Positions 1 through 64,000 of a stretch of DNA of 64,000 bases are shown piece by piece. Numbering within the stretch: the stretch's first letter is position 1; each line of letters opens with the position of its first letter. The notes under the pieces were generated by a model, which saw only the letters and a list, made by a program, of their open reading frames with translations, was not told the origin of the DNA and searched no databases. The translations under genes were made by a program, and so were the position numbers. The stretch lies in the IMG/VR virus record IMGVR_UViG_2974753081_000001, positions 72,320 through 136,319 of that record; one strand, given 5' to 3'. The stretch is from a virus (taxonomy: Duplodnaviria > Caudoviricetes).

Positions 1-2
1 AG

Positions 3-2264
3 TTCCTCGGTCTGCTGGAGCAGGGCATGAAGCGCCGTGTCATCGACCGTGGCCTGGACGAGGAGACCTACCGCAAGCGGTTGGAGACCGAGGTCAAGGT
101 CATCGTGGACAACCACTTCACTGGCTACTTCAACGTGGTCCACGACCTGGTGCGCGCGGCCAAGGACGACAAGGACATGTTCGTCGGTCCGGGCCGTGGT
201 TCTGCCGGTGGCGCGCTGTGTTCCTACCTCATGGGCATCACCGAGCTGGACCCGATTAAGTACGACCTGCTCTTCGAGCGGTTCCTCGCCGAGGGTCGCG
301 GCGGCTTCCCCGACATCGACATCGACTTGCAGCAGTCGCGGCTGGCCGAGGCCAAGGAGTACACCGCGCAGCGGTACGGCCACGACCACGTCTGCGGCAT
401 CGGCACCTTCACCCGCTCGGCTCCGAAGTCGATCCTCAACGACATCTGCCGCGCGATGAGCGTGCCCATCCAGGACTCCAAGGCGATCTCGAAGGCCATC
501 GGCAAGCTCCCGGCGAACGCCGCCCACACTCCGCAGCAGCGGTGGGACACGATGCTGGAGCTGAAGCACGATCGCATCCTGCCGTGGGTGCGCAAGTACC
601 CGGAGGTGTTCAGCTACGCCCAGAAGATGATCGGCATGGTCCGGCAGTCCTCGGTCCACGCTTCGGGGTGGATCATCTCGTCGGACCCGCTGACCGGCGA
701 TCTGCCGCTGCGCTCGAAGGACGGCAAGGTCGTCTCCCAGTTCGAGCAGGGAGACGTCGAGTGGCTGGGCTACGTCAAGTTCGACCTGCTGGGCATCCGG
801 CACCTGGACACGATCAAGTGGACGCTCGATGCGATCAAGGAGCGCCACGGCGTCGACATCAACCCGTATGAGTTCACCGACGCCGAGTTCTGCGACCCGG
901 CGATCTGGGACCGCATCGGCAAGGGCGACACTCTCGGGCTGTTCCAGCTGGAGGCCGACCTCATGGCGAGCACGGCCAAGAAGCACAAGCCGCAGTCTGA
1001 GCGAGAGGTCGCCGAGCTGCTGGCGATCAACCGTCCGGGCGTCATCGACGCGGGCTTGCTCCAGCCCTACATCGACCGCAAGCACGGGCGCGAGGAGGTC
1101 ACCTACGACCACCCGATGCTGGAGGAGATCGTCGGCGAGACCTACGGCATTCTGATCTACCAGGAGCAGATCATGAAGATGTCGCGGGTGATCGCCGACT
1201 TCACTCCGGCAGACGCCGACTGGCTCCGCAAGGTGGTGGGCAAGAAGAAGGTCAACGAGCTGCCCGCGCTGAAGGAGAAGTTCGTGGAGGGCGCTCGCGC
1301 CAACCGGGCGTTCATCTCGGGTTGCCACAGCAACCCTGAGGCGGTCATCCAGAAGCTCTGGACCTCGATCGAGGCGTCGGGCGAGTACCTGTTCAACAAG
1401 TCGCACTCGGTGGCCTACGCTCTCGTCGGCACCTGGGAAGCGTGGCTGCGGCACTACTACTACCCCGAGTTCATCGCTGCGTGCATGCGCTCGGACCCGG
1501 AGAAGGTGCCGCGCTACGTCCGGCATGCCGAGTTGAACGGAGTGCGCGTGTTGCCTCCGGACATCAACCAGTCTCGCCGCGACTTCGTGCTCACTGACGA
1601 CGGCGTCCGGTACGGGATGACGACGGTCAAGCACGTCGGCGACACCGCCTACGACGAGATCGTCCGGACCCGCCCGTTCGACTCGCTGGCCGACATGATG
1701 GACAAGGTCGCGAAGCGCGCCGTCGGCAAGCGCGTGATGACCAACCTGATCCGCATCGGGGCCTTCGACAAGATGAACCCGGACCGCGCTGCTGTCGAAC
1801 GCGAGTTCTACGAGCTGCGCAAGATCAAGGAGAAGGACCAGCCCGAGCTTCCCGACTACGAGGACCTGACGGCGATGTATCAGCTGGAGAAGCAGCTTGT
1901 GGGGTCCTCGATCCTGTACGACCCGCTGCGCGATCACCACCAGATGATCTCGGCGCTGTGCGTGTCGTCTCCGGACGCTCTCGACGAGCTGCGGACCGGC
2001 GATGTGGCGAAGGTCGGCGGGCTGGTCACTGCGGTCAAGCCGCACAAGACGAAGAAGGGCGAATGGATGGGGTTTCTGACCATCACATTCGACGCCGAGG
2101 ACTACGAGGTCCTGGTGTTCCCGGAGGCATGGGCGTCCTCCAAGATGCTGCTGGAGCTGGACACTCCGGTCATCGCCCGCGTTATCAAGCTGCGCGACGA
2201 CGCAGTCCATCTATCCCAGGTCCAGCGGTTGGACTGGCTCACCAGTGGCAGAGAGGCATCATGA
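3..2264 (+). CDS. dnaE: DNA polymerase III alpha subunit (5' truncated by window)
   Basis: GPGRGSAGG, FPDIDID, VKFDLLG and YLFNKSHS motifs, C-terminal OB fold; frame open from the window start. Confidence 0.97.
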   Translation, partial: FLGLLEQGMKRRVIDRGLDEETYRKRLETEVKVIVDNHFTGYFNVVHDLVRAAKDDKDMFVGPGRGSAGGALCSYLMGITELDPIKYDLLFERFLAEGRGGFPDIDIDLQQSRLAEAKEYTAQRYGHDHVCGIGTFTRSAPKSILNDICRAMSVPIQDSKAISKAIGKLPANAAHTPQQRWDTMLELKHDRILPWVRKYPEVFSYAQKMIGMVRQSSVHASGWIISSDPLTGDLPLRSKDGKVVSQFEQGDVEWLGYVKFDLLGIRHLDTIKWTLDAIKERHGVDINPYEFTDAEFCDPAIWDRIGKGDTLGLFQLEADLMASTAKKHKPQSEREVAELLAINRPGVIDAGLLQPYIDRKHGREEVTYDHPMLEEIVGETYGILIYQEQIMKMSRVIADFTPADADWLRKVVGKKKVNELPALKEKFVEGARANRAFISGCHSNPEAVIQKLWTSIEASGEYLFNKSHSVAYALVGTWEAWLRHYYYPEFIAACMRSDPEKVPRYVRHAELNGVRVLPPDINQSRRDFVLTDDGVRYGMTTVKHVGDTAYDEIVRTRPFDSLADMMDKVAKRAVGKRVMTNLIRIGAFDKMNPDRAAVEREFYELRKIKEKDQPELPDYEDLTAMYQLEKQLVGSSILYDPLRDHHQMISALCVSSPDALDELRTGDVAKVGGLVTAVKPHKTKKGEWMGFLTITFDAEDYEVLVFPEAWASSKMLLELDTPVIARVIKLRDDAVHLSQVQRLDWLTSGREAS

Positions 2265-3442
2265 CCAAGGCTGTGTTCGATGACAAGGTTGTCGAGAAAA
2301 TCAACAAGGAGTTCGGCTCCGGCTCGATCATGAAGGCGTCGGAGCTGCCGCCGATCCCGATGGTGTCGTCGGGCTCGCTCGCGCTGGACTTCGCCATCGG
2401 TGCGGGCGGCATCCCCACCAACCGCGTCGTGGAGGTCTGCGGCTCTGAGGGCGCGGGCAAGACGACGCTCGCGCTGCTCATCGCTCGGCAGATCATCGAC
2501 CGCAACCCCAAGCGCGGGCTGGTCTACATCGACCTGGAGCACAAGATCACGCCGTCGTGGATGGAGATGCTGGTCGGCTCCGAACGGATGGACAACATCA
2601 TGGTGGTCTCACCGGACAGCATCGAGCAGACCACCGAGATTTACCGGCGGCTGGTCAAGAGCGGCAAGGCGTCGATGGTCATCGTGGACTCCATCGGCGG
2701 TGCCCCGACGAACCAGGCGATGGACGACACCCGCAACGTCGCCGAGAAGGCCGCGAGCATGGGCGGCAACTCCAAGGGCGTCTCTGAGTTCGCCCGGCTG
2801 GCGAACAACCTGTCGTCCAAGTACGACTGCCTGACCGTCGGCATCAACCAGACCCGCGACGACACCAAGAGCCGCCACGGCAACATGCTCCAGACTCCCG
2901 GCGGGCACGCCTGGAAGCACGCCTGCGTGCTCCGGATCGAGCTGCGGCGCGGCAGTGAGAAGTATCAGGTGAAGCGCGGCGGCGACGAGGTCACCGTGGG
3001 CTTCGACGTCCGGGCGAAAATCCACAAGAACCAGCTGGGCGGACAGGAGGGCCGCACCTGCGAGTGGCGGTTCTTCACCGAGGCCACCGAGCAGTTCGGT
3101 CCGTTCGGTATCGACACCACCGAGGAGTGCGTGCGCCTGGCGAAGGCCGTCGGCGTCGTGACCCAGGCGGGCGCGTACTACCGGCACCCGGCGTTCCCCG
3201 ATGGCCAGGTGATGGGCGGGGCCAAGATGCTCTCACTGATCCAGGAGGACGTGAAGGTGCGCGAGGCCGTCATCGGTGACGTGATGGACGCGCTGTCCAA
3301 GGACCCGGAGAAGCTGTCGGAGATCGCACCCATCGACACCGACGAGGACGACCCGGTGAAGGGCGACGACGAGCCAGCTCCCGTCGTGGCCAGCGGCTCC
3401 GGTCCCCTCGCCGACCTCGCGGCACGGAAGGGTGAGCAGTGA
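2261..3442 (+). CDS. recA: RecA-like recombinase
   Basis: SGSLALDFAIG, Walker A GSEGAGKTT, VIVDSIG, INQTR, TPGGHAWKH; ATGA overlap with the dnaE stop. Confidence 0.95.
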   Translation: MTKAVFDDKVVEKINKEFGSGSIMKASELPPIPMVSSGSLALDFAIGAGGIPTNRVVEVCGSEGAGKTTLALLIARQIIDRNPKRGLVYIDLEHKITPSWMEMLVGSERMDNIMVVSPDSIEQTTEIYRRLVKSGKASMVIVDSIGGAPTNQAMDDTRNVAEKAASMGGNSKGVSEFARLANNLSSKYDCLTVGINQTRDDTKSRHGNMLQTPGGHAWKHACVLRIELRRGSEKYQVKRGGDEVTVGFDVRAKIHKNQLGGQEGRTCEWRFFTEATEQFGPFGIDTTEECVRLAKAVGVVTQAGAYYRHPAFPDGQVMGGAKMLSLIQEDVKVREAVIGDVMDALSKDPEKLSEIAPIDTDEDDPVKGDDEPAPVVASGSGPLADLAARKGEQ

Positions 3443-3795
3443 AGGAGCACTTCAAGGCGCACGAGGCCCACGTCTGCGACGTGCTGGAGGTCTCCCCCAC
3501 CATCGCCTCGGGCAGCAAGTGGTACGACACCGGGGACGGTGTCGACCGCGATGCCTACGCCGCATGGCCGATCCAGTTCGATGCGAAATGCACCATTCAG
3601 CGGTCGTACTCGATCCAGCGCGGCTTCATGGCCGGGGCGGTCCGCAAGGCAGTGGAGTCCGGCAAGCGATTCCTGCTCCCGCTGCGCTTCGTGGACGACG
3701 ACGGCCAGCACGGCGACTACGTCGTGATGCCCCTGGACGACTACGCAGAACTGCTGGCGACGGCTCGGGCCTACTGGTCCGAGCATGAGGGGTGA
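3439..3795 (+). CDS. Putative Holliday junction resolvase / PD-(D/E)XK nuclease
   Basis: ASGS..(D)..DAKCT nuclease-like motif, directly after recA. Confidence 0.55.
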   Translation: MKEHFKAHEAHVCDVLEVSPTIASGSKWYDTGDGVDRDAYAAWPIQFDAKCTIQRSYSIQRGFMAGAVRKAVESGKRFLLPLRFVDDDGQHGDYVVMPLDDYAELLATARAYWSEHEG

Positions 3796-4022
3796 TGGAC
3801 GTGGGGATGGGACCAGCGGACATCCTCGGCGATATCGAACGGGCCACCACCGAGGGGTGGACGTTCACCGTCGAGCGCGAGCAGTCCTCCGACAACACCC
3901 GGCTGCGCTTCGAGGTGGCGATGGTCCATCCCGACTGTGACCCGTCGCTACTGACGAGCCGCGCGACGTCGCTGAAGGGGGCGTTCGCCAAGGTGCTGAT
4001 GAAGTGGTCGGACCAGCCATGA
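3792..4022 (+). CDS. Hypothetical protein
   Basis: Translationally coupled ORF between nuclease genes. Confidence 0.6.
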   Translation: MMDVGMGPADILGDIERATTEGWTFTVEREQSSDNTRLRFEVAMVHPDCDPSLLTSRATSLKGAFAKVLMKWSDQP

Positions 4023-4882
4023 CGTTGAAGAACATTCTCAATTCGCTGCAGTCCAGGCAGATCGTCATGCCCTACCTGGAGAACGCCTTCCACCAGGACG
4101 AGTGGCCGGATGAGTACAGCATCCTGGTCGACTCCGAGGACTACTACGGCCTGACCGACGAGGAAGGCGTCACGCATCCGACGGGGCCGGGCGACGGGTA
4201 CTTCCACCCGTCCTCGCACCCGCTGATGACGGCTCGGGAGCTGTACTACCGGTACCACCCCGATCTCGCCGGTCTCGTGGTGCCGGAGCGCCGGAGCTTG
4301 ACGAGCCACATGACGCTGGCTGCGGGCACGGCTATGCACGCGGTGATCCAGACCCAGCTGTACATGGCGGGCATCCTCATGCGTGGCGAGACCGACGAGG
4401 ACTTCGAGTGGACGCCGCAGCCGGAAAATCCCGACGTCGTCGGTCGCTGGGTGAAGAAAAATCCCTACGAGTGGGAGTACATCAACCGTCGGCACATGGT
4501 CCGAGGGCGGATGGATGGTCGGCTGCGGCATCCGCAGGGCGAGATCGGCTTCGAGTTCAAGAGCCAGAACTCGCGCGCCTTTCGGTTCCAGGACGTCGAG
4601 AAGGACGAGTGGAAGTACCAGACCAACCTCGGGCTCGACGCCTGCGGGCTCGACCGAGGTGTGGTCCTGGTGATGGAGCTTGGGTATCCCTTCAACTTCA
4701 AGGAGTTCCCGATCACGCGCAACACCACGCTGCTTGACGAGGTGTACGGCAAGTTCGACTACGTGCGCGAGTGCGTCGCCAACAACACCCCGCCACGCTG
4801 TGAGCACTCCTACCTGAGCCCCAAGGCCAAGAACTGCCCGGTCGGGCACCTCTGCTACCAACAGACGGAGATCGAGTCATGA
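4019..4882 (+). CDS. Cas4/RecB-like PD-(D/E)XK exonuclease
   Basis: PSS...GTAMH...GRMDG...EFKS and Q..Y-like motifs, C-terminal cysteines. Confidence 0.75.
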   Translation: MTLKNILNSLQSRQIVMPYLENAFHQDEWPDEYSILVDSEDYYGLTDEEGVTHPTGPGDGYFHPSSHPLMTARELYYRYHPDLAGLVVPERRSLTSHMTLAAGTAMHAVIQTQLYMAGILMRGETDEDFEWTPQPENPDVVGRWVKKNPYEWEYINRRHMVRGRMDGRLRHPQGEIGFEFKSQNSRAFRFQDVEKDEWKYQTNLGLDACGLDRGVVLVMELGYPFNFKEFPITRNTTLLDEVYGKFDYVRECVANNTPPRCEHSYLSPKAKNCPVGHLCYQQTEIES

Positions 4883-5595
4883 GGCACATCGGCGACATCG
4901 CAGACAAGGCCGGTCGCGAGCTGCAGGAGGAGCACGAGCGCATCGTCTCCGAGCGCCCGGTCCCGTTCGACGAGGACCCCAAGATCATGGAGAAGAAGGG
5001 GGTCGGGGTCTTCGGCAAGCTGAAGTTCGAGTGGCGCGACTCCGACCGGATGATCCTGGATCAGATTCGTGCTGCTGCCCAGCGCGCATTCATCGAGGGG
5101 TTCGGCGATTCGCTGCGCGTGCTCGACCGGCTCTACGAGGCCGTCCGGGTGCCGGAGGCCAACGAGCACGGCGTGGTGAAGGTCGACCAGGACGGGCGTC
5201 CGGTCTGGCAGACCGACTCCGACGGGCGGTACCTGGAGGACTGGGACAACCTCACCGGCCAGGACATCGAGCGGTGTCTGTTCGATCTCTCGCGCATCCG
5301 GCTCTACGTCGGTCCACAGGTCAACGAGTTGCTGATGGAGGCGATGTTCGCCAAGCGCATCCACCGCGACATCCACGACGACGCCTACCTCGGCCCGGTC
5401 CAGGGCACCGTGGCCGACCGCACCGCCCAGGCGAATCGCAAGTCTCGACAGGACGACTACCAGGCGTTCTACCGGTACATGTTATGGTCGCAAGGAGATA
5501 CGTTCCTGAAGGAACTCGGCAATATGCAGAGGACCTTGGAGCGTTTCCGCGAGTGGGGGATTCGAGGACAACAGGGGTATGGCAACAGAAGGTGA
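4879..5595 (+). CDS. Hypothetical protein
   Basis: 238-aa ORF coupled to the exonuclease stop, phage-like codon use. Confidence 0.75.
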   Translation: MRHIGDIADKAGRELQEEHERIVSERPVPFDEDPKIMEKKGVGVFGKLKFEWRDSDRMILDQIRAAAQRAFIEGFGDSLRVLDRLYEAVRVPEANEHGVVKVDQDGRPVWQTDSDGRYLEDWDNLTGQDIERCLFDLSRIRLYVGPQVNELLMEAMFAKRIHRDIHDDAYLGPVQGTVADRTAQANRKSRQDDYQAFYRYMLWSQGDTFLKELGNMQRTLERFREWGIRGQQGYGNRR

Positions 5596-6166
5596 TTGGA
5601 CTCCTGTTCCGGGATTCCCTGGCTACGAGGCGTCGGCTGAACTAGGCCGGGTGCGGTCCCTGGATCGGTTAGATGCCAGAGGGCATCGCCGTAAAGGCGT
5701 GGTTTTGAAGGGCACTCAGCAGGTCCGAAAAGGGGCCGGTGGCCGTCTTCGCATGGGGCCGTTGATGGTCAGCTTGTCGAAGGACGGGAGGTCTCGGCCT
5801 TACTTGGTCCATCGAATTATTTTGCTGACTTTCGTTGGTCCGTGTCCTGAAGGTATGGAGGGGCTGCATCACAATGGTGACGCCACGGACAATCGCCTGG
5901 TGAATCTGCGCTGGGGTACCTCGGTCGAGAACAAGGCCGATATGGTACGGCTCGGAGAGAATTTCAACGCCAACAAGGAGAGGTGTCCGCGAGGCCATCT
6001 TTTGCGCACTCCCAATCTGGTCCGTGGACCGGGAAGGGCTTGTCTGTCGTGTGCTCGCGCTCGGGCGTATCTTCACTACTACCCTGAGAGGTCAGGGGAT
6101 CTGCAGGCGGAGTCTGATCGTCGGTATGCGGAACTAGAACTGGAAGTGGGCGCTGATGAGCGATAG
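5579..6166 (+). CDS. NUMOD4-HNH homing endonuclease
   Basis: W.PVPGFPGYEAS..GRVRS (NUMOD4), VHRIILLTFVGPCP...HHNG...DNRLVNLRW (HNH), CPRGH..CLSC; AT-richer codon use. Confidence 0.92.
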   Translation: MATEGDWTPVPGFPGYEASAELGRVRSLDRLDARGHRRKGVVLKGTQQVRKGAGGRLRMGPLMVSLSKDGRSRPYLVHRIILLTFVGPCPEGMEGLHHNGDATDNRLVNLRWGTSVENKADMVRLGENFNANKERCPRGHLLRTPNLVRGPGRACLSCARARAYLHYYPERSGDLQAESDRRYAELELEVGADER

Positions 6167-6941
6167 TCCGGACATCTCCGGTCACAAGCTGCGGCAGCTG
6201 AGGAGCGCCGCTGCGAAGGAGGGCAACCTCGACAAGGCAGTGGTCGAGGAGATCGCCAACCTCACCGAGGAGCACCGGCTGTATGTGTTCCGACCCGAGA
6301 CCCGCTGCCGGGTGTGCAACTCGGACTCGGCGGCGGCGGTGAACAAGATGCTCGCGCATGCCTTCACCTACACCGACATCCTGCGCACGCTGGAGCCGGT
6401 CAACAACGTGCTCCCCGACGACCTGAAGATCACCTACAGCTCCATCTGGAATCACGCCAAGCGCCACTTCCCCATCGAGGAGACGGCCAACGCGGTCTAT
6501 CGGCGCATCGTGGAGAAGCGCGCCGAGGAGATGGAAGTCGACTTCGTCAAGGGCGTCAATGGCGCGCTGACCCCGCTCGCCTACCTCGAAGTGATGATGT
6601 ACAAGGGCTACGAGAGCATGGTCGACACCGACACCGTGATCAACCCGGTCGACGGTGCTCGCGCGGCGGAGAAGCTGGCGCAGCTCACTCGCGAGATCAA
6701 CGACCAGTCCGGCGACATGGCCGACACGATGGTCAAGTTCGAGCGCCTGGTCGAGGCGGTCAAGTCCAGCGTCCCCGAGCGGTACTGGCAGATCATCCTG
6801 GATGCCCTCGACGACACCCAGGGCGGCTACGGTTCGAACGTGCTCGACGCCGAGGTCGAGGAGATCGAGGCTGCGGGTTACGACCCCGGCGACCCGGACC
6901 TCATCCCCGACGACCCAGGACTAGATGATGGCCGTTACTGA
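6156..6941 (+). CDS. Hypothetical protein (CxxC, acidic tail)
   Basis: 261-aa ORF with strong GC3 bias. Confidence 0.75.
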   Translation: MSDSPDISGHKLRQLRSAAAKEGNLDKAVVEEIANLTEEHRLYVFRPETRCRVCNSDSAAAVNKMLAHAFTYTDILRTLEPVNNVLPDDLKITYSSIWNHAKRHFPIEETANAVYRRIVEKRAEEMEVDFVKGVNGALTPLAYLEVMMYKGYESMVDTDTVINPVDGARAAEKLAQLTREINDQSGDMADTMVKFERLVEAVKSSVPERYWQIILDALDDTQGGYGSNVLDAEVEEIEAAGYDPGDPDLIPDDPGLDDGRY

Positions 6942-8013
6942 TCTACCGCTGCCCGCTACCTCCGTGGACCTGGAGCGGGTCAGCGTGATCTCGTCCACCC
7001 CGCTGGATGCGGCCACCGACGAGCCGGGGCGCGGGGGCATCTTCTCCGCGTCCGGTCTCGCCGCCGGGCGTCTGTTCCACGTCCATGCCTGCCAGGACAC
7101 GTTCCTGCTGTCGTATGCGACGAGCTGGACGGCAGGCACGCCTGCGGCCAACGCTCCGGGGCAGTGGTCGGCCAAGACCGTGCTGAAGCGCCCCACGTTC
7201 TGGTGGGCCAATCCGTCGGCGGCGGGCTCGGCCATCGGCGGCATCTCGGGATATGGCACCACTCCTGGCTTGCTCTACCCCCAGGGGGCGGCGGACTTGG
7301 TGATCGCCTCGGCCACCTCGGTGGACGACCTGGTGGTCTATCTCGGTTCGCACAAGGGCGGCGACTTCACGGCGGTGTATCGAGTGGAGCGGGGAGTGAC
7401 GCAGTTCCTCGGCTCCACCTGGCTGACCCCCATCGATCTGACGACGAAGGTCGTGCGGTGGCGGCGAGGCGTACATGCGTTCGGTGGCTCCATCTTCGTG
7501 GCGGGGTGTGGCTCAGACAACGCGCTGTACCTGATGAAGATGCCTCTGGGACTGCGCGCCGACGCCCCTAGCGCCATCGGCGGTCGCGGTCAGACCTACC
7601 TCAGCGAGAAGGGGTGGGAGATTCCGCCGGAGTCGGCGGCTCCGCTGCGGGACTCCGTGGGCGCTCCGGTGACGAGCGTGGGGCCGGTGAGCTTCGCCTA
7701 CTTCCGTGAACAGTGGATCATGAGCACCGTGGCCGACGGCGGGTCCAACTGGGAGGGCCGGTTCTATCAGGCGATGCATCCGCTGCGGGGCTGGCACCGG
7801 CTGCCGACGACGGTCAACCTCGGGGCCAAGACTCAGGACCCGCTGGTGTGTGGGGTGTGGCTGCAAGACCAGGTGAACCCGAATCCGGCGCTCGTCTCAG
7901 CGGTCACGACGGGCGACCATCGGGGTGCTCTGGCGTACACCTACACCGCCGAGACGTCGACCGCTCTCCGGACGAACTGGGGCCTGCTGCCCGTCCCGAA
8001 TCCGCGTCTCTGA
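6925..8013 (+). CDS. Hypothetical protein, possibly virion-associated
   Basis: 362-aa Gly/Ser/Thr/Trp-rich ORF, beta-rich character. Confidence 0.65.
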   Translation: MMAVTDLPLPATSVDLERVSVISSTPLDAATDEPGRGGIFSASGLAAGRLFHVHACQDTFLLSYATSWTAGTPAANAPGQWSAKTVLKRPTFWWANPSAAGSAIGGISGYGTTPGLLYPQGAADLVIASATSVDDLVVYLGSHKGGDFTAVYRVERGVTQFLGSTWLTPIDLTTKVVRWRRGVHAFGGSIFVAGCGSDNALYLMKMPLGLRADAPSAIGGRGQTYLSEKGWEIPPESAAPLRDSVGAPVTSVGPVSFAYFREQWIMSTVADGGSNWEGRFYQAMHPLRGWHRLPTTVNLGAKTQDPLVCGVWLQDQVNPNPALVSAVTTGDHRGALAYTYTAETSTALRTNWGLLPVPNPRL

Positions 8014-8116
8014 TCGCTACCTGAAAGAAAAAATATCGGGTACGGTGGTACAAGCGAGGACAGGCCGAGGGGCCGCTATCTCGCTAAAAAATACTCACCG
8101 ACCAAGGAGATTTGCC

Positions 8117-9253
8117 TTGTCAGGACACATGAAGGTGGCCGACATCCAGCCGCTGCTGGAGCGCAACGAGCGCCACATCACGGCTCGGTTGCACGACATC
8201 ACGGTGGACGAGGGTGGCCGCGAGCTGCGGCTGGTGAGCGAGGACGGGACCGACGAGTCCTTCCCGCTCGACGAGGTGGCCGAGCGTCATCTCGGGCAGT
8301 ACCTGGACGTCAGCCCGGTCTACCTGAAGAAGTGCCCGTCCACGCTGAAGGCCACCAACCTCAACTACTGGCTGCACCAACAGGATCGCGAGCAGGGTGA
8401 GGCCACTCTCGTCGTCGGCCCGGACGGCATTGAGAACATCTACTCGCCGGACAAGACGGTCGTGGCCATCCCGCGCATCGCGGAGTTCATCCACCGCACG
8501 TTCAATGGCGAGGACGAGATCGTCAACCTGATCTCCGAGCCCGGTACGTTCCATGCCGACATCATGGTGAACTCGTCGCGCATCGAGGTGCCCGGCAACG
8601 GTCTCGGCGACCGCCCGGACGAGACCGGGCGCATCACGCAGTTCGGCGCGGGCATCGATCCCCTGGACACCCCCGAGGAGCGCGAGCAGAAGCTGGCGCA
8701 GGCTCGGGCCACCCAGGTGTTCGACATCACCCACGGCGGCGTCCGGATCATCGCTGATCCCGGCAAGAGCAAGGCTCCGGTCGTCGAGCGGTACTTCAAC
8801 CGGCTCATCTGCACCAACGGCATGACCATGCCGGTGCCGGATCACTCGATCACCGTGCGCGGCAAGACGGTCGATGAGGTCATCCAGTCGATGGAGGAGG
8901 CGGCGGAGTTCCTGCTGGGGTCGATGGACGATGCCCTGGAGGAGTACAAGGCGCTGTCGGAGGTCATCGTGCCGGGCAACCCGCTGCTGTTCATCCAGCA
9001 GCTCGGTCGCGAGCAGGGGCTCCCCGATCGCATCATCCAGCAGGCGATGGACTACGCGGGCGGCGCGGGCTTCGGTCGCACCGACAGGGACGTGACGTCG
9101 TTCGACGTGATGCAGATTTTCACCGGCCTGGCCAACCGCAGCGGCGTTCGGTACTCGACTCAGCGTCGGCTGCAGAACACCGCAGGTCTGTTCGTACATC
9201 GCGGAGACGACCTGCTGCATCGCTGCACTCAGTGCGAGCGCCCGCTGCTCTGA
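8117..9253 (+). CDS. DUF932-like protein
   Basis: RLICTNGM motif, C-terminal CxxC; TTG start after CCGACCAAGGAG. Confidence 0.6.
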   Translation: MSGHMKVADIQPLLERNERHITARLHDITVDEGGRELRLVSEDGTDESFPLDEVAERHLGQYLDVSPVYLKKCPSTLKATNLNYWLHQQDREQGEATLVVGPDGIENIYSPDKTVVAIPRIAEFIHRTFNGEDEIVNLISEPGTFHADIMVNSSRIEVPGNGLGDRPDETGRITQFGAGIDPLDTPEEREQKLAQARATQVFDITHGGVRIIADPGKSKAPVVERYFNRLICTNGMTMPVPDHSITVRGKTVDEVIQSMEEAAEFLLGSMDDALEEYKALSEVIVPGNPLLFIQQLGREQGLPDRIIQQAMDYAGGAGFGRTDRDVTSFDVMQIFTGLANRSGVRYSTQRRLQNTAGLFVHRGDDLLHRCTQCERPLL

Positions 9254-9272
9254 TCGGATTCCCCGGTCAGGT

Positions 9273-9298
9273 GTAACGATCTGGCCGGGGTAAGCGAT
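9273..9298 (+). promoter_or_regulatory. SigD-like promoter
   Basis: GTAACG-N17-GAT upstream of the tRNA region. Confidence 0.7.
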
Positions 9299-9416
9299 AC
9301 TCCTACCGACCCAGTGACTACCGGCGACACCCTCCACCCAACACATGCCGTCGGACTCGCGGGTCCGAACAACTGAATAGCGGGGCGCGTTCCTTAGCCG
9401 GGGGCGCGTCCGCAAT

Positions 9417-9489
9417 GCCCTGCTAGCTCACCGGACAGAGCAGCCGTTTCCTAGGCGGCGGGTACCAGGTTCGATTCCTGGGTGGGGCA
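9417..9489 (+). tRNA. tRNA-Arg(CCT)
   Basis: Cloverleaf: GCCCTGC/GTGGGGC acceptor, GCTC/GAGC D stem, GCCGT-TTCCTAG-GCGGC anticodon arm, CCAGG-TTCGATT-CCTGG T arm; CCA not encoded. Confidence 0.9.
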
Positions 9490-9490
9490 C

Positions 9491-9600
9491 GGGGCGGTAT
9501 TGGAGGAGTCATGACCTTCGTTCCGCCAGGGGCGCTCGGACGCGGGCGTGGCAAAGGAAGGACGAAATCCCGACGAGGTGGTTCGAATCCACCAGCCCCA
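9491..9600 (+). ncRNA. tRNA-like element with expanded anticodon region
   Basis: GGGGCGG-TA 5' end, perfect T arm GGTGG-TTCGAAT-CCACC, AGCCCCA 3' end, CCTTC/GAAGG helix enclosing about 37 nt. Confidence 0.45.
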
Positions 9601-9649
9601 CGATGGCGAGCGAGGGCTCGTCACACTCCCCGACCAAAGGAAAAATCTC

Positions 9650-10087
9650 ATGGAGACCCGTACCCTGATCGAGCCGTCTGCTCAGGTCATCACCATCACC
9701 ACCCTCAAGCCCGGCGACACCTACAAGCGCCTGGTGAAGAACTACTCCGACACCTACGACCTGCGCATCGGCGTGGTCACCGACGTGTTGAACAACGGCT
9801 CCGAGGCGGTCCTCACCGCGCTGGAGTTCTCTGGCAGCTACAGCACCGCCGAGGCCGAGCTGAAGGTGTTCGGCGGCGACAAGGACCTCGCGCTGTTCGC
9901 GACGACTCCCGAGGAGGTCGGGGTTTACCTCGATGACGTGAACGAGCGGGCTCACCAGATGGCGGAGTCCAAGCGGCGCGAGCTGGAGAAGGCCGAGGCC
10001 GTCGTGCGCGCGGTTGAGGACACCCTGGCGAGGGCACGCGGTGGTCAGCTGTCGGCTCCCGTGGTCGAGCGCCAGGTCGAGAGCTGA
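9650..10087 (+). CDS. Hypothetical protein
   Basis: ATG after CCCGACCAAAGGA, coiled-coil C-terminus. Confidence 0.75.
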   Translation: METRTLIEPSAQVITITTLKPGDTYKRLVKNYSDTYDLRIGVVTDVLNNGSEAVLTALEFSGSYSTAEAELKVFGGDKDLALFATTPEEVGVYLDDVNERAHQMAESKRRELEKAEAVVRAVEDTLARARGGQLSAPVVERQVES

Positions 10088-10437
10088 TGCCCACGCCCTA
10101 CGATGCCGCCCGTGCGGAACGTGTGGCCGATCTGACGAGGCAGGGCCTGAAGGCTCACGTCATCGCCGATCGTCTCGGCATCACCGTCCGCACGGTCCGG
10201 CGGGACCGGGCTCGCACCGGGACTTCGCGCGAGGTGCCGCGTCGGCTCTCCGAGGAGCAGGTGAGTCGCGCGCTGTCGATGCTGCAGGACGGCTGCGCCT
10301 ACATCGAGGTCAGTCGCACGCTCGGCATTCCGACCAAGACGCTGCGGCAGCGGTTCCCCGGCTACGGCATGGAGTCCGGCTGGGACTGGGCGCATCAGCT
10401 GCGCGGCATCGGCAAGTACCGACAGGAGGCGTCGTGA
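10087..10437 (+). CDS. Double helix-turn-helix DNA-binding protein
   Basis: IADRLGITVRTVRR and VSRTLGIPTKTLR HTH motifs. Confidence 0.8.
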   Translation: MPTPYDAARAERVADLTRQGLKAHVIADRLGITVRTVRRDRARTGTSREVPRRLSEEQVSRALSMLQDGCAYIEVSRTLGIPTKTLRQRFPGYGMESGWDWAHQLRGIGKYRQEAS

Positions 10438-10733
10438 ACAAGGACCCGTTCGAGAACCACCACGAGATCGAGGTGCGCGTGGCGCTGAAGGGCGAGAAGT
10501 CGGCCATGCTCTCTTCGCGGCAGCTCATCTATGCCTCGGTGGAGGTCTCCGACATCGAGCTGATCCAGCGGTTCACCTACGTGCTCTCCCAGATGACCAT
10601 CGAGGTGGAGAACGCGCTGCGAGCCAAGATCGGACTGCCCTCGCTGTCGCAGGCGGAGCGGATGGAGTACGAGCGGCAAGCCTACGAGCGCACGGCACAG
10701 CTCCAGCGCCTGCGGGGCAGGGGGATGGTCTGA
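10434..10733 (+). CDS. Hypothetical protein
   Basis: GTGA overlap start with GGAGG RBS. Confidence 0.65.
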   Translation: MNKDPFENHHEIEVRVALKGEKSAMLSSRQLIYASVEVSDIELIQRFTYVLSQMTIEVENALRAKIGLPSLSQAERMEYERQAYERTAQLQRLRGRGMV

Positions 10734-11114
10734 TGGCGCTCGGCGAGATGCCTCGCACTCCAGTGTGGATGGCGGTCCACACCCATCGGTCCGGTCGGAC
10801 GACGGTCTCGGTGGGGTACTCCAAGGCGACCGAGGTCGATGTGCAGTACGCGCCGTGGTGGCCCAACGAGGTCAGCCGGACGCTGTACAACTACGAGGAC
10901 GGCTTGCCTGTCCCGCAGATGGGATGGGGGCGCGAGTGAGGCTGCATCGGATCAAGGTAAGACGACCGAGCATCTATCCGCCGGTCTGGATCAACCACGG
11001 CCCCGGCATCGTCCGGCTGGACGAGGCGAACTGGCGCACCTTCAACGGCATCGGGTGGAAGTGGGGCACCTACACCTACTGGCTGTCCATTCGGTCTGAG
11101 GACGGGGTGCTCTG

Positions 11115-11366
11115 ATGGACCCGGTCCTGTTCCTGCTGCTCTACGGTCTCGGCGTGCTTGTCGAGGCGCTGTACCTGTACTGGCCGCTGCTGTTCGGCTC
11201 GAAAGAAAATCGCGAATCTACTCGCTTGGACTACGAGTCGGTCGCCCACTCCGACGACTGGGTGCTCATCCACGCGGTCATCTGGCTGACCTCGGTCACG
11301 TTCCCGGTGATCTGGGCGGTGACTTTGGTCGTATTCGCCAAGCGAGTCCTGAAAGGGAAGCCATGA
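11115..11366 (+). CDS. Small membrane protein
   Basis: Two hydrophobic segments. Confidence 0.65.
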   Translation: MDPVLFLLLYGLGVLVEALYLYWPLLFGSKENRESTRLDYESVAHSDDWVLIHAVIWLTSVTFPVIWAVTLVVFAKRVLKGKP

Positions 11367-11391
11367 ACCAGTCATCCGAGGGGATGGATCA

Positions 11392-12243
11392 ATGACGACG
11401 ACAGATCAACTGAGGGCCGCGAGGGCGGTCCTGGAGGCGGCGGGCTACGTCGTTCTCAAGAAAAAATCTTACGACGACATCCAGCGCAAGCGTCAGCGAG
11501 CCGAGACGCTGCTGGCGGCTGAGAGGGATCACCAGAAGAGCCTCTACGCCTGGATGAGCCAGCACTTCGAGGAGGAGCGTCGGCTGCGGGAGCGGCTGGT
11601 GTTCGTCTACGGCGTGGCGCGGGCTCACGGGGCACCGGTCGCGGAGCTGCACTCCCCCGAGGGAGCGATCCAGCAGGCTGAGGACGCCAACGGCGGCATC
11701 ATCACCGAGATCACCATCTCCGATCTCATCATCAGGAGCCTCAGCGCGGCGGTCTACGAGGACTACGTCGATGAGGAGACGGGCGACGAGCTGTGCCGGG
11801 TGGTGCCGGGCACCGAGGACTTCGGTCTGGTGGAGCTGTTCGTCCCCGTGGAGAGTATGGGCCTGATCTCTTTCAACAAGCCGGTCGACCTGACGGTGAA
11901 GGTGGCCCAGCCCGAGTCTCGTGACATCCGGAAGGTGGAGGCCCCTGAGGCCACTTTCGACTACGGGGATGTGGAGGTCGGCACGGGAGCGCCGGACCCC
12001 AACGTCGACTTCAACGTGACCGTCACCGAGCCGGAGCAGGCAGCTGAGTATCCCGGCGTGGCCTCCAAGGACATCACGAAGATGGAGTCACCGGCCTATC
12101 ACCCCGAGCCCCAGCCCTGCACCCCGGAGCACGAGGACGAGCAGAAGGCTGACCCCGTGGCCCAGGAGACGTCGATGTTCGAGTTCGATGACATCCGTTT
12201 CGATGATGACGACGACTTCGAGAAGGAGGCCAGTGATGACTGA
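11392..12243 (+). CDS. Hypothetical protein, acidic C-terminus
   Basis: 283-aa ORF. Confidence 0.7.
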   Translation: MTTTDQLRAARAVLEAAGYVVLKKKSYDDIQRKRQRAETLLAAERDHQKSLYAWMSQHFEEERRLRERLVFVYGVARAHGAPVAELHSPEGAIQQAEDANGGIITEITISDLIIRSLSAAVYEDYVDEETGDELCRVVPGTEDFGLVELFVPVESMGLISFNKPVDLTVKVAQPESRDIRKVEAPEATFDYGDVEVGTGAPDPNVDFNVTVTEPEQAAEYPGVASKDITKMESPAYHPEPQPCTPEHEDEQKADPVAQETSMFEFDDIRFDDDDDFEKEASDD

Positions 12244-12819
12244 GGTGACGCGGTTCGAGGTCGGGCAGACGGTCCTCACCCCCATCGGCAGGAGAGCGAC
12301 GATCGTGCGTGGGCCGTATCGCAAGTACGGCGAGGACTGCTACGACATCGTCCAGCCCACCGATCTCGGGGAGCCTGCCCGCTACACCCATCGCTACTTC
12401 GCCCGTCAGCTCAGGGCGGCAGGAGACGACGGATGAATATGCTGCGCCTGAATCTGCCGAAGGGGAAGTGGAACAACCCAGATATTCCGGAACGCGCCCT
12501 GCTGGTATCCCCTGGCTCCATCGTGGCCCTGGAAACGCTCAACCCTGATGTGACGGTGGTCCATGTGCAGGGGTATCGGTGGACGGTAATGCACTCGGTG
12601 GCTGCGATAGAGGCGATGCTCCAGGAGGCAGAGAAGTACGAACTGTACTCCCAGATCACCCGAGAACACCCCCTGAAGTAAAAAACCGACATCGAGGAAG
12701 TGTTGACACTACGTCTGCCCAGTCGGCCACTGTCCTTCGCACGCTGGGTGACCAGCGTAGTGTTAACACGAACCCCGACAGATTCTCTCGACAAATTATT
12801 GACAAGGACGTGACAAGCA

Positions 12820-13308
12820 ATGCAGCACCCTAATCTCGGTGAACAGGCGTTTCTCGGGCGAAATCAGAACTCTGTGCCCGATTTGAGTCGTCTCGGCTCT
12901 GCGGCCTCAGACGTCAATCCGATCACTGGTCATGACCCAGGGCAGCTGACTCCTACCGAGCGCAATCTGTGTGAGGCGGCGGCGATGCAGCTGAACCAGC
13001 GATGGATGCACAAGACCTACGATCCGGACTCCCCGGACTCGGTCTGGGACCAGTTCGCCAACGAGGCTCGCAACCAGTTCGCTGAGATCGGGTTCGTCAT
13101 CGACATCATGTGGTCGGAGATTCAGGCGGACGGCCTGCCCGGCACTGCGGCCATCCCTCAGATCACGGTGATCGGACGGACTGACCGGCACGAGACCGAC
13201 CATGAACGTATTCAGCACGAGGTGCGCAAGGGCCTGCTGGACGGCAAGGAGGGTGTCATCCGGGAGGACGGCACGTGGGCCGAGTCGGCGAAGCGGACGC
13301 AGCTATGA
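12820..13308 (+). CDS. Hypothetical protein
   Basis: 162-aa ORF with AAGGA RBS, downstream of paired GTAGTGTYRACA sites. Confidence 0.7.
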   Translation: MQHPNLGEQAFLGRNQNSVPDLSRLGSAASDVNPITGHDPGQLTPTERNLCEAAAMQLNQRWMHKTYDPDSPDSVWDQFANEARNQFAEIGFVIDIMWSEIQADGLPGTAAIPQITVIGRTDRHETDHERIQHEVRKGLLDGKEGVIREDGTWAESAKRTQL

Positions 13309-13502
13309 GCGTTCGTCGTCGTCAGATGAGGCACTGGCCCTACGTCCACCGCACGTGGTCCTGGGGCAGGGTCTACCGCGTCCTCAACGTCTCCGCGACG
13401 CCCCGACGGGTGACCTGGATGTTGCACTGTTCGTGGGATCGCAGGATCAACGCTCTGCGGTTCTCTGTGATGGAAGTGGCTCGATAGGAAGACCGACGAG
13501 CA

Positions 13503-13528
13503 GTAACGATTCCCGACCAAGGAGCGAT
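13503..13528 (+). promoter_or_regulatory. SigD-like promoter
   Basis: GTAACG-N17-GAT(GTAC). Confidence 0.7.
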
Positions 13529-13734
13529 GTACATCCCATGAGCGATCAAATGCACACCAAGGCGTGGTTCACCGGAGCTGCCACGGGTAGCGCGGATAAC
13601 GCCGATGACGAGTGGCGGGACTTCAGGCTCGACGGCGAGCGCGCTATCGAGGTGTCGTTTCTGGTGCCCGATTCGGCCATCGATGGGGTCCGCAAGCTGC
13701 TGAACGAGCGCGGCACGCTCACCTTCGCCAAGGC

Positions 13735-13760
13735 GTAACGGAGCGAGGGCTCCGAGCGAT
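13735..13760 (+). promoter_or_regulatory. SigD-like promoter
   Basis: GTAACG-N17-GAT(GTAC); TAA is the upstream stop. Confidence 0.7.
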
Positions 13761-14490
13761 GTACCCAGTAGGTCGAACTCGCGGTAACGATCTGGGAGAG
13801 CGTGCTAGGCGAGTATTGGGCACGCTTGCGGTCAACCTCTCCCGGATGACCTACACATAATTTTTCCTGAGGAGGATCATGACCGTCCCAGACAACGAGC
13901 TGATCGACCGGCTGCGCAAGCGGTACACCGTCGCTACGCCTCCGCCCTGCTCGGTCTGTGGCGCAGAGCTGCGGATCAGTTCGATGGGTGGCGGTCGGCA
14001 GACGTGGGCGTGCTCCACGACGCTCAGCAACGTCTCGGACGGTGGGCTGAAGCACTACGCCCAGAGCCAGTGGACGTGTGTGGTCGGCGACCCGGACGTC
14101 ATCGAGCTGATCTCTCGCTACCAGGCGTCGGCGTCGTGAGTAGCGGACAGCTGCCTCGGTGGCCGCAGTTTTTTCCGAAGATGAAGGTGCGAGGCAAGGG
14201 GCGTCTCCCTCGGACCCGCGTTGTCATATCTGGCGAGCTAATGGCGATCTATGACGAGGCTCTCCGGCTTGTTCGGGACATCAACATCGAGTGTTTCGGA
14301 GTGGACCACGTCGAGATCGCTCCGAAGTACGAGGGCCTGTATCAGCACGCCGATTACCGATACGAAAGGCATCAGGTGGTGGTGTCCCCCTCGCTGCCCG
14401 TAGGCCACAGCATCGCTCTGCCATTCTGTCTCGACTGCGGCGGTGAGAGCTGCCAGGTCTATCACTCCAACCCCTCTGAAGGAGACTCCG

Positions 14491-14718
14491 ATGGCACGGC
14501 CACTGGATAAGCCCCCGGTCCGGCCCAACGTCATCCTCGAAGAGGAGACGGCGCAGATGCTGTACGACATCTGCAAGGCGCGCGGCGACACGGTGACCAC
14601 CACGGTGCGCCGGGCGATCCGTCTGCTGCACGCCATCGAGAAAGAAAATCGGGAGGGCAACCAGCTCGCCATCGAGGCTCCCGATGGACGCATCATCGGA
14701 AAGGTAGTGGTGCTGTGA
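14491..14718 (+). CDS. Ribbon-helix-helix DNA-binding protein
   Basis: RPNVILEEETAQMLYDICKARGDTVTTTVRRAI pattern; AAGGAG RBS. Confidence 0.65.
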   Translation: MARPLDKPPVRPNVILEEETAQMLYDICKARGDTVTTTVRRAIRLLHAIEKENREGNQLAIEAPDGRIIGKVVVL

Positions 14719-15468
14719 CCGAGGCACACCGGTTCACCGTTCGTCGGCAGGACGGGATCAACCCGCCCCCGAACACTCCCTGCGCTGTCTGCGGGCTCAC
14801 CCGTGCTGCCCACGACGACCCGAACAACGGTCCGCTCAACGTGCGCGATGCTTACCGTGAGCTGCAGGTGGCCCGGACGCTCGCACGCATCCTCTATCAG
14901 CTCGACGCCGCCCCCGGCTCTGCCGAGTGGGACTACGCCCTGGAGCCGGTACGTGACACGTATCTGCGGCGCGCTCGCGCTGTCGTCCGGCACCCCGAGA
15001 TCAAGGTGGACTTCCCGTGACGATGGCCGACGGCTTCGAGGCGATGGGTGACGAGGTCAGACGGCCCCGTCCGCTGAAGGTCTATGCGTTGTGGAGGCAG
15101 GCGCGCGAGACGCTCGACATCCCCGGCGTCTCCCCTACGCTGCTGGCCCTGTTCGCCAGCGAGGACTCAGCGCAGGATAAGTGCCGTGCGTACAACAAGC
15201 GCCTGCGCTTCACGGCGCACTGGGTGACTGTGATCGAGGTGGAGCAGTGATCGGCGCGGGTACGAGATTTTTTGTCGGCATCGCAGACAAGGTGCTGCGG
15301 CGGCGCACCCCCGAACGGGACGTCGATCGGTTCCTGGAGGAGCTGAGCGCCAGGCCGCGCACCATCGCGTGCAACTACTGCCCCTCCCCGTTCGAGTGGA
15401 ATGGTGGAGCGCAATGATCCGAAGCTGCGGCAGCTGCTGGTCGAGCACCTGAAGGACTTCCATGAGGA

Positions 15469-15903
15469 GTGGTACCGGTGAAGGCGTTCATTGTGGTCGA
15501 CCCCTGCCAGGACTACGACGAAATCCCCCACAACGTCGCTGTGCTCCCCACCCTCGACGAGGCGATGGGTGCGTTGCCCGAGCTGAGACACCTGCTGGAC
15601 ACGGTGCGCGGTCGCAACGGCTACCACAACCAGCCCGCCAACGAGCTGTGCCTGGACATCCAGGAGTGGGACGGCGTGCGGCATGTCTGCACCACCTCGG
15701 TCTACGACGACGGGCGCGTCAAGAACGTCGAGGTCCATCTCACCGACGGCGAGCAGCGTGCGCTCATGGAGGAGCACAGGCGCATTGCTGATGAGATGGC
15801 CGAGGCGCGTAAGAGGTCGGCGCGGTCGGAACTTCCTCACCTGAAGTCCGGTGAGAGTGCGGTGCGGGGGTTGGGGAGGATCGGCGGGGAGGCTGAGAAA
15901 TGA
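15469..15903 (+). CDS. Hypothetical protein
   Basis: ORF with GAGGAG RBS in dense small-gene array. Confidence 0.6.
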   Translation: MVPVKAFIVVDPCQDYDEIPHNVAVLPTLDEAMGALPELRHLLDTVRGRNGYHNQPANELCLDIQEWDGVRHVCTTSVYDDGRVKNVEVHLTDGEQRALMEEHRRIADEMAEARKRSARSELPHLKSGESAVRGLGRIGGEAEK

Positions 15904-16741
15904 GGGATGGTCTGAGGGTCCTAGCGGTCATCGTGCCGATCTGGATACTGATGTTCGTCACGGTCGTCCTCATCGTTATGTACGCGGAGCCAGCATGTGG
16001 GTGAAGAAGGCCCCCGAGGCTCCGGCGCACGCCTGCGACAAGCCGATGGCCCGGCTGATGGTCCGGCCTCCGCGCACCAACGGTCGCGGCGAGGTCGTCA
16101 TGCCGGTGCGACCCAAGGTCCCCGTCGGCCCGCCTATCCCCGACGGGAAGGTCGGCGACGTCTGGCTCTGCGACGAGTGCCTGACGGTCTGGAAGGTTGG
16201 GCAGGAGATCGGCCCTCGGACCTACCCGTACACGCCCGGCGCGCTCCGGCCCGTGTGGCGACGTGCCGGTTGGTGGACGACCCGCAAGGCCCGACGGGCG
16301 GTGGGGACAGCATGACTTTCGACCGGTACGCACCGGCCTGGGTGACCGATGACATCGCGCACGTGGGTTCCTGGAAGGTCATCGACCTACGAACGGGTGA
16401 GGCCGTGCGGAACTACAAGGGTTCGGTGCGGCTGGGCGGCATCGACACCGCCAAGAACCTGGCGGACGCACTGAACCGGGGCGACATCGAGCCGAAGTTC
16501 GGCACCGAGACGATTGTGGAGGAAGAGCAGTGAAGGAAACGATGGAGCGCCTCCAGGCGGGGCTGCGAGCGAAGGGGATCGAGTTCCCGTTCGTCAAGAT
16601 CGGCATGACCGACTTCGGCATCAGCGTCATCGCCTACACCGACGACGACGAGGGCGACGTGGTGGCCTGCCGCTCCCGACAGAACGTAGGGGTCGAGGCT
16701 CTGGCCGAGCTGATGTCCGAGCTGGCTGATGAGGTCGAGGC

Positions 16742-17077
16742 ATGAGGCTGTCGGAGGCCAAGGGGTTCAACCTCAGCTCGACCCAGGACGAGTGGTACAT
16801 GCACGTGGTCGAGGAGCAGGACCCGATCGAGCTGGAGGACGGCGCGATGATCCCCTGCCGCCGGACGATGGTGTTCGGCCCCTTCACCAAGGAGGAGATG
16901 AAGTCCTCGGCTCGGCTGGCCGTCTCCGACCACCTGACTCACGTCGAGGGTGTCCACTGGGAGCGCACCAAGGTCCACACGACGATCGGCCCGGCCCCGG
17001 AGACGATGGTCTCGGTCCGGGAGACGATGGCTCGCTATCGCGACCGCCACCGACACGACCACGACGGGATGTACTGA
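16742..17077 (+). CDS. Hypothetical protein
   Basis: ATGA-coupled ORF. Confidence 0.6.
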   Translation: MRLSEAKGFNLSSTQDEWYMHVVEEQDPIELEDGAMIPCRRTMVFGPFTKEEMKSSARLAVSDHLTHVEGVHWERTKVHTTIGPAPETMVSVRETMARYRDRHRHDHDGMY

Positions 17078-17205
17078 GATGCGGCGCTTTTGTGCTCTGG
17101 CAAGGTATTACTTCAATCAGTTCCGCGACAACCCGCTCACCACGTTCGCCGACAAGCCGGGCGAGCCGGACCGGGACCACAACTCCGTTACCGGGCGAGG
17201 GCTCA

Positions 17206-17231
17206 GTAACGAAACGCCGAGGGGCACCGAT
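17206..17231 (+). promoter_or_regulatory. SigD-like promoter
   Basis: GTAACG-N17-GAT(AC). Confidence 0.7.
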
Positions 17232-18084
17232 ACACCACCGAATGACGATTCACCTGCCTGAGGAGGCACCCCATGTTCATCCCGCTCAAGCGAGCGCATG
17301 TCACTTACGACGACGGCATCCACGTCCAGAGCAACATGCCCTTCATCGACTTCGGCCCCGTCACCATCGGTAGCGAGGTCTACTGGTCCGGTCGTCGCGC
17401 CGCCCAGTCCCCGGAGCGCACGTTCATCAATTCCCGTCACGTCCACGTCGTCAGGGAGGTGTCGGAATGATGAGGCGCACGCTGTCTCGGGTCCGTGAGT
17501 ACTTCGGCTTCACCTCTGCCCGTGAGCAGGCGGCGGCGACCTATGGCCGTCACGCTGCCGGTCCGTTCACGCCTCCGTTCCACGCGGTGTGGGGGTACGG
17601 CCCCGTCAATCCGTTCTCGGGTGGTCGTCACCGTCCTGAGAACATCCCGTGGTGGGCAGGCATCCTGAGTGACGACGAGGTGCGTCCGTCTGCTGTGTCT
17701 CAGCTGGCGGCGTCATGAAGGTCTACTACCGGTTCTCCGTACCGCCGGATGCGCTCTCCCCTCCGCTGGAGGTCGATGCCGAGCGCGTGCCTCGGGTCGG
17801 CGATCAGATCGAGTTCGACCTGGACACCTACGACGTCCACTCGGTCACGTGGGCCGACCTGGAGCTGACCTCGGCGACGGTGGTGCTGCGATGAGCGAGC
17901 GCAACATCACGACGCTGTCGATCCGCACCCGGCATCCCGAGGACTATGTGCTCATCAACGAGGCCGACGGCACTCGCTGGCGCGGGAGCGAAGACATGGG
18001 CTGGCTGCGCGACGACATCGAGGACGACCGCCTCTGCGGCTGCGGTGCGCGTGGCGATCACGACGAGACTCACGAGGATGCGCA

Positions 18085-18501
18085 GTGACTGAACCTCGAT
18101 ACATCTGGCTCGGCTATGAGGCGGAGTCTGTCGACGGCATGGCTCCGGCCAGCCTGAAGGTCGCTTTCGATGACGCGGACGTCGCGTCGGCGTGGAAGAC
18201 CGATGTGCCTCGTGCTCCCTACCAGTCGAAGTCGCTTCAGCGAATCGAAATTTCTTCCCCCACGACCGATGCCGAGTTCGCGCGCGCCCGCCTGAAAATC
18301 GCGCGCGAGGTCGTGGCCGAGTGGATGACGCACCACGGCAAGACGGCGGTCCGGCTCTTCGATCTGGACGTCGAGATCGACAACCTGGATGTGGACGAGC
18401 GGGCTCGGCAGATCATGGCCGAGTGCGGGCTGGACCACTCGGCACTGCCCGCCATCAAGGGGACGCTGCGCACTCTGAAGGAATGGGGAGACATCTCATG
18501 A
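18085..18501 (+). CDS. Hypothetical protein
   Basis: GTGA-coupled ORF. Confidence 0.6.
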   Translation: MTEPRYIWLGYEAESVDGMAPASLKVAFDDADVASAWKTDVPRAPYQSKSLQRIEISSPTTDAEFARARLKIAREVVAEWMTHHGKTAVRLFDLDVEIDNLDVDERARQIMAECGLDHSALPAIKGTLRTLKEWGDIS

Positions 18502-19025
18502 GCCTCTGCGGCGAAGAGTGGACCACGAGACGCGGCGGACATACCGAGCGCCTGGGGCACTCCTGCGGGGAGCCTCGGGGGCATCCCGGCATACATCGGT
18601 GCGCCCTCATCGACTGCTCGGACGTATTGTCTCTGGTGCCCAGCCCGTCGGAGTGCTTGGCGAAGGGTGGGCATCACTGGGAGACCCCGGTGCCGGGGAA
18701 ACGCAACCGTTGCTCGCGCTGCGGGACCTCTGGCCAGGTGTTCGAGCCGCAGAAGGAGCCGGAGCTACCCGACGACGATGAAGACGCGGACTTTTTCTCC
18801 GAGGCGCATTGCTCCGAGTCGAAGGGGTGGTGGGAGGCGCAGGCCGCGCTGAACGCTCGGGTGCTTGCTCCAGGCGTCGGTCCGGTGTTCGTGCTGCGGG
18901 CCACCGACCCACGCAGCGTGCGCGCTCTGCGGGCTCTGGCCGACTCCTACAGCGAGCACAACCCTCTGCTCGCCTCTGAGATCGATGCGTTCGCGGACGG
19001 ATGGGCTCGGCGTCATGAGTACTGA
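18498..19025 (+). CDS. Cys/His-rich hypothetical protein
   Basis: Several C/H clusters (C..H.G.H, C..GH.W...CSRCG). Confidence 0.6.
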   Translation: MSLCGEEWTTRRGGHTERLGHSCGEPRGHPGIHRCALIDCSDVLSLVPSPSECLAKGGHHWETPVPGKRNRCSRCGTSGQVFEPQKEPELPDDDEDADFFSEAHCSESKGWWEAQAALNARVLAPGVGPVFVLRATDPRSVRALRALADSYSEHNPLLASEIDAFADGWARRHEY

Positions 19026-19377
19026 GCCAAGGACCTGGCACATGAACGACCTGAACAGCTGGGGTCGCAACGTCTACTTCAGCAAGCCGCTGGAGTCGAT
19101 CACCGAGGCCGCTGAGAAGGGCGTCGGCACCGCTCCGAAGGGGCGGCTCTGCGGCTGGCTGACTCCCCGGCCCCGCGTGGGTGACCTGTTCACCTGCGAC
19201 ATGAAGTCGGGGCGCGTGGCTGTGCTGCGGGTGACGAAGATGGACACCTACGTCGACCCGCCGGACATGTTCTACGCCGACGTCGTGTTCGACGGCTATG
19301 CCGACCAGGAGGAGCAGAAGTCCCGCATCGCCTCGGCGGAGAAGCCAAGGCACCGACCGTGGTGGATGAACGCATGA
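19015..19377 (+). CDS. Hypothetical protein
   Basis: Overlapping ORF in coupled array. Confidence 0.6.
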   Translation: MSTEPRTWHMNDLNSWGRNVYFSKPLESITEAAEKGVGTAPKGRLCGWLTPRPRVGDLFTCDMKSGRVAVLRVTKMDTYVDPPDMFYADVVFDGYADQEEQKSRIASAEKPRHRPWWMNA

Positions 19378-19706
19378 CGTCGTATCTGAAGCTCTCCGAG
19401 CGTCCGGGCCTTAGCTTCACCGCGCCCGAGTGCAACGCCTGCCTGAAGGAGGTCGATCACGACGGCGACGGGTGGCTGTGCCCGTCCTGCGGTACATCCT
19501 GGCCGGGAAACGTGATGGAGTCCGACGGCTCTGATGCCCAGCTGTTCGAGGAGTGGTCGGGCGAGGAGCTGCCCGGACCAACGTGCAAGACCGACGAGGC
19601 GTACCTCGCGGCGATCTCTCCGTCCGACTGGTGGAAGAGATGGCCGTCATGCGTGTACAACCAGAGTGACGATGACCACGACCAACAGAAGGACGGCAAT
19701 GGCTGA
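19374..19706 (+). CDS. Zinc-ribbon hypothetical protein
   Basis: CNAC...CPSCG. Confidence 0.6.
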   Translation: MTSYLKLSERPGLSFTAPECNACLKEVDHDGDGWLCPSCGTSWPGNVMESDGSDAQLFEEWSGEELPGPTCKTDEAYLAAISPSDWWKRWPSCVYNQSDDDHDQQKDGNG

Positions 19707-20161
19707 GATGATGGGCGGACCCCTCGACGGCAAGTTCGAGGAGCCCATTCGCTGCACGGAATGTGATCGCGGCGAGGTAATGGACATCGTGGAGACGGTC
19801 GAGGGGCCGAACGGTCAGCTCCAGGAGCACCTGTACTCCTATGACGAGCAGACCGGTCGCTGGCAATGGCTGGGACACGAGAACGTCGAAGTCTCATGAT
19901 CGCTCGCTCGGCGAGGGACTGGCTGCGCGACGCTGCTCGCTCGGTCGCCCTCGCTGCCGTGGCGCGCAAGACCCGGCGTGCTGCCGACGAGCAGTACATC
20001 CGGTCGCACGCCATCCAGTCGATCCCGGTCGACTGCCCAGAGCACGAGGACCCCATCACTGACATCGTGTGGGCCTCGGCGGGCGCTGGCCGCGATCCGA
20101 GCTGGCTGCGCGTGTACTACTACTGCGGATGCACGCTGTCGCCTGAAGGGAGAAGAGGCGA

Positions 20162-20506
20162 ATGAGGATTTACATCGCCGGGCCGGTCTCCGGTCACGCC
20201 GACTACAACCGTCCGGCCTTCGAGGAGGCCGCTCGGGTGGTCCGCGAGCACGGCCACGCCCCGGTTGTCCCCATCGACCTGGAGCCGGTCGTGCCGGGCC
20301 AGGAGAAGTCGTGGAACTACTACATGCGTCTGGCCCTGCGGGCGCTACTCGACACCGAGGCCGTGCTGGTACTGCCGGGATGGATGAACTCCCGTGGTGC
20401 CACCATCGAGCGCAGTCTCGCGCTGGAGCTGGACATGCCGGTGTATCACTCGCTCACCGAGCTGGTGGACTGCATGACCGCGTGGCGACGCGAGTTCACT
20501 GGCTGA
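20162..20506 (+). CDS. DUF4406 / nucleoside 2-deoxyribosyltransferase-like protein
   Basis: IYIAGP.SG..DYNRPAF...LPGWMNSRGATIE signature. Confidence 0.8.
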   Translation: MRIYIAGPVSGHADYNRPAFEEAARVVREHGHAPVVPIDLEPVVPGQEKSWNYYMRLALRALLDTEAVLVLPGWMNSRGATIERSLALELDMPVYHSLTELVDCMTAWRREFTG

Positions 20507-20510
20507 TTGG

Positions 20511-20528
20511 CACTACACTGGTGTAGTG
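20511..20528. promoter_or_regulatory. Extended operator-like palindrome CACTACAC-TG-GTGTAGTG
   Basis: Perfect 8-bp inverted repeat containing the TACAC-NN-GTGTA core of the SigA cassettes; intergenic. Confidence 0.6.
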
Positions 20529-20581
20529 TAAGTCCTGCGCGTAGCGCACCAACCCCGACCAATTTTTCTTAGGAGTTCCCC

Positions 20582-21445
20582 GTGCCAGAGCACGATAATT
20601 TCGTGAGCGCGCAGCTCACCCCCGAGGGCCTGCTGGCCGTCCCCAAGACCGAGGGCGACAGGGTGCTGTTCCTGCTCGGTCGATTCCGCGCCACCGGGCG
20701 CTTCGTCCCCGAGCAGACGGTCTCCACCGAGGACCCCGCGTGGTACGAGCTGGATGATCTGCTCGCCGCGATCAAGCGTGGCAACGAGTCGGCGGAGAAG
20801 ACCTGGCGCAAGGGCTACAAGGCCGGGCTGCGGTACTACCAGAACTCCGAGCGCCTGCGGCACGGTCCCGACCAGAAGCCGATGGTCTGGCTCGATGACC
20901 ACGGGCTGCTCGTGGTGCGAAACCCCGAGGGGCGGGCGTACTCCCACCTGGAGTGGAAGAACGATCAGGTGGGTTGGCAGTGGGCTGCGAACATGGATGA
21001 GCTGCCCGAGTCGGCCAGGCCGCTGTTCCACCCCGACCTTGCACCTCAGGCACTCCGCGAGATGCTGGGCGACGTCGAGATCGAGGTGGTCAAGACGCCT
21101 CCCGAGTACGACATGGACGCCGAGTACGAGAGCGAGTTCTGCGCGGACACCTACTACGTCAAGAACATCGAGCCCTCCGGTCGGCAGCACAACCTGAACC
21201 ACCTGGACAACCTGGGCACCCCGGTGGAGCCTGCCAAGGTGGCCGCTGCCGTCGACCGCGCCAAGCGTCGGCTCGCGGTCCTGCTGGACATCCAGGCCGA
21301 ACTCGACGCCGCTGAGTCGGCAGAGGTCGAGCGCCTGGTCGAGGTGATCCTGGCGAACGAGGACCTCGACATCGACCGTGAGGGCGCACGCGACATCGCG
21401 CTGCGCATGCTGGCCACCTACAACCTGGAGGAGCGCGATGTGTGA
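20582..21445 (+). CDS. Hypothetical protein
   Basis: 287 aa, AGGAG RBS, GTG start. Confidence 0.7.
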   Translation: MPEHDNFVSAQLTPEGLLAVPKTEGDRVLFLLGRFRATGRFVPEQTVSTEDPAWYELDDLLAAIKRGNESAEKTWRKGYKAGLRYYQNSERLRHGPDQKPMVWLDDHGLLVVRNPEGRAYSHLEWKNDQVGWQWAANMDELPESARPLFHPDLAPQALREMLGDVEIEVVKTPPEYDMDAEYESEFCADTYYVKNIEPSGRQHNLNHLDNLGTPVEPAKVAAAVDRAKRRLAVLLDIQAELDAAESAEVERLVEVILANEDLDIDREGARDIALRMLATYNLEERDV

Positions 21446-21842
21446 TCTTCCCGAGGTCGACGTTCGTCGCGGTGGAGATGTCCAGCCAGAGCTGAACGGG
21501 GACCACTGGGTCCAGCCAGAGCTGAACGGGGACCACTGGTACCTGGTCAGCTCTCGGCACAAACCGCGCGACCTCAGCTACGAGTTTGATCTATTCAGCA
21601 ATGACGGGGTGGCGGCAGCGGTGCGCGATGCGCGTGTGGCCCTGGCTGCTCTGATCGAGGTGCAGCGCCAGATCGAGGAGGTCGAGGTAGCGCGCCGCGA
21701 CGCTCTCACTCGGTACATGTCGGTGTGTCTGCCGACGACCGCCGATTCGCTGGTCGAGCGTCTCGTGGACAGCCTGTTCGAGGACGGGCTGATCGACGTG
21801 GAGCAGTGCGATGCGATGCGTGGGAAGGGGTCGAACTCATGA
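21438..21842 (+). CDS. Hypothetical protein with internal tandem duplication
   Basis: GGAGG RBS; VQPELNGDHW present twice. Confidence 0.65.
   Translation: MCDLPEVDVRRGGDVQPELNGDHWVQPELNGDHWYLVSSRHKPRDLSYEFDLFSNDGVAAAVRDARVALAALIEVQRQIEEVEVARRDALTRYMSVCLPTTADSLVERLVDSLFEDGLIDVEQCDAMRGKGSNS
21480..21539 (+). repeat. Perfect 30-bp tandem duplication
   Basis: GTCCAGCCAGAGCTGAACGGGGACCACTGG x2. Confidence 0.95.
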
Positions 21843-21969
21843 GCAAGGCAGCAGGCGTCGCTCTCGGCACGGTCGTGTCCCTGACGTGGGGGCCGGTGCT
21901 GGCGATGTTCGCCGTGCTGGCTCTCTGCATCGCTGTCTCGACCGTCGCGGTGTGGCGGGAGGGGCAGTG

Positions 21970-22368
21970 ATGCCTGTATCCCCTGAGGAACTGTTCCGAG
22001 CCACCAACCCCGGTGCGTTCCCGTTCGAGCGCCAGACGCGCTCGGTCCAGCAGCAGTACGAGCGCGCTGCTCAGAACCTCAACGGGGGTACGAGCCACGT
22101 GCTCGGCGAGGGTGCGGAGGAAGAGGAGCGGTACCGGACTCCTCACGACCATGTGCGCGCCGCTCGGGCTCTGCTGGAGGTCGCTGATGCCATGAAGGCC
22201 CGCCTCGGTCGGCTGGAGGCGATGGACTTCGCCACCGAGGCCGAGCGTCAGCGCCGCGTCGGTGATCTGACCGCCGAGCTGCGGCTAGTCTGGACGGAGG
22301 CGCAGTTCCACGCGACGATGGCCTCCGTGTCCCCGGACGTCTACACCCGCGCGAGACTGGGCGACTGA
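21970..22368 (+). CDS. Hypothetical protein
   Basis: TGATG-coupled ORF. Confidence 0.6.
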   Translation: MPVSPEELFRATNPGAFPFERQTRSVQQQYERAAQNLNGGTSHVLGEGAEEEERYRTPHDHVRAARALLEVADAMKARLGRLEAMDFATEAERQRRVGDLTAELRLVWTEAQFHATMASVSPDVYTRARLGD

Positions 22369-22371
22369 GCT

Positions 22372-22459
22372 TCGGTTCCGGGTCTTCCCCCACCGGCATC
22401 CCATGATGCGCTCGGAACCGATCGGGGCCGGGGTGTTGGACATCCAGCATCCCGGTCCC
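22372..22459 (+). terminator. Tandem strong hairpins (terminator or structured leader)
   Basis: TCGGTTCCGGG/CTCGGAACCGA and GGGGCCGGGGTGTTGGA/TCCAGCATCCCGGTCCC stems with G-U pairs. Confidence 0.6.
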
Positions 22460-22488
22460 ACCCCCTAACCCGACCAGAGAGAGAGTCG

Positions 22489-22794
22489 ATGACCACTACC
22501 ACTGAACCCAAGAAGCCGCCCCGATTCGCCACTGGCGCTCTGGTGGCGCACAACCTGCGGCGGCTGCGCACCGAGACTGGGATGAGCCAGAAGGACTTCT
22601 CGGACCTCTGTCATGCCTCTGGCCTGGCCTGGTCGCCTGCTCGCATGAGCAACGCCGAGACCAACGCTGTCCCGGTCAACGCCATCCACGAGCTGGTGGC
22701 GCTGCGCGACCTGCTGTCCAAGCTGCTCGACCGTCACGTGAGCCTGGACGAGTTCTTCGAGCCGGTCCCGGACGGTGAGCCCGACCTGGCATGA
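22489..22794 (+). CDS. XRE-family HTH regulator
   Basis: NLRRLRTETGMSQKDFS...WSPARMSNAE. Confidence 0.75.
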   Translation: MTTTTEPKKPPRFATGALVAHNLRRLRTETGMSQKDFSDLCHASGLAWSPARMSNAETNAVPVNAIHELVALRDLLSKLLDRHVSLDEFFEPVPDGEPDLA

Positions 22795-23497
22795 GGAACC
22801 TCTGCGGCTGCCGGAGCGTGTGGCGCAAGCTCGACCACCTGCTTCGGTGCCGCGTGCGCTACGTCTGCAATCGGCACGACGATTACATCCTGAACTCGAC
22901 AGAGTTCACTACGCTGGAGGAGTACGCCGCCCGGCTCGGCGACGAGATCGCTGAGACGCTTCTGCGCAACCAGCGGCCCAACGGAGGGAGCGACCGTGAG
23001 CAGTGACTCCGAGGTCTACCGGACCGTCGAGAACGACATCCAGCCCGTCGACCCGACCGAGATCGAGCGGCTGGTGGGCGCGGCCCGCCACCCCACTCGA
23101 CATATCGCCCGCGCCGACACCACGGACTGGCAGGTGTACCTGCTCCACCCCCACAGCTGCATTCGGCTGCACGAGGACGGCGACTACCGCACCGCGTGCA
23201 AGTACGCCACGACGCTGCGCTGGGGGTTGTCCCAGGAGGAGTGGGCCGAGCACGAGGACGTGCCCGTGGTGGTCGACATCCAGGGCGGGCGTCTCGTGCC
23301 CGTCGAGGGTGGAGTGGAGGCGCTCGGATGAGGCCGCGTCGCAGTCACCGAGAGAGGGTCGTCAGGGGTGCCCTCTACGTCGCTCTGGCCCCCGGCATGT
23401 TCGTTGCTGGGCGTGTCCTGCCGCTGGTGGTACGTGATGCATTCCCGTACCCCTACGGCGACGATTAGGTTCGCAAGCCTTACAACAGGGATGGTTT

Positions 23498-23725
23498 GTC
23501 CAGTTTCGTCGGGATAAAATCCCGTACTCACATCGCTTCGTTATCGTTCCGAGCCCCATACCACGGTGTAGGGCGCTACGGTGGACGCCACGCCGATGGA
23601 GTGCGGGATTTTTTCTTTTACGACATCAGCGGACGTGCTGGTCACCTTTGTGGGGAGCGAATAGGGAGGTCGGGCTCTCCACATGGGACACCAGTAGGTG
23701 CCCCTTCCCTGAGGAAATGCGGAAG
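23498..23725 (+). ncRNA. Putative structured ncRNA / cis-regulatory leader
   Basis: Non-coding gap with 14-bp + 5-bp long-range stem, 10-bp stem, tetraloop hairpin and RBS-pairing stem. Confidence 0.5.
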
Positions 23726-23737
23726 GAACGCGCAGCC

Positions 23738-24205
23738 ATGAACGTGAAGGAAATCTACACTCCGGCGGTGAACGTCGGGGAAGCAGTCGGCCACCTGAAG
23801 GGTGGCACGACACGCCGACGTTGCGTCACGCAACACCAGCTCGACCGGCTTCCGGCGGCGAGGGCCGTACTGATCGATCGCGCACAGAAACGCGAGACGA
23901 TCTCCTACCGGGAGCTGAGCCACGCCATCCAGGCGTTCAGCCCCACCGGCATGGGTGGGCTGCTGGAGACGATCTGGGAGGACTGCGAGCGCCGCGACGA
24001 GCCGTCGCTGACTGCTCTGGTGGTCCAACGCCCCACCGGTATCCCGGTGCGCTCTGTGCTGGACACGTTCGCGGGACGCCCGGCCAAGGAAGGCGACCCC
24101 GACGACTACGGGATCGAGGAGTGGCGAGCTGCCCTGGACGAGGTCTACGACTACTGGGCCACGCCCTCGGGGAGGATCACTCACCACGTCTCCGATCCGG
24201 ATTGA
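23738..24205 (+). CDS. Hypothetical protein (possible winged helix; paralog of 24839)
   Basis: A..RETISY.EL...GGLL..I...CERRDEP.LTALVV. Confidence 0.65.
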   Translation: MNVKEIYTPAVNVGEAVGHLKGGTTRRRCVTQHQLDRLPAARAVLIDRAQKRETISYRELSHAIQAFSPTGMGGLLETIWEDCERRDEPSLTALVVQRPTGIPVRSVLDTFAGRPAKEGDPDDYGIEEWRAALDEVYDYWATPSGRITHHVSDPD

Positions 24206-24206
24206 C

Positions 24207-24258
24207 TTGCCATGACCGCTACACATGTGTATATTCAGTGGTGTCAGGGCCGCAGGCC
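24207..24258 (+). promoter_or_regulatory. SigA-type promoter cassette 1
   Basis: TTGCCA-N17-TATATT, TACAC-AT-GTGTA, GGCC-GCA-GGCC hairpin. Confidence 0.85.
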
Positions 24259-24284
24259 GAAGCTCCACACGGAGGACGAACACC

Positions 24285-24533
24285 ATGAGCGACATGACCG
24301 TCGGAGAATTGATCGAACTGCTCCAGCAGTACGACGAGGACGCGACCGTGCGTCTGGCGACCCAGCCGAACTACCCGCTCGAATACCGCCTCGCAGGCGT
24401 TGCCGATGCGGGTCAGGTGGCTGAGGTGCAGGGCGACGAGCCCGACGACGACACTCCGAACGTCGTCTACCTCGCCGAAGGCAGCCAGGTTGGCTACGCC
24501 AGCAAGGCGATCTGGGACGCGGCGGGCTGGTGA
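24285..24533 (+). CDS. Small acidic hypothetical protein
   Basis: MTVGELIELL start, GGAGG RBS after cassette 1. Confidence 0.75.
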   Translation: MSDMTVGELIELLQQYDEDATVRLATQPNYPLEYRLAGVADAGQVAEVQGDEPDDDTPNVVYLAEGSQVGYASKAIWDAAGW

Positions 24534-24838
24534 CCACGATGGCTACCGCGACCAAGCGCCTGCGCTGCGAGGAATGCAACTGTTTCGTCTCCGAGAAGGA
24601 GGCGGAGACCAGCTGGGAGCCCGAGTGGGACGACGACCACGGTCGCCCCATCGGGGCGTGGGTCCGCACGACCCGCTGCAACAACCCGAATTGCCCCGGC
24701 GACGGTGAGGTCTACCTGGGCCTCGCCGAGTACTCCGAGGTGTATGGCTGACGGCCATCTTTGTTCGGAGCCCACATGGGGGATGGGCTCCGTTCATGGA
24801 TCACCGATCCAGCTCGATCCCGACCAGAAGGAAAAATC

Positions 24839-25243
24839 ATGACCGCCACCATCACCGAGGTGTCGCCCCAGACCGTCGCCACCGCGCGTCGGGCTCTGGC
24901 GCTCATCGCCTCCGAACAGCGCCTCATCGGCTACGCCGAGTTCGGCGACCTACTCACCGCGCTCGGCGTCGAGGGAGTGCCCCCGCGCGAGCACTACAGC
25001 CTCCGCAGCCGATACCTCGGCCACGTGCTCGGGGCTGTCGGGCTGGAGAACGGACGGCGCGGTGAGCCACTGCTGACCGCCATCGTTCGCCATGTCGTCA
25101 ACGGCAAGCTGGCCGAGGTCAACCCGAAGGGGTATGCCTGGCCGGTCGAGCAGGTCTACGGCCTGGAGCTGTCCAGCAACTCTGCCGTCGCCCACTCTCA
25201 CCGCGAAGCTGAGCGGTGCCACGCACACCAGTGGGTGCTCTGA
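24839..25243 (+). CDS. Hypothetical protein (paralog of 23738)
   Basis: IA..QRLIGYAEF...LGHVLG.VG.E..RRGEPLLTAIV. Confidence 0.65.
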   Translation: MTATITEVSPQTVATARRALALIASEQRLIGYAEFGDLLTALGVEGVPPREHYSLRSRYLGHVLGAVGLENGRRGEPLLTAIVRHVVNGKLAEVNPKGYAWPVEQVYGLELSSNSAVAHSHREAERCHAHQWVL

Positions 25244-25686
25244 TGGTGGAACTGACCCGAGCCCACGACCTCTCGGCTCGCGATGGTGTTGACGCTGCGG
25301 TCGCTGATGCGATCTCGATGCTGCGGGACGCGAAGAAGGCCATGCGCTCACGCACGCTCGCCGAGCTGATGCGCCTGGAGGAGTCCAGCGCCGAGTTCGG
25401 CACGTTCTCGGTGGTCCGCACTGCCGACCGCAAGGGGTACCGCGACCCGCGCAGCTTCAACGACGAGCGCAGCCCCTACCAGGACGACCAGAAGGTCCTC
25501 ATCACCATCGAGATCGAGGTGGAGGACTGGGACCTGACCGACGGCTTCGTCACTCACGCCGCCGAGCTGGAGCGAACCGAGGAGGCGCTGCAGGCCCAGG
25601 TGGAGATCGCCGAGGCGCAGCGCGTCATCGCCGAACAACAGGAGCGCATCGCACGGCTCGCGAAGAAGGTCGCCCCTGGGCCGTAA
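25243..25686 (+). CDS. Hypothetical coiled-coil protein
   Basis: TGATG-coupled; TAA stop lies inside GTAACG. Confidence 0.65.
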   Translation: MVELTRAHDLSARDGVDAAVADAISMLRDAKKAMRSRTLAELMRLEESSAEFGTFSVVRTADRKGYRDPRSFNDERSPYQDDQKVLITIEIEVEDWDLTDGFVTHAAELERTEEALQAQVEIAEAQRVIAEQQERIARLAKKVAPGP

Positions 25687-25708
25687 CGTTTTCTGACAGA
25701 CCACCGAT
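25683..25708 (+). promoter_or_regulatory. SigD-like promoter
   Basis: GTAACG-N17-GAT(AC) before the ltp-like gene. Confidence 0.7.
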
Positions 25709-25757
25709 ACACCCGACAGCAGTACATCGATCCCGACCAATTCAGGAGAAAAAAATC

Positions 25758-26288
25758 ATGAGCACGAACTACCCGCAGGCCCCCATCCCCGCCACCGAGC
25801 CCAAGCGCAAGAAGCGCAAGTGGCCGTGGGTGCTGGGCATCCTCGCCGTCCTCGGCATCATCATCGCGGTTGCCAGCCCGAAGGAGGCCGAGACCTCCGA
25901 GCCCGCTGCGGCCCCGACCTCGCAGGCCGAGGCCCCGGCCAACGTGCCGACGCCCACTCCGGCTCCGGTCAAGACCGAGGAGGCCGAGTCGTCGGACTCG
26001 CTGTCCAAGGAGCAGAAGAACGCAGTGCGCTCGGCAGAGCAGTACGTCTCGATGACCGGGTTCAGCCGGTCGGGCCTGATCGAACAGCTCAGCTTCGAGG
26101 GCTACTCGACCGAGGACGCTACGGTGGCCGTCGACAGCATGGACATCGACTTCAACGAGATGGCTGCCAAGTCGGCCAAGCAGTACCTGGACATGACCGG
26201 GTTCTCGCGCGATGGTCTCATCGAGCAGCTGACCTTCGAGGGGTACACCCCCGAGCAGGCTGCCTACGGTGCCGACAACGCTGAGTGA
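25758..26288 (+). CDS. Ltp-family membrane-anchored surface protein (superinfection-exclusion-like)
   Basis: N-terminal TM, Pro/Thr linker, two repeats A..SA.QY..MTGFSR.GLIEQL.FEGY. Confidence 0.85.
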   Translation: MSTNYPQAPIPATEPKRKKRKWPWVLGILAVLGIIIAVASPKEAETSEPAAAPTSQAEAPANVPTPTPAPVKTEEAESSDSLSKEQKNAVRSAEQYVSMTGFSRSGLIEQLSFEGYSTEDATVAVDSMDIDFNEMAAKSAKQYLDMTGFSRDGLIEQLTFEGYTPEQAAYGADNAE

Positions 26289-26308
26289 CCTGCTCTGACA
26301 GGTAGTTT

Positions 26309-26341
26309 CGCTCCCGCCCCCAGGGGATGCGGGCGGGGGCG
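26309..26341 (+). terminator. Hairpin terminator
   Basis: CGCTCCCGCCC/GGGCGGGGGCG after the ltp-like gene. Confidence 0.6.
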
Positions 26342-26380
26342 TTACTAGTGCCAGAGAAGTCCCGACCAGAAGGAGACCCC

Positions 26381-26989
26381 GTGCCCGAGACCGACATCTA
26401 CTCCGAGCGCCTGCTCGCCGTATTCAATCTCATCGCCGACCAGCCCCAGGCCCACGACCAGGGGCACTGGGGCACGATCCCGACCTCTGCTGTTCGGCAG
26501 GTGAGGGACGAGATCGAGGAGGTCGACACCACAGATTCGTACTTGGACCGCGCGCTGCCGAACAAGGTCGCCATCGATTGCGGCACGGCGGCGTGCTTTG
26601 CGGGCTGGACCGTGCTGCGCGAGGGCGGCAAGCCGGTGCTGTCGTCTCTGGAAATCTCCGCCAACGCCCGCGTTGATGGCGACGTGATGACTTTCGGCAA
26701 CGTCCTCATGCCCGGCGAGGATGAGCCCAGGTCGGTGGCACAGGTCGCGACGGAGCTGCTGTTCGGCGACCGTGATCGTCGGTGGTTGGCCGACGACCTG
26801 TTCAACGGCTACAACACCCGCTCCATCATCCGGGGCTTGGTGCTCGACCTGCTCAACGGTGTCGATGATGCCCTGATCTCTGAGCGCATCGATGCGGAAG
26901 CCTATGGCGAACAGAAAGGCCCGGACGGCCCGGATGATGAGGCGGTGGAGCCGATTCGCTTCGACGAGTCGCTGGGGGTGTACGTCTGA
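26381..26989 (+). CDS. Hypothetical protein
   Basis: HDQGHW...CGTAACFAGW motif seen in actinophage proteins; CCCGACC and RBS. Confidence 0.7.
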   Translation: MPETDIYSERLLAVFNLIADQPQAHDQGHWGTIPTSAVRQVRDEIEEVDTTDSYLDRALPNKVAIDCGTAACFAGWTVLREGGKPVLSSLEISANARVDGDVMTFGNVLMPGEDEPRSVAQVATELLFGDRDRRWLADDLFNGYNTRSIIRGLVLDLLNGVDDALISERIDAEAYGEQKGPDGPDDEAVEPIRFDESLGVYV

Positions 26990-27462
26990 TGCCGACCAAG
27001 ACCGGTGCTCGACTCACAGCGCAGGATGCGCTCTCGGCCCTCGGCAGCAGCAATGGCTGGGAGGTCCGGGCCGGAGCGTTCAGTGAGCGGCGGCTGTCGT
27101 TCGAGCGTGGCGGCGTCAAGGCCACCATGCTCACCGCTGACTTCCACCCCGGCGGCGCGCTGAAGAACGCCATCCGCTACGAGGGCGGGAAGGTAGTGGC
27201 CGAGCTGCGCAAGGACGACCCCAAGCGTCGCAAGACGTTCGAGGGGTGGTTGCGCGAGAAGCCCGCGTTAACCGATCCGAACAGGTTCAAGGTCGAGCCC
27301 ATCGACCCCGACACCGGGGCCTCGGCAGCCGAGCCCGAGGTCGAGTCGCCAGAGGTCAAGTTCTGCGGCCTGCCGTCGGCGCAGATGGGCTGCGTCCTCT
27401 GCGGAGCCGTCGTTTTCGACATGCGGGCGCACACCGAATGGCATAAGGGGATGGGCCGATGA
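26989..27462 (+). CDS. Hypothetical protein
   Basis: Coupled ORF, C-terminal C..CG...H..WH. Confidence 0.65.
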   Translation: MPTKTGARLTAQDALSALGSSNGWEVRAGAFSERRLSFERGGVKATMLTADFHPGGALKNAIRYEGGKVVAELRKDDPKRRKTFEGWLREKPALTDPNRFKVEPIDPDTGASAAEPEVESPEVKFCGLPSAQMGCVLCGAVVFDMRAHTEWHKGMGR

Positions 27463-28167
27463 TCCAGGTCAAGCCCATCGAGAACGAGATGTGGCAGGTG
27501 ACCAGCAACGGGCGCTGGTGGACCGTCGCGCGTATCCGCACCTTCACGATGGTCGGCTGGCACATCATGAACGAGACCGGTCGGACGATCAGCGCGGACG
27601 GCCAGCTCGGTCGCAAGCTGATCGCGGCGGTCCAGGCAAAGCTGGAGGAGGTCTGATGGCACAGACGAGGCGCGTGTGTGCGCGCTGCGGACGTGAGCGC
27701 GCAGAGAAGCACCTGGAGCGACTGTTCACCGCCCGGCCTTGGGGTCTCACCCAGACCAGGATTCTCCCGACCTCGGTGTGGGTCTGCTATGCCAGGACGT
27801 CGTGCAAGCAGATCGCAAAGGGGGAGCGTCGTGCAGCACGAGTCTGATCCCCAGGACGACATCGACTGGAGCGGCCCCGTCGAGAACATGGAACGCTTCG
27901 CCGAGTACATGCGGAACCAACCGCCGGACCTCCCTCATCTCACTGAGGGTGAATCGTCGCGGCAATGCCTGGATGCGGGCCTGGTGTGCTCCATCGACCC
28001 GCGTACGGGTAAATGCACCGAGTGCGGATGCTATGAGCATCCCGAGGAGAATCACGTCCACTTCGCCTTCGACGCCGCGCGACCCGGCTGGACGACGCCG
28101 ATCTATGACGTCCACGGGCACAAGGTCTCCGACCCGGTGCCGATCGACTCGCTGCCGAGACACGGCG

Positions 28168-28635
28168 ATGAGCGTCCCTGAGTACGCCACCACGGGTGTC
28201 GTGCTGCTGGCCCTGCTCATCGGCATGTACTGCTCGGCAGACCACCTTCGACGCCTGCGGAGGCAGAGCATGGACTGGACCGAGAACGCCCGGCAGCTGA
28301 TCGCGATGGAGGATGCTGCTCTCGCGCGGAGGTGTTCTGAGGAGAACGCACGCTGGCTGGAGGACCCGACCCACTACCTCATGGAGGTCACTGGACTCGA
28401 TGTCGCCAAGGTGCTGTTCGGCTACGTGCAGCGCGAGAAGGTATCTCTGGTCAAGGCACCCCGTCCCCGCCATACGACGGCAGGGTCCCTACCCAATACC
28501 GAGATCGTTCTCCATTTCACCAGGCCCGAGGAACTGGTCTCCCAGATCGTCGCCATGTCGCGCGTGTCGCCGCCGACGGGTGGGCAACTCGCGCGCATCG
28601 TCCGGGAAGTCGAGGACGGTTCCATCGACCTGTAA
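28168..28635 (+). CDS. Membrane-anchored hypothetical protein
   Basis: N-terminal TM; TAA stop inside GTAACG. Confidence 0.6.
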   Translation: MSVPEYATTGVVLLALLIGMYCSADHLRRLRRQSMDWTENARQLIAMEDAALARRCSEENARWLEDPTHYLMEVTGLDVAKVLFGYVQREKVSLVKAPRPRHTTAGSLPNTEIVLHFTRPEELVSQIVAMSRVSPPTGGQLARIVREVEDGSIDL

Positions 28636-28658
28636 CGATCTGCCCCGACCTGAGCGAT
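28632..28658 (+). promoter_or_regulatory. SigD-like promoter (18-nt spacer)
   Basis: GTAACG-N18-GAT(AC); close sequence match to the 9273 site. Confidence 0.65.
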
Positions 28659-28698
28659 ACTCCAATCACCCCGACCAACCCTGTCCTGAGGAGGACCC

Positions 28699-29457
28699 AT
28701 GAGTCACTTTGTCGTCGTCGTCGCACTGCCCGGCCACCTGCTCACCCACGATGAGCTGGACGCGGCCTTGGATGCTGCACTGGCTCCCTACGACGAGAAC
28801 GTCGAGATGCCGCGCTACGTGCGGCACACTCGCGACGAGCTGATTAGGCGAGAGCGCGAGAGCATGGAGCAGATGTTCTCGATCGGATCGGTTGGAAGAT
28901 ACTTGGCCGATCCCGTCGAGTACGCCGAGAAGTACGGCGGCATGAAAGGGCACCTGGCCCACGTCCGCCAGCTCATCGATGAGAAGCCGCTCGACACCTG
29001 GACCGACGAGCAGTGGCACATCAGGGCGCTGCAGAGCTACGAGCCCGACGAGATCGGCCCCGTCGGCGAGGTCTACTCCACCTACAACCCACGCTCGAAG
29101 TGGGACTGGTGGAGTGTCGGTGGCCGCTGGGCGGGGTTCTTCAAGTTCCGCGAAGGCATCGATGAGGCGACCTACGACCGGCTCGGGACCAGGCCGTCGA
29201 TCTTCGACCTGCCCGAGGACATGGACCCGATGGCCACCGACTGCGCGCGCAAGGGCGACCTCACGCGCGAGAGCCTGGACCGCACTCCATATGCCTACGT
29301 GGACCCCGAGCTGGGGTGGATCGAGAAGGGCCAGATGGGGTGGTTCGGGATGTCCTCGGGCGACAAGCCTGAGTCCGAGTGGCAGGAGCAGTACGCCGCG
29401 TGGCTCGGCTCCCTGGACGACAAGACCTGGCTCGTGGCTGTCGACGCACATATCTGA
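28699..29457 (+). CDS. Conserved phage hypothetical protein
   Basis: MSHF.V.V...YNPRSKWDWWSVGGRW...VD.HI family pattern. Confidence 0.8.
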   Translation: MSHFVVVVALPGHLLTHDELDAALDAALAPYDENVEMPRYVRHTRDELIRRERESMEQMFSIGSVGRYLADPVEYAEKYGGMKGHLAHVRQLIDEKPLDTWTDEQWHIRALQSYEPDEIGPVGEVYSTYNPRSKWDWWSVGGRWAGFFKFREGIDEATYDRLGTRPSIFDLPEDMDPMATDCARKGDLTRESLDRTPYAYVDPELGWIEKGQMGWFGMSSGDKPESEWQEQYAAWLGSLDDKTWLVAVDAHI

Positions 29458-29468
29458 GAGGGATCGCC

Positions 29469-29936
29469 ATGATGGAAAAAATGCCGGACGACCGATTCGT
29501 CTGTGTCCTGTCTCCTGACGAGCCGCTGGAGCGGTTCGATGACGAGGGCAAGAAGGTCAGCGTTCGCGAGTACGTGGTGCAGCGCCGCGATGACGGGTAC
29601 GAGGTCATTCTGTACCAGCGGTATTCGGCCAACTCCAGCTCGTCCTACACCATCAGCAAGGGGATGGATCGGGGGATCGCGATGATGCTGGCCGACGAGC
29701 TGAACAAGCGCGAGAGCTACGATCCGCAGCCGTCGTCGTCTCTGGGCAAGGTGAGGTTCATGCTGGCAGACCTCCGCAAGCAGGTGTCGCGCGAGATCGA
29801 TGAGCACGACCGTCGGCTGTCCACCATGAACGCTTCTCGGGAGGCCCTGGAGGACCTGGAGGATTTGCTGGTGCGCGGGGAGCCGCTCACCGCCCCCGAC
29901 GTCGTGAGGCGATTCAACCAGGCGGGGGTGCTGTGA
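29469..29936 (+). CDS. Hypothetical protein
   Basis: ORF with RBS. Confidence 0.65.
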   Translation: MMEKMPDDRFVCVLSPDEPLERFDDEGKKVSVREYVVQRRDDGYEVILYQRYSANSSSSYTISKGMDRGIAMMLADELNKRESYDPQPSSSLGKVRFMLADLRKQVSREIDEHDRRLSTMNASREALEDLEDLLVRGEPLTAPDVVRRFNQAGVL

Positions 29937-30463
29937 TGGCCCGCTTCGTACACCGTCCGACGACCATTGAGGCGATGCAGTGGACCGGAGACAACGCCGA
30001 CGAACTCAGTCGGTGGATGGCCGGGTTCGGCGAGGCGTCGGCGCTGCGCATCTACACCGAGACCGGGGCCGAACAGGTCGTGCTCGATCTCTACGTCGCG
30101 GCCAACGACACCTGGCTCCCGCTGGAGATGGGTGAGTGGGTGGCGCGCGACGTCGCGGGCTTCTATCCGATCAAGGACTACGTGTTCCAGGAGAGCTACG
30201 AGTCCGAGCCCGAGGTCACCATGCTCACCCAGCCGTGCGGCTACGGGTCGTGCGTGGAGGGGTTCGGACACCTCGGGCCGCATCGGTGTTCGTGCGGCAG
30301 GCCGTGTAACGATCCGGAGCTGAACTGCGATGTACATGCAGCCGGTTGGGCCGAGGAGCCCCACCAGGCCAACGGCATGGAGGTGCTCGGGAAGATGCGC
30401 GCTGCTGGCGAAGTGGACGACGCGCTCGGGGCCTCCGACAGACACGGAGGATTCGATGCTTAG
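29936..30463 (+). CDS. Conserved phage hypothetical protein
   Basis: IEAMQWTG...GEWV...FYPIK..VFQESYE pattern. Confidence 0.7.
   Translation: MARFVHRPTTIEAMQWTGDNADELSRWMAGFGEASALRIYTETGAEQVVLDLYVAANDTWLPLEMGEWVARDVAGFYPIKDYVFQESYESEPEVTMLTQPCGYGSCVEGFGHLGPHRCSCGRPCNDPELNCDVHAAGWAEEPHQANGMEVLGKMRAAGEVDDALGASDRHGGFDA
30306..30331 (+). promoter_or_regulatory. SigD-like promoter (intragenic)
   Basis: GTAACG-N17-GAT(GTAC). Confidence 0.55.
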
Positions 30464-31040
30464 CCCGTTCGAGCTGATCAAGGCTCGGTTGAAGGAGCAG
30501 GTCCAGCGGCACACGCCGCTCGGCAGCGAGGTCGACACCATCGAGAGCGTGGTGTTCTTCAGCGAGGAAGTTCGCGTTCACTACATCGACCAGCACGGTG
30601 ACATGTGGTCGTGTCTCGTGCCGGTCGAGGCGCTGCTGACGGCGTTCTTCGACCTGGTGATGTCGGAGGGGTCATGAGCGACATCCAGCCGGGCGACTAC
30701 GTGATCCCGGTGGACGACGACGCAGGGGACTTCCACGGCATCGATCTGTCGGGGGTGTGGACCCCCTGCAAGGTGCTGAACGTCTACAAGAACGGCAACC
30801 TCCGAGCGCGCTCGGACGACCGCAAGGTTCTCTGGCACGGCCCCGTGACCGGATTCCGCAAGACCGACAGGAGATGACGATGGACCCCGATCAGTTGCTG
30901 GAGGCGATCCAGCGCAACGCCACTCAGCTCACCGAGCGACACAGCGCCGAGCAGGCCGAGACGCTTGCCCAGGACATCCTCGCGCTCGATGAGTGGCTGT
31001 CCAAGGGCGGGTTCCTGCCGAAGGAATGGGCGCGCAACCG

Positions 31041-31364
31041 ATGATCAGTCCCTGGTGGTCCATCGCTCTGACCGTGCTCGGAGCGTTCGGTCTGTTCCTG
31101 GTGTTCCGGCACCCCAACCACTGGCTCGGCCCGGCGTGGTCGATCGCTCTGCAGGCCGTCTGGCTCACCTACGGCATCGCCACCTGGCAGTACGGGTTCA
31201 TCGTGTCGGCGTTCATGTATGCCGGGGCGAACGCCTACGGGCTGCGCAAGCGCGCCAAGGCCAATGCTGCGGCTGCTCTTGTGCTCGCGCGCGATACTCA
31301 GCGCCGGGAGCGGGGCTGGTACGTGGACGACGACGGCTTCACCTGGCAGCGAGTGGCGACGTGA
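31041..31364 (+). CDS. Small multi-TM membrane protein
   Basis: 3-4 hydrophobic segments, Q.VW..YG. Confidence 0.65.
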   Translation: MISPWWSIALTVLGAFGLFLVFRHPNHWLGPAWSIALQAVWLTYGIATWQYGFIVSAFMYAGANAYGLRKRAKANAAAALVLARDTQRRERGWYVDDDGFTWQRVAT

Positions 31365-31650
31365 TCCCCACGCGCGAGATCGTCCGGGAGTTCGACCGGC
31401 GGTATTCGCTCTACGCCGAGCCGACGTCGAAGGGGATCACGGTGTACTCCGACCCCAGCGAGCCCGACATCCTGACGGTTCTGCACCTGCCCGAGGACGG
31501 CAAGTGGTGGTGGCGCACGGCCATGCACGAGGACGAGAACGGAACCCCGGTGCTCGCGAATCAGTGGGCCGCGAATGGCGACATGGACATCCCCACCCTG
31601 GTCCGGATGGTCGCCATCACCATCTTCGGCACGATCTGTATCTCTCCGAA

Positions 31651-31676
31651 GTAACGCTCCGGCGGTCTCCGCCGAT
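31651..31676 (+). promoter_or_regulatory. SigD-like promoter
   Basis: GTAACG-N17-GAT(GTAC). Confidence 0.7.
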
Positions 31677-31707
31677 GTACAGATCACACCCCGACCAAGG
31701 AGAAAAT

Positions 31708-32163
31708 ATGGACGAGCTGATGTCCGGCATGACTGAGATGTGCGGCGTGGCGCATCCCGACAACCGTTCGGACGCCAACCTGATCACCTACTGCTACCTG
31801 AACGATGGTCATGAAGGACCGCATCGTGATCCGGAGGGGCGGGCCTGGGTCGGCAACTTCCGTGTGACCCCCGTTAATACCTCGCCCGACAAGGACTTCC
31901 ATGATCTCGTGGCCCGAGTCGCGGCGATCGAGGAGAAGCTGGACATCACGCCGGAGTCCGGTCCGAAGAACCCGGCATACATCCTCGGCTACAACATCCT
32001 GCTGCGATCACTGGTGGACCAGATCGAGAACCTGCACCAGCGAAGCGACACCACCGGCAAGTGCGTCGGATGCCACAAGCCTTGGCCTTGTCCCAGTGCT
32101 GACGCGATAGCCGAGCATCGTGCGCTCGTGGAGGACTTTCGCGCACGGGGGTCGCTACGATGA
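31708..32163 (+). CDS. Hypothetical protein
   Basis: CCCGACCAAGGAG start; C..C..PWPC motif. Confidence 0.65.
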   Translation: MDELMSGMTEMCGVAHPDNRSDANLITYCYLNDGHEGPHRDPEGRAWVGNFRVTPVNTSPDKDFHDLVARVAAIEEKLDITPESGPKNPAYILGYNILLRSLVDQIENLHQRSDTTGKCVGCHKPWPCPSADAIAEHRALVEDFRARGSLR

Positions 32164-33167
32164 TCGACCCGAACCTGACCTTCGAGCCCGGCTGTGAATG
32201 CACCTGGTACGACGGCGAGGGCGAGTATCGCCCCGAGTGCCCCGTCCACGGCGAGCAGCGCGAGAAGCCGTTCCTGGAGCTGCGCAACCTCAACGCCGAC
32301 GACGGCGAGCGTTACGCGGCGTACCGCGCGCTCACGTGCGACTACTACAACGGTTGGGGAGGCTGCGGTGGCGGCTGCTACGAGGAGCCGTCGTGCCGCA
32401 CCGATGAGCCCCTGGGAGGCTGGGAGTGGCCGACGCCCTACGGACTGCACGTCCTGGAGGAGGTAGCCGAGCGCGCCAAGGTCGAGCGCGAGCGCGAGGA
32501 GTTCGAGAGATGGCTGCTCGCCGAGCAGCGTTGGCTGCAACGGCCCATCCTGGAGTCCAGGCACTGGAGCATGTACGGCGGCATCCCTCGCGACATCCCC
32601 AACGGCGTCTACCCGGTCAACCCGTTGGCCCTGGAGCGACAGGAAGAACCCAAGCCCTGGATCGCTCTGCACAACACCAGTGGCGGCGGCTCGATGAGCT
32701 ACCACGCCACGCGCGAGGAAGCCGAGGAGGAGCTGCTGTCGTCGGAGGCGAGCACGCGCAACTTCTGGGAAGAGAAGGTCGAGTGGCGCGAGAACGGTGA
32801 CAAGACCACGCCGAGCTACTGGACGATGCACGGCTCGCTGAAGCCCAAGCTGCGCGCTCCCGGCGGGCAGCAGGTGCTCCGCATCGGCCACTGGCACTAC
32901 GTTCCGCGTCGCATCTACGAGGACGGCAAGCTCCCCGAGCGCGGTCACGGGCAGCGTGAGCACATGGGCTTCGGCGGCAGGGTGTTCCGGTGGCGCTACC
33001 TAGACGAGGACGGCGAGCCGACCGGCCCGATCTGGACCTCCGACGACGTCTACACCCAGGGCGAGATTCCCGAGGAGTTCCGCGACCGGCTGCCCGACAA
33101 CGCAGTGTTCGTCTACACCAAGCCTCGTGACGTACTCGCCACGATCATGACCCAAGACGGTTTCTGA
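32160..33167 (+). CDS. Hypothetical protein (Cys-rich N-terminus)
   Basis: 335-aa ORF, GFGGRVF motif. Confidence 0.7.
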   Translation: MIDPNLTFEPGCECTWYDGEGEYRPECPVHGEQREKPFLELRNLNADDGERYAAYRALTCDYYNGWGGCGGGCYEEPSCRTDEPLGGWEWPTPYGLHVLEEVAERAKVEREREEFERWLLAEQRWLQRPILESRHWSMYGGIPRDIPNGVYPVNPLALERQEEPKPWIALHNTSGGGSMSYHATREEAEEELLSSEASTRNFWEEKVEWRENGDKTTPSYWTMHGSLKPKLRAPGGQQVLRIGHWHYVPRRIYEDGKLPERGHGQREHMGFGGRVFRWRYLDEDGEPTGPIWTSDDVYTQGEIPEEFRDRLPDNAVFVYTKPRDVLATIMTQDGF

Positions 33168-33683
33168 TGGCGACGGACCGTGTAGTTCACGGCATGGCCG
33201 TGCAGCAGCATTACCTGGAGCGCGTGTCGGAGGCCGCGTTCGGAGGATGGACGGGCGGCTGCACCTGTCGCTGGACGATGGCCGCAGGCAGCAAGTCGTG
33301 GCTAGTGACCGCGCACCGCGCGCATGTCTCCGAGATGGCGGAGAAGTTGTCTCTCATTCGCGGAACCTGGGAGGCCGAGTGGATGCCCCGAGGTACCGTG
33401 CTGATCTCGGAGCGTACCGATCTGCCGTTCGTCTGGCAGGGCGAGGGTCAGCCGTGCTCCGTGCTCCACCCCGACCAACCCGCGCACGCCGCCAAGGGCG
33501 ACGCGGAAGACCTGTTCCCCGCCACTGTGGTGTGGGTGCCAAGAGAAAAATGAGGAGTTCCGATGTCTGATACTGCATGGGCCGACACCCCCATCTTCGA
33601 CGAAACCGTGGAGGCCACCGGCATCCATATCGGGGAGGACTTGCCGTCGTATGACGAGGTCCAGGCGGTGCTGGAGGCCGAGG

Positions 33684-34040
33684 GTGACTAACCCCGACTG
33701 CGTTTTTTGCGACAAGATCGCCGCTGGCGACTTCGAGTACACCGACAACGGGTGTGTCGTGTTCGAGCCACTGAATCCCGTCACGCCCGGCCATCTGTTG
33801 GTGGTCCCCATCGAGCACGCTTCGAACGCGGTGGTCGACCCCAACGCTGGCCGGGCGGTCGAGGTGGCTACGACCGTGATGCGGATGCGCCACGTCCGCT
33901 CGGCGAACATCATCACTAGTGTGGGAGCGGAGGCGACGCAGTCGGTGCTCCACACCCACATCCACATCGTTCCTCGGCGCGAGGGCGACGGCTTGACGCT
34001 CCCGTGGACCGGCCAGGAGAAGGAGAACTCACATGTCTGA
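33684..34040 (+). CDS. HIT-family nucleotide hydrolase
   Basis: DCVFC, PLNPVTPGHLLVVP, QSVLHTHIHIVPR. Confidence 0.9.
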   Translation: MTNPDCVFCDKIAAGDFEYTDNGCVVFEPLNPVTPGHLLVVPIEHASNAVVDPNAGRAVEVATTVMRMRHVRSANIITSVGAEATQSVLHTHIHIVPRREGDGLTLPWTGQEKENSHV

Positions 34041-34262
34041 GAATCTGACCCAGCAACTGCGCGACCTGAAGGAAGGAGACACCGTCGTCTACCAAGGACG
34101 AGATCACAAGGTGTTCCGCGTCAAGGGCAAGTGGATCGGCCTGATCGACCCGGAGCGCGAGCGCATGTTCTCGACCAACGAGAAGGGTGTCGTCCAGGGG
34201 CCGGTGGCTCACTTCGCGGTGCCGCTGACCGAGGTCGATCTGACTTCGTAGCCCCATCGGGC

Positions 34263-34314
34263 TTGCACCACCCTCTATACGTGTGTATATTGGGTGGTGT
34301 CAGGGGCACAGCCC
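34263..34314 (+). promoter_or_regulatory. SigA-type promoter cassette 2
   Basis: TTGCAC-N17-TATATT, TATAC-GT-GTGTA, GGGC-ACA-GCCC. Confidence 0.85.
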
Positions 34315-34338
34315 ACCAACCTCCACAGAGGAGCCATC

Positions 34339-34620
34339 ATGGCAACCACCATCGTCACCGATCCCACCACCATCGAGCTGCCCGCGCGCGACGCCATCGT
34401 CCGTTCCTACTCCGGCAAGATCGGCTGCGCCTGCGGCTGCCGGGGCAACTACGGCGAGACCTCGCGCTCGAAGGCCATCGTGCTCGGCAAGGTCGAGAAG
34501 CTGCTCCAGTGGTCCCTGGAGGACCCCACGGCTCCCCTGGAGTGGATGGCTTGCTCGCAGTTCATCGCGGTCGACAACCGCGAGACCGGTCGGTCCTACA
34601 CCCTCTACCTGGAGAACTGA
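34339..34620 (+). CDS. Small hypothetical protein (YSGK.GCACGCRG.Y)
   Basis: GAGGAG RBS after cassette 2. Confidence 0.75.
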   Translation: MATTIVTDPTTIELPARDAIVRSYSGKIGCACGCRGNYGETSRSKAIVLGKVEKLLQWSLEDPTAPLEWMACSQFIAVDNRETGRSYTLYLEN

Positions 34621-34662
34621 CGGCCATTGTCGGCATGCTCGAAGCTATGAGCTGACACTGAC

Positions 34663-34714
34663 TTGCACCACACTCTACACGTGTGTATATTCATAGGTGT
34701 TAGGGACGCAGTCC
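34663..34714 (+). promoter_or_regulatory. SigA-type promoter cassette 3
   Basis: TTGCAC-N17-TATATT, TACAC-GT-GTGTA, GGAC-GCA-GTCC. Confidence 0.85.
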
Positions 34715-34739
34715 GCCAACCCCCACGAAGGGACTCATC

Positions 34740-34889
34740 ATGCAGGTCAACGACTACCGCGCCGCAGGAGCCGACGATGTTCGGTTCGCCGCCAAGCGTC
34801 ACCGCCGCAACGGCGAGCACGCCATCGCCGACGCGCTGGAGGCCATCGCCAACCGCATCGCTCGCCAGGAGCTGGAGGAGGCTCGATGA
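34740..34889 (+). CDS. 49-aa hypothetical protein (absent from ORF track)
   Basis: MQVNDYRAAG...ELEEAR* after cassette 3; ATGA-coupled to the next gene. Confidence 0.65.
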   Translation: MQVNDYRAAGADDVRFAAKRHRRNGEHAIADALEAIANRIARQELEEAR

Positions 34890-35215
34890 CCGCCCGCATC
34901 CCCTTCCGCTCCACGATCCGGATCAGTCGTCGGGTCTTGGAGTTCCTGCAAGGCACACACGCCTACCAGAGCCCCAACGACCGGCAGATCGTCTCCGACG
35001 TCGACCGCTGGCTGATGGAGGCCATTCAGAACGCCGAGGGCGACATGCGCAAGGATGGCTCGATCAGGGCCGAGCTGACCACGCAGGAGCGCAACGCTCT
35101 CTGGAATTACGTCCACACCATGCGGATCGGTGCCCAGGAGAACCTGCCCGACCCCGACGCCCGTGGCGACTACCTCGCTGCCAAGGCGCTCATGCAGCAG
35201 CTTGAAGAAATCTGA
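34886..35215 (+). CDS. Hypothetical protein
   Basis: GGAGG RBS, ATGA overlap. Confidence 0.65.
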   Translation: MTARIPFRSTIRISRRVLEFLQGTHAYQSPNDRQIVSDVDRWLMEAIQNAEGDMRKDGSIRAELTTQERNALWNYVHTMRIGAQENLPDPDARGDYLAAKALMQQLEEI

Positions 35216-35226
35216 GAGGACCCGTT

Positions 35227-35610
35227 ATGGCTGCCAAGCACGACCCCACCAACCACCCGTTCGAGGTCGGCATGGAGGTGCTGATCGATGACGTGAACCG
35301 TCGCGGTCGCCCGCTCACCGAGGCCGTCGTCTCCAAGGTCGGTCGCAAGCTCGTCTACGCGACCATGTACGGGCGCGACGTCGGGTTCCGCCTGGAAACC
35401 CGCGCGGCCAACGACAACTACGGCCACCAGAGCATCTGGACGCCGGAGGAGGTCGCTGAGCGCGAGCGCCGGGCGTACCTGGACCGTCGGCTCGCAACCT
35501 ACGGCCTGCGCTCAGAGTTCGGAGGCACGAAGTTCCGCGAGCTGCCGACTGAGGTGGTTGAGGAGCTGCTGGAGGTCCTGGACCGGCACGCCGAGCGTGA
35601 TTCGGACTAG
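35227..35610 (+). CDS. Hypothetical protein
   Basis: V.KVGRK..Y pattern, GAGGA RBS. Confidence 0.65.
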   Translation: MAAKHDPTNHPFEVGMEVLIDDVNRRGRPLTEAVVSKVGRKLVYATMYGRDVGFRLETRAANDNYGHQSIWTPEEVAERERRAYLDRRLATYGLRSEFGGTKFRELPTEVVEELLEVLDRHAERDSD

Positions 35611-35693
35611 GACTTATCGCTACACCCATGTATTGTCATTCCTGAAATGGGCACACACACGCCCACCACGCTCGCAGAGGAGAAAAAAAAATC

Positions 35694-36437
35694 ATGACCC
35701 CGACCAAGACCAATGCCCGCACCCGGATGCTCGCGCGCGTCGCCGATCTGGGGTGGGAGCTGGACCCCACCGCGAAGGTGCCTCTGTCGCGCTTCGAACG
35801 TCACGTCCTGGTGCAGAATGAGACCGCGTTCCGCAAGCGCGCCGCTCACGGCGGCTGGTGGAAGATACTGCTCGACTACAGTCAGACCAGCGGGTCCTGG
35901 CGCACGGTTATCGGAACCACACTGCGTGGCATCCAGATCAACTGGACCGAAAACGAGGTTCATTCCGGCAAGGTGATTGGGGTGCTGAAGAATCCCCGAT
36001 CATCTCGATACGGGTCCAGATTTCTGTGGCTTGCCTCTGGCGACCCCAGCGACCCGATGAAGAAGCACGCCGAGACGTTCCTGGCTGATCCTGACCTGGT
36101 CGTGTGGCTCAGTCAGGAGCTGCGGCACAAGGACATCGAGGAGACCCGAGCGCGCCATGCGGAGCAGCGACGCATCGAGAAACTGCGCGAGCAGCTGCTC
36201 CCGGTCAAGGGCCTGACGGAGAATGCGCGGTGGAGGTTCGCCTACGTCTCTCCATTCAAGCGCGCATCCGCCGAGCTGATCAAAGCTGACGGCCTCACCG
36301 ATCTGCCGAAGGTGATGGCCGAGACGTGGAATGAGTTGGAGCGTCTGGTCGAGTACCTGACGCCGGAGGCCCGCGAGGCATTCCAGAAGCACCTGGACGA
36401 CCTGAGCGGCGCTGCCGTGACGGACTTGGACGCCTGA
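35694..36437 (+). CDS. Hypothetical protein
   Basis: 247 aa, GAGGAG RBS. Confidence 0.7.
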   Translation: MTPTKTNARTRMLARVADLGWELDPTAKVPLSRFERHVLVQNETAFRKRAAHGGWWKILLDYSQTSGSWRTVIGTTLRGIQINWTENEVHSGKVIGVLKNPRSSRYGSRFLWLASGDPSDPMKKHAETFLADPDLVVWLSQELRHKDIEETRARHAEQRRIEKLREQLLPVKGLTENARWRFAYVSPFKRASAELIKADGLTDLPKVMAETWNELERLVEYLTPEAREAFQKHLDDLSGAAVTDLDA

Positions 36438-36934
36438 TGGCCGAGCTGAACAAGCCAACGGCAGTGCTCGTAGACATCGACGGCACGCTCTGCGATGTCC
36501 GGACGATCCGGCACTACGTGATCGGGCCGGATAAGGACTTCGAGGCGTTCCACACCGCGAGTCTCCACTGCCCTCCGCACCCGCAGGCCCTGGACTTCAT
36601 CCGTAACTCCATCGAGGACGGCCACGACGTCGTGTTCGTCTCCGCCCGGCAGGAGAAGTTCCGCCAGATCACCGAGTTGTTCATCGCGATGCACGTGCCT
36701 CGGGTGCAGTGGTTCGGCCCATTCATGCGCGAGCACGGTGACCGCCGACCGGACGTCGAGGTCAAGCGCGACATCCATCACCAGCTGAGCAAGTGGTGGG
36801 ACATCGTTGGAGCCATTGACGACAACCCCGCCATCGTGGCCCTCTGGCGAGAGCTGGGCATCCCCGTGGAGGTCGTCCCCGGCTGGGACGCTGGGGCTGC
36901 CGCCAGCTACGTCCAATCCCAATCCACCCAGTAG
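36437..36934 (+). CDS. HAD-family phosphatase (polynucleotide kinase phosphatase-like)
   Basis: VDIDGTL, VSAR, MR..GD.RPD..VK, AIDDNP. Confidence 0.85.
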   Translation: MAELNKPTAVLVDIDGTLCDVRTIRHYVIGPDKDFEAFHTASLHCPPHPQALDFIRNSIEDGHDVVFVSARQEKFRQITELFIAMHVPRVQWFGPFMREHGDRRPDVEVKRDIHHQLSKWWDIVGAIDDNPAIVALWRELGIPVEVVPGWDAGAAASYVQSQSTQ

Positions 36935-36960
36935 CTCCACCCCCGACCAAGGAGAACCTC

Positions 36961-37380
36961 ATGAAGAAGACCATCGCTGCCCTCGCGGCTGCCGCCGCCA
37001 TCACGCTCGCCACCGGCTGCACCATCGAGACAGTCAGCGAGCCCACGACCACGACCACCCCGGCCCCGCTGCCGGTCGTCACCACGACCACCGTCGACAC
37101 TCCGCCCCCGCCGACCACCACCGAGATCGACAGTGAGTGGGTGGCCGATCGCGCCTACATCGCTGCGCTCGACCAGCAGGGCATCGACTACCCGACCGAG
37201 CAGGACGCCATCGACCTCGGCCACTCGATCTGTGAGGCCCTGGACTCCGGCAACTCCCCGCAGGAGCTGATCCGTGTCGGCGTGGACGCCAGCGGCATGG
37301 ACTCCCAGGACGTCGCCTTCATGGTTGGCGCGGCCATCGGGTCGATCTGCCCCCGCCACGACGATCTGATCCCCGAGTAA
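36961..37380 (+). CDS. DUF732-domain lipoprotein
   Basis: Signal peptide with lipobox LATGC, Thr/Pro linker, D.AY..AL...GI...AI..GH.IC...ICP. Confidence 0.85.
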   Translation: MKKTIAALAAAAAITLATGCTIETVSEPTTTTTPAPLPVVTTTTVDTPPPPTTTEIDSEWVADRAYIAALDQQGIDYPTEQDAIDLGHSICEALDSGNSPQELIRVGVDASGMDSQDVAFMVGAAIGSICPRHDDLIPE

Positions 37381-37402
37381 CACTTCGCTGGGCCGCAGCG
37401 AT
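37377..37402 (+). promoter_or_regulatory. SigD-like promoter
   Basis: GTAACA-N17-GAT(AC). Confidence 0.7.
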
Positions 37403-37437
37403 ACACCCAACACACCCCGACCAGAGGAGAAAAAATC

Positions 37438-37884
37438 ATGAGTACTCGCAGTGTCACCGGCATCTGGAAGCCCGAAGGTGATCCGATCGGAGTGGGCGTC
37501 TACGTCCACAGCGATGGCTATCCGGAGGGGCGTCTACCGGACCTGAAGAAGATGATCACGCGCGACGGTCCCGAGAAGGTAGTCCAGACGATCCTGTCGG
37601 CCAAGCGTGGCGGCTGGTCCTACCTCGACGTCGAGTACGCCAACAATTATCTCGGCGAGGACCGTGCGAAGCTCGTGCCGGGCTACGGCCTGATGTTCCT
37701 CGACGGAGATCACGAGCCCAAGCCGCTGAGACACAGTGAGGTCATCAGGACTTTCTGGTGTGAGTACGCCTACTACATCGACGTCGAGACCGGCGACATC
37801 CACTGGTACGAGAGCAGCGACCCCACCGAGCACGTCGAGCTGTTCTCCGACTACGTGACCGAGGTCAAGAAGGTGGATTCCTGA
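37438..37884 (+). CDS. Conserved phage hypothetical protein
   Basis: MSTRS...YVHSDGYPEG...EYAY pattern. Confidence 0.75.
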   Translation: MSTRSVTGIWKPEGDPIGVGVYVHSDGYPEGRLPDLKKMITRDGPEKVVQTILSAKRGGWSYLDVEYANNYLGEDRAKLVPGYGLMFLDGDHEPKPLRHSEVIRTFWCEYAYYIDVETGDIHWYESSDPTEHVELFSDYVTEVKKVDS

Positions 37885-38189
37885 TGGGTGCGACGACGTT
37901 CTTCCACTGGGAGGGTGGTCGCAGCCCGGAGGAGGCGTTTACCGCCGCTCGGGACCAGGCCAAGTACGACTTCGGCCACGCGGGATACACGGGCACTATC
38001 GCAGAGAAGTCCGGTTTCGTCATGATCCCCTGGACCGGAGAGGGCCTGCCGGACCGATCCGAGGCCGAGGACCTGGGCGACAAGCTGATCGAGGACTGCG
38101 ACCCCCGCATCGATGACAAGTGGGGTCCGGCGGGCTGTATCAAGGCCCAGGACGGGATGCTCCTGTTCTTCGGCTGGGCATCGGAGTAG
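37884..38189 (+). CDS. Conserved phage hypothetical protein
   Basis: GH.GYTGTIAEK...DKWGPA...FFGWAS. Confidence 0.75.
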   Translation: MGATTFFHWEGGRSPEEAFTAARDQAKYDFGHAGYTGTIAEKSGFVMIPWTGEGLPDRSEAEDLGDKLIEDCDPRIDDKWGPAGCIKAQDGMLLFFGWASE

Positions 38190-38586
38190 CCGGTGAACGA
38201 GCTGATCGAGCGTATGGAGCGCGCCGTCGAGATGCTGAAGGATCGGCGGGTGCGATACTCCAGCAGCCCTCTGAATCCCGAGTACGTCCGGCTCGGCGGG
38301 AAGATCGAGGGCATCCAGTTGGCACTGTCCTACGCCCGAGAAGAAATCCGGAAGGAGCCCCAATGAGGACGTTTCGCATCGTGCTGTCGCTGCCGGACCC
38401 CAAGATGGAGTTCTACTCGCGACCGATCGTGGCCGTCGACCCCGACAGCATCTTCGTGCAGGAGGCGATCGAGGCCATCGACCGGACGCAGCAGCCGCAC
38501 GGCCTGCGAGTCGTGGCCATAGAGGAGCGCGTGGACAAGGGGTACGACCACCCCTTCGACGCGGTCTCGGAGGAATGGAGAGTCGT

Positions 38587-38838
38587 ATGAAGATCACCAA
38601 GGTGTCCGCTCTGTCGGGCAAGACCAACGAGATGGACCTCGACATCACCGAGGATCGGTTGCTCGCCTGGCAGAACGCTGCCGACGACGATCCCAATCGG
38701 TTCGTCCAGCACGCCTTCCCCGACCTGACCGACGACGAGCGGGAGTTCCTGATCACGGGTGTGACGCAGGAGGAGTGGGATGCCACGTTCCCGCCGGAAG
38801 AGGAGGACATGGACGAGGCTGATTGGGTGGGCCGATGA
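38587..38838 (+). CDS. Conserved phage hypothetical protein
   Basis: Q.AFP.LT.DEREFLITG.T.EEW. Confidence 0.7.
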   Translation: MKITKVSALSGKTNEMDLDITEDRLLAWQNAADDDPNRFVQHAFPDLTDDEREFLITGVTQEEWDATFPPEEEDMDEADWVGR

Positions 38839-39163
38839 CTCGGGACGAGGTGGTCGCGGCAGCTGAGAGGGGTGCTGCCGTCATCTACCGCCCCCACCCG
38901 GACGCCAAGCCCGAGGAGGGCATCGTCATGCGCTGCAACGATCGGTACGCCTTCGTGCTGTTTCGCGGCGACACCACTGCCAAGGCGACTCCGTTCGATC
39001 TTCTGGAGCCGATGTTTCGGAAGATGTAGTGTCGACACTAAGCCGACGCGCGCATTAGCACCCGAGGGGGTCCGATGGCAGACGAAGTGATCGAGGACAT
39101 CGACATCGATATGCGGGGCGATGTCGGCTATTGGCTCGAAGGGCGCGACGCGGAGTCAGATAA

Positions 39164-39478
39164 GTGACGTCGATGCAGTCGGTGTTCCAGCTCCCGTGGC
39201 TGGACCCCACCGACCGCTCCGAGAATTGGCGATCCCGCTCGATCTGCACTCCGGAGCACGACCACATCCTGTTCTCGGAGAAGCGTCGCGGATGGCGACG
39301 CGATGAAGACCTCCGTGCAGCTGCTCGGCTGTGCGGATCATGTCCGGTCCGGATGGACTGCCTGCTCTGGGCAACCAGGACCGGACAAACCCACGGAGTC
39401 TGGGGAGGAAAAGACTTCAGTGCTCGACCCGCGCGTACAACGCAGATGCGCTCGGTACACCCGACCAGAGGAGAATGA
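39164..39478 (+). CDS. WhiB-family Fe-S transcription factor
   Basis: C-x-C-xx-C-x5-C spacing (ICT...LCGSCPVRMDC) and GVWGG. Confidence 0.85.
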   Translation: MTSMQSVFQLPWLDPTDRSENWRSRSICTPEHDHILFSEKRRGWRRDEDLRAAARLCGSCPVRMDCLLWATRTGQTHGVWGGKDFSARPARTTQMRSVHPTRGE

Positions 39479-39479
39479 A

Positions 39480-39782
39480 ATGTCTACTGCCACACCGCCT
39501 GTCGGCTGGTACAAATGCACGCCCACCCAGGCATGGATGCTGGCCGTCCTGCAGTCCGAGGGCGAGGTCCACTCCAACACCGACATCGGCCCGGCCAAGC
39601 GCGCCGCGAACAAGCGCACCGCTCGCTCGCTGGTCGACCTCGGCGTCGCGACCTGGAGTCGCCCCGAGAACGGCCAGCACTGGAAGATCATCGAGCGCCG
39701 CCCCAAGCCGCTGACCCGCAAGGGCAAGAAGTCGGACGTCCCGCGCGCCAAGGTCGAGATCACGGCGCTGGTGGAGCGATAG
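39480..39782 (+). CDS. Basic hypothetical protein
   Basis: CCCGACCAGAGGAG start. Confidence 0.6.
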   Translation: MSTATPPVGWYKCTPTQAWMLAVLQSEGEVHSNTDIGPAKRAANKRTARSLVDLGVATWSRPENGQHWKIIERRPKPLTRKGKKSDVPRAKVEITALVER

Positions 39783-40320
39783 CCCCAGATGTCTGCCTAC
39801 AGCCCCGTGGGATTTGACCTGATGCGCCACCTGCTGCACCCCCGCAACGCGATTGCGGCCCCGGTGCATCGGGTGGCGCTCGGGCGCATCCTGCACGACG
39901 AGTCCCTGACGTTCGAGCAAGGCCGCGACCAGGTCGTGAGCGAGCTGCGCAACTCGGCGTGGATCAAGTCCGTCGCCGACTTCGACCCTGTCCACGTAAT
40001 GCTCGACGATCTCGCCGAGACCCGGACGCACCTGGAGTTCCTGGCCGAGTTCGAGGCCATCCGCGACCAGGCGGACTACCACCGCTGCTGGATTGACGTG
40101 GTGCCGACGTGATGCGCCGCAAGACCTTCCCTGCCCAGTACCCCGGCACCTGCAACGCCTGCGGTGACCGCTTCCCCGAGGACACTCAGATCAGCTACGA
40201 CGACACCGACCGCACTGTCCATGCCGACGCCGACGAATGCGGCGTCGCTCCGGCACCGAGCCGCCTGCGTATGCCCGGCGTCTGTCCGGAGTGCAACCTC
40301 ATGCACGCGGGGGAGTGCTG

Positions 40321-40830
40321 ATGACGACCGGCGAACAGCTCCGAGACGAGGGCATGCAGCAGGTTGACGAGACCCACACCGCATGGCGAGAGCACGCGGA
40401 CCAGGTGATGGCTGCGCTGATCGAGCTGCGCAGGCCGTTCTCGGCGAACGACTTCAACGAGCACATGGCTGCGTTCGGCCTGGAGCCGCACCATCCGTCA
40501 TCGATTGGCGCGCTGTTCGGTGGGTACGCCAAGCGCGGTCTCATCGTTCGCTGCGGCACCGCTCGGCCCACCAAGGCCAGCTCGCACGCGCGCACCTACG
40601 CGCAGTGGATCGCTGCCGACGTCGCCTTCCCGTCGACTCCGGAGGCCAACCTCCGTCGCGCGCTCGCTGCGCTGTCGGACATCCGCGCGCGTGTCGAGGC
40701 TGCGTCGCAGACGCCGGTTGATCCCTACGACCGCGACGGCCTGATGCGTGTCCGTTCGTTCCGCGAGTGCCTGGACATCGTGGACGACGAGATCGACAGA
40801 AGACGGGATGACAATGGCCGACCTACCTGA
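40321..40830 (+). CDS. Hypothetical protein
   Basis: GE.LRD.GM...P.H..SIGALF...SH pattern. Confidence 0.65.
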   Translation: MTTGEQLRDEGMQQVDETHTAWREHADQVMAALIELRRPFSANDFNEHMAAFGLEPHHPSSIGALFGGYAKRGLIVRCGTARPTKASSHARTYAQWIAADVAFPSTPEANLRRALAALSDIRARVEAASQTPVDPYDRDGLMRVRSFRECLDIVDDEIDRRRDDNGRPT

Positions 40831-41088
40831 CGACGGTTTTTCGGTGACTTACCTCGGTAACGGGGGTGTCCGCGTCACGCACACCCCCACCGGGGAATCG
40901 CGCGAGTCGTCGCGGCACCCGGTGATGACCATGAACTTCGATGCTGCCTGGGAGGAGCTGAGGATGGAGCTGCAGACGAGGCCAGAGTCGTGATCCGCGC
41001 GCTGAAGGTGTTCGCGGTGGCCGTCGGCATCGAGACCGCCCTCGGCCTTGCGTGCTGCGTTCTGCTGGTCTACCTCATGGAGTAGGAC

Positions 41089-41140
41089 TTGCACGCACGT
41101 CTACACATGTGTATATTCGTAGGTGTAAGGGCCACAGGCC
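41089..41140 (+). promoter_or_regulatory. SigA-type promoter cassette 4
   Basis: TTGCAC-N17-TATATT, TACAC-AT-GTGTA, GGCC-ACA-GGCC. Confidence 0.85.
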
Positions 41141-41164
41141 ACCAAATCCCCAGGAGGAGCCACC

Positions 41165-41845
41165 ATGACCACCACCGCCACCGTCCGCCCCATCGCCGGA
41201 GTCGACGCCAAGGACGGCCAGATCGGCTATGTCGAGGTCCTGCTCGCCGAGCGCAACTGGGCTGAGGCCACCCCCGCCACCTACGCGATGCGCGCTGGCG
41301 AGATCGCTGCCGCCATCCAGATCGTTCGCAACCCGGAGCTGGCTGCCAAGGCCGGTGCCACCGCTCCGTTCGACGGCGGCAAGCTCAACCAGGTGCTCCA
41401 CTTCGCCAACTCCAAGCCGCTGACCATCAAGGGCGCGAGCGCGCTGATCGACTGGCTGAAGACGGTGGAGCGCAAGGCCGCTCCGGCTCGCACCGCTCAC
41501 ACCCGTCCGGCCACCGCACTCCCCGAGGTCCCCGCCGGACGCTATGCCGTCGCCACCGACAAGGGCGCGATCAACGAGATCGCCTTCTACGTGGTCGACC
41601 GCCCGGAGACCGGCAAGTGGGCGGGCTACACCTTCGTCAAGCGCCTGGAGAGCGACACCGAGGTTCGCCTCGGTCGCGCGCAGGCCGCGACGGTGCTCGC
41701 CAAGATCGCCGCCGATCCCGCTGCTGCCAGCAAGCTCTACGGCCACGAGATCGGTGCCTGCGGCGTCTGCGGTCGCACCCTCACGAATGACGCCAGCCGC
41801 GAGGCCGGTATCGGTCCGAAGTGCCAGGCCAAGGCTGGCTGGTGA
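41165..41845 (+). CDS. DUF6011-domain zinc-binding protein
   Basis: C-terminal CGVCGRTLT...SREAGIGPKC. Confidence 0.8.
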   Translation: MTTTATVRPIAGVDAKDGQIGYVEVLLAERNWAEATPATYAMRAGEIAAAIQIVRNPELAAKAGATAPFDGGKLNQVLHFANSKPLTIKGASALIDWLKTVERKAAPARTAHTRPATALPEVPAGRYAVATDKGAINEIAFYVVDRPETGKWAGYTFVKRLESDTEVRLGRAQAATVLAKIAADPAAASKLYGHEIGACGVCGRTLTNDASREAGIGPKCQAKAGW

Positions 41846-41849
41846 CACC

Positions 41850-41878
41850 GAGGGACGGGGGCTCCGGCCCCCGCCCTC
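41850..41878 (+). terminator. Hairpin terminator
   Basis: GAGGG-A-CGGGGGC-TCCG-GCCCCCG-CCCTC. Confidence 0.65.
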
Positions 41879-42296
41879 TGACCCCAGGAGATGATCATGA
41901 ACGAGGTGTGGGCGGTCACCGAGTCCGGCTGCCCCGAGGAGTGCTGCAATTACGTGAGCGGGACCACCGTGGTGGCCCTGTTCGACAACAAACAGGCCGC
42001 TGACCAGCTAGCTGACCGCAAGGGCTACGGGTTCTACTCCCAGCGCCTGCGCGTCTACCACGCCCCCAGGGACGTGCCGGAGTACCTCCGCACGTGACGA
42101 GAAGGAGAACCTGAAGATGATGATCGAATGCCGTGTCCGCGCTGATGTGGACATCAAGAAGTGGGCCGAGCTGTACGACACCGACGGCCAAAAGATCTCT
42201 GAGGTCCGCAAGGACATCCGCACCTGGATGCGCGAGACGGTGATCGACGCGATGGAGGACGAGGGCTTGCTGCTGCTCGACCCCGACGGCAAGCCG

Positions 42297-42322
42297 GTAA
42301 CGAACCTGTTCGAGTAGCCGAT
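42297..42322 (+). promoter_or_regulatory. SigD-like promoter
   Basis: GTAACG-N17-GAT(AC). Confidence 0.7.
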
Positions 42323-42366
42323 ACCCACTTCGACCCCGACCAACCACCCCCGACCAAGGAGTCCCT

Positions 42367-43002
42367 ATGCCCATCCTGACCATCGACGGCATCGAGGTGA
42401 CGATGACCGTCGCCGAGTTTGTCGAGTACCAGCGGCTGTCGAAAGCCGAACCGCCCCCGACGCCCGAGCCGGAGCCTCGCAAGACCCGTGGCAGCTCGCG
42501 CAAGCGCAACGACGCCGAACGTCGTCGCATGGAGCTGCAGCGGCAGGGGTACGCCAACGTCACCAACCTGATGAGCACCATCGTGTTCGTGCATTCGGTG
42601 CTGGAGTATGTGGTGCCCGGCTCCGAGAGCTACGACATGGACGGTGTCGAGGGTCGGCACGGCTGGCTGCTCTCGCGCGAGTCGGGGGAGGTGAACCGGC
42701 TCAACCGCTATGTCTCGGTCGCGCGCTCGCTGCAGCCCGGCGTCGGCGAGTACCTCTGGCCCCCGGCCATCGCGGCGGCGCTCATCTGCATCGAGATCGA
42801 CTACGGCGTCGACACCGCCATTGCGGCCCAGGGCGCGCTGTCGCGGCGCGGCGTGATCACTGCGGTGGTGAAGCTGCACTCCAAGGCGTTCCTGAAGCTG
42901 TCGGAGCAGGATCGCGCCGCCGGTCACATCCGGCTGCACCGGAACCAGCAGATGGAGGTCTGGAGCGGCACCTATGACCTGCTCGTGAAGGCGGTGGAGT
43001 GA
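42367..43002 (+). CDS. Hypothetical protein
   Basis: Preceded by a SigD-like site and double CCCGACC. Confidence 0.7.
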   Translation: MPILTIDGIEVTMTVAEFVEYQRLSKAEPPPTPEPEPRKTRGSSRKRNDAERRRMELQRQGYANVTNLMSTIVFVHSVLEYVVPGSESYDMDGVEGRHGWLLSRESGEVNRLNRYVSVARSLQPGVGEYLWPPAIAAALICIEIDYGVDTAIAAQGALSRRGVITAVVKLHSKAFLKLSEQDRAAGHIRLHRNQQMEVWSGTYDLLVKAVE

Positions 43003-43018
43003 TGGCGGTCAGCAGGCA

Positions 43019-43044
43019 GTAACGCTCTGGCTCGCTCGGACGAT
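43019..43044 (+). promoter_or_regulatory. SigD-like promoter
   Basis: GTAACG-N17-GAT(GTAC). Confidence 0.7.
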
Positions 43045-43745
43045 GTACTGGGCAGGCCATCCCGACCGAAGGAGAGAACATGGCAGAACAAGGCGACCCC
43101 GCTCAGGTCCTCAGCGGCCTCGGGGTCGGCGGCATGCGCCCACTCGCGGCGCTGGAGGAGTCGCGGCAGGCAGGCGAGGGCTTTCAGGCCATCGCCGCCT
43201 TTGTCGATTGGCTGCGAAACAACGGCATGGGTATCGGGCTGCGCCCCGTGCTCCCCGACGCCCGGTTGATCCCGCTGACGGACCCGGCGGAGGACTTCGC
43301 TGCTGCGTTCTACGACATCGACATCGAGGCACTACATGCCGATCGTGCCGAGTACATCTATCGGCAGCAGGCAGCTCGCGGCGGTCGGCTGTGACTGGTC
43401 ACTGCTCGGCCCCCATCGAGCACCGGGTGTTCTGCTACAACGGCGCGGAGGCCCGCCCCATCGAGGACTTCCGGCTCTGGAGCGACGACGAAGCCCCCAC
43501 CCACCAGGTGGAGGCACAGGACGTGCGGGTCGGCGACTGGATTGTTGCCACCACCCCTTACGATTCGTCGCGATCCAAGCGTCCATTCCGGGAGTACAGG
43601 GTCACCCAGACTCTCGCGCGCGAGGGCGCGGTGACTCTGGTGATGCACATCGGCTACGGACTCCGCCTCGGCCACAACTACGACGTCCACATTCAGCTTC
43701 ACCCCACCGACCTGATCTGGGTCTATCGAATCCCGAGGAGTACAG

Positions 43746-44489
43746 ATGAGCAAGAAGACCGTGCGCTTCGCCGAGCCGACCGTGATGGTGGCTTCGTACA
43801 GCCAGCCGAACCCTGAGCTGCGAGACATCCTCGGCGAGGTGAACGTCCCGGCGCTGCAGGTGGTCCCGGAGTTCGCCGGACGCGCGTGCTACCAGAGCTG
43901 GGACAAGCCCAACCCGGCGACCGCTACCAACGCGGGGTACCTGGCGAACATCATCAAGCAGAAGCACTTCAGCGTGATCGAGCACAGCTCCATCGGGTTC
44001 TACATCCAGGGCGTCTCGCGCTCGCTGACCCACGAGCTGGTCCGGCACCGGCACTTCTCCTACAGCCAGCTGAGTCAGCGGTATGTCGACAGCTCCGACG
44101 TCGGGTTCGTGCTGCCGCCGGACTTCGAGGGCGACGACGAAGCGATCGAGGTGTTCCGCGCGGACTGCGAGGACCGGCTGGAGATGTACCAGTGGTTCCA
44201 GGACCATCAGGCCAAGAAGGGCCTCGGCAAGAAGGCCACCCGACAGTCGGCTCGGTCGGTGCTGCCCAACGCCACCGAGACCAAGCTGGTGATGACCGGC
44301 AACCTTCGGGCCTGGATGGAGTTCATGGTCAAGCGCGACAACCCCGCCGCCGACGTCGAGATTCAGCGGTTGGCCCGCATGATCGGTCTGCACCTCGGCA
44401 CCCTGGCCCCGAGCGTGTTCGGCAGCGAGGCCCGCCCGCTCTGGGACGAGTTCCTGCGCGAGGCCGCTCAGCACGAGGCTCGGCAATGA
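43746..44489 (+). CDS. thyX: Flavin-dependent thymidylate synthase
   Basis: EFAGRACYQS, H.SV.EH, RSLTHELVRHRHFSYSQLSQRY, ARSVLPNATET. Confidence 0.97.
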   Translation: MSKKTVRFAEPTVMVASYSQPNPELRDILGEVNVPALQVVPEFAGRACYQSWDKPNPATATNAGYLANIIKQKHFSVIEHSSIGFYIQGVSRSLTHELVRHRHFSYSQLSQRYVDSSDVGFVLPPDFEGDDEAIEVFRADCEDRLEMYQWFQDHQAKKGLGKKATRQSARSVLPNATETKLVMTGNLRAWMEFMVKRDNPAADVEIQRLARMIGLHLGTLAPSVFGSEARPLWDEFLREAAQHEARQ

Positions 44490-45600
44490 ACGGCATGGAC
44501 CGGCTGATCTCGGCGCACCGCTACGACGAGCAGAAGAAGCCCGTCTGGGCGCAGCGGCCCCGTCCGTCCTGGCGTGGCGACCCTGACGAATCCAATGACT
44601 ACGAGTTCGACCCGGAGTTCGAGCACGAGCTGGTCTTCTACGGCACCGACGGAAGGTTCCCGCTCTGATGGATAACGACACCCCACTGACGACTCAGCGG
44701 GACATCGACCGCGCCTGGGACCTGTTGTTGGCCGCGCTCGACCGTGCGGGGGTTCCCCACGACAACTGGGCGCTGGTGCCGGGCAAGTACTGCGCTCCCC
44801 GCTTCGAGGATCGGTGCTGGCTGATCGTCTCCGGCGCTGACGTCGTACTTGACCTCGGCGTGTCCAAGGCATCGGCGTATCGGGCGCTGCTCGGTATGCG
44901 CTTCGGCGTCAAGCTGGCCCAGGAGAACTGATGCTCACCGACCCCGACCGCCGCAAGAAGGAATCCGACGCCGACTACGCAGCTCGCTGTGCCCGCTGGC
45001 ACCGCTGGTCCTCGCAGGAGCCCACCGTCGATCTCTGGCTGGTGGACGACACCGAGGTGGCCGAGTACCGCGCGTGGGCCGGGACGACCGGCCTGCACCG
45101 ACGCCGCGTTGAGGAACTGATGGAGATGGCCCGATGACCCCTGAACGTCGCTACTACGAGATCGCGCCCGAAGTGGCTGCCCTGATCGCCGACTGGGAGG
45201 AGCGCATCCTGCCGCTGGTCCGGTCGCGATACCAGGGCACCGCCGAGGGCAAAGCACAGGAAGCCAGGCGTCTGGCCCGCAACCGCGACCAGGAGGCATT
45301 GCTGCTCCCAGCCGACCCCACGTGGTCGAAAACCTCGCGTGCGAGCGGCAACGCGCCGCGCCGGGTGATCGTCGGCAGTGTGTGGGCCGGACACCCCGAG
45401 GAGAGCTGGGGCAAGCGCCACAGCGACAAGCTGAATCCGTCCCAGGACTGGGGCGACTGGATTCTGGATGGCCACGAAGACTGGACCGTCCTCTGCTCGG
45501 TCAAAGATGTCCAGACTGGAAACCGGCAGAGCAAAGTCAACCCGGACTTCGTCGTGACCGCCGATGAGCCGCTGTACGCACAACTGCTGGAAGGCATGAG

Positions 45601-46014
45601 ATGAGCGACCAGAAGATCACCGCCGAAGAGCGCGAGCTGGCCGAGAAGATCGGCCTGGCTCCGCAGCCGGACCCTATCCACAACGATCTGCCGAGCGCGC
45701 ACGACCTGGTGATCGGATCGATCAAGGAGCACTTCGACCTCCGAGCAGAGCCGGAGCTGACCGATGCCGCACTGCGCCGGATGTACAACGACCTGCTGGA
45801 GATGTACGTCGTGCTCAGCGGTGGCGCGCGTCCAGCGATCAAGGAGCTGCGCGCTCGCAAGGAGTTTGGCCTGCGCAAGTACGGCACCCCTCTCCAGCCG
45901 CACAACGGCAGGGATCAGGTCGGCGACGCTCGCGATGAGATGGGCGACCTGCTGGTGTATGTCGTTTGCGAAATCTACGAGGGCATGTACCCGAAGGAGG
46001 GGAGCGGTGAATAA
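45601..46014 (+). CDS. Possible MazG-like dNTP pyrophosphohydrolase
   Basis: R..FG..KYGT.LQ..NGRD...DA.DE..D...Y helical acidic motif. Confidence 0.4.
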   Translation: MSDQKITAEERELAEKIGLAPQPDPIHNDLPSAHDLVIGSIKEHFDLRAEPELTDAALRRMYNDLLEMYVVLSGGARPAIKELRARKEFGLRKYGTPLQPHNGRDQVGDARDEMGDLLVYVVCEIYEGMYPKEGSGE

Positions 46015-46331
46015 CGACGACTTCGAAACCGTGGGACGGCTGCTCGCCAATGTTCGGGAGATGGTCGCGGGGCTCGGTCGCCCCGGCCACGACCGCCCCT
46101 TCGTCTCGCTGATGCTGCGCGAGGACGACGGCGTCACGCTGCAGGTGCTCCGCCTAGACCCGGACCAGTTCCCCGAGTTCCGCCACCCGCGCTCACCGGT
46201 CCGGGTGTCGCACATCCGCGACGAGGATGGCTCTGTTGTCGTGGTGCTCGCGTGCAAGCGCGGCGAGCTGCTCGACGTGCTGCAGACCACGCTCGCCTAT
46301 CTGCTGCTCCGCCCCGAGGACCGGGAGGGAC

Positions 46332-46382
46332 TTGCTAGCTGATCTATACGTGTGTATATTGAGTGGTGTTAGAGGCACAGCC
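46332..46382 (+). promoter_or_regulatory. SigA-type promoter cassette 5
   Basis: TTGCTA-N17-TATATT, TATAC-GT-GTGTA, GGC-ACA-GCC. Confidence 0.8.
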
Positions 46383-46406
46383 CACACCCTCACCGAGGAG
46401 ATCGAC

Positions 46407-46562
46407 ATGTACGCACCCGCACCCACCGCCCGCGAGGCCGCATGGGACGCCGCGATGGACATCCACGACACCGTGAGCGAGGACGGCCACACCTGCGGCT
46501 GCGGCCAGGATGTCGCCGAGTGCCAGTTCGATCTCAGCCACCTGGAGGACCCCGAGGACTGA
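46407..46562 (+). CDS. Small acidic Cys-containing protein
   Basis: GAGGAG RBS after cassette 5. Confidence 0.65.
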   Translation: MYAPAPTAREAAWDAAMDIHDTVSEDGHTCGCGQDVAECQFDLSHLEDPED

Positions 46563-46809
46563 TGAGCTTCAACTACACCAAGCCGCAACTCACGAAGGGA
46601 GACCCGGAGACCTACTGGCACTGCTGGTGGTTCCTCGGGTGCCCCGAGTGTGGTACGAAAAAATACCGAACCCAGGAGATGCGGTCCTCCGCTCTCACCC
46701 AATTCCATCACCGGCACGGCGCTACCAAGCAGTGGACCGTCGAGCTGCCTGCTCCACTATCCGGCTTCAAGCCCCCGACCTAAGGCCCCAGGCCACCAAG
46801 GAGAAAATC

Positions 46810-47331
46810 ATGACCGCCTTCGAGAACCGCCACGGGTTCACTCTGCATCGCACCCCCAGCCACGGCGATTTCGACCGCAAGACCAACACCGTGTTCGACG
46901 AGAATGTGGACCGGTGGGTGAACGCCGATGCGTTCTATGCCCACTACGGCATCGATGCACCGACCTACACCGACGCCGACACCCGCATGCCGTTCCGCAA
47001 GGCGTTCGCGATCGTCGTGGGCTCGGTGGCCGCGTTCCTGGTCTTGCTCGCGCTGACCGGCGGTCTCGGAGGCGGGCACGACGACACCTCGGAGCCGGTG
47101 ACCAAGGCCGACCGATTCCTCGCGCAGATGGAGGAGGAGGAGATCGCCAACACCCGTGGCGACACCGGGCAGCTGGAGGCCGGGTTCTGGATTTGCGGCC
47201 TGGCTCAGGACGGCTACTCCTATAACGAGATCGTCAACACCGTCTCCGACAACTCGCCGGGGCTCGGCTACGGCAAGTCGATGGTGCTGGTGTCCTACGC
47301 CATTGAGATCCTCTGCCCGCAGTACAGCTGA
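46810..47331 (+). CDS. DUF732-like membrane protein
   Basis: Central TM, D.FL...G..IC...LCP. Confidence 0.7.
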   Translation: MTAFENRHGFTLHRTPSHGDFDRKTNTVFDENVDRWVNADAFYAHYGIDAPTYTDADTRMPFRKAFAIVVGSVAAFLVLLALTGGLGGGHDDTSEPVTKADRFLAQMEEEEIANTRGDTGQLEAGFWICGLAQDGYSYNEIVNTVSDNSPGLGYGKSMVLVSYAIEILCPQYS

Positions 47332-47345
47332 GATACGATGGCCGC

Positions 47346-48104
47346 ATGGCCGAACTGAAGTGGCTAGGGCCACCCGGCAGCGGCAACTCCGCAGAGGTCA
47401 TCACCCGCGACGACGTCACTGCCAAGAAGGGCACCGCGATGTCGGCTGCCCAGATCGACGCCCAGATCAGTGCCGCGCTCACCGGCTACTCACTGAAGAC
47501 CTACGTCGACTCGCAGGACTCGCCCAAGGCGCTGCTGTCGTATGTGAACTCGCGCGACGCGACCAAGCTCACTCGCGAAATGCGCGGTGCTCCGAACGGC
47601 GCTCTGCCCCTGGACGCCAGCGGCATGATCCCCAAGGCGTACCTGAACAACAACTACCCCGCCTTCAACAAGGCGGTCCGGGGCTACTACTCCCCGGCGA
47701 GCTACGTCTCGACCAACTGGACCTCGCTCACCACTCAGAACGCCCAGAAGCTCTGCGCCGACATCACCATCCCCGACCCCGGCTATCCGTACCTGATCAT
47801 CCCGTATGGCTACTGGGAGTGTCAGGTCAACTCGGCCTCGGGCGACAACACCTACCCGGAGATCAACGTCCGCGTCGGCACGCGCGTGATCGGTCGCGGC
47901 GTGGGCGCGCTCAACATCATCGAGCCGCACAACTGCACCATCGGCCCCTACGACACCGTCGGCACGCCATTCACCGGCACCCAGACGGTGACCTGCCACG
48001 GCGGGCGCTGGAGGCCGTCTGGCTCCAACACCACGTCCATCAGCATCTTCGGGGCATCGACGGCCACCCCGCCCAAGCTGATCCTGTTCCTGGCTGCCGC
48101 GTGA
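47346..48104 (+). CDS. Fibre / minor structural protein paralog A
   Basis: KTYVDSQD, GAPNGALPLDASGMIP fibre-type motifs. Confidence 0.65.
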   Translation: MAELKWLGPPGSGNSAEVITRDDVTAKKGTAMSAAQIDAQISAALTGYSLKTYVDSQDSPKALLSYVNSRDATKLTREMRGAPNGALPLDASGMIPKAYLNNNYPAFNKAVRGYYSPASYVSTNWTSLTTQNAQKLCADITIPDPGYPYLIIPYGYWECQVNSASGDNTYPEINVRVGTRVIGRGVGALNIIEPHNCTIGPYDTVGTPFTGTQTVTCHGGRWRPSGSNTTSISIFGASTATPPKLILFLAAA

Positions 48105-48111
48105 GGTCGAC

Positions 48112-48855
48112 ATGGCGAAGCTGAAGAACGTCGGCGCGTACCCGAACACCGAGGACTCGCTCGGGCGCACCGACTTCATGAACACGACGTTCTCCGACCG
48201 AGGCGTGGTGCCCGCCGACGTCACCGCTGCGATGGATCAGGCCAAGGCCCCGCTCGCGCTGAAGACCTACATCGACGCCCAGGACGCGCTGTACACCACC
48301 AAGAGCTACGCCGACACCCAGGACAACCTGCTCATCGATGCCAGCCAGCTCGGGGCGTCCAACGGCATCGCCCAGCTCGGAGCCAACAGCAAGGTCACCG
48401 CGTCGGCTCTGCCACTGGCCGCAACCGTCCGGTCGCACAACTTCACCTACGGCACGATCAAGACGGTCTCCAGCGCGGGCGTCTACTGCACCAGCTTCAC
48501 CGTCCCCAACCCAGGGTTCCGGTGGCAGCCGCTGTGGTCGGGGTGGACGATGTCGCGCTACTACGCCTCGCCCTACTGCTTTCCGGGCGTCTCGATCCGC
48601 GACAGCACCGGCAAGTGGGTGGCCCGAGGCTACGGATCGGGGCGCAACCTCAACGAGTGGTATCCCACCCCAATCACCAACACCCGCTATGAGACCGCTC
48701 CGCCGATCTGGTACGACGGCTCGGAGACGTTCGATCTGTACTACACCCGCGAGTACGGCACCGGGCAGGTTCAGGTCGGCCACCTGTACTCGTGGTTCCA
48801 GTGCATGGTCGTCGCCGCAGCCAGCTCCACCACATCGCCGGTCGTCATCACGTAG
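48112..48855 (+). CDS. Fibre / minor structural protein paralog B
   Basis: KTYIDAQD, KSYADTQD, GASNGIAQLGANSKV. Confidence 0.65.
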   Translation: MAKLKNVGAYPNTEDSLGRTDFMNTTFSDRGVVPADVTAAMDQAKAPLALKTYIDAQDALYTTKSYADTQDNLLIDASQLGASNGIAQLGANSKVTASALPLAATVRSHNFTYGTIKTVSSAGVYCTSFTVPNPGFRWQPLWSGWTMSRYYASPYCFPGVSIRDSTGKWVARGYGSGRNLNEWYPTPITNTRYETAPPIWYDGSETFDLYYTREYGTGQVQVGHLYSWFQCMVVAAASSTTSPVVIT

Positions 48856-48865
48856 GAGGACATCC

Positions 48866-49636
48866 ATGCCCGCTCTCCGTAGCGTCGGCCCCGTCCCGGT
48901 CTCGGGCAACGGTCTGGTCACCCGTGGCACCGCCGACGCCATGCTCACCGGCATGGTGGGACATGACGTTCTCGCCTCGAAGGTGGATGCCGCTGTCGCG
49001 CCGTATGCGCAGAAGTCCTACGTCGACACCCAGGACGGCTTGCTCGCGACCAAGGCCCAGGTGGACGCTGGGGACGCGCTGCTGATGCCGACCAGCTGGA
49101 AGAACGCCGCCAACGGCGTCTGCGGTCTCTCCGGCACCGACCTGCCGACCGCCAGGGTTCCTCGGGTTCCGGTGCTGCCCACCATCTTCCAGCGGTCCTG
49201 GTACTACAACGACTTCACCCCGCTCGCCGCCAACGTCGGTGCTGAGGGTGAGATTGTCATCCTGAATGCTTCGATGCAGCTGCCCTCGAATGATCCGAGC
49301 GTCTACTACCGATTCATGTGTTTTGGCAACTTCGAGGGGTGGGCGCTCTCCGGCTCTGCCCCCTACAACAACCTCAGCGGCAAGCCGGTTTTCCGCGTGT
49401 ATGTCAACGGCTACCTGTGCGGATACGGAGCGGGGCGCAATGGCGCGGGCTCGGCAGCTCCGTCTCCAGTGCCGGTGACCCCGGTCGCCGACAACCTCGG
49501 GCACGTGCCGGGTACCGGATGGACGAACAGCACCGCGACGGTGCGCGTCACCATCGCCTCGGCGTTTGCGAGCACGATGGTCAAGTACGACCCGACGCCG
49601 CAGACGCTGCTGACGATCATCGTCGTATCTGCGTAG
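48866..49636 (+). CDS. Fibre / minor structural protein paralog C
   Basis: KSYVDTQD, NAANGVCGL; AGGAGG RBS. Confidence 0.65.
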   Translation: MPALRSVGPVPVSGNGLVTRGTADAMLTGMVGHDVLASKVDAAVAPYAQKSYVDTQDGLLATKAQVDAGDALLMPTSWKNAANGVCGLSGTDLPTARVPRVPVLPTIFQRSWYYNDFTPLAANVGAEGEIVILNASMQLPSNDPSVYYRFMCFGNFEGWALSGSAPYNNLSGKPVFRVYVNGYLCGYGAGRNGAGSAAPSPVPVTPVADNLGHVPGTGWTNSTATVRVTIASAFASTMVKYDPTPQTLLTIIVVSA

Positions 49637-49639
49637 GGC

Positions 49640-49691
49640 TTGCACTAAACGCTACACGTGTGTATATTCGTAGGTGTTAGGGACGCAGTCC
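49640..49691 (+). promoter_or_regulatory. SigA-type promoter cassette 6
   Basis: TTGCAC-N17-TATATT, TACAC-GT-GTGTA, GGAC-GCA-GTCC. Confidence 0.85.
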
Positions 49692-49715
49692 ACCACCCCC
49701 ACGAAGGGACCTCCG

Positions 49716-50651
49716 ATGACCACCACCGCTACCCGCAAGCACACCCGCAAGCCGATGTCGGCTGCCAAGCGCGAGCAGGCCGCTGCCGCCCGCAAGGAGC
49801 AGGCCGAGGCGCTGCAGGCCGGACTCGCCGCCCAGGTCGCCGAGATGGCTTCGGGTGCCGCGTGGCGCGACTACCTGGACTTCGCGGGCAACTTCCACCG
49901 CTACTCGCTGCGGAACACGCTGCTCATCATGGTTCAGCACCCCACCGCCACCTCGGTCGCCGGATACAAGGCGTGGCAGGAGCGCGGTCGCCAGGTCATC
50001 AAGGGCGAGAAGGCCATCCGCATCTATGGCTTCGCTCAGAAGAAGGTCGAGGACGAGGTGACCAAGGAGGTCACCTACCAGACCTACTTCCCCATCGTCT
50101 CGGTGTTCGCCGAGGACCAGACCGCGCCGATTACCGACGACATGATCGCCGACATCCGCAAGGCCAACCCGAAGGCGATCACGTTCGCCGAGGCTCCGGT
50201 CAACCCGACCCAACGCCTGCAGGGCACCGATGACACCGACATCCTCGGGCGCGTCGCGGCGTTCGTGGAGGGCAACGGCTGGGAGTTCGCCATCGAGGCC
50301 GTCGGCGGCGGAGCCAACGGGTTCACCACCATCGACGGCACCAAGCGCGTCGTGGTCGAGGCCAACCTGGCTCCGGCGCAGCAGGCCAAGACCGCGCTGC
50401 ACGAGGCCGCGCACATGATCCTCCACACCGACGAGGAGGGCATGGTTCTGGACCGCGCCACCAAGGAGCTGGAGGCCGAGAGCGCCAGCTACGTCGCCTC
50501 CAAGATGCTCGGCCTGGACTCCGAGGGCTACAGCATCGGGTACCTCACCGGCTGGAGCCAGGGCAACCCCGACGCGGTGAAGGCGACCGCCGAGCGGGTC
50601 CTGAAGGCCGCGCACCGGATCATCGAGGCGTTGGACCCCACCGACGACTGA
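49716..50651 (+). CDS. ArdC-like ssDNA-binding antirestriction protein with zincin-like domain
   Basis: FHRYSLRNTLLI.Q.PTAT.VAGYKAW..RGRQV.KGEKAI; HEAAH...ELEAES..Y. Confidence 0.85.
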   Translation: MTTTATRKHTRKPMSAAKREQAAAARKEQAEALQAGLAAQVAEMASGAAWRDYLDFAGNFHRYSLRNTLLIMVQHPTATSVAGYKAWQERGRQVIKGEKAIRIYGFAQKKVEDEVTKEVTYQTYFPIVSVFAEDQTAPITDDMIADIRKANPKAITFAEAPVNPTQRLQGTDDTDILGRVAAFVEGNGWEFAIEAVGGGANGFTTIDGTKRVVVEANLAPAQQAKTALHEAAHMILHTDEEGMVLDRATKELEAESASYVASKMLGLDSEGYSIGYLTGWSQGNPDAVKATAERVLKAAHRIIEALDPTDD

Positions 50652-50668
50652 CCGACCCGGCGGGGGCT

Positions 50669-50694
50669 GTAACGAATCGGCCCCCGCCACCGAT
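50669..50694 (+). promoter_or_regulatory. SigD-like promoter overlapping a hairpin
   Basis: GTAACG-N17-GAT; the -35 sits in the loop of GGCGGGGGC/GCCCCCGCC. Confidence 0.7.
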
Positions 50695-50723
50695 CACCCA
50701 CCACCCCGACCAAGGAGAAAATC

Positions 50724-51203
50724 ATGGACTTCGCCACCGCACTCACCCTGTCGATCAACGAGGAGTGGGGTCGTCACGTCGCGGCCAACGAACGACTGGG
50801 CGGACTGCCGTCGACACCGCGCGACGTGTTCGCTCTCACCTGCGCCAATTTCATCATCGCCGCGCGCGTCCATTCCATGTGCGAGTTTCCCGACGACACC
50901 ACCTACGGCACGTTCTACAACTGCCGCGAGTACGGCGTGACCTACCATCGGCGCGGCTGGACGTTCGCGCTCTACGAGCACCGCAACTCCGACCAGATCA
51001 TTCTCAACGGCTGCCCCGACCCCGAGGTGCAGAGCTACGGGCCGTATGGCGACGTGGACGACAAGCACAACTACTTCGTTGCGCTCGGCCCCGAGGACTA
51101 CTGGCCCGCTGCGGACGCACTGAAGCAGGCGCTGTCCGTTGCGAGCCCCGCCCTGACTCGGCAGGAGATGAAGGACCTGTTCGACTCGGACTTCGCACGC
51201 TAG
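50724..51203 (+). CDS. Hypothetical protein
   Basis: N.RE.G...EHRNSD pattern; SigD-like site and CCCGACC upstream. Confidence 0.7.
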   Translation: MDFATALTLSINEEWGRHVAANERLGGLPSTPRDVFALTCANFIIAARVHSMCEFPDDTTYGTFYNCREYGVTYHRRGWTFALYEHRNSDQIILNGCPDPEVQSYGPYGDVDDKHNYFVALGPEDYWPAADALKQALSVASPALTRQEMKDLFDSDFAR

Positions 51204-51558
51204 GCTCCCAACACCCCCGACCGAAAGGCTGTCCCGATGATCACTCCCACCCCTGGCAACAAGGTCCTGGAATCGCCGGACGGCGTGCCCTACGACCGCG
51301 TCCTGCATGCGTTCCTGGACACCCGGCACGTGGCCGTCGACTCCGAGGGCAAACCCGTGGGTCCAACCATGGGCGACCCGTTCGACCGCTGCATGATCCC
51401 CGTCGCGGTCTCAATGGACGTCTGCGACCACTCGACGGCGATCTGCAACGGCTGCCTGCAGGAGTGGGCCATCGACTACGACTTCGCCGAGCTGACCGTA
51501 TCCTGACGGGGACCGGGGGCTGCTGGAAATAAAAATCCGGCAACCCCCGGCTTTGGAC

Positions 51559-51619
51559 TTGCATCATTCCCTACACGTGTGTATATTTAGTGGTGTCAGG
51601 AAGACCAAGGCCGCAGGCC
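51559..51619 (+). promoter_or_regulatory. SigA-type promoter cassette 7
   Basis: TTGCAT-N17-TATATT; 59 bp (51571-51629) identical to cassette 9. Confidence 0.85.
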
Positions 51620-51642
51620 ACCAACACCCCACGGAGGACAAC

Positions 51643-51984
51643 ATGTACACCACCCCCAACACCGCAGCCGCCACCTTCCAGGTCGGACAGGTCCTGGCCG
51701 AGCCTCTGGTCACCGACACCATCACCTACGAGGTCGTCAAGACCACCGCCCACACCGTCACCGTCCGCCGGACCCAGGACGGCGGCGAGCCGATCCGGGA
51801 CCTCAAGGTCGACCAGGGTGACTACCCGGTCCTCTGGACCCCTCAGGTCCCCTGCCCCGAAGCGCCCGCCAAGACCCTCCGCATCCGCAAGGACGGAAGC
51901 ATCCGCTTCGGCGGCGGCTACAAGCTCCGCCCCGCAGCCACGATCGAAGGCCAGCCCGTCCGGCGCGTCGATTACCGGTTCTAG
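51643..51984 (+). CDS. Hypothetical protein
   Basis: GGAGG RBS after cassette 7. Confidence 0.75.
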   Translation: MYTTPNTAAATFQVGQVLAEPLVTDTITYEVVKTTAHTVTVRRTQDGGEPIRDLKVDQGDYPVLWTPQVPCPEAPAKTLRIRKDGSIRFGGGYKLRPAATIEGQPVRRVDYRF

Positions 51985-51990
51985 TCCGAG

Positions 51991-52014
51991 GAGCGGGGGC
52001 TTCGGCCCCCGCTC
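51991..52014 (+). terminator. Intrinsic terminator
   Basis: GAGCGGGGGC-TTCG-GCCCCCGCTC followed by TCTT. Confidence 0.8.
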
Positions 52015-52042
52015 TCTTCGGCTCCTACGGGCTCTCCCCGAC

Positions 52043-52094
52043 TTGCATCTGACGCTACACGTGTGTATATTCGTAGTTGTAAGGGCCACCGGCC
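52043..52094 (+). promoter_or_regulatory. SigA-type promoter cassette 8
   Basis: TTGCAT-N17-TATATT, GGCC-ACC-GGCC. Confidence 0.85.
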
Positions 52095-52119
52095 ACCAAG
52101 CCTCACAGAGGAGATTCCG

Positions 52120-52392
52120 ATGAACGACATGATGCACCGCCCCGAGGTTTCCTTCCCGCTTCGCGCGATCGGCAAGGGCGAGTACGAGGGCACCAAGGTC
52201 ATCAACGGCACCAAGGTCGTCATGAACGCCGACAAGTCGATGTGGGCCGAGAACACCTGGAGCCTGCACGTCTGGACCGTCAAGGCCGACGAGGACGGTT
52301 ACGAGCGATACACCCTCATCCACAAGAGCACCGAGTGGAGCCTGAAGGACTGCCGGATGCAGGCCAAGATGATCGCCACCTACGAAATCTGA
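52120..52392 (+). CDS. Hypothetical protein
   Basis: GAGGAG RBS after cassette 8. Confidence 0.7.
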   Translation: MNDMMHRPEVSFPLRAIGKGEYEGTKVINGTKVVMNADKSMWAENTWSLHVWTVKADEDGYERYTLIHKSTEWSLKDCRMQAKMIATYEI

Positions 52393-52424
52393 TCCCCACC
52401 CCGGCCAACTGATCCCACCAAGGG

Positions 52425-52446
52425 GGCGGGGGCTTCGGCCCCCGCC
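52425..52446 (+). terminator. Hairpin terminator
   Basis: GGCGGGGGC-TTCG-GCCCCCGCC. Confidence 0.75.
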
Positions 52447-52473
52447 ATCCCCATTCCCAGAACGGAACCCGCC

Positions 52474-52788
52474 ATGAACCCCGCCCAGATCGCTGCCTAC
52501 CGCGCCGCTGCTCTCGCCGATTTCTCCGACCGTGACCTGCTCAACGAACTGCTCTCGCGCGTCGGACAGCGCGTAGCTCAGCTCCCGGAAGTTCGGGTCG
52601 GCGAGATCGACGTGGACGTGAACGACGCGATGATGGAAGCCGCCATCGACCTGGCTGCCGAGATGGGTGTCGACGCAGACGACGTCGCGCGCCCGGACCC
52701 CAAGCCGGAGATGGACATCGTCGTCTCGGCGGCGGAGCTGTTCTACGGCCTCTCGGCGCTGGCGGGCTTCGACATCGTCACCATCTAG
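52474..52788 (+). CDS. Hypothetical protein
   Basis: 104-aa acidic ORF. Confidence 0.6.
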   Translation: MNPAQIAAYRAAALADFSDRDLLNELLSRVGQRVAQLPEVRVGEIDVDVNDAMMEAAIDLAAEMGVDADDVARPDPKPEMDIVVSAAELFYGLSALAGFDIVTI

Positions 52789-52791
52789 GAC

Positions 52792-52852
52792 TTGCGCTGC
52801 GCGCTACACGTGTGTATATTTAGTGGTGTCAGGAAGACCAAGGCCGCAGGCC
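52792..52852 (+). promoter_or_regulatory. SigA-type promoter cassette 9
   Basis: TTGCGC-N17-TATATT, GGCC-GCA-GGCC. Confidence 0.85.
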
Positions 52853-52875
52853 ACCAACACCCTCAGGGAGTCACC

Positions 52876-53139
52876 ATGAACGCCATCGACATTCAGACCG
52901 TCACGATTGTTCGAGAGGGCGAAGAGATCGTGAAGGTCTTCGCCGGAGCCCACCGGGTCCGCGCTGTAGCCGAGAAGATGTTCCCCGAGAGCGTCCAGCA
53001 GACGTGGGAGACCCTGGCCGACCCCACGGTCGTCACCCATTGCATCGAGTCCAGGTACTTCGTCATCCGAGGCATCGACCATCGCGGCGACTACGAACGC
53101 TTGTTCCGCGTCAGCCACGAGCCGGTCGAGACCTTCTGA
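52876..53139 (+). CDS. Hypothetical protein
   Basis: GGAG RBS after cassette 9; starts MNAIDIQT. Confidence 0.7.
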   Translation: MNAIDIQTVTIVREGEEIVKVFAGAHRVRAVAEKMFPESVQQTWETLADPTVVTHCIESRYFVIRGIDHRGDYERLFRVSHEPVETF

Positions 53140-53154
53140 GTCACCAGCTAGGAC

Positions 53155-53206
53155 TTGCACTAAACGCTACACCTGTGTATATTTAGTGGTGTCAGGGACG
53201 CAGTCC
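53155..53206 (+). promoter_or_regulatory. SigA-type promoter cassette 10
   Basis: TTGCAC-N17-TATATT, TACAC-CT-GTGTA, GGAC-GCA-GTCC. Confidence 0.85.
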
Positions 53207-53229
53207 ACCACCTCCACGAAGGAGTCACC

Positions 53230-53472
53230 ATGAAGACCATCGACATCCAGACCATCATCGCCTGCGCCGCCGGACGCATCGTCGGTCGAGTCGGAGCCGA
53301 GCGCATTGTCGACTTCGCCTACAGCCCCGAGCTTCATCCCTCCGCCCAGGCGCTGTTCGCCAAGGAGATCGACCGCGAAATGCGCAACGTGATCAGCCGC
53401 CTTCCGGTCACCGTCCGTCGCGAGGCCCTGGAGCTTGCGGTCGTCGAGCGCGCTGAGGCCCTCACCTTCTGA
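53230..53472 (+). CDS. Hypothetical protein
   Basis: AAGGAG RBS; starts MKTIDIQT. Confidence 0.7.
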   Translation: MKTIDIQTIIACAAGRIVGRVGAERIVDFAYSPELHPSAQALFAKEIDREMRNVISRLPVTVRREALELAVVERAEALTF

Positions 53473-53528
53473 TCCGATCCCGGAGGGGCATCCTGCCCCT
53501 CCCCCACCCCCGACCTGAGGAGGTCCCC

Positions 53529-53822
53529 ATGTCCGACACCACCGCCCGCGTCATGAACACCACCGACGTGCTCAACGCCGCCGAGGTCATCGAGGCCGCG
53601 ATCCAGGGCAAGTCGGTCGCGCTGATCGACGTGCTCGGCAACGTCTCCTACGGCACCGCTCGCAGCATCGGCGACGAGCAGGGGTACTTCGCTCGCGGCG
53701 ACGAGGACGTGCGCGACTGCTACCTGCGCATCACGATGCGCTCGGGCGTCGAGCGGTTCGAGAAGGTCAGCGACCTGATGAACGGGCTGCGCACGACGTT
53801 CTTCCCCGGCGCTCACGAGTGA
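53529..53822 (+). CDS. Hypothetical protein
   Basis: CCCGACC and GAGGAGG RBS. Confidence 0.7.
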   Translation: MSDTTARVMNTTDVLNAAEVIEAAIQGKSVALIDVLGNVSYGTARSIGDEQGYFARGDEDVRDCYLRITMRSGVERFEKVSDLMNGLRTTFFPGAHE

Positions 53823-53829
53823 CCCGCAC

Positions 53830-53883
53830 GGGCTCCCTCTCGATGTAGTGTTAACACCAAACGCCACATCGAGCAGGGAGCCC
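53830..53883 (+). promoter_or_regulatory. RBS-sequestering hairpin with TAGTGTTAACAC in its loop
   Basis: GGGCTCCCT-CTCGATGT pairs with ACATCGAG-(C)-AGGGAGCCC; TTG start at 53886. Confidence 0.7.
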
Positions 53884-53885
53884 CG

Positions 53886-55220
53886 TTGTCTGAGGAGACC
53901 GCGACCATCACCCCGTCGGCCACCGGCCATCACGAGGTCAACCACCCGTCCGAGCTGAACCTGGCGAAGAAGAATCCCCGCAAGGGTGACGTCGACATCA
54001 TCGCCTCCAGCCTCCGGGCCAACAGCCAGTACAAGCCGGTCACGGTCAACCGGGGCACCTACACCGGGCGTCCGATGGAGGTCCTGGCCGGTAACCACAC
54101 CGTGAAGGCCATCCGCAATCTCGCTGAAAAATATCCAGATGACGAGCGATGGCAGCGGGTCGACTGCTGGGTGATCGACGTGGACGACGACCGGGCCAAC
54201 CGGATCGTGCTCGCCGACAACCGCACCGCCGACCTCGGTGGGTACGACGAGGATGTCCTGCTGGACCTGCTGCAGGACGTCACGAGCCTGGAGGGCACCG
54301 GCTACTCCGCCGAGGACCTGGCCGCGCTTCAGCAGGACCTGCAGCCCAACGAGCCCAAGGCCGACCCCGACGACGCCCCGCCGCTGCCAGAGTTCACCGC
54401 GCGCTGCGAGGTCGGCCAGGTCTGGAAGCTCGGCCCGCACCGGCTCGCGGTCGGCAGCTCCACCGACGAGGCCCTGATGGACCGCCTCATGGCTTCGATG
54501 GGCTGCGAGGGGATCGACGGCCTGCTCACCGACCCGCCCTACGGCGTCTCCTACGTCGGGGCCAAGGACATGTCGATCGAGAACGACGAGCTGCGCGACG
54601 ACGCGCTGCAGGAGCTGGTCCAGGCCGCGCTGGCGAACGGCGAGCGGTACATGCCTCCCGGCACCCCGTGGTACATCTTCGGGCCATCCAACGAGCAGCA
54701 GATGTCGTTCCGGCTCGCACTGAAGGCGCTCGGCTGGCTGGTCCGGTCGGAGTGCGTGTGGGTGAAGAACGCGCTCGTGCTCGGTCGCGGCGACTACCAG
54801 CCCAAGCACGAATCTTGCCTGACCGGCGGCGACGACCCCGACACCGACGGCTGGGACGAGGAGCCGCCGCCCCCGGAGGGGCACGACGTCGCGCTCTACG
54901 GCTGGAAGCACGGCGCGGCGCACCGCTGGCTCGGCGACCGCAAGCAGACGACCGTGTGGGAGCACCCCAAGCCTCGGTCGTCGGCAGACCATCCGACGAT
55001 GAAGCCGGTCGACCTGTTCGCGGCCATCCTCGCCAACTCGGTGCAGCCCGGCGGCATCGTGCTCGACCTGTTCTGCGGCTCCGGCACCACCGTGGCTGCT
55101 GCGTTCCTCACCGGGCGCAAGGCGGCGACGTTCGAGCTGGACCCGCGCTACGCCGACGTCATCCTGACGCGCTGGAAGAACATCTCCGGCGAGGACCCTG
55201 AGCTGGACGAGACGGTCTGA
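53886..55220 (+). CDS. ParB-like domain / N6-N4 DNA methyltransferase fusion
   Basis: NPRKG...LAGNHT...LADNRT (ParB/Srx); TDPPY, HPTMKP, LDLFCGSGTT (beta-class amino-MTase). Confidence 0.92.
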   Translation: MSEETATITPSATGHHEVNHPSELNLAKKNPRKGDVDIIASSLRANSQYKPVTVNRGTYTGRPMEVLAGNHTVKAIRNLAEKYPDDERWQRVDCWVIDVDDDRANRIVLADNRTADLGGYDEDVLLDLLQDVTSLEGTGYSAEDLAALQQDLQPNEPKADPDDAPPLPEFTARCEVGQVWKLGPHRLAVGSSTDEALMDRLMASMGCEGIDGLLTDPPYGVSYVGAKDMSIENDELRDDALQELVQAALANGERYMPPGTPWYIFGPSNEQQMSFRLALKALGWLVRSECVWVKNALVLGRGDYQPKHESCLTGGDDPDTDGWDEEPPPPEGHDVALYGWKHGAAHRWLGDRKQTTVWEHPKPRSSADHPTMKPVDLFAAILANSVQPGGIVLDLFCGSGTTVAAAFLTGRKAATFELDPRYADVILTRWKNISGEDPELDETV

Positions 55221-55221
55221 C

Positions 55222-55626
55222 ATGACTGCACCGGATCAGCCGATCTCCCTGGAGCGCGCTCTCCAGTTGCGCAAGGCCGGGGCCACGATCCCCCGCCTCG
55301 CGCGGATGACTCAGCTGCCGGTCAACGAGTTCCAGGGCGAGCTGGCCGCGCTGCTGTTCGACAAGCACCCCGGCGTCGACTCCGATACCGCGCTCGCCCT
55401 GGAACAGCTCGACGCCCTCACGGCGGGCCTGTGGCCCAAGGTCGTGGCCGGAGACCCGTCGGCGGTCTCTCAGGTTCTCAACGTCGCATCGCGGCGTGAG
55501 GTGCTGCTCAGCAAACCGCAGCGACGCACTCCATCGCAGAAGCTCGACAGTGCGGTGGCTGAACTCGTCGCGCGTACGCGCGGCACCTACGGAGAGGCCG
55601 ACGATGAGGGTATCGAGCAGAGCTGA
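55222..55626 (+). CDS. HTH protein, possibly small-terminase-like
   Basis: ALQLRKAGATI...LEQLD.L..GLWPK...GD..AV. Confidence 0.5.
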   Translation: MTAPDQPISLERALQLRKAGATIPRLARMTQLPVNEFQGELAALLFDKHPGVDSDTALALEQLDALTAGLWPKVVAGDPSAVSQVLNVASRREVLLSKPQRRTPSQKLDSAVAELVARTRGTYGEADDEGIEQS

Positions 55627-56157
55627 GTTCCTGGACGGACCGCTGCAGGGGCAGGTCCGCGAGTTCGACCGGTCCGAGCCCCCGCTGTCGGTCTACACCT
55701 CCACCTCCGGTGGCCGCTCGACCGAGTACGTCCGCGACATGAATCCGTTCGATGACGGCGAGATGTGGGTCTACATGCTGAAGGTCTCGGTGGACGATCC
55801 GGCCACGGGTAGCGTTGAGTCATGAGCATTCGCTGGGAATGGGACAACGGTTCGATGGTCGCGACCGAGGGCGACTTTCGGCTGCGAGTGAACAGCTCGG
55901 TCACCTCCGGATACGGCGGCTTCATCTACCACAAGTCGGACATGGTGTTTTCGGACACCTACACCACCATCGGCCAGGCCCAGCGTGACCTGGAGGCTCG
56001 TTTGGCCGACCAACGCTACCGGCTGCGCGAGCCGGTTCCCGAGGCCCCGCAGGGCGTCGGGCAGATCGCTCCGGGTTATGTCCTGGACCAGGCCGACGTG
56101 GCTGCGATCGAATACGTGCAATCCCAAGTGAATCCCTGATCGGAGAGGTCCGAGTAC

Positions 56158-56622
56158 ATGAGCAACAAGCAGATGCACGGCGTCTGGCTGTCCACCGAGT
56201 CATTCACGTCGGGCGAGGGTCCGGCGCTGGCTGGCGAGGCGACCTGGGACGAGGTCCTGGAGTCGATCAAATCCAGCGAGCACACCGCGAACCTGCGGGC
56301 GGTGTTCGTCGCCACGCTCGTCAGCGAGAGCTGGGTGCCGCTGTCGTTCGCCCGTCCCGCCTCGGGCAAGAGCAACGCCATCAGCGACGTCCAGGCGCGC
56401 AAGTACCTCGCCGCTCGCGAGAAGGCACGCGGCAGTGGTCCCGAGTCGGCCCCCGAGCCCGCCCCAGCGGCCCAGCCGGTCGAGTCCGCTCCGCAACAGG
56501 CCGAGGGTGAGATCGTGCTCCGGTTGGCTCCGCACGTGGCCGAGGTGCTTCGCGACGCCTTCAACCTGATCGCCTCGGGCCGTCCGGTCGTGATCCAAAC
56601 GGTCGAGCAGCCATCGCAGTAG
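56158..56622 (+). CDS. Hypothetical protein
   Basis: 154 aa with GAGG RBS. Confidence 0.65.
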   Translation: MSNKQMHGVWLSTESFTSGEGPALAGEATWDEVLESIKSSEHTANLRAVFVATLVSESWVPLSFARPASGKSNAISDVQARKYLAAREKARGSGPESAPEPAPAAQPVESAPQQAEGEIVLRLAPHVAEVLRDAFNLIASGRPVVIQTVEQPSQ

Positions 56623-56693
56623 GCTCCCAGGTGGAACCTCTGCCAGACTTGACGCAGGTAGTGGTTAGAGGTACGTCCCGTTAGGAGCCCCCG

Positions 56694-59600
56694 GTGAAGA
56701 AGCGTCTGACCCTGAACTTCAAGCGGTCCATCGCCAGCGAGTACAACCGTGGCGATCGGCTTGAAGTCGTCGTGACGCCGCTGGACACCGCGAGCAGCCC
56801 CGACGGAAACGTCACCCTGGTCGAACAGAAGCAGGTGCAGCGGGTAACCCTCCGCAACGAGGTGACCCCGCTGTACTTCGACATCACTCCGACCTACGAG
56901 CCCGGCCTGACCGAGCCGATTTTTTATCGGATCGCCTGGCGCGTGGGCAATCTCGGGCGCATCACCGAGACCGACTTCGCCATGCCGGACCGCGATGTCG
57001 ACTTCGACGACCTCGGCGAACTCGGCAACATCATCGACGGCCAGTCCTACCTGCGTGAGGCTGACCTCGGCGTGGCGGGCCGCGTAGCTCGGCTCAACAA
57101 CGACGGCAACGTGCTCGACGCCCAGGGCAATGAGATCGGCGCGATCTCGCTGGGGCCGATCACCGCTGCGCTGTCTCAGGAGGTCCGCGACCGTCAGAGC
57201 GCGGTGGCCGACATGGACCGCCGCCTGACGGTTCGCCTGGAGACCCAGGTGACCTCGCTGTCGGCGACGATAAACACCCGCGTCTCCACCGAGGCACAGA
57301 ACCGCGCGAACGCGCTGGCCGTGGAGAAGCTGGAGCGCGAGCTGGGCGACCAGGCGGTCAACGACCGTGTCACCTCGCTGCAGCAGCAGAACAACACCTC
57401 GATCACCGGCCTGACGAATCGCGTCAACGCCCACGACACCGCACTGGCTGGCAAGGCCGACCTGGTCAATGGCAAGCTGGCGACCTCCCAGATTCCGGCC
57501 ATCTCGCTCATCACCCGCGTCACCGTGCCGGACGAGGCGGCGATGCTCGCGCTCACCCGCTCGCAGGTCCAGCCGGGCGACCTCGCTGTTCGTCCGGACG
57601 GCAACTGGCAGCTGTTCGGCGACGACCCCTCCGACATCGAGAACTGGATGCCTACGTCGTCAGGCGGCAACGTCGCCTCCGTCAACGGGCAGACCGGCAT
57701 CGTTGTGCTGTCGGCGGCGGACGTGGGCGCTCGCGCGCGCAACGAGGCGATCCCGCAGGCTGACGTCAACGGGCTGGTCTCTGCACTGAGCGCCCGCGCG
57801 ACCACCGCGCAGCTGTCGACCACCAACAGCAACGTCACCGCGCTCACCGGGCGGATGACCACCGCCGAGGCGACGCTGACCACCCTCGACGGGCAGGTCA
57901 TCAAGAAGGTCGACGGCCTGCTGCCGACCGCGCTGCTCGGCGACGACGTGCCGCGCGTGAACTCCGAGAACCACCTGGTGCGCAAGGATGGCACCCTCAT
58001 CACCACGGGCGGCGGCGGTACCGGCGGTGGCGCGGTGGACTCGGTCAACAACAAGGTCGGCGCGGTCATCCTGAACGCCTCCGACGTCGGCGCGCGTCCG
58101 GTGGGTGTACCCATCCCGCAGTCCGAGGTTGACGGCCTGGTCCCGGCACTGAACGCCAAGACCGACAGCACGACCACCCAGGCCCTGGCGACCCGCGTCT
58201 CGCGCGCAGAGGTCGACATCGCCGACCTGCAGGCCAATGGTGGCGGTGGCGGCACGGGCACTTCGTCCAAGACGAGCGTGTCGTGGGTGGCCGACGTCGA
58301 GACCGATCCCCGGCTGGTCACGGTCAAGTCTCCGTTCGGCCTGTTCGGCGGCTCGGGCGCTCCGTACTACGACCCCAACGGTGCGATGGAGGGCGAGGCC
58401 GCTGTCCCCTACGTGGACGAGAACGGCTACCTGCACATCCGGCGACTCAACCCCAACGCCACCCCCGCTCCGGTCCCGGCCAGCCAGGGCGCGCTGTCGG
58501 ACCTGACCACCCGCGTCACGCTGGTCGAGCAGCGGGCCAAGCCGGAGACCGGCTGGTCCTACGACGACATGGACGCGACGCTCCAGGCGAGCCTCGACGT
58601 CGTGGACAACGCCACCGCTTCCAGCTCCGGCGACTCGCTGGTGCTGCGCAACACGGCGGGCACCTTTGCGGTCTCCGAACCAACCGGCGCGAGCCACCCC
58701 GCGACCAAGGGCTACGTCGACACCGGCCTGTCGGGCAAGGCGAGCACCGCTTCGGTCACCTCGCTGACGTCCACCGTCAACGGCAAGGCGAGCCAGTCTG
58801 ATCTCTCGGCGCTGACCACCCGCGTGTCGAATGCCGAGAGCGCCTTCGCGGGCAAGGCGGACCTGGACGGAACCGGCAAGCTCGCCATCGGCCAGCTCCC
58901 CGCGCTGTCGGGGGCGAACATCTCCGGCTGGTCCACCAAGGCCGACCTGGACGGCGCGGGCAAGGTTCCGCTGTCGCAGGTCCCCACCGGCATCCCCCAG
59001 GCGAGCGTCAACGGCCTGACTTCTGCGCTCGCGGCCAAGGCTGATCTGGTCAACGGGAAGCTGTCCACCAGCCAGATTCCCGCGCTCGCCATCGGCGACA
59101 CCGTCTCGGTCGCCAACCGTGCGGCCCTGCTCGCGCTCACCCCTACCCAGGTGCAGCGCGGCGACATCGGCATCATCGAGGACACCTCGGACAAGGGCAC
59201 CTACCGCCTGATCGCCGACGATCCCTCGCAGTGGGTGAACTGGAAGGCGCTCTCCCTCGGCGGTGGCTCGGTCACCTCGGTCAACGGCCAGACGGGCATC
59301 ATCACGCTCGGCGCTGCCGATGTGGGCGCACGCTCGGCGAGCACCCCGGTGCCGCAGGCCGACGTCGCCAACCTGGTCTCTGATCTCTCGGCCAAGGCCG
59401 CGACGAGCTATGTCGACGCCCAGGTCGCCACCCGCACCACCCCGGCGGCGGTCACTACCCAGATCAACTCGCAGTCGGTCTCCAAGCCCGCTGTCGACTA
59501 CGTCGCCACCAGCCCCGTGTCGCTGTCGGGCGCGCAGTCGGTGGACGGCGTCCTGGTCGGCGCGGGCAAGCGCGTGCTGCTCACCGCGCAGGCGGCATCG

Positions 59601-60143
59601 GCACAGAACGGCATCTACGTTTCGGCGACCGGAGCCTGGCTGCGCGCGACCGATGGCGCGGCGGGCTCGACGTTCATGCCCAACACCGTCGTCGCGGTCC
59701 GGGGCGGCGCGAGCAACAGCAACTCGATCTGGCAGCTGACCACCACGACCTCCGGCGTCGTGGACACCAACGCGCAGAACTGGAGCAAGGTGCTCCAGGG
59801 CGGTCCCCCGCTGGTCTACACCGCTGGCAACGGCATCGACATCACCAACCAGGTGGCGTCGGTCAAGCTCGCGGCCAATCCCGGCCTGATCGCCGACAGC
59901 AACGGACTGCGCCTGGATACCAGCGCGGTCATCCGCAAGTTCGCGGGCACGGTCCCCGGCGGCGGCACGACGGTCACCATCGACCACAACCTCGGTACGA
60001 CCGACATCACGTTCGCGATGTGGGAGGTCGCGACGAACACCCTCGTCGCCATCGCACCGTCGATCCTGAACGCCAACCAGATCAGTCTGGAGTTCGCCGT
60101 GGCCCCGTCGGCGAATCAGTTCCGCGTCGTTATGACTGGCTGA
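56694..60143 (+). CDS. Large repeat-rich fibre / minor tail protein
   Basis: SVNG.TG...L.A.DVGAR x3, KADLVNGKL.TSQIPA...LALT..QVQ.GD x2, ATKGYVDT, QNGIYV, C-terminal HNLGT. Confidence 0.75.
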   Translation: MKKRLTLNFKRSIASEYNRGDRLEVVVTPLDTASSPDGNVTLVEQKQVQRVTLRNEVTPLYFDITPTYEPGLTEPIFYRIAWRVGNLGRITETDFAMPDRDVDFDDLGELGNIIDGQSYLREADLGVAGRVARLNNDGNVLDAQGNEIGAISLGPITAALSQEVRDRQSAVADMDRRLTVRLETQVTSLSATINTRVSTEAQNRANALAVEKLERELGDQAVNDRVTSLQQQNNTSITGLTNRVNAHDTALAGKADLVNGKLATSQIPAISLITRVTVPDEAAMLALTRSQVQPGDLAVRPDGNWQLFGDDPSDIENWMPTSSGGNVASVNGQTGIVVLSAADVGARARNEAIPQADVNGLVSALSARATTAQLSTTNSNVTALTGRMTTAEATLTTLDGQVIKKVDGLLPTALLGDDVPRVNSENHLVRKDGTLITTGGGGTGGGAVDSVNNKVGAVILNASDVGARPVGVPIPQSEVDGLVPALNAKTDSTTTQALATRVSRAEVDIADLQANGGGGGTGTSSKTSVSWVADVETDPRLVTVKSPFGLFGGSGAPYYDPNGAMEGEAAVPYVDENGYLHIRRLNPNATPAPVPASQGALSDLTTRVTLVEQRAKPETGWSYDDMDATLQASLDVVDNATASSSGDSLVLRNTAGTFAVSEPTGASHPATKGYVDTGLSGKASTASVTSLTSTVNGKASQSDLSALTTRVSNAESAFAGKADLDGTGKLAIGQLPALSGANISGWSTKADLDGAGKVPLSQVPTGIPQASVNGLTSALAAKADLVNGKLSTSQIPALAIGDTVSVANRAALLALTPTQVQRGDIGIIEDTSDKGTYRLIADDPSQWVNWKALSLGGGSVTSVNGQTGIITLGAADVGARSASTPVPQADVANLVSDLSAKAATSYVDAQVATRTTPAAVTTQINSQSVSKPAVDYVATSPVSLSGAQSVDGVLVGAGKRVLLTAQAASAQNGIYVSATGAWLRATDGAAGSTFMPNTVVAVRGGASNSNSIWQLTTTTSGVVDTNAQNWSKVLQGGPPLVYTAGNGIDITNQVASVKLAANPGLIADSNGLRLDTSAVIRKFAGTVPGGGTTVTIDHNLGTTDITFAMWEVATNTLVAIAPSILNANQISLEFAVAPSANQFRVVMTG

Positions 60144-60189
60144 CGCGGCCTACGGTGGGAGGCCACCAACTCACTGGAGGTGAGCGAAA

Positions 60190-63100
60190 ATGTCGGACAA
60201 GATCGGTATCGACTTCTCCGCAGCACAGATCGACCCGAAGGCCATCAAGGCTGCGGGCATCACAGCGGTCATCAACTACGTCTCCGAGGCCCGCCCGTCG
60301 GCGTCCTGGATGAAGGCGGTCAAGCCGATGTCCGCCGACTACGCGGCCCGGCTGCGCGCCGAGGGCATCGAGATCGTGTCGAACTACCAGTTCGGCAAGA
60401 CCGGCGACCCCACCCCGTCGGACTGGCGCGGTGGCTACGAGGCGGGCAAGCGGCACGGCCAGATCGCGCTGGCGAACCACTGGAAGGCCAACGGCGCTCC
60501 GTGGCGACCCTGCTACGCCCCCTGCGACGACAACCCCACCCCCGCCGAGGTCGAGAATTACGTCCTGCCCTTCATCAAGGGCTGGGCGGAGGTGTGGGGC
60601 GAGGAGTGGACAGGCATCTATTGCAACGCGCCCACCTGGGACCAGCTGAAGAAGCTCGGCGCTCCGGTGCGGTGGTTCTGGCAACACAACTGGGATGGCC
60701 GCTCCGAGCACCCGCATCACCCCGACGCCCATATGCACCAGGTCCGCATCGACAAGGACAAGGTGGGCGGCGTCGGCGTCGACTGGAACATCCTGCTGAA
60801 GGATGACTACGGCCAGTGGTCGCGGGGCAAGAACCCGAACCCCATCGAGACCTTCCCGATCCGCAACCTGATCGCTACCTCGGGTGTCGGACGGAACAAG
60901 GGAAACAGTGGTCGTCTGCGCATCTACATCCACTCGTCGGAGGGCAAGGACTGGTCCTCGACGGCGGTCGGCACGATGCAGTATCAGGCCAGCTCGCAGA
61001 CCGGCAGCTACCACTACCTGATCGACGACAACGAGATCATCCAGTGCATCGCGCTGAACGACACCGCCTGGGCTGTGCTCAGCGACAATCCGGTCTCGAT
61101 CAACGTCTGTTTGGTCATCAGCTCCGGCGCGTCCGGCTACGGCCCGACCGCGAGCGAGAGCAAGCCGAAGTCGCGCGCGCAGTGGCTGGAGCACAAGAAG
61201 ATGCTGTCGATGCTCCGGTTCCTGATCGACCACATCTGCCGCGAGACGGGTATCCCCAAGACCCGCGTGGACATCGCGGGCGTCGGCGCGAACAAGCGCG
61301 GCGTCAGCTCGCATCACAACTACACCTACGGATCGGTCAAGCTGAAGGGCTTCAAGGACGGCACCCACTGGGACGTCCCAGACACCTTCCCGCACGACTG
61401 GGTGCTCGAAGGCGACGGGACTCCCCCGCCCCCGCCGGACCCCGACGCCTTCCCGCTCCCCGCTGGCTGGTACTACGGGCCACTGGAGGGACCGACCGAG
61501 TCCATCTCTGGTCGCGCGGGCGAGCAGAAGTCCTACATCGACGGCCTGAAGCGGTGGCAGACCGCTGTCGGCATCCCGGCGTCCGGCGTCTGGGACGCGG
61601 CCACCGAGCGCGTGGCCCGGCAGCTGCAGGCCGAGAAAAAGTGGCCGAACAGCCGTGGTTACGTCTACAAGGGCGAGTGGGATGCGGTGATCCGGCAGGG
61701 CTGGAAGCCAACTCCGGTTGCCAGCCCAACCCCCGATCCAGTTGTAGTCACCCCGACGCCGAACCCCACGCCGACGGATTTCGTGCTGGACAATCCGAAC
61801 GCGCGTCGCTGCATGCCGGTCGCCGAGGGCACCTATCAGTGGGGCTCGCCGTATGGCAATCGCTCTGGCGGCTTCCACGACGGGCAGGACTTCCCGAACG
61901 TCCCGAGCAGTGCCGAGATTCCGGTCTATGCCGCGCAGGCAGGCATTGTGCTCTATGCGGGCGCGGCGTCGGGATACGGTGGCCCATCCCCGGCTGGTTG
62001 GGTGGTCATCGACCATGACGACCTACAGGGATCGGGGTGTACCGAGTACGGACACGTCGTGGCCGAGGTGAAGCCGGGCGATCTGGTCCGCGTCGGGCAG
62101 CGCATCGCGCACGTCAACACCAACCGTGCGACCTACGGCGACTCCACCGGCCCGCACCTGCACTTCCGCGTGTGGCCCTATGCCCACGGGAAGGGCCGTG
62201 GCATCGATCCGAAGGGATGGCTGAACGGGGCCTCCAAGATCGTCCCGCGCGCGCAGGCACCGGTTCCGCAGCCCACGCCTGCTCCCGCACCGGTTCCGCA
62301 GCCCACGCCTGCTCCCGCACCGGCACCGAACCCCCCGGCTAAGGCTGGCCCTGCGTTCAAGGTGGGCGACCTCACCGGGCCGCTGCTCACCGACCGCTGG
62401 AAGGTCACCGCGACCGACCTCGGCATCCCCACGCTGCTGACCACCGGGGAGATGCTGTTCGTGTTCGGCGACACCTTCGCCGGGCCGAAGGTCGGCACCG
62501 CTGACTGGCGCTCGCCGGTCGGCCTCGTGGGCCGTGGATCGGTGAGCCAGACGGTGAAGTTCACCCATGCTGCGGGCGGCGACCCCAACTACGCCCGGCA
62601 GTTCTGGAACTACCGGCACGACTCGTCTCCGTGGCGCAATGGCGGCTTCTCGACGGTCCTGCCCTCGGACGTGCTGCGCGTCGGCAACGACCTCTACCTG
62701 CACGTGATGGTCAACCGGGGCCTGGGCAATGTGCTCTGGACCGAAATCTGGAAGTCCGCCGACCAGGGCGCGTCGTGGTCGCACATGGGCAACAGCGCCA
62801 AGTTCGACGCCACCATGAACGGTGGCCGCACGCAGTGCTGGGGTTGGGACTACGACCCCGACGACGGCTACGTCTACATCGTGTCGACCAGCTTCAAGCG
62901 TGACCGGGGCATCTCGCTGCGGCGCGTGCGCCCGGCGGGCCTCGGCGACTGGCGGCTCTACGAGAACTGGGGCTGGGACGGCAAGCGGTGGGCGTGGGGC
63001 GCTGTCGAGGCGTCGTCTATTACCCCGCCTGACGAGCGGTGGGGCGAGCTGGCATTCCGCCGCATGAAGTCCGGCCAGTGGATTCTCGGCGGGTTCCTGT

Positions 63101-63387
63101 CGAGCAAGTACAACCTCAGCTACCGGGTGATCGAGAGCCCGACCGCCAATCTCTACACCACCCCGCTGCAGACTCTGGTCGTCGGCTCGGCGTGGGGCCT
63201 GGAGGACCACAGCAAGGGCCGCGTGGCCCAGCTCTACGGCGGATACATCCTTCCCGGCTCCGAGGTCGATGTCGAGAACGGCGTCGGTCTGGTGGTGTCG
63301 CAGTGGAAGACCGGCACCGGAGGCGGTTGGCCGTACAAAACGATGCAGTTCCGAGCGACTCTGCTCAGTAATCCTGGAGGCAAGTGA
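60190..63387 (+). CDS. Lysin A: DUF1906/GH25-like + amidase_2 + cell-wall-binding + M23 peptidase + DUF4185 (GH183-like)
   Basis: IDFS..VINYVS..K...VSNYQFGK (DUF1906); IHSSEG..SYHY..H...HWD (amidase); PLP.GWYYGPLEGP.ESISG; HDGQDF..YGH..GPHLHF (M23); TDLGIP..FGDTF..YGGYI (DUF4185). Confidence 0.88.
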   Translation: MSDKIGIDFSAAQIDPKAIKAAGITAVINYVSEARPSASWMKAVKPMSADYAARLRAEGIEIVSNYQFGKTGDPTPSDWRGGYEAGKRHGQIALANHWKANGAPWRPCYAPCDDNPTPAEVENYVLPFIKGWAEVWGEEWTGIYCNAPTWDQLKKLGAPVRWFWQHNWDGRSEHPHHPDAHMHQVRIDKDKVGGVGVDWNILLKDDYGQWSRGKNPNPIETFPIRNLIATSGVGRNKGNSGRLRIYIHSSEGKDWSSTAVGTMQYQASSQTGSYHYLIDDNEIIQCIALNDTAWAVLSDNPVSINVCLVISSGASGYGPTASESKPKSRAQWLEHKKMLSMLRFLIDHICRETGIPKTRVDIAGVGANKRGVSSHHNYTYGSVKLKGFKDGTHWDVPDTFPHDWVLEGDGTPPPPPDPDAFPLPAGWYYGPLEGPTESISGRAGEQKSYIDGLKRWQTAVGIPASGVWDAATERVARQLQAEKKWPNSRGYVYKGEWDAVIRQGWKPTPVASPTPDPVVVTPTPNPTPTDFVLDNPNARRCMPVAEGTYQWGSPYGNRSGGFHDGQDFPNVPSSAEIPVYAAQAGIVLYAGAASGYGGPSPAGWVVIDHDDLQGSGCTEYGHVVAEVKPGDLVRVGQRIAHVNTNRATYGDSTGPHLHFRVWPYAHGKGRGIDPKGWLNGASKIVPRAQAPVPQPTPAPAPVPQPTPAPAPAPNPPAKAGPAFKVGDLTGPLLTDRWKVTATDLGIPTLLTTGEMLFVFGDTFAGPKVGTADWRSPVGLVGRGSVSQTVKFTHAAGGDPNYARQFWNYRHDSSPWRNGGFSTVLPSDVLRVGNDLYLHVMVNRGLGNVLWTEIWKSADQGASWSHMGNSAKFDATMNGGRTQCWGWDYDPDDGYVYIVSTSFKRDRGISLRRVRPAGLGDWRLYENWGWDGKRWAWGAVEASSITPPDERWGELAFRRMKSGQWILGGFLSSKYNLSYRVIESPTANLYTTPLQTLVVGSAWGLEDHSKGRVAQLYGGYILPGSEVDVENGVGLVVSQWKTGTGGGWPYKTMQFRATLLSNPGGK
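62257..62323 (+). repeat. 30-bp tandem repeat encoding a Pro-rich linker
   Basis: GCACCGGTTCCGCAGCCCACGCCTGCTCCC x2 (APVPQPTPAP). Confidence 0.9.
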
Positions 63388-63944
63388 TGAGCGATACCTA
63401 CGACATCGACCCCGGCCCTTACGGCCAGCACGCAGCGGTCAGCCAGGCCGAGGACCTGCGGCCCCCGGCGTCGATCAGCAACTACGTGCCGCCGCTGCCC
63501 GGCCCGGTCCCCGGCCCTGCCGATCTTCAGCTCGCTCTCGCGGCCTACGCCCAGCGCAAGCTCGCGGAACAGTCCTGGTGGCAGAAGTCGTCCAACACCG
63601 TGACGACCGCTGTCGGCAGCGTCACTACCCTCGCGGGCGCGCTGGCGACCTACTACCTCACCCAGGGCACCTCGGTGCCGCAGTGGCTCACGATGGTCAT
63701 TGCGGTGCTGGGTTCGGTCGGCACGATCATCGGCACCAAGGCGACGAAGAACGGCTTCACCTACCAGGGCGCGGCCCAGCTCCAGCAGGCCGTCCTGGAC
63801 CCGGTGGTGCTCTCGACCGTGCAGAAGGTGCTGGCTCAGGAGCCATTCCCGGCCCACATCGCCGAGCAGGCCGAGGCACAGATCGAGCGCGCGGCTCGCG
63901 AGGCGCAGGAGTGGATCAACCGCACAGGGAACGGCCAACGCTGA
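63384..63944 (+). CDS. Holin candidate
   Basis: Two TM segments, immediately after lysin A. Confidence 0.65.
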   Translation: MMSDTYDIDPGPYGQHAAVSQAEDLRPPASISNYVPPLPGPVPGPADLQLALAAYAQRKLAEQSWWQKSSNTVTTAVGSVTTLAGALATYYLTQGTSVPQWLTMVIAVLGSVGTIIGTKATKNGFTYQGAAQLQQAVLDPVVLSTVQKVLAQEPFPAHIAEQAEAQIERAAREAQEWINRTGNGQR

Positions 63945-64000
63945 CCGTCTCGACGTAGTGTTAACAGAATGAGTGACTGTGTGCGCTGGGGCTGTGCCTG

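Follow-up and report, generated by a model that had tools for sequence, protein, structure and literature searches.

Phages are known to rely either on the housekeeping sigma factor of the host or on a sigma factor of their own, and regulons driven by phage-encoded sigma factors have been described for SPO1, with gp28 and gp33/34, and for T4, with gp55. In the phage analysed here, as in SPO1 and T4, a number of operons are marked by a repeated promoter class other than the SigA class. In contrast to these two phages, however, searches for a sigma gene found none in this phage, and the sequence of the promoter is the consensus of a host sigma factor.

The closest system on the bacterial side is the regulon of SigD, a factor that in mycobacteria governs how permeable the envelope is and how susceptible the cells are to drugs (PMC13537577). 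In M. abscessus, M. tuberculosis and C. glutamicum the promoters of this regulon have the -35 element GTAAC(A/G), a 16-nt spacer and the -10 element CGAT (PMC13537577, PMC6338062, PMC12019637), and these are identical in the phage promoters. The phage promoters differ from those of the bacterial regulon in that they lie on a lytic phage genome, are about 40-fold denser (about 88 motif sites per Mb in the phage and about 2 per Mb in the M. senegalense chromosome), and would drive phage genes and not envelope genes. Our literature search found no publication on such SigD-type promoters in phages.

The motif sites and the genes that follow them

The window, which is the whole stretch of 64,000 nucleotides that was analysed, corresponds to the right arm of a Bxz1-like myovirus of the Rhodococcus type, whose complete genome measures 136 kb; CheckV rates this genome as 100% complete, and it is syntenic with the phage Finch from end to end. 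Its + strand carries 11 GTAAC(G/A)-N16-CGAT sites, each at the coordinate given in the earlier note on this DNA, and the spacer variant that the note had reported at 28632 is also there, with 17 nt between GTAACG and CGAT. Dinucleotide-preserving shuffling of the window (100 shuffles) gave an expectation of 0.08 sites (sd 0.27), and none of the shuffles reached 11, which agrees with the enrichment claimed at the outset. These figures, together with an equal excess in Finch, refute the idea that a short motif has clustered by chance, to which we give practically no weight.

Over the whole genome of 136,319 bp, 12 sites with the N16 spacer and one with the N17 spacer were found on the + strand, while the - strand has no site of either kind. 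Nearly all genes of the genome are on the + strand, so that a position on the coding strand says less about the sites than it might seem to; the 13:0 split itself stands. The regulon had been described as having 12 members; all 12 are present in the window, but the genome total is 13, the additional site being at genome position 61501, 10.8 kb upstream of the window. A search allowing one mismatch added a single site, at 19432, so that the sites are not surrounded by a population of degenerate copies. No spacing between GTAACR and CGAT other than N16 and N17 is enriched in the genome. The -35 element is GTAACG in 12 of the 13 sites and GTAACA in the remaining one; all ten core positions are kept and the spacer sequences are unrelated between sites. 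In addition, the phage sites conserve further positions after CGAT (A/G, C/T, A and C).

As had been claimed, 11 of the 12 sites in the window lie at gene boundaries. The distance from the -10 element to the start codon is mostly 9-50 nt, with an SD sequence, and two sites are 118 nt before a gene or tRNA. The first site (9273-9298, on the + strand like all the others) lies 20 nt past the stop of gene 7925-9253 and heads a tRNA-Arg(CCT) at 9417-9490, gene 9650-10087 and an HTH gene (10087-10437). The site at 13503-13528 is 16 nt past gene 13275-13487, and just 9 nt past its -10 element is the ATG (13538) of a candidate leaderless ORF of 66 aa. The stop of this ORF (13538-13738) is the TAA of the next site (13735-13760), the next gene being 13879-14139. 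An intergenic site at 17206-17231 has an ATG 41 nt downstream, at 17273. At 25683-25708 the TAA is the stop of gene 25216-25686, and the site is 49 nt ahead of gene 25758-26288, which codes for an Ltp-like superinfection-exclusion lipoprotein (PF07553, 5e-29). The site with the 17-nt spacer (28632-28658) uses the stop of ORF 27739-28635 and precedes gene 28699-29457 by 40 nt, and the site at 31651-31676 closes an upstream ORF ending at 31654, with an ATG 31 nt on (31708). In the only GTAACA site (37377-37402) the TAA is the stop of gene 36961-37380, and gene 37438-37884 begins 35 nt later. The five sites at 13735, 25683, 28632, 31651 and 37377 are thus those in which the TAA of GTAAC is the upstream stop codon, in the number that the first reading had given.

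Towards the right, the site at 42297-42322 overlaps the final 20 nt of gene 42117-42317 and is 44 nt ahead of gene 42367-43002; 17 nt past the end of the latter, the site at 43019-43044 heads a run that goes from gene 43080-43394 onward to thyX (43746-44489; PF02511, 6.5e-51). The last site (50669-50694) is 18 nt past an ArdC/IrrE-like gene (49674-50651) and 29 nt ahead of gene 50724-51203. The tRNA-Arg, the Ltp-like gene and thyX had all been recognised correctly from the sequence. The exception to the rule of gene boundaries is the site at 30306-30331, which lies inside or overlaps ORF 29933-30463 and is the only one that lacks a clean boundary; it may head a leaderless gene with its ATG at 30330 or 30336 and running to 30677.

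Could these sites be something other than promoters, such as operators bound by a DNA-binding protein of the phage, or elements that direct termination or the processing of RNA? Two observations would suit this reading: the -35 element is in the loop of a strong hairpin at 9273 and at 50669, and the genome contains another repeated cassette, which has a palindromic operator. Two short boxes that keep their distance while the spacers are unrelated, and that all face the same way ahead of an SD sequence and an ATG, are nevertheless the architecture of a promoter, and the sites have no dyad symmetry and no overall excess of structure. A hairpin around the -35 element was rejected as a general feature, being strong in only 2 of the 13 sites, with a mean of -14.3 kcal/mol against -14.1 in the control. 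We consider a non-promoter role quite improbable. A second promoter class is present in the genome, of the SigA type (TACAC-NN-GTGTA), and it is interleaved with the SigD-type sites.

Comparison with the SigD promoters of Mycobacteriales

The SigD consensus obtained by ChIP-seq in M. abscessus is GTAACA/G-N16-CGAT (PMC13537577). The phage motif equals this consensus of SigD, a member of the ECF40 group, letter for letter. The genome of M. senegalense has 13 matches to the motif, and one of them is just upstream of an ECF sigma gene, sigD. Of the 151 genomes of the family that were sampled, 145 have an orthologue of sigD. When the region immediately ahead of sigD was taken from 20 more Mycobacteriales genomes, GTAAC[GA]-N16/17-CGAT was present in 19 of them, and a derived pattern matches many named Rhodococcus and Nocardia genomes. 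The gene sigD with the motif upstream of it is found across the sampled Mycobacteriales, named Rhodococcus included. The assignment to the SigD class, first made without any database search, is supported both by the identity with the ChIP-seq consensus and by these promoters upstream of sigD, and on sequence grounds the 13 sites belong to the ECF40/SigD class of promoters. The host consensus as published does not include the bases conserved after CGAT in the phage (R-Y-A-C), and these were not seen at the host sigD promoters.

Another ECF sigma factor of the host with overlapping specificity, for example SigH, might read the same sites. Actinobacterial hosts have many such factors (M. senegalense gave 28 matches to sigma-70/ECF profiles), and in C. 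glutamicum SigH weakly reads SigD promoters, a documented overlap in specificity; its own promoters, however, are of the form GGAA(T/C)...GTT (PMC6338062), while GTAAC and CGAT are perfect in all 13 phage sites. A reading by SigH or a similar factor is hardly to be expected.

A phage factor or the SigD of the host

No sigma gene had been visible in the window, and the HMM search of the complete genome likewise found none. There was no match to PF04542, PF04545 or TIGR02937 (sigma-70 r2/r4, ECF), nor to phrog_2931; PF08281 gave merely two sub-threshold HTH matches, and the best E-value in a phmmer search of the phage proteins with SigD was 1.1. For the SigD-binding domain of RsdA (PF16751), neither this phage nor Finch gave a match at E <= 1. 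With an HMM made from four RsdA-like fragments of other phages the best E-value in this phage was 1.5, and no obvious SigD-releasing factor was found in it. A complete genome that has no sigma-70 r2/r4, ECF or phrog_2931 gene favours a host sigma factor over one encoded by the phage.

Among named phages the closest relative is Rhodococcus phage Finch (NC_054724, Finchvirus), a 139-kb myovirus that is syntenic with this phage at 35-85% amino-acid identity and that is available as a culture, as is its host R. erythropolis RIA 643. The + strand of Finch bears 15 N16 sites and the - strand none; there is also one N15 site, and all these sites are at gene boundaries annotated in GenBank. Two promoter-gene linkages are common to both phages, with diverged spacers, and the Finch homologue (gp208) of gene 9650-10087 is likewise directly preceded by such a site. 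Unlike in our phage, the sites in Finch also precede lysin B and gp27, in the structural region, and often have a GGTGTAAGG leader; moreover, Finch carries gp84, with a region-4-like HTH, and lacks the TACAC-NN-GTGTA promoter class. With sites of this type ahead of lysin B and of a structural-region gene in Finch, the "middle" timing that the note had suggested for the gene class is to be taken as conjectural. In the 19 other Bxz1-like genomes, among them Rhodococcus phage E3 and G001, which is closest by its capsid, the motif is not above background, so that among 21 Bxz1-like genomes it is limited to this phage and Finch.

This distribution speaks for the main rival explanation, that the promoters are read via an unrecognised phage factor common to this phage and Finch, be it a very divergent sigma factor or a protein that redirects a host holoenzyme. 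About a dozen function-unassigned genes are exclusive to the two phages and could hide it, the additional conservation after CGAT would be accounted for, and many large phages encode a sigma factor of their own, with ECF-like genes in some of the motif-bearing phages. Against such a factor stand the lack of any sigma-70-family domain in the complete genome and the exact match to host SigD in ten positions and in spacing, which would require coincidence or mimicry. Nor does the presence of gp84 or of WhiB track the motif. Finch gp84, named "RNA polymerase sigma factor", was rejected as the responsible sigma, as it has a region-4-like HTH only; the family to which it belongs, phrog_2931, has a full-length member in I3, a phage without the motif, and a partial one in Finch, and in our phage the slot is filled by an HNH endonuclease gene (NUMOD4 + HNH_3; 5579-6166, + strand). 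WhiB (39164-39478) is absent from Finch and present in the motif-less E3. Among the genes shared only with Finch, the products inspected for a hidden sigma (179/145 aa, 220 aa and 252 aa) are not sigma-like and have no Pfam matches. A related-locus search with the gp85 homologue found nothing. On balance, we regard a phage factor as unlikely.

We propose instead, with a probability of roughly 0.65, that the sites are read by the host RNA polymerase with host SigD: a phage that has no sigma gene, and whose sites match those of SigD in its putative hosts letter for letter, probably uses this stress regulator of the host to switch on some of its genes. The reading by SigD, and the way and time in which this factor would become available, are inferred. 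Host SigD has a basal activity and is freed from its membrane anti-sigma factor RsdA by envelope stress, so that infection would supply SigD or raise its available amount. Transcription would then start a few nt past CGAT, producing short-leader or leaderless mRNAs from some dozen operons of small genes in the non-structural arm, among them those with the tRNA, with the lipoprotein gene for Ltp-like exclusion and with the genes leading to thyX. Several observations count against a role of SigD. The hosts of the 19 motif-less relatives also have SigD, and the restriction to one lineage fits a lineage-specific phage factor as well; the conservation after CGAT is outside the host consensus; some motif-bearing phages encode an ECF-like sigma; and the phage has neither an RsdA-like gene nor an evident means of releasing SigD. 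If the proposal is true, a promoter class tuned to an ECF stress sigma of the host, in a phage that has no sigma factor, would be a control strategy different from the known ones, and the expression of phage genes would be coupled to the condition of the mycolic-acid cell envelope. Given the part of SigD in envelope permeability and drug susceptibility (PMC13537577), the interplay between phage and SigD could matter for phage therapy and for phage-antibiotic combinations in Mycobacteriales.

Unrelated actinophages with the motif

Unrelated actinophage records in IMG/VR are also enriched for the motif, as measured by whole-record counts against a reversed-pattern control only; a 14-base pattern gave mostly single chance matches in IMG/VR and was not used as evidence. 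In four such records a match to the SigD-binding domain of RsdA comes right after a motif site, two of these matches being above the Pfam cut-off and two weak. The phages of this type, represented by G172, are unrelated to our phage in gene content and have the same core motif in the same placement relative to the SD sequence and ATG, but they carry the PF16751 gene right after one of the promoters, which this phage and Finch do not. No ECF sigma match was found in G172 and G173, and among other motif-bearing phages an ECF-like sigma is clear in G182 and weak in G175 and G176.

More tentatively, and with more doubt than confidence, we suggest that a lytic phage with neither sigma nor anti-sigma gene may have placed many of its non-structural operons under the envelope-stress pathway of the host, that damage or stress from infection, freeing SigD from RsdA, could be the trigger of phage gene expression, and that the promoter type, together with a shared start region of the form CGAT-AYACC-nn-GTGTAAGG, may spread as a cassette between phages of Mycobacteriales that are not related to one another. 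The WhiB gene of our phage is common to four other motif-bearing phages.

A fixed promoter element at gene boundaries

Our pattern search of the window found 11 exact GTAACR-N16-CGAT matches, every one of them on the + strand and at a position listed in the earlier note (9273, 13503, 13735, 17206, 25683, 30306, 31651, 37377, 42297, 43019 and 50669). In 100 dinucleotide-preserving shuffles of the window the mean was 0.08 and none reached 11 (0/100), in keeping with the chance expectation below 0.1 that had been claimed; enrichment over shuffled sequence had been set beforehand as a check. The proposed regulon of 12 stands for the window, where an N17 site at 28632 is added to the 11, but the whole genome holds 13 (12 N16 and one N17, all on the + strand and 0 on the - strand), the extra one lying at genome position 61501, 10.8 kb upstream of the window start. 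Across the whole genome the spacing between the boxes is sharply fixed and the spacers are mutually unrelated, as the earlier note had described. Relaxing the search to one mismatch yields just 1 more; each of the ten core positions is thus retained at every occurrence of the element, and the four bases 3΄ of CGAT are biased toward R-Y-A-C.

The + strand carries nearly all genes of this phage, and comparison with the ORFs placed 11 of the 12 window sites at gene boundaries and showed that at five (13735, 25683, 28632, 31651, 37377) the upstream ORF ends with the TAA of GTAAC, both as previously claimed. At eight sites the T of CGAT is followed after 29–49 nt by a start codon preceded by a Shine-Dalgarno (SD) sequence. 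The start codon lies 9 nt after this T at 13503 (+) and at most 4 nt after it at 30306 (+), making both candidates for leaderless mRNAs, and 118 nt after it at 13735 (+). At 9273 (+), a tRNA-Arg(CCT) follows at 118 nt, and ARAGORN calls only tRNA-Arg there. The other downstream genes named earlier were also recovered, namely an Ltp-type superinfection-exclusion lipoprotein gene (PF07553, 5e-29) and the gene run leading to thyX (PF02511), together with many small genes of unassigned function. No general excess of secondary structure was found around the sites; strong hairpins occur only at 9273 and 50669, and probably terminate transcription of the genes before them.

Directly 5΄ of many SD sequences throughout the window stands CCCGACC, often as CCCCGACCAAGGAG (for example at 13512, 25732, 28644, 28670, 31690, 37416, 42335, 42349, 43061 and 50705). 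The genome has 64 copies on the + and 21 on the - strand, and most SigD-type leaders contain it; the closest capsid relative, record G001, has a TCCGACCAAGGAG variant of this element. Just 5΄ of the promoter at 50669, positions 49674–50651 encode a 325-aa protein with ArdC N-terminal (anti-restriction) and IrrE/M78 peptidase domains, and 60190–63387 encode a 1065-aa lysin of four modules (Rv2525c-like glycoside hydrolase, Amidase_2, Peptidase_M23 and DUF4185).

The host SigD element and the search for a phage reader

The assignment to the class of SigD, the host ECF40 envelope-stress sigma, was supported. The phage motif is the one present at 72/72 sites bound by M. abscessus SigD in ChIP-seq, GTAACA/G-N16-CGAT (PMC13537577); C. 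glutamicum SigD promoters have GTAAC(A/G) and GAT (PMC6338062), and for ECF40 sigmas the published consensus reads GTAAC-N17-18-CGAT (PMC12019637). The 6.1-Mb genome of Mycolicibacterium senegalense has only 13 exact matches, versus 5 for the control, one of them just 5΄ of an ECF sigma gene. Orthologues of this sigma occur in 145/151 sampled genomes of the GTDB family (a tally that includes one unpublished genome, G088, which enters no other result), and in 19 of 20 further upstream regions fetched, GTAAC[GA]-N16/17-CGAT ends at the predicted ATG; the sole exception, a small 2.3-Mb genome, agrees with the literature on Corynebacterium. A pattern derived from the sigD promoters matches many named Rhodococcus (opacus, wratislaviensis, ruber, triatomae) and Nocardia genomes, so the host genus of Rhodococcus phage Finch (NC_054724), the closest named relative, uses exactly this element at sigD.

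The earlier note saw no sigma gene in the window, and this holds for the whole 136,319-bp record, which is rated 100% complete and ends with the 64 kb of the window: six-frame profile searches gave no match to Sigma70_r2, Sigma70_r4 or TIGR02937 and just two sub-threshold matches to Sigma70_r4_2, the stronger in an HTH protein. With M. senegalense SigD as phmmer query the best E-value was 1.1, and no RsdA-like gene (RsdA being the membrane anti-sigma of SigD) was found in this phage or Finch.

We propose, as the best-supported reading of these sequences and with a probability of about 0.65, that host RNAP carrying host SigD would initiate at the 13 phage promoters. According to published work, SigD shows partial activity during growth, and RsdA degradation under envelope stress releases more of it; infection may itself supply the stress that frees SigD. 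The element itself is known, and our literature search found no published description of SigD-type promoters on phage genomes; what is new is that a lytic phage lacking a sigma gene apparently relies on an entire class of such promoters.

Distribution among Bxz1-like phages

A baseplate protein is 69% identical to its counterpart in Finch and about 58% identical to those of some 200 Bxz1-like (cluster C) mycobacteriophages, and synteny with Finch extends from terminase through the lysis genes. Finch has 15 GTAAC-N17-CGAT sites on the + and 0 on the - strand, plus one N16 variant (both spacers counted from GTAAC), all at gene boundaries in the GenBank annotation and with TAA as the upstream stop in seven. 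Two promoter–gene linkages are common to both phages, with boxes kept and spacers diverged: before the gp63 homologue (genome 61501 here, 55130 in Finch) and before the gp208 homologue (window 9273 here, 121248 in Finch). Since Finch sites also precede lysin B and a structural-region gene, the label "middle" is not established for this class. Phage I3 has one match, and 18 other Bxz1-like IMG/VR records, among them G001 (0 sites in its 78 kb) and the record taken as Rhodococcus phage E3, have 0–3 without strand bias, comparable to the reversed-pattern control.

This narrow lineage distribution, like the extra conserved bases after CGAT, would fit the main rival explanation, that an unrecognised phage factor reads the promoters, which we consider unlikely. 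Finch gp84, annotated as a sigma factor, has a region-4-type HTH only (30.8 bits) and belongs to phrog_2931. This family was rejected as the reader, because it does not track the motif: profile search finds it absent from this phage, where the gp84 slot holds an HNH endonuclease gene (5579–6166), and it is full length in I3, which lacks the motif. Nothing sigma-like was seen among proteins common only to this phage and Finch. Four other motif-bearing phages carry homologues of this phage's WhiB-family transcription factor gene (39164–39478; PF02467, 6.8e-14); the gene was discarded as a tracking factor since it is also present in E3 and missing from Finch.

A second class comprises 11 strong, near-identical SigA-type promoters interleaved with the SigD-type ones (window 20514, 24220, 34676, 41102, 49653, 51572, 52056, 52805 and 53168; genome 25690 and 57856), with TTGCAC, a 17-nt spacer bearing the dyad TACAC-NN-GTGTA, and TATATT. 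Next come, in every copy, a GGTGT(A/C)AGGG leader, a short GC hairpin and an SD sequence. No promoters of this class occur in Finch. The gp27 gene there has a SigD-type promoter (L007:22816) and the orthologue here a SigA-type one (genome 25690), with a similar GGTGTnAGG leader in both; thus, the promoter core has been swapped at this locus.

Unrelated actinophages with the motif

Scanning extended motif patterns over IMG/VR revealed unrelated actinophage records enriched for the core: G172 (115 kb, 17 sites), G173 (11), G175 (153 kb, 12, all on one strand), G182 (6) and G176 (5), with 0–1 in reversed-pattern controls and most sites 5΄ of an SD and start codon. The RsdA SigD-binding domain (PF16751) exceeds the Pfam cut-off in G172 (37 bits) and G176 (28 bits) and matches weakly in G182 and G173, in each of the four just 3΄ of a SigD-type site. 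The presence in phages of a fragment of the host anti-SigD beside such promoters speaks for a link of this promoter type to SigD itself. For ECF sigmas, profile search found none in G172 and G173, weak matches in G175 and G176, and a clear one in G182 (L497:1462–2043, TIGR02937 57 bits), whose BLAST similarity to SigD is weak.

These records have in common a longer consensus, CGAT-A-Y-A-C-C-nn-GTGTAAGG. In G172, G173, G175 and G182 (loci L502–L513) and in Finch it forms the start region after the SigD-type core, often with a hairpin plus ACACGGAGG between it and the ATG, and looks like a promoter-leader cassette that passes from one actinophage to another, or else like the conserved 5΄ end of an mRNA.

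Follow-up and report, generated by a model that had tools for sequence, protein, structure and literature searches.

Recurrent promoter, dyad and leader units in an actinophage small-gene array: probable expression cassettes and junctions for gene turnover

A unit of about 85 bp, reaching from the stop codon of one gene to the start codon of the next, recurs within the small-gene array of a 136-kb, high-GC actinophage (a lytic-looking myovirus of mycolic-acid bacteria), and we consider it probable that these units are composite expression cassettes that are also portable junctions for gene turnover. The stretch analysed here (‘the window’) comprises 64,000 nucleotides of that genome. As proposed, each unit would begin with a promoter of the group-1 (SigA/sigma-70) type, for which unaided host RNA polymerase should suffice, so that the units would probably be the first to be switched on; the start site, timing and strength of transcription assumed here are all predicted from the DNA. 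A dyad embedded in the promoter most likely seats a dimeric repressor, of phage or host, which would shut all of the units together. At the 5' end of the message, GGTGT RNA would pair with a downstream ACC or CACC around a 4-bp hairpin, forming a stem-loop whose most likely role is to protect or mark the transcript; a leader rich in C and A, with its strong Shine-Dalgarno site, would complete the unit. The first gene would often be closed by a GC hairpin, with the genes beyond it often re-started from a second class of promoter (GTAACG-N16-CGAT). Because 60-85 bp of DNA recurs 10-13 times in a single orientation, the units may also act as portable junctions, such that relatives would be set apart either by complete promoter-leader-ORF units or by which ORF follows a common promoter.

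The pattern TTGCNN-N17-TATATT-N4-GKTGT occurs at ten sites in the window, all on the + strand and exactly where the original prediction had placed them, and at none in the 100 dinucleotide-preserving shuffles that served as background; a 17-nt core, CTAYACNTGTGTATATT, recovers the identical ten sites when 2 mismatches are tolerated. The count of ten holds for exact sites, to which a weight-matrix scan of the entire 136-kb record adds three decayed copies, one at window position 35608 and two outside the window (genome 25677 and 57843). All ten exact copies (c1 to c10; Table 1) are intergenic, and each, as had also been claimed, leads into a different ORF, whose ATG lies 76-88 nt on and is served by a GGAG-type ribosome-binding site. 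A stop codon, often in the form TAG-GAC, lies 0-4 nt ahead of the -35 box in c1, c4, c5, c6, c9 and c10. The copies all fall within 24-53 kb of the window, inside a small-gene array of ~46 kb for which homologues in the closest named relative, Rhodococcus phage Finch, are almost nil, and half of them (five of ten, as first noted) are packed into 49.6-53.2 kb.

Table 1. Repeat units and associated features, in window coordinates
Feature	Position	Strand	Remarks
Cassette c1 (promoter, dyad, leader, ATG of 82-aa ORF)	24203..24287	+	Heads ~4 genes, to 25686
Cassette c2	34259..34341	+	Heads single 93-aa ORF (phrog_5930); c3 next
Cassette c3	34659..34742	+	Heads 49-, 109- and 127-aa ORFs, the 127-aa one (35227-35610) with a ProQ C-terminal-like domain
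Decayed copy (TAGGACTT..CTACACCCATGTATTGT; -35 box gone)	35608..35696	+	Ahead of 247-aa ORF
Cassette c4	41085..41167	+	Heads 226-aa DUF6011 protein
GC hairpin (GGGGGCTCCGGCCCCC core)	41846..41880	+	Closes c4 first gene
Cassette c5	46328..46409	+	-35 box overlaps upstream stop codon
c5 cargo	downstream of 46328..46409	+	51-, 73- and 173-aa ORFs, then three phrog_1446 paralogues (‘minor tail’)
Cassette c6	49636..49718	+	First gene ArdC-like
ArdC-N + M78/IrrE-peptidase protein, 311 aa	49716..50651	+	c6 first gene
GC hairpin behind ArdC-like gene	50659..50688	+	Loop contains GTAACG box of second-class promoter (GTAACG-N16-CGAT)
GC hairpin immediately upstream of c7	51511..51550	+	
Cassette c7	51555..51645	+	Leader ~9-10 nt longer, as in c9; heads single 113-aa ORF
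GC hairpin (GGGGGCTTCGGCCCCC)	51990..52015	+	Past c7 gene, upstream of c8
Cassette c8	52039..52122	+	Heads 90-aa ORF, hairpin 52419-52446, then 104-aa ORF
Cassette c9	52788..52878	+	Heads single 87-aa ORF
681-bp block (c9 + gene + c10 + gene)	52792..53472	+	Absent from 99%-identical wastewater contig
Cassette c10	53151..53232	+	Heads 80-aa ORF; codons 1-8 similar to those of c9 gene
GC hairpin past c10 gene	53482..53502	+	9-12 nt inside both relatives' right break points (53473, 53485)

All ten copies carry a host-type (group-1) promoter, TTGCAC-17-TATATT, although the fit of its -35 box to TTGACA at just three of six positions counts against the proposed reading. The 12-bp dyad TACAC-NN-GTGTA fills the promoter spacer, overlaps the -10 box and is found solely in promoter spacers; its half-sites are constant (except for a left half of TATAC in c2 and c5) and its centre varies (GT, AT, CT, TG or AC among 13 copies). 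Invariant blocks (the -35 box, dyad, -10 box and GGTGT) lie beside positions saturated with change (6-8 nt past the -35 box and 4 nt past the -10 box), a pattern that indicates selection and not recent copying. Readings of the sequence as an NrdR box, a Crp site or an extended -10 element (TGn) were set aside, as it does not appear to match their consensus. Pfam and PHROGs searches of ~60 proteins encoded at 24.3-56.6 kb found no helix-turn-helix protein, and therefore no candidate binder of the dyad among them, a further point against the proposed reading. The dyad would define a one-site regulon, and its binder might be recovered by a simple DNA pull-down. The stoperators of Cluster A phages are asymmetric sites of 13-14 bp, oriented with transcription, which lie at promoters and within operons of temperate phages and are bound by the immunity repressor. 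The site described here does not match such stoperators: it is symmetric and restricted to promoter spacers, and Finch, the closest named relative, is predicted to be lytic (PMC13313380).

Behind the promoter, the leader consists of the GGTGT start, a small hairpin, a CA-rich stretch and a Shine-Dalgarno site. The third pair of the 4-bp hairpin is C:G in six copies, A:U in four and G:C in two, and is broken in none; the covariation score was reached by 0 of 500 shuffles and collapses in shifted registers, and in the predicted fold of every copy GGUG is paired around the leader hairpin. Two observations count against the reading of this region as a functional stem-loop: covariation is limited to that single hairpin pair, with none in the outer stem, and leader fold energies are no better than those of shuffles (z from -2.6 to +0.3). 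In lambda (nut) and HK022 (put), structured leader RNA behind early promoters gives rise to terminator-resistant polymerase. In the present phage every promoter is followed by a conserved hairpin in which one pair covaries, and GC hairpins lie downstream; the leader hairpin is far smaller than put, and neither a boxA-like element nor an N-like protein was identified. The GC hairpins foreseen in the original prediction are present as four GGGGGC-N-GCCCCC sites (41857, 50662, 51995 and 52428; 0.32 expected), which sit past the first genes of c4, c6, c7 and c8; a separate GC hairpin lies past that of c10, and a GC hairpin stands closely upstream of c7 and c8 only. A scan for canonical terminators (stem plus T-run) was uninformative in DNA so rich in GC. 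Taken as parts, the units would provide compact, strong-looking promoter-leader modules for mycolata genetics.

The copies form a patchwork among themselves: an exact run of 59 bp is common to c7 and c9, and c6 and c10 share both flanks (the first 12 nt counted from the start of the -35 box, 12 of 12 identical, and the leader) around a middle that differs, both as originally described. Cassette content was compared between relatives, as had been suggested: two relatives differ in which units they carry or in the genes that follow them, and the breaks fall at or inside units. The first of these, a metagenome contig (L047) that is syntenic at 70-89% nucleotide identity, has four copies and lacks c9, c10 and four genes; the genes behind three of its four shared promoters are unrelated, whereas distal genes are conserved. 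In the same contig an 89-aa gene (51237-51506) and c7 form a block of ~97% identity, set in surroundings of ~80%, and the high identity ends within the c7 leader. In the second, a 99%-identical wastewater contig, 52791 is joined to 53473; the missing 681 bp begin with the first T of the -35 box in c9 and reach the stop codon at the end of the c10 gene. Indels or replacements meet units in both comparisons (n=2, with one L047 indel elsewhere), a sample too small for a statistic, and the two relatives lend support to modular turnover at the units. From them it seems that a new gene may be placed immediately behind an existing promoter as it enters the genome, which would help to explain the turnover of the huge orphan-gene arrays of the Bxz1/Finch type.

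It is possible, though in our view somewhat unlikely, that the units are no more than ordinary conserved promoters of the phage, uninvolved in a turnover that would be the general small-gene mosaicism of actinophages. Divergence from Finch extends over the entire 46-kb array, close to units and away from them alike; the deletion by which L047 has lost a 159-aa gene (50724-51203) ends within the gene, away from units; and the repeats of Cluster O phages are uninvolved in rearrangements (PMC4351075). The right end of the 681-bp indel has no repeat, which counts against our reading and means that the indel is not a simple copy-by-copy crossover, and break points at promoters are partly to be expected because promoters are the sole conserved intergenic DNA. 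Joints between cassette copies (including c7 with c9 and c6 with c10) were not seen in low-depth metagenome contigs, nor was any circle. Against an explanation by promoters only stand the replacement of promoter-proximal genes in L047 with distal genes kept, the halt of the 97% block within the c7 leader, the start of the 681-bp indel at the very first base of a -35 box, and the patchwork among copies.

One small gene per cassette, as the original prediction had it, describes about half of the units, but c1, c3 and c5 head several genes apiece. The ten promoter-proximal ORFs (49-311 aa) include one with a predicted function, the ArdC-like protein, and one more from a named family (DUF6011); further cargo behind these promoters includes Ltp-like, ThyX, HIT and PNKP phosphatase proteins. 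The suggestion that the cargo serves host takeover or anti-defence finds backing in the ArdC-like and Ltp-like proteins only, and ThyX, HIT, the PNKP phosphatase, the ProQ-like protein and the three ‘minor tail’ paralogues share these promoters with them; ThyX and the tail-like paralogues are also atypical immediate-early genes, which argues against the proposed reading. If the promoters are immediate-early, the ten promoter-proximal ORFs would constitute a short ranked list of first-made phage proteins, and since they are mostly without predicted function they could be screened as candidate anti-defence or host-takeover proteins.

The units had been likened to the promoter-early stem-loops (PeSLs) of the T4-type phages RB49/phi1, T4/PST and KVP40/nt-1 (PMC2839356, PMC4122927), and the analogy stands as far as repeated units and a hyperplastic array are concerned, and in part for differences between relatives at the units, but not for the terminator, which lies outside the repeat in most copies. 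Both kinds of unit are repeats of ~70-85 bp that lead from a stop codon, by way of a promoter of the sigma-70 type, to a Shine-Dalgarno site and start codon, and both are concentrated in a hyperplastic small-gene region whose functions are mostly unassigned; indels or replacements between relatives lie at PeSLs (PMC2839356) and, in the two comparisons made here, mostly at the present units. The few PeSLs of core modules go with inserted ORFans, and the decayed copy at genome 57843 is accompanied by four small genes that Finch lacks. The two have no sequence relationship, one belonging to a high-GC actinophage and the other to T4-type phages. A PeSL contains a strong terminator stem-loop, whereas the present unit contains a 12-bp operator-like dyad and a small leader hairpin, and its own stem-loops (the 5-bp dyad with a 2-nt loop and the 4-bp leader hairpin) are not terminators; GC hairpins are mostly separate, past the first gene, and the AT-rich upstream element of PeSLs is absent. 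Mini-circles and promoter strength have been measured for PeSLs; the promoters of the present units are predicted from sequence.

Finch lacks the present motif (at <=2 mismatches) and any comparable AT-rich repeated word, but has units in which a GTAACR-N16-CGAT promoter is joined to a GGTG leader. In both kinds of unit the -35 box and GGTGT stand equally far apart (33 vs 34 nt), ATAT forms the core of the -10 region, the start reads GGTGT-N-AGG, 5' stems begin at GGTG and the ribosome site has the context CCACG-R-AGGAG..CACC-ATG, and in one case the two precede orthologous genes; they differ in their boxes (ECF-type GTAACG and CGAT in Finch, TTGCAC and TATATT here) and in the dyad TACAC-NN-GTGTA, which Finch lacks. 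A tentative and rather doubtful extension of our reading is that the cassette is portable and as old as the lineage: its leader would have outlived a change of promoter class (GTAACG-N16-CGAT in Finch), a subfamily would have been re-fitted here with SigA boxes and a private dyad operator, a single repressor would switch the accessory set, and the units would be cross-over points for loading genes. PeSL shuffling would then have its equivalent in an actinophage, with a regulon switch built into it.

It is unlikely that the units depend on a phage factor, or a factor of the GTAACG-N16-CGAT class, in place of unmodified host SigA, and are middle or late promoters. Such dependence would suit the Finch leader (GGTGT-AGG ... 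CCACGGAGGAC-ACCATG), which is alignable with that of the present units and stands behind GTAACG-N16-CGATATAC promoters, in one instance upstream of an orthologous pair (the 405-aa ORF at genome 25753-26970 and Finch gp27); a copy without a -35 box lies ahead of the same 405-aa ORF, in the structural region, and the c5 operon includes the three phrog_1446 paralogues. The hexamers and exact 17-nt spacing nevertheless suit a group-1 sigma factor, and ECF-type AAC and CGT boxes are absent from the units. Both promoter classes, moreover, are present side by side in this genome but differ in their leaders (GGTG is found at 1 of 13 ECF-type sites), and a search for a sigma factor of the phage came up empty: nothing homologous to Finch gp84 was recovered, and matches to Sigma70_r4_2 all fell short of the threshold.

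It is very improbable that the core is a non-transcription DNA site (for replication, packaging or partition) or the unit a small mobile element: the strict conservation of the dyad and the alternating pyrimidine-purine run of the core would suit such a reading, but every copy is gene-oriented, at equal distance from the ribosome-binding site and ATG, with optimally spaced -35 and -10 boxes, terminal inverted repeats and target duplications are both absent, and among the genomes scanned copies occur in no other bar the close relative L047.

Other phages of mycolata carry elements that are similar in part. The Gordonia phages Vardy (cluster DJ), with five copies of a 50-bp motif that includes TATAAT (PMC9671010), and CaiB (cluster DR), with repeats ahead of six genes (PMC9302106), likewise carry a repeated intergenic motif with a -10 box, ahead of unrelated genes in the non-structural arm; their motifs are shorter, however, and come from genome announcements, in which an embedded dyad, a covarying leader hairpin and a comparison of gene content at the sites are unreported. 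Cluster O mycobacteriophages possess 8-9 SigA-like promoters and >30 copies of a 17-bp dyad, TGTTCGG-NNN-CCGAACA (PMC4351075), and resemble the present phage as apparently lytic actinophages with strong SigA-type promoters and an invariant, free-centred dyad for which a dimeric binder is predicted; their dyads lie mostly off promoters and are unlinked to rearrangements, whereas here the dyad is found in spacers only and the units coincide with turnover.

Megablast found no GenBank phage match to window 49-54 kb, and searches of IMG/VR for related loci with the ArdC-like protein, a 1149-aa virion protein and a methylase alignment found no close relative; the same search with the DUF6011 protein returned distant phages only. 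The exact core motif has merely nine single matches in IMG/VR, and a motif scan of species genomes gave one match (in a bin of 38% GC), all of them judged to be chance; among metagenome contigs the scan recovered one true relative, L047, with five chance matches. Among sequencing runs, small shares of the window were found only in the contigs of four wastewater metagenomes, and in no RNA run. Next to relatives at 56-59% (P0003-P0006), the methylase P0002, 84% identical, is encoded on 11 contigs, the longest of 36 kb.

The ten units (c1 to c10), which had been described as matches to a promoter-operator pattern, were recovered as exactly ten matches, every one of them on the + strand; 100 shuffles of the sequence gave none. 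A search with the 17-nt core, allowing up to two mismatches, gave no site beyond these ten, and scanning the full record with a weight matrix added three decayed copies (see table), of which that at genome 57843 precedes four small genes absent from Rhodococcus phage Finch between its tail gene and helicase. When aligned, the copies display an alternation of invariant and free blocks: an invariant -35 region, G(G/A)C-TTGC, is followed by 6-8 free nt, an invariant CTA(C/T)AC-N-TGTGTATATT, 4 free nt and an invariant G(G/T)TGT, and then by a small hairpin, a CA-rich stretch and a GGAG-type ribosome-binding site, with 76-88 nt from the -35 box to the ATG. The free blocks are saturated with changes, which argues that the units are old copies whose conserved blocks are maintained by selection. 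The identity claimed between c7 and c9 is an exact 59-bp run, and c6 and c10 do share their flanks (the first 12 nt counted from the -35 box, and the leader), with five clustered middle positions that differ.

With their spacing of exactly 17 nt, the boxes TTGCAC and TATATT agree with a group-1 sigma promoter, although the -35 box matches TTGACA at only three of its six positions; the units would accordingly be read as putatively SigA-dependent and early in timing. Across thirteen copies the half-sites of the dyad are kept as TACAC (TATAC in c2 and c5) and GTGTA, and the two central bases vary (GT, AT, CT, TG or AC). Fixed half-sites about a free centre form the pattern expected for a protein-dimer site, and a putative repressor may bind there; no helix-turn-helix protein was found among the array proteins put through family searches. 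A phage sigma factor was also looked for in this genome and not found. At the position of Finch gp84, a gene whose annotation is RNA polymerase sigma factor, this phage carries an ORF that appears HNH/NUMOD4-like by eye, and no gp84 homologue was found anywhere in the record.

As RNA, the dyad could form no useful hairpin (its stem would have 5 bp and its loop 2 nt). The leader, in turn, is predicted by RNAalifold to contain a 4-bp stem with a 3-nt loop, the third pair of which stays intact throughout (six copies have C:G, four A:U and two G:C); its covariation score was reached by none of 500 shuffles, and shifted registers collapse. In the minimum-energy fold of every copy, GGUG(U) pairs with a downstream (A)CACC/ACC and encloses this hairpin. 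If transcription starts at the GG, 5-6 nt past TATATT (a usual distance in actinobacteria), the message would open with a two-tier stem-loop, which may have a role there; the two-tier form stays a prediction, because the fold energies are unexceptional and the outer stem does not covary. The ProQ C-terminal-like protein of the array is an RNA-binding candidate for these conserved hairpins.

The IMG/VR virus record that carries the units (136,319 bp, the window being its final 64 kb; 65% G+C, with nearly all genes on the + strand) codes for a baseplate-J protein, a DUF7297 virion protein, DnaB, the DNA polymerase III alpha subunit and a lysin whose domain combination points to a mycolic-acid-bearing host. 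Its closest named phage is Finch (71% amino acid identity on DUF7297 and 56% on a 1149-aa virion protein), followed by Cluster C mycobacteriophages. When all gene calls of the record were compared by tblastn, the structural and replication modules were conserved in Finch, and the stretch from 9.6 kb to 56 kb of the window had next to nothing in common with it; c1 to c10 are situated within a hyperplastic array that Finch hardly shares.

Features of the phage and of Finch (window, numbering of the window; genome, numbering of the whole record)
Feature	Position	Strand	Details
Decayed unit	genome 57843		TTGACT-16-TATAGT; dyad centre AC; hairpin intact
Decayed unit	genome 25677		without -35 box; dyad centre TG; upstream of structural-region gene
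Decayed unit	window 35608		badly decayed
GTAACR-N15-17-CGAT sites	window 9273-50669 (12); genome 61501 (1)	+	
Leader word CCGACCAAGGAG	window 8098, 13513, 31691, 36943, 42350, 50706; genome 58264	+	
GTAGTGTTAACAC	window 12757, 53845, 63955; genome 2182(-), 9211, 61086		
GTTAACAC	Finch 2127, 54707, 100118, 138826		
Putative HNH/NUMOD4-like ORF	window 5596-6284		
Lipoprotein_Ltp protein	window 25758-26288		176 aa; two repeats; E 5e-29
Phage_ProQ_C_like protein	window 35227-35610		127 aa; domain E 4e-23; Finch counterpart 33% identity
phrog_1446 paralogues	window 47439-49636		221, 247, 256 aa; tandem
Lysin	window 60190-63387		1065 aa; Rv2525c-like glycosidase, amidase_2, M23 peptidase, DUF4185
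Finch gp27 unit	L048:22816-22895 (Finch genome)		complete GTAACG-N16-CGAT promoter, GGTGT leader, ribosome-binding site, ATG; within annotated gp27 5' end

The GC hairpins that had been placed at cassette ends are present: the window has four copies of GGGGGC-N-GCCCCC where 0.32 would be expected, placed behind the first genes of c4, c6, c7 and c8, and the first gene of c10 also has a GC hairpin behind it. Their putative role as terminators is not assured, because they mostly lack T-runs. A second class of promoter, GTAACR-N15-17-CGAT (ECF/SigD-like boxes), is found thirteen times on the + strand of the whole genome and never on the - strand. Several of these sites lie directly behind GC hairpins (that after the ArdC-like gene carries the GTAACG box in its loop), so that many units appear to follow the order of SigA-type promoter, first gene, hairpin, second-class promoter and further genes. 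The leader word CCGACCAAGGAG has seven copies, just 5' of start codons and mostly behind GTAACG-type promoters.

Most of the genes next to the promoters are small orphans (49-113 aa), with the exceptions of a DUF6011 protein and a 311-aa ArdC-N and M78 peptidase protein. Further genes behind promoters of either class in these stretches encode an Ltp-type lipoprotein (from the family to which the superinfection-exclusion lipoprotein of TP-J34 belongs), two DUF732 proteins, a HIT protein, the ProQ C-terminal-like protein, a PNKP-type phosphatase, ThyX and three tandem phrog_1446 ‘minor tail’ paralogues; family searches gave no match for the other cargo proteins. Finch has its homologues of the three paralogues, gp224-226, between the genes for the large virion protein and the endolysin. 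This cargo fits an accessory, mostly early-type region; the anti-defence content of the original prediction is represented by the ArdC-like and Ltp-type genes, but the array is not purely so, given ThyX, the HIT protein, the phosphatase and the ‘minor tail’ paralogues.

Comparison of cassette content with relatives revealed differences in whole units or promoter-proximal genes in both cases found. When metagenome contigs were scanned for the dyad combined with the -10 box and GGTGT, one true relative emerged, a 12.3-kb ENA contig (L047; 64% G+C). Its synteny with this phage covers window 44.1-57.2 kb, with nucleotide identity of 70-89%, and it has four copies of the unit, one of them decayed. 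The genes directly behind its c5-, c7- and c8-like promoters are unrelated to those of this phage, ORFs of 47, 56 and 45 aa replacing ORFs of 51, 113 and 90 aa, whereas distal genes (a 73-aa ORF, the tail-like paralogues, the ArdC-like gene, an 89-aa ORF, the methylase and genes beyond it) are common to both. Neither c9 nor c10 is present in the contig, and the genes of the interval 52120-53472 are missing too. In pairwise alignment, a block of ~97% identity (89-aa gene, hairpin and c7 promoter) stands amid a background of ~80%, and similarity stops within the c7 leader, as if a recent exchange had had one of its ends in the c7 unit. A 159-aa gene behind the ArdC-like gene is deleted in the contig with its last ~25 nt remaining, so some events bypass the units; a 45%-identical paralogue lies instead behind the c7-like promoter. 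The second relative, an independent case, is a 390-nt wastewater metagenome contig that differs at 3 of 301 nt; it runs to 52791 and resumes at 53473 (17 letters are unaccounted for). The 681 bp that it skips begin with the first T of the c9 -35 box and end with the final base of the c10 gene's stop codon. What was gained or lost here is two successive promoter-leader-ORF units, and no repeat was found at the right end of the skip. Recombination at the units may account for part of this turnover.

In T4-type phages, PeSLs are repeats that combine a sigma-70 promoter with a stem-loop terminator and fill the interval between the upstream stop codon and the SD/ATG. They cluster in hyperplastic regions and mediate indels, replacements and mini-circles (PMC2839356; PMC4122927). 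The proposal of an actinophage analogue holds for layout and location, and gene turnover was associated with the units in the two comparisons that were possible, apart from the deletion of the 159-aa gene; it does not hold for the terminator stem-loop, which is no constituent of the present units. Repeated promoter cassettes are already known: Gordonia phages have repeated promoter motifs (PMC9671010; PMC9302106), and Cluster O phages have SigA-like promoters with a separate dyad repeat, not tied to rearrangements (PMC4351075). The variant here adds an operator-like dyad and a leader hairpin, with no built-in terminator. The observation behind the original prediction is confirmed: the repeat is established, and the analysis further showed that it is conserved block by block, that one pair of its leader hairpin covaries, that hairpins close several modules and that both natural relatives differ by units. 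The interpretation stands in part; dependence on SigA, early expression, a repressor at the dyad, a function of the 5' stem-loop and recombination at the units are inferred.

No copy of the motif was found in Finch, where GTAACR-N16-CGAT sites number 16, every one on the + strand. In ten cases GGTG(T)NA(G)G stands 4-6 nt further on, several with long stems starting at GGTG; in this genome GGTG is found at only one of thirteen second-class sites. One ECF-type unit of Finch aligns with a decayed unit upstream of orthologues (the 405-aa gene and Finch gp27): both have a -10 region with an ATAT core, GGTGT-N-AGG and CCACG-R-AGGAG..CACC-ATGA, at a nearly equal distance from -35 to GGTGT. Tentatively, the leader cassette may be older than the split of the two phages, one subfamily having switched promoter class and gained the dyad. 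The true start of Finch gp27 is probably near 22890, as opposed to the annotated 22823, and gp201 is preceded by a unit near-identical to that at gp27.

A third repeated motif, GTAGTGTTAACAC, with the 10-bp perfect palindrome GTGTTAACAC, lies in intergenic gaps. It precedes a small gene at window 12985, the genes at genome 9594 and 61128 and that of the methylase; read across the two ends of the record, it also precedes the record's first gene. It stands at the same place in the 12.3-kb contig, and Finch has GTTAACAC at similar places; it is possibly a third promoter or a regulator site.
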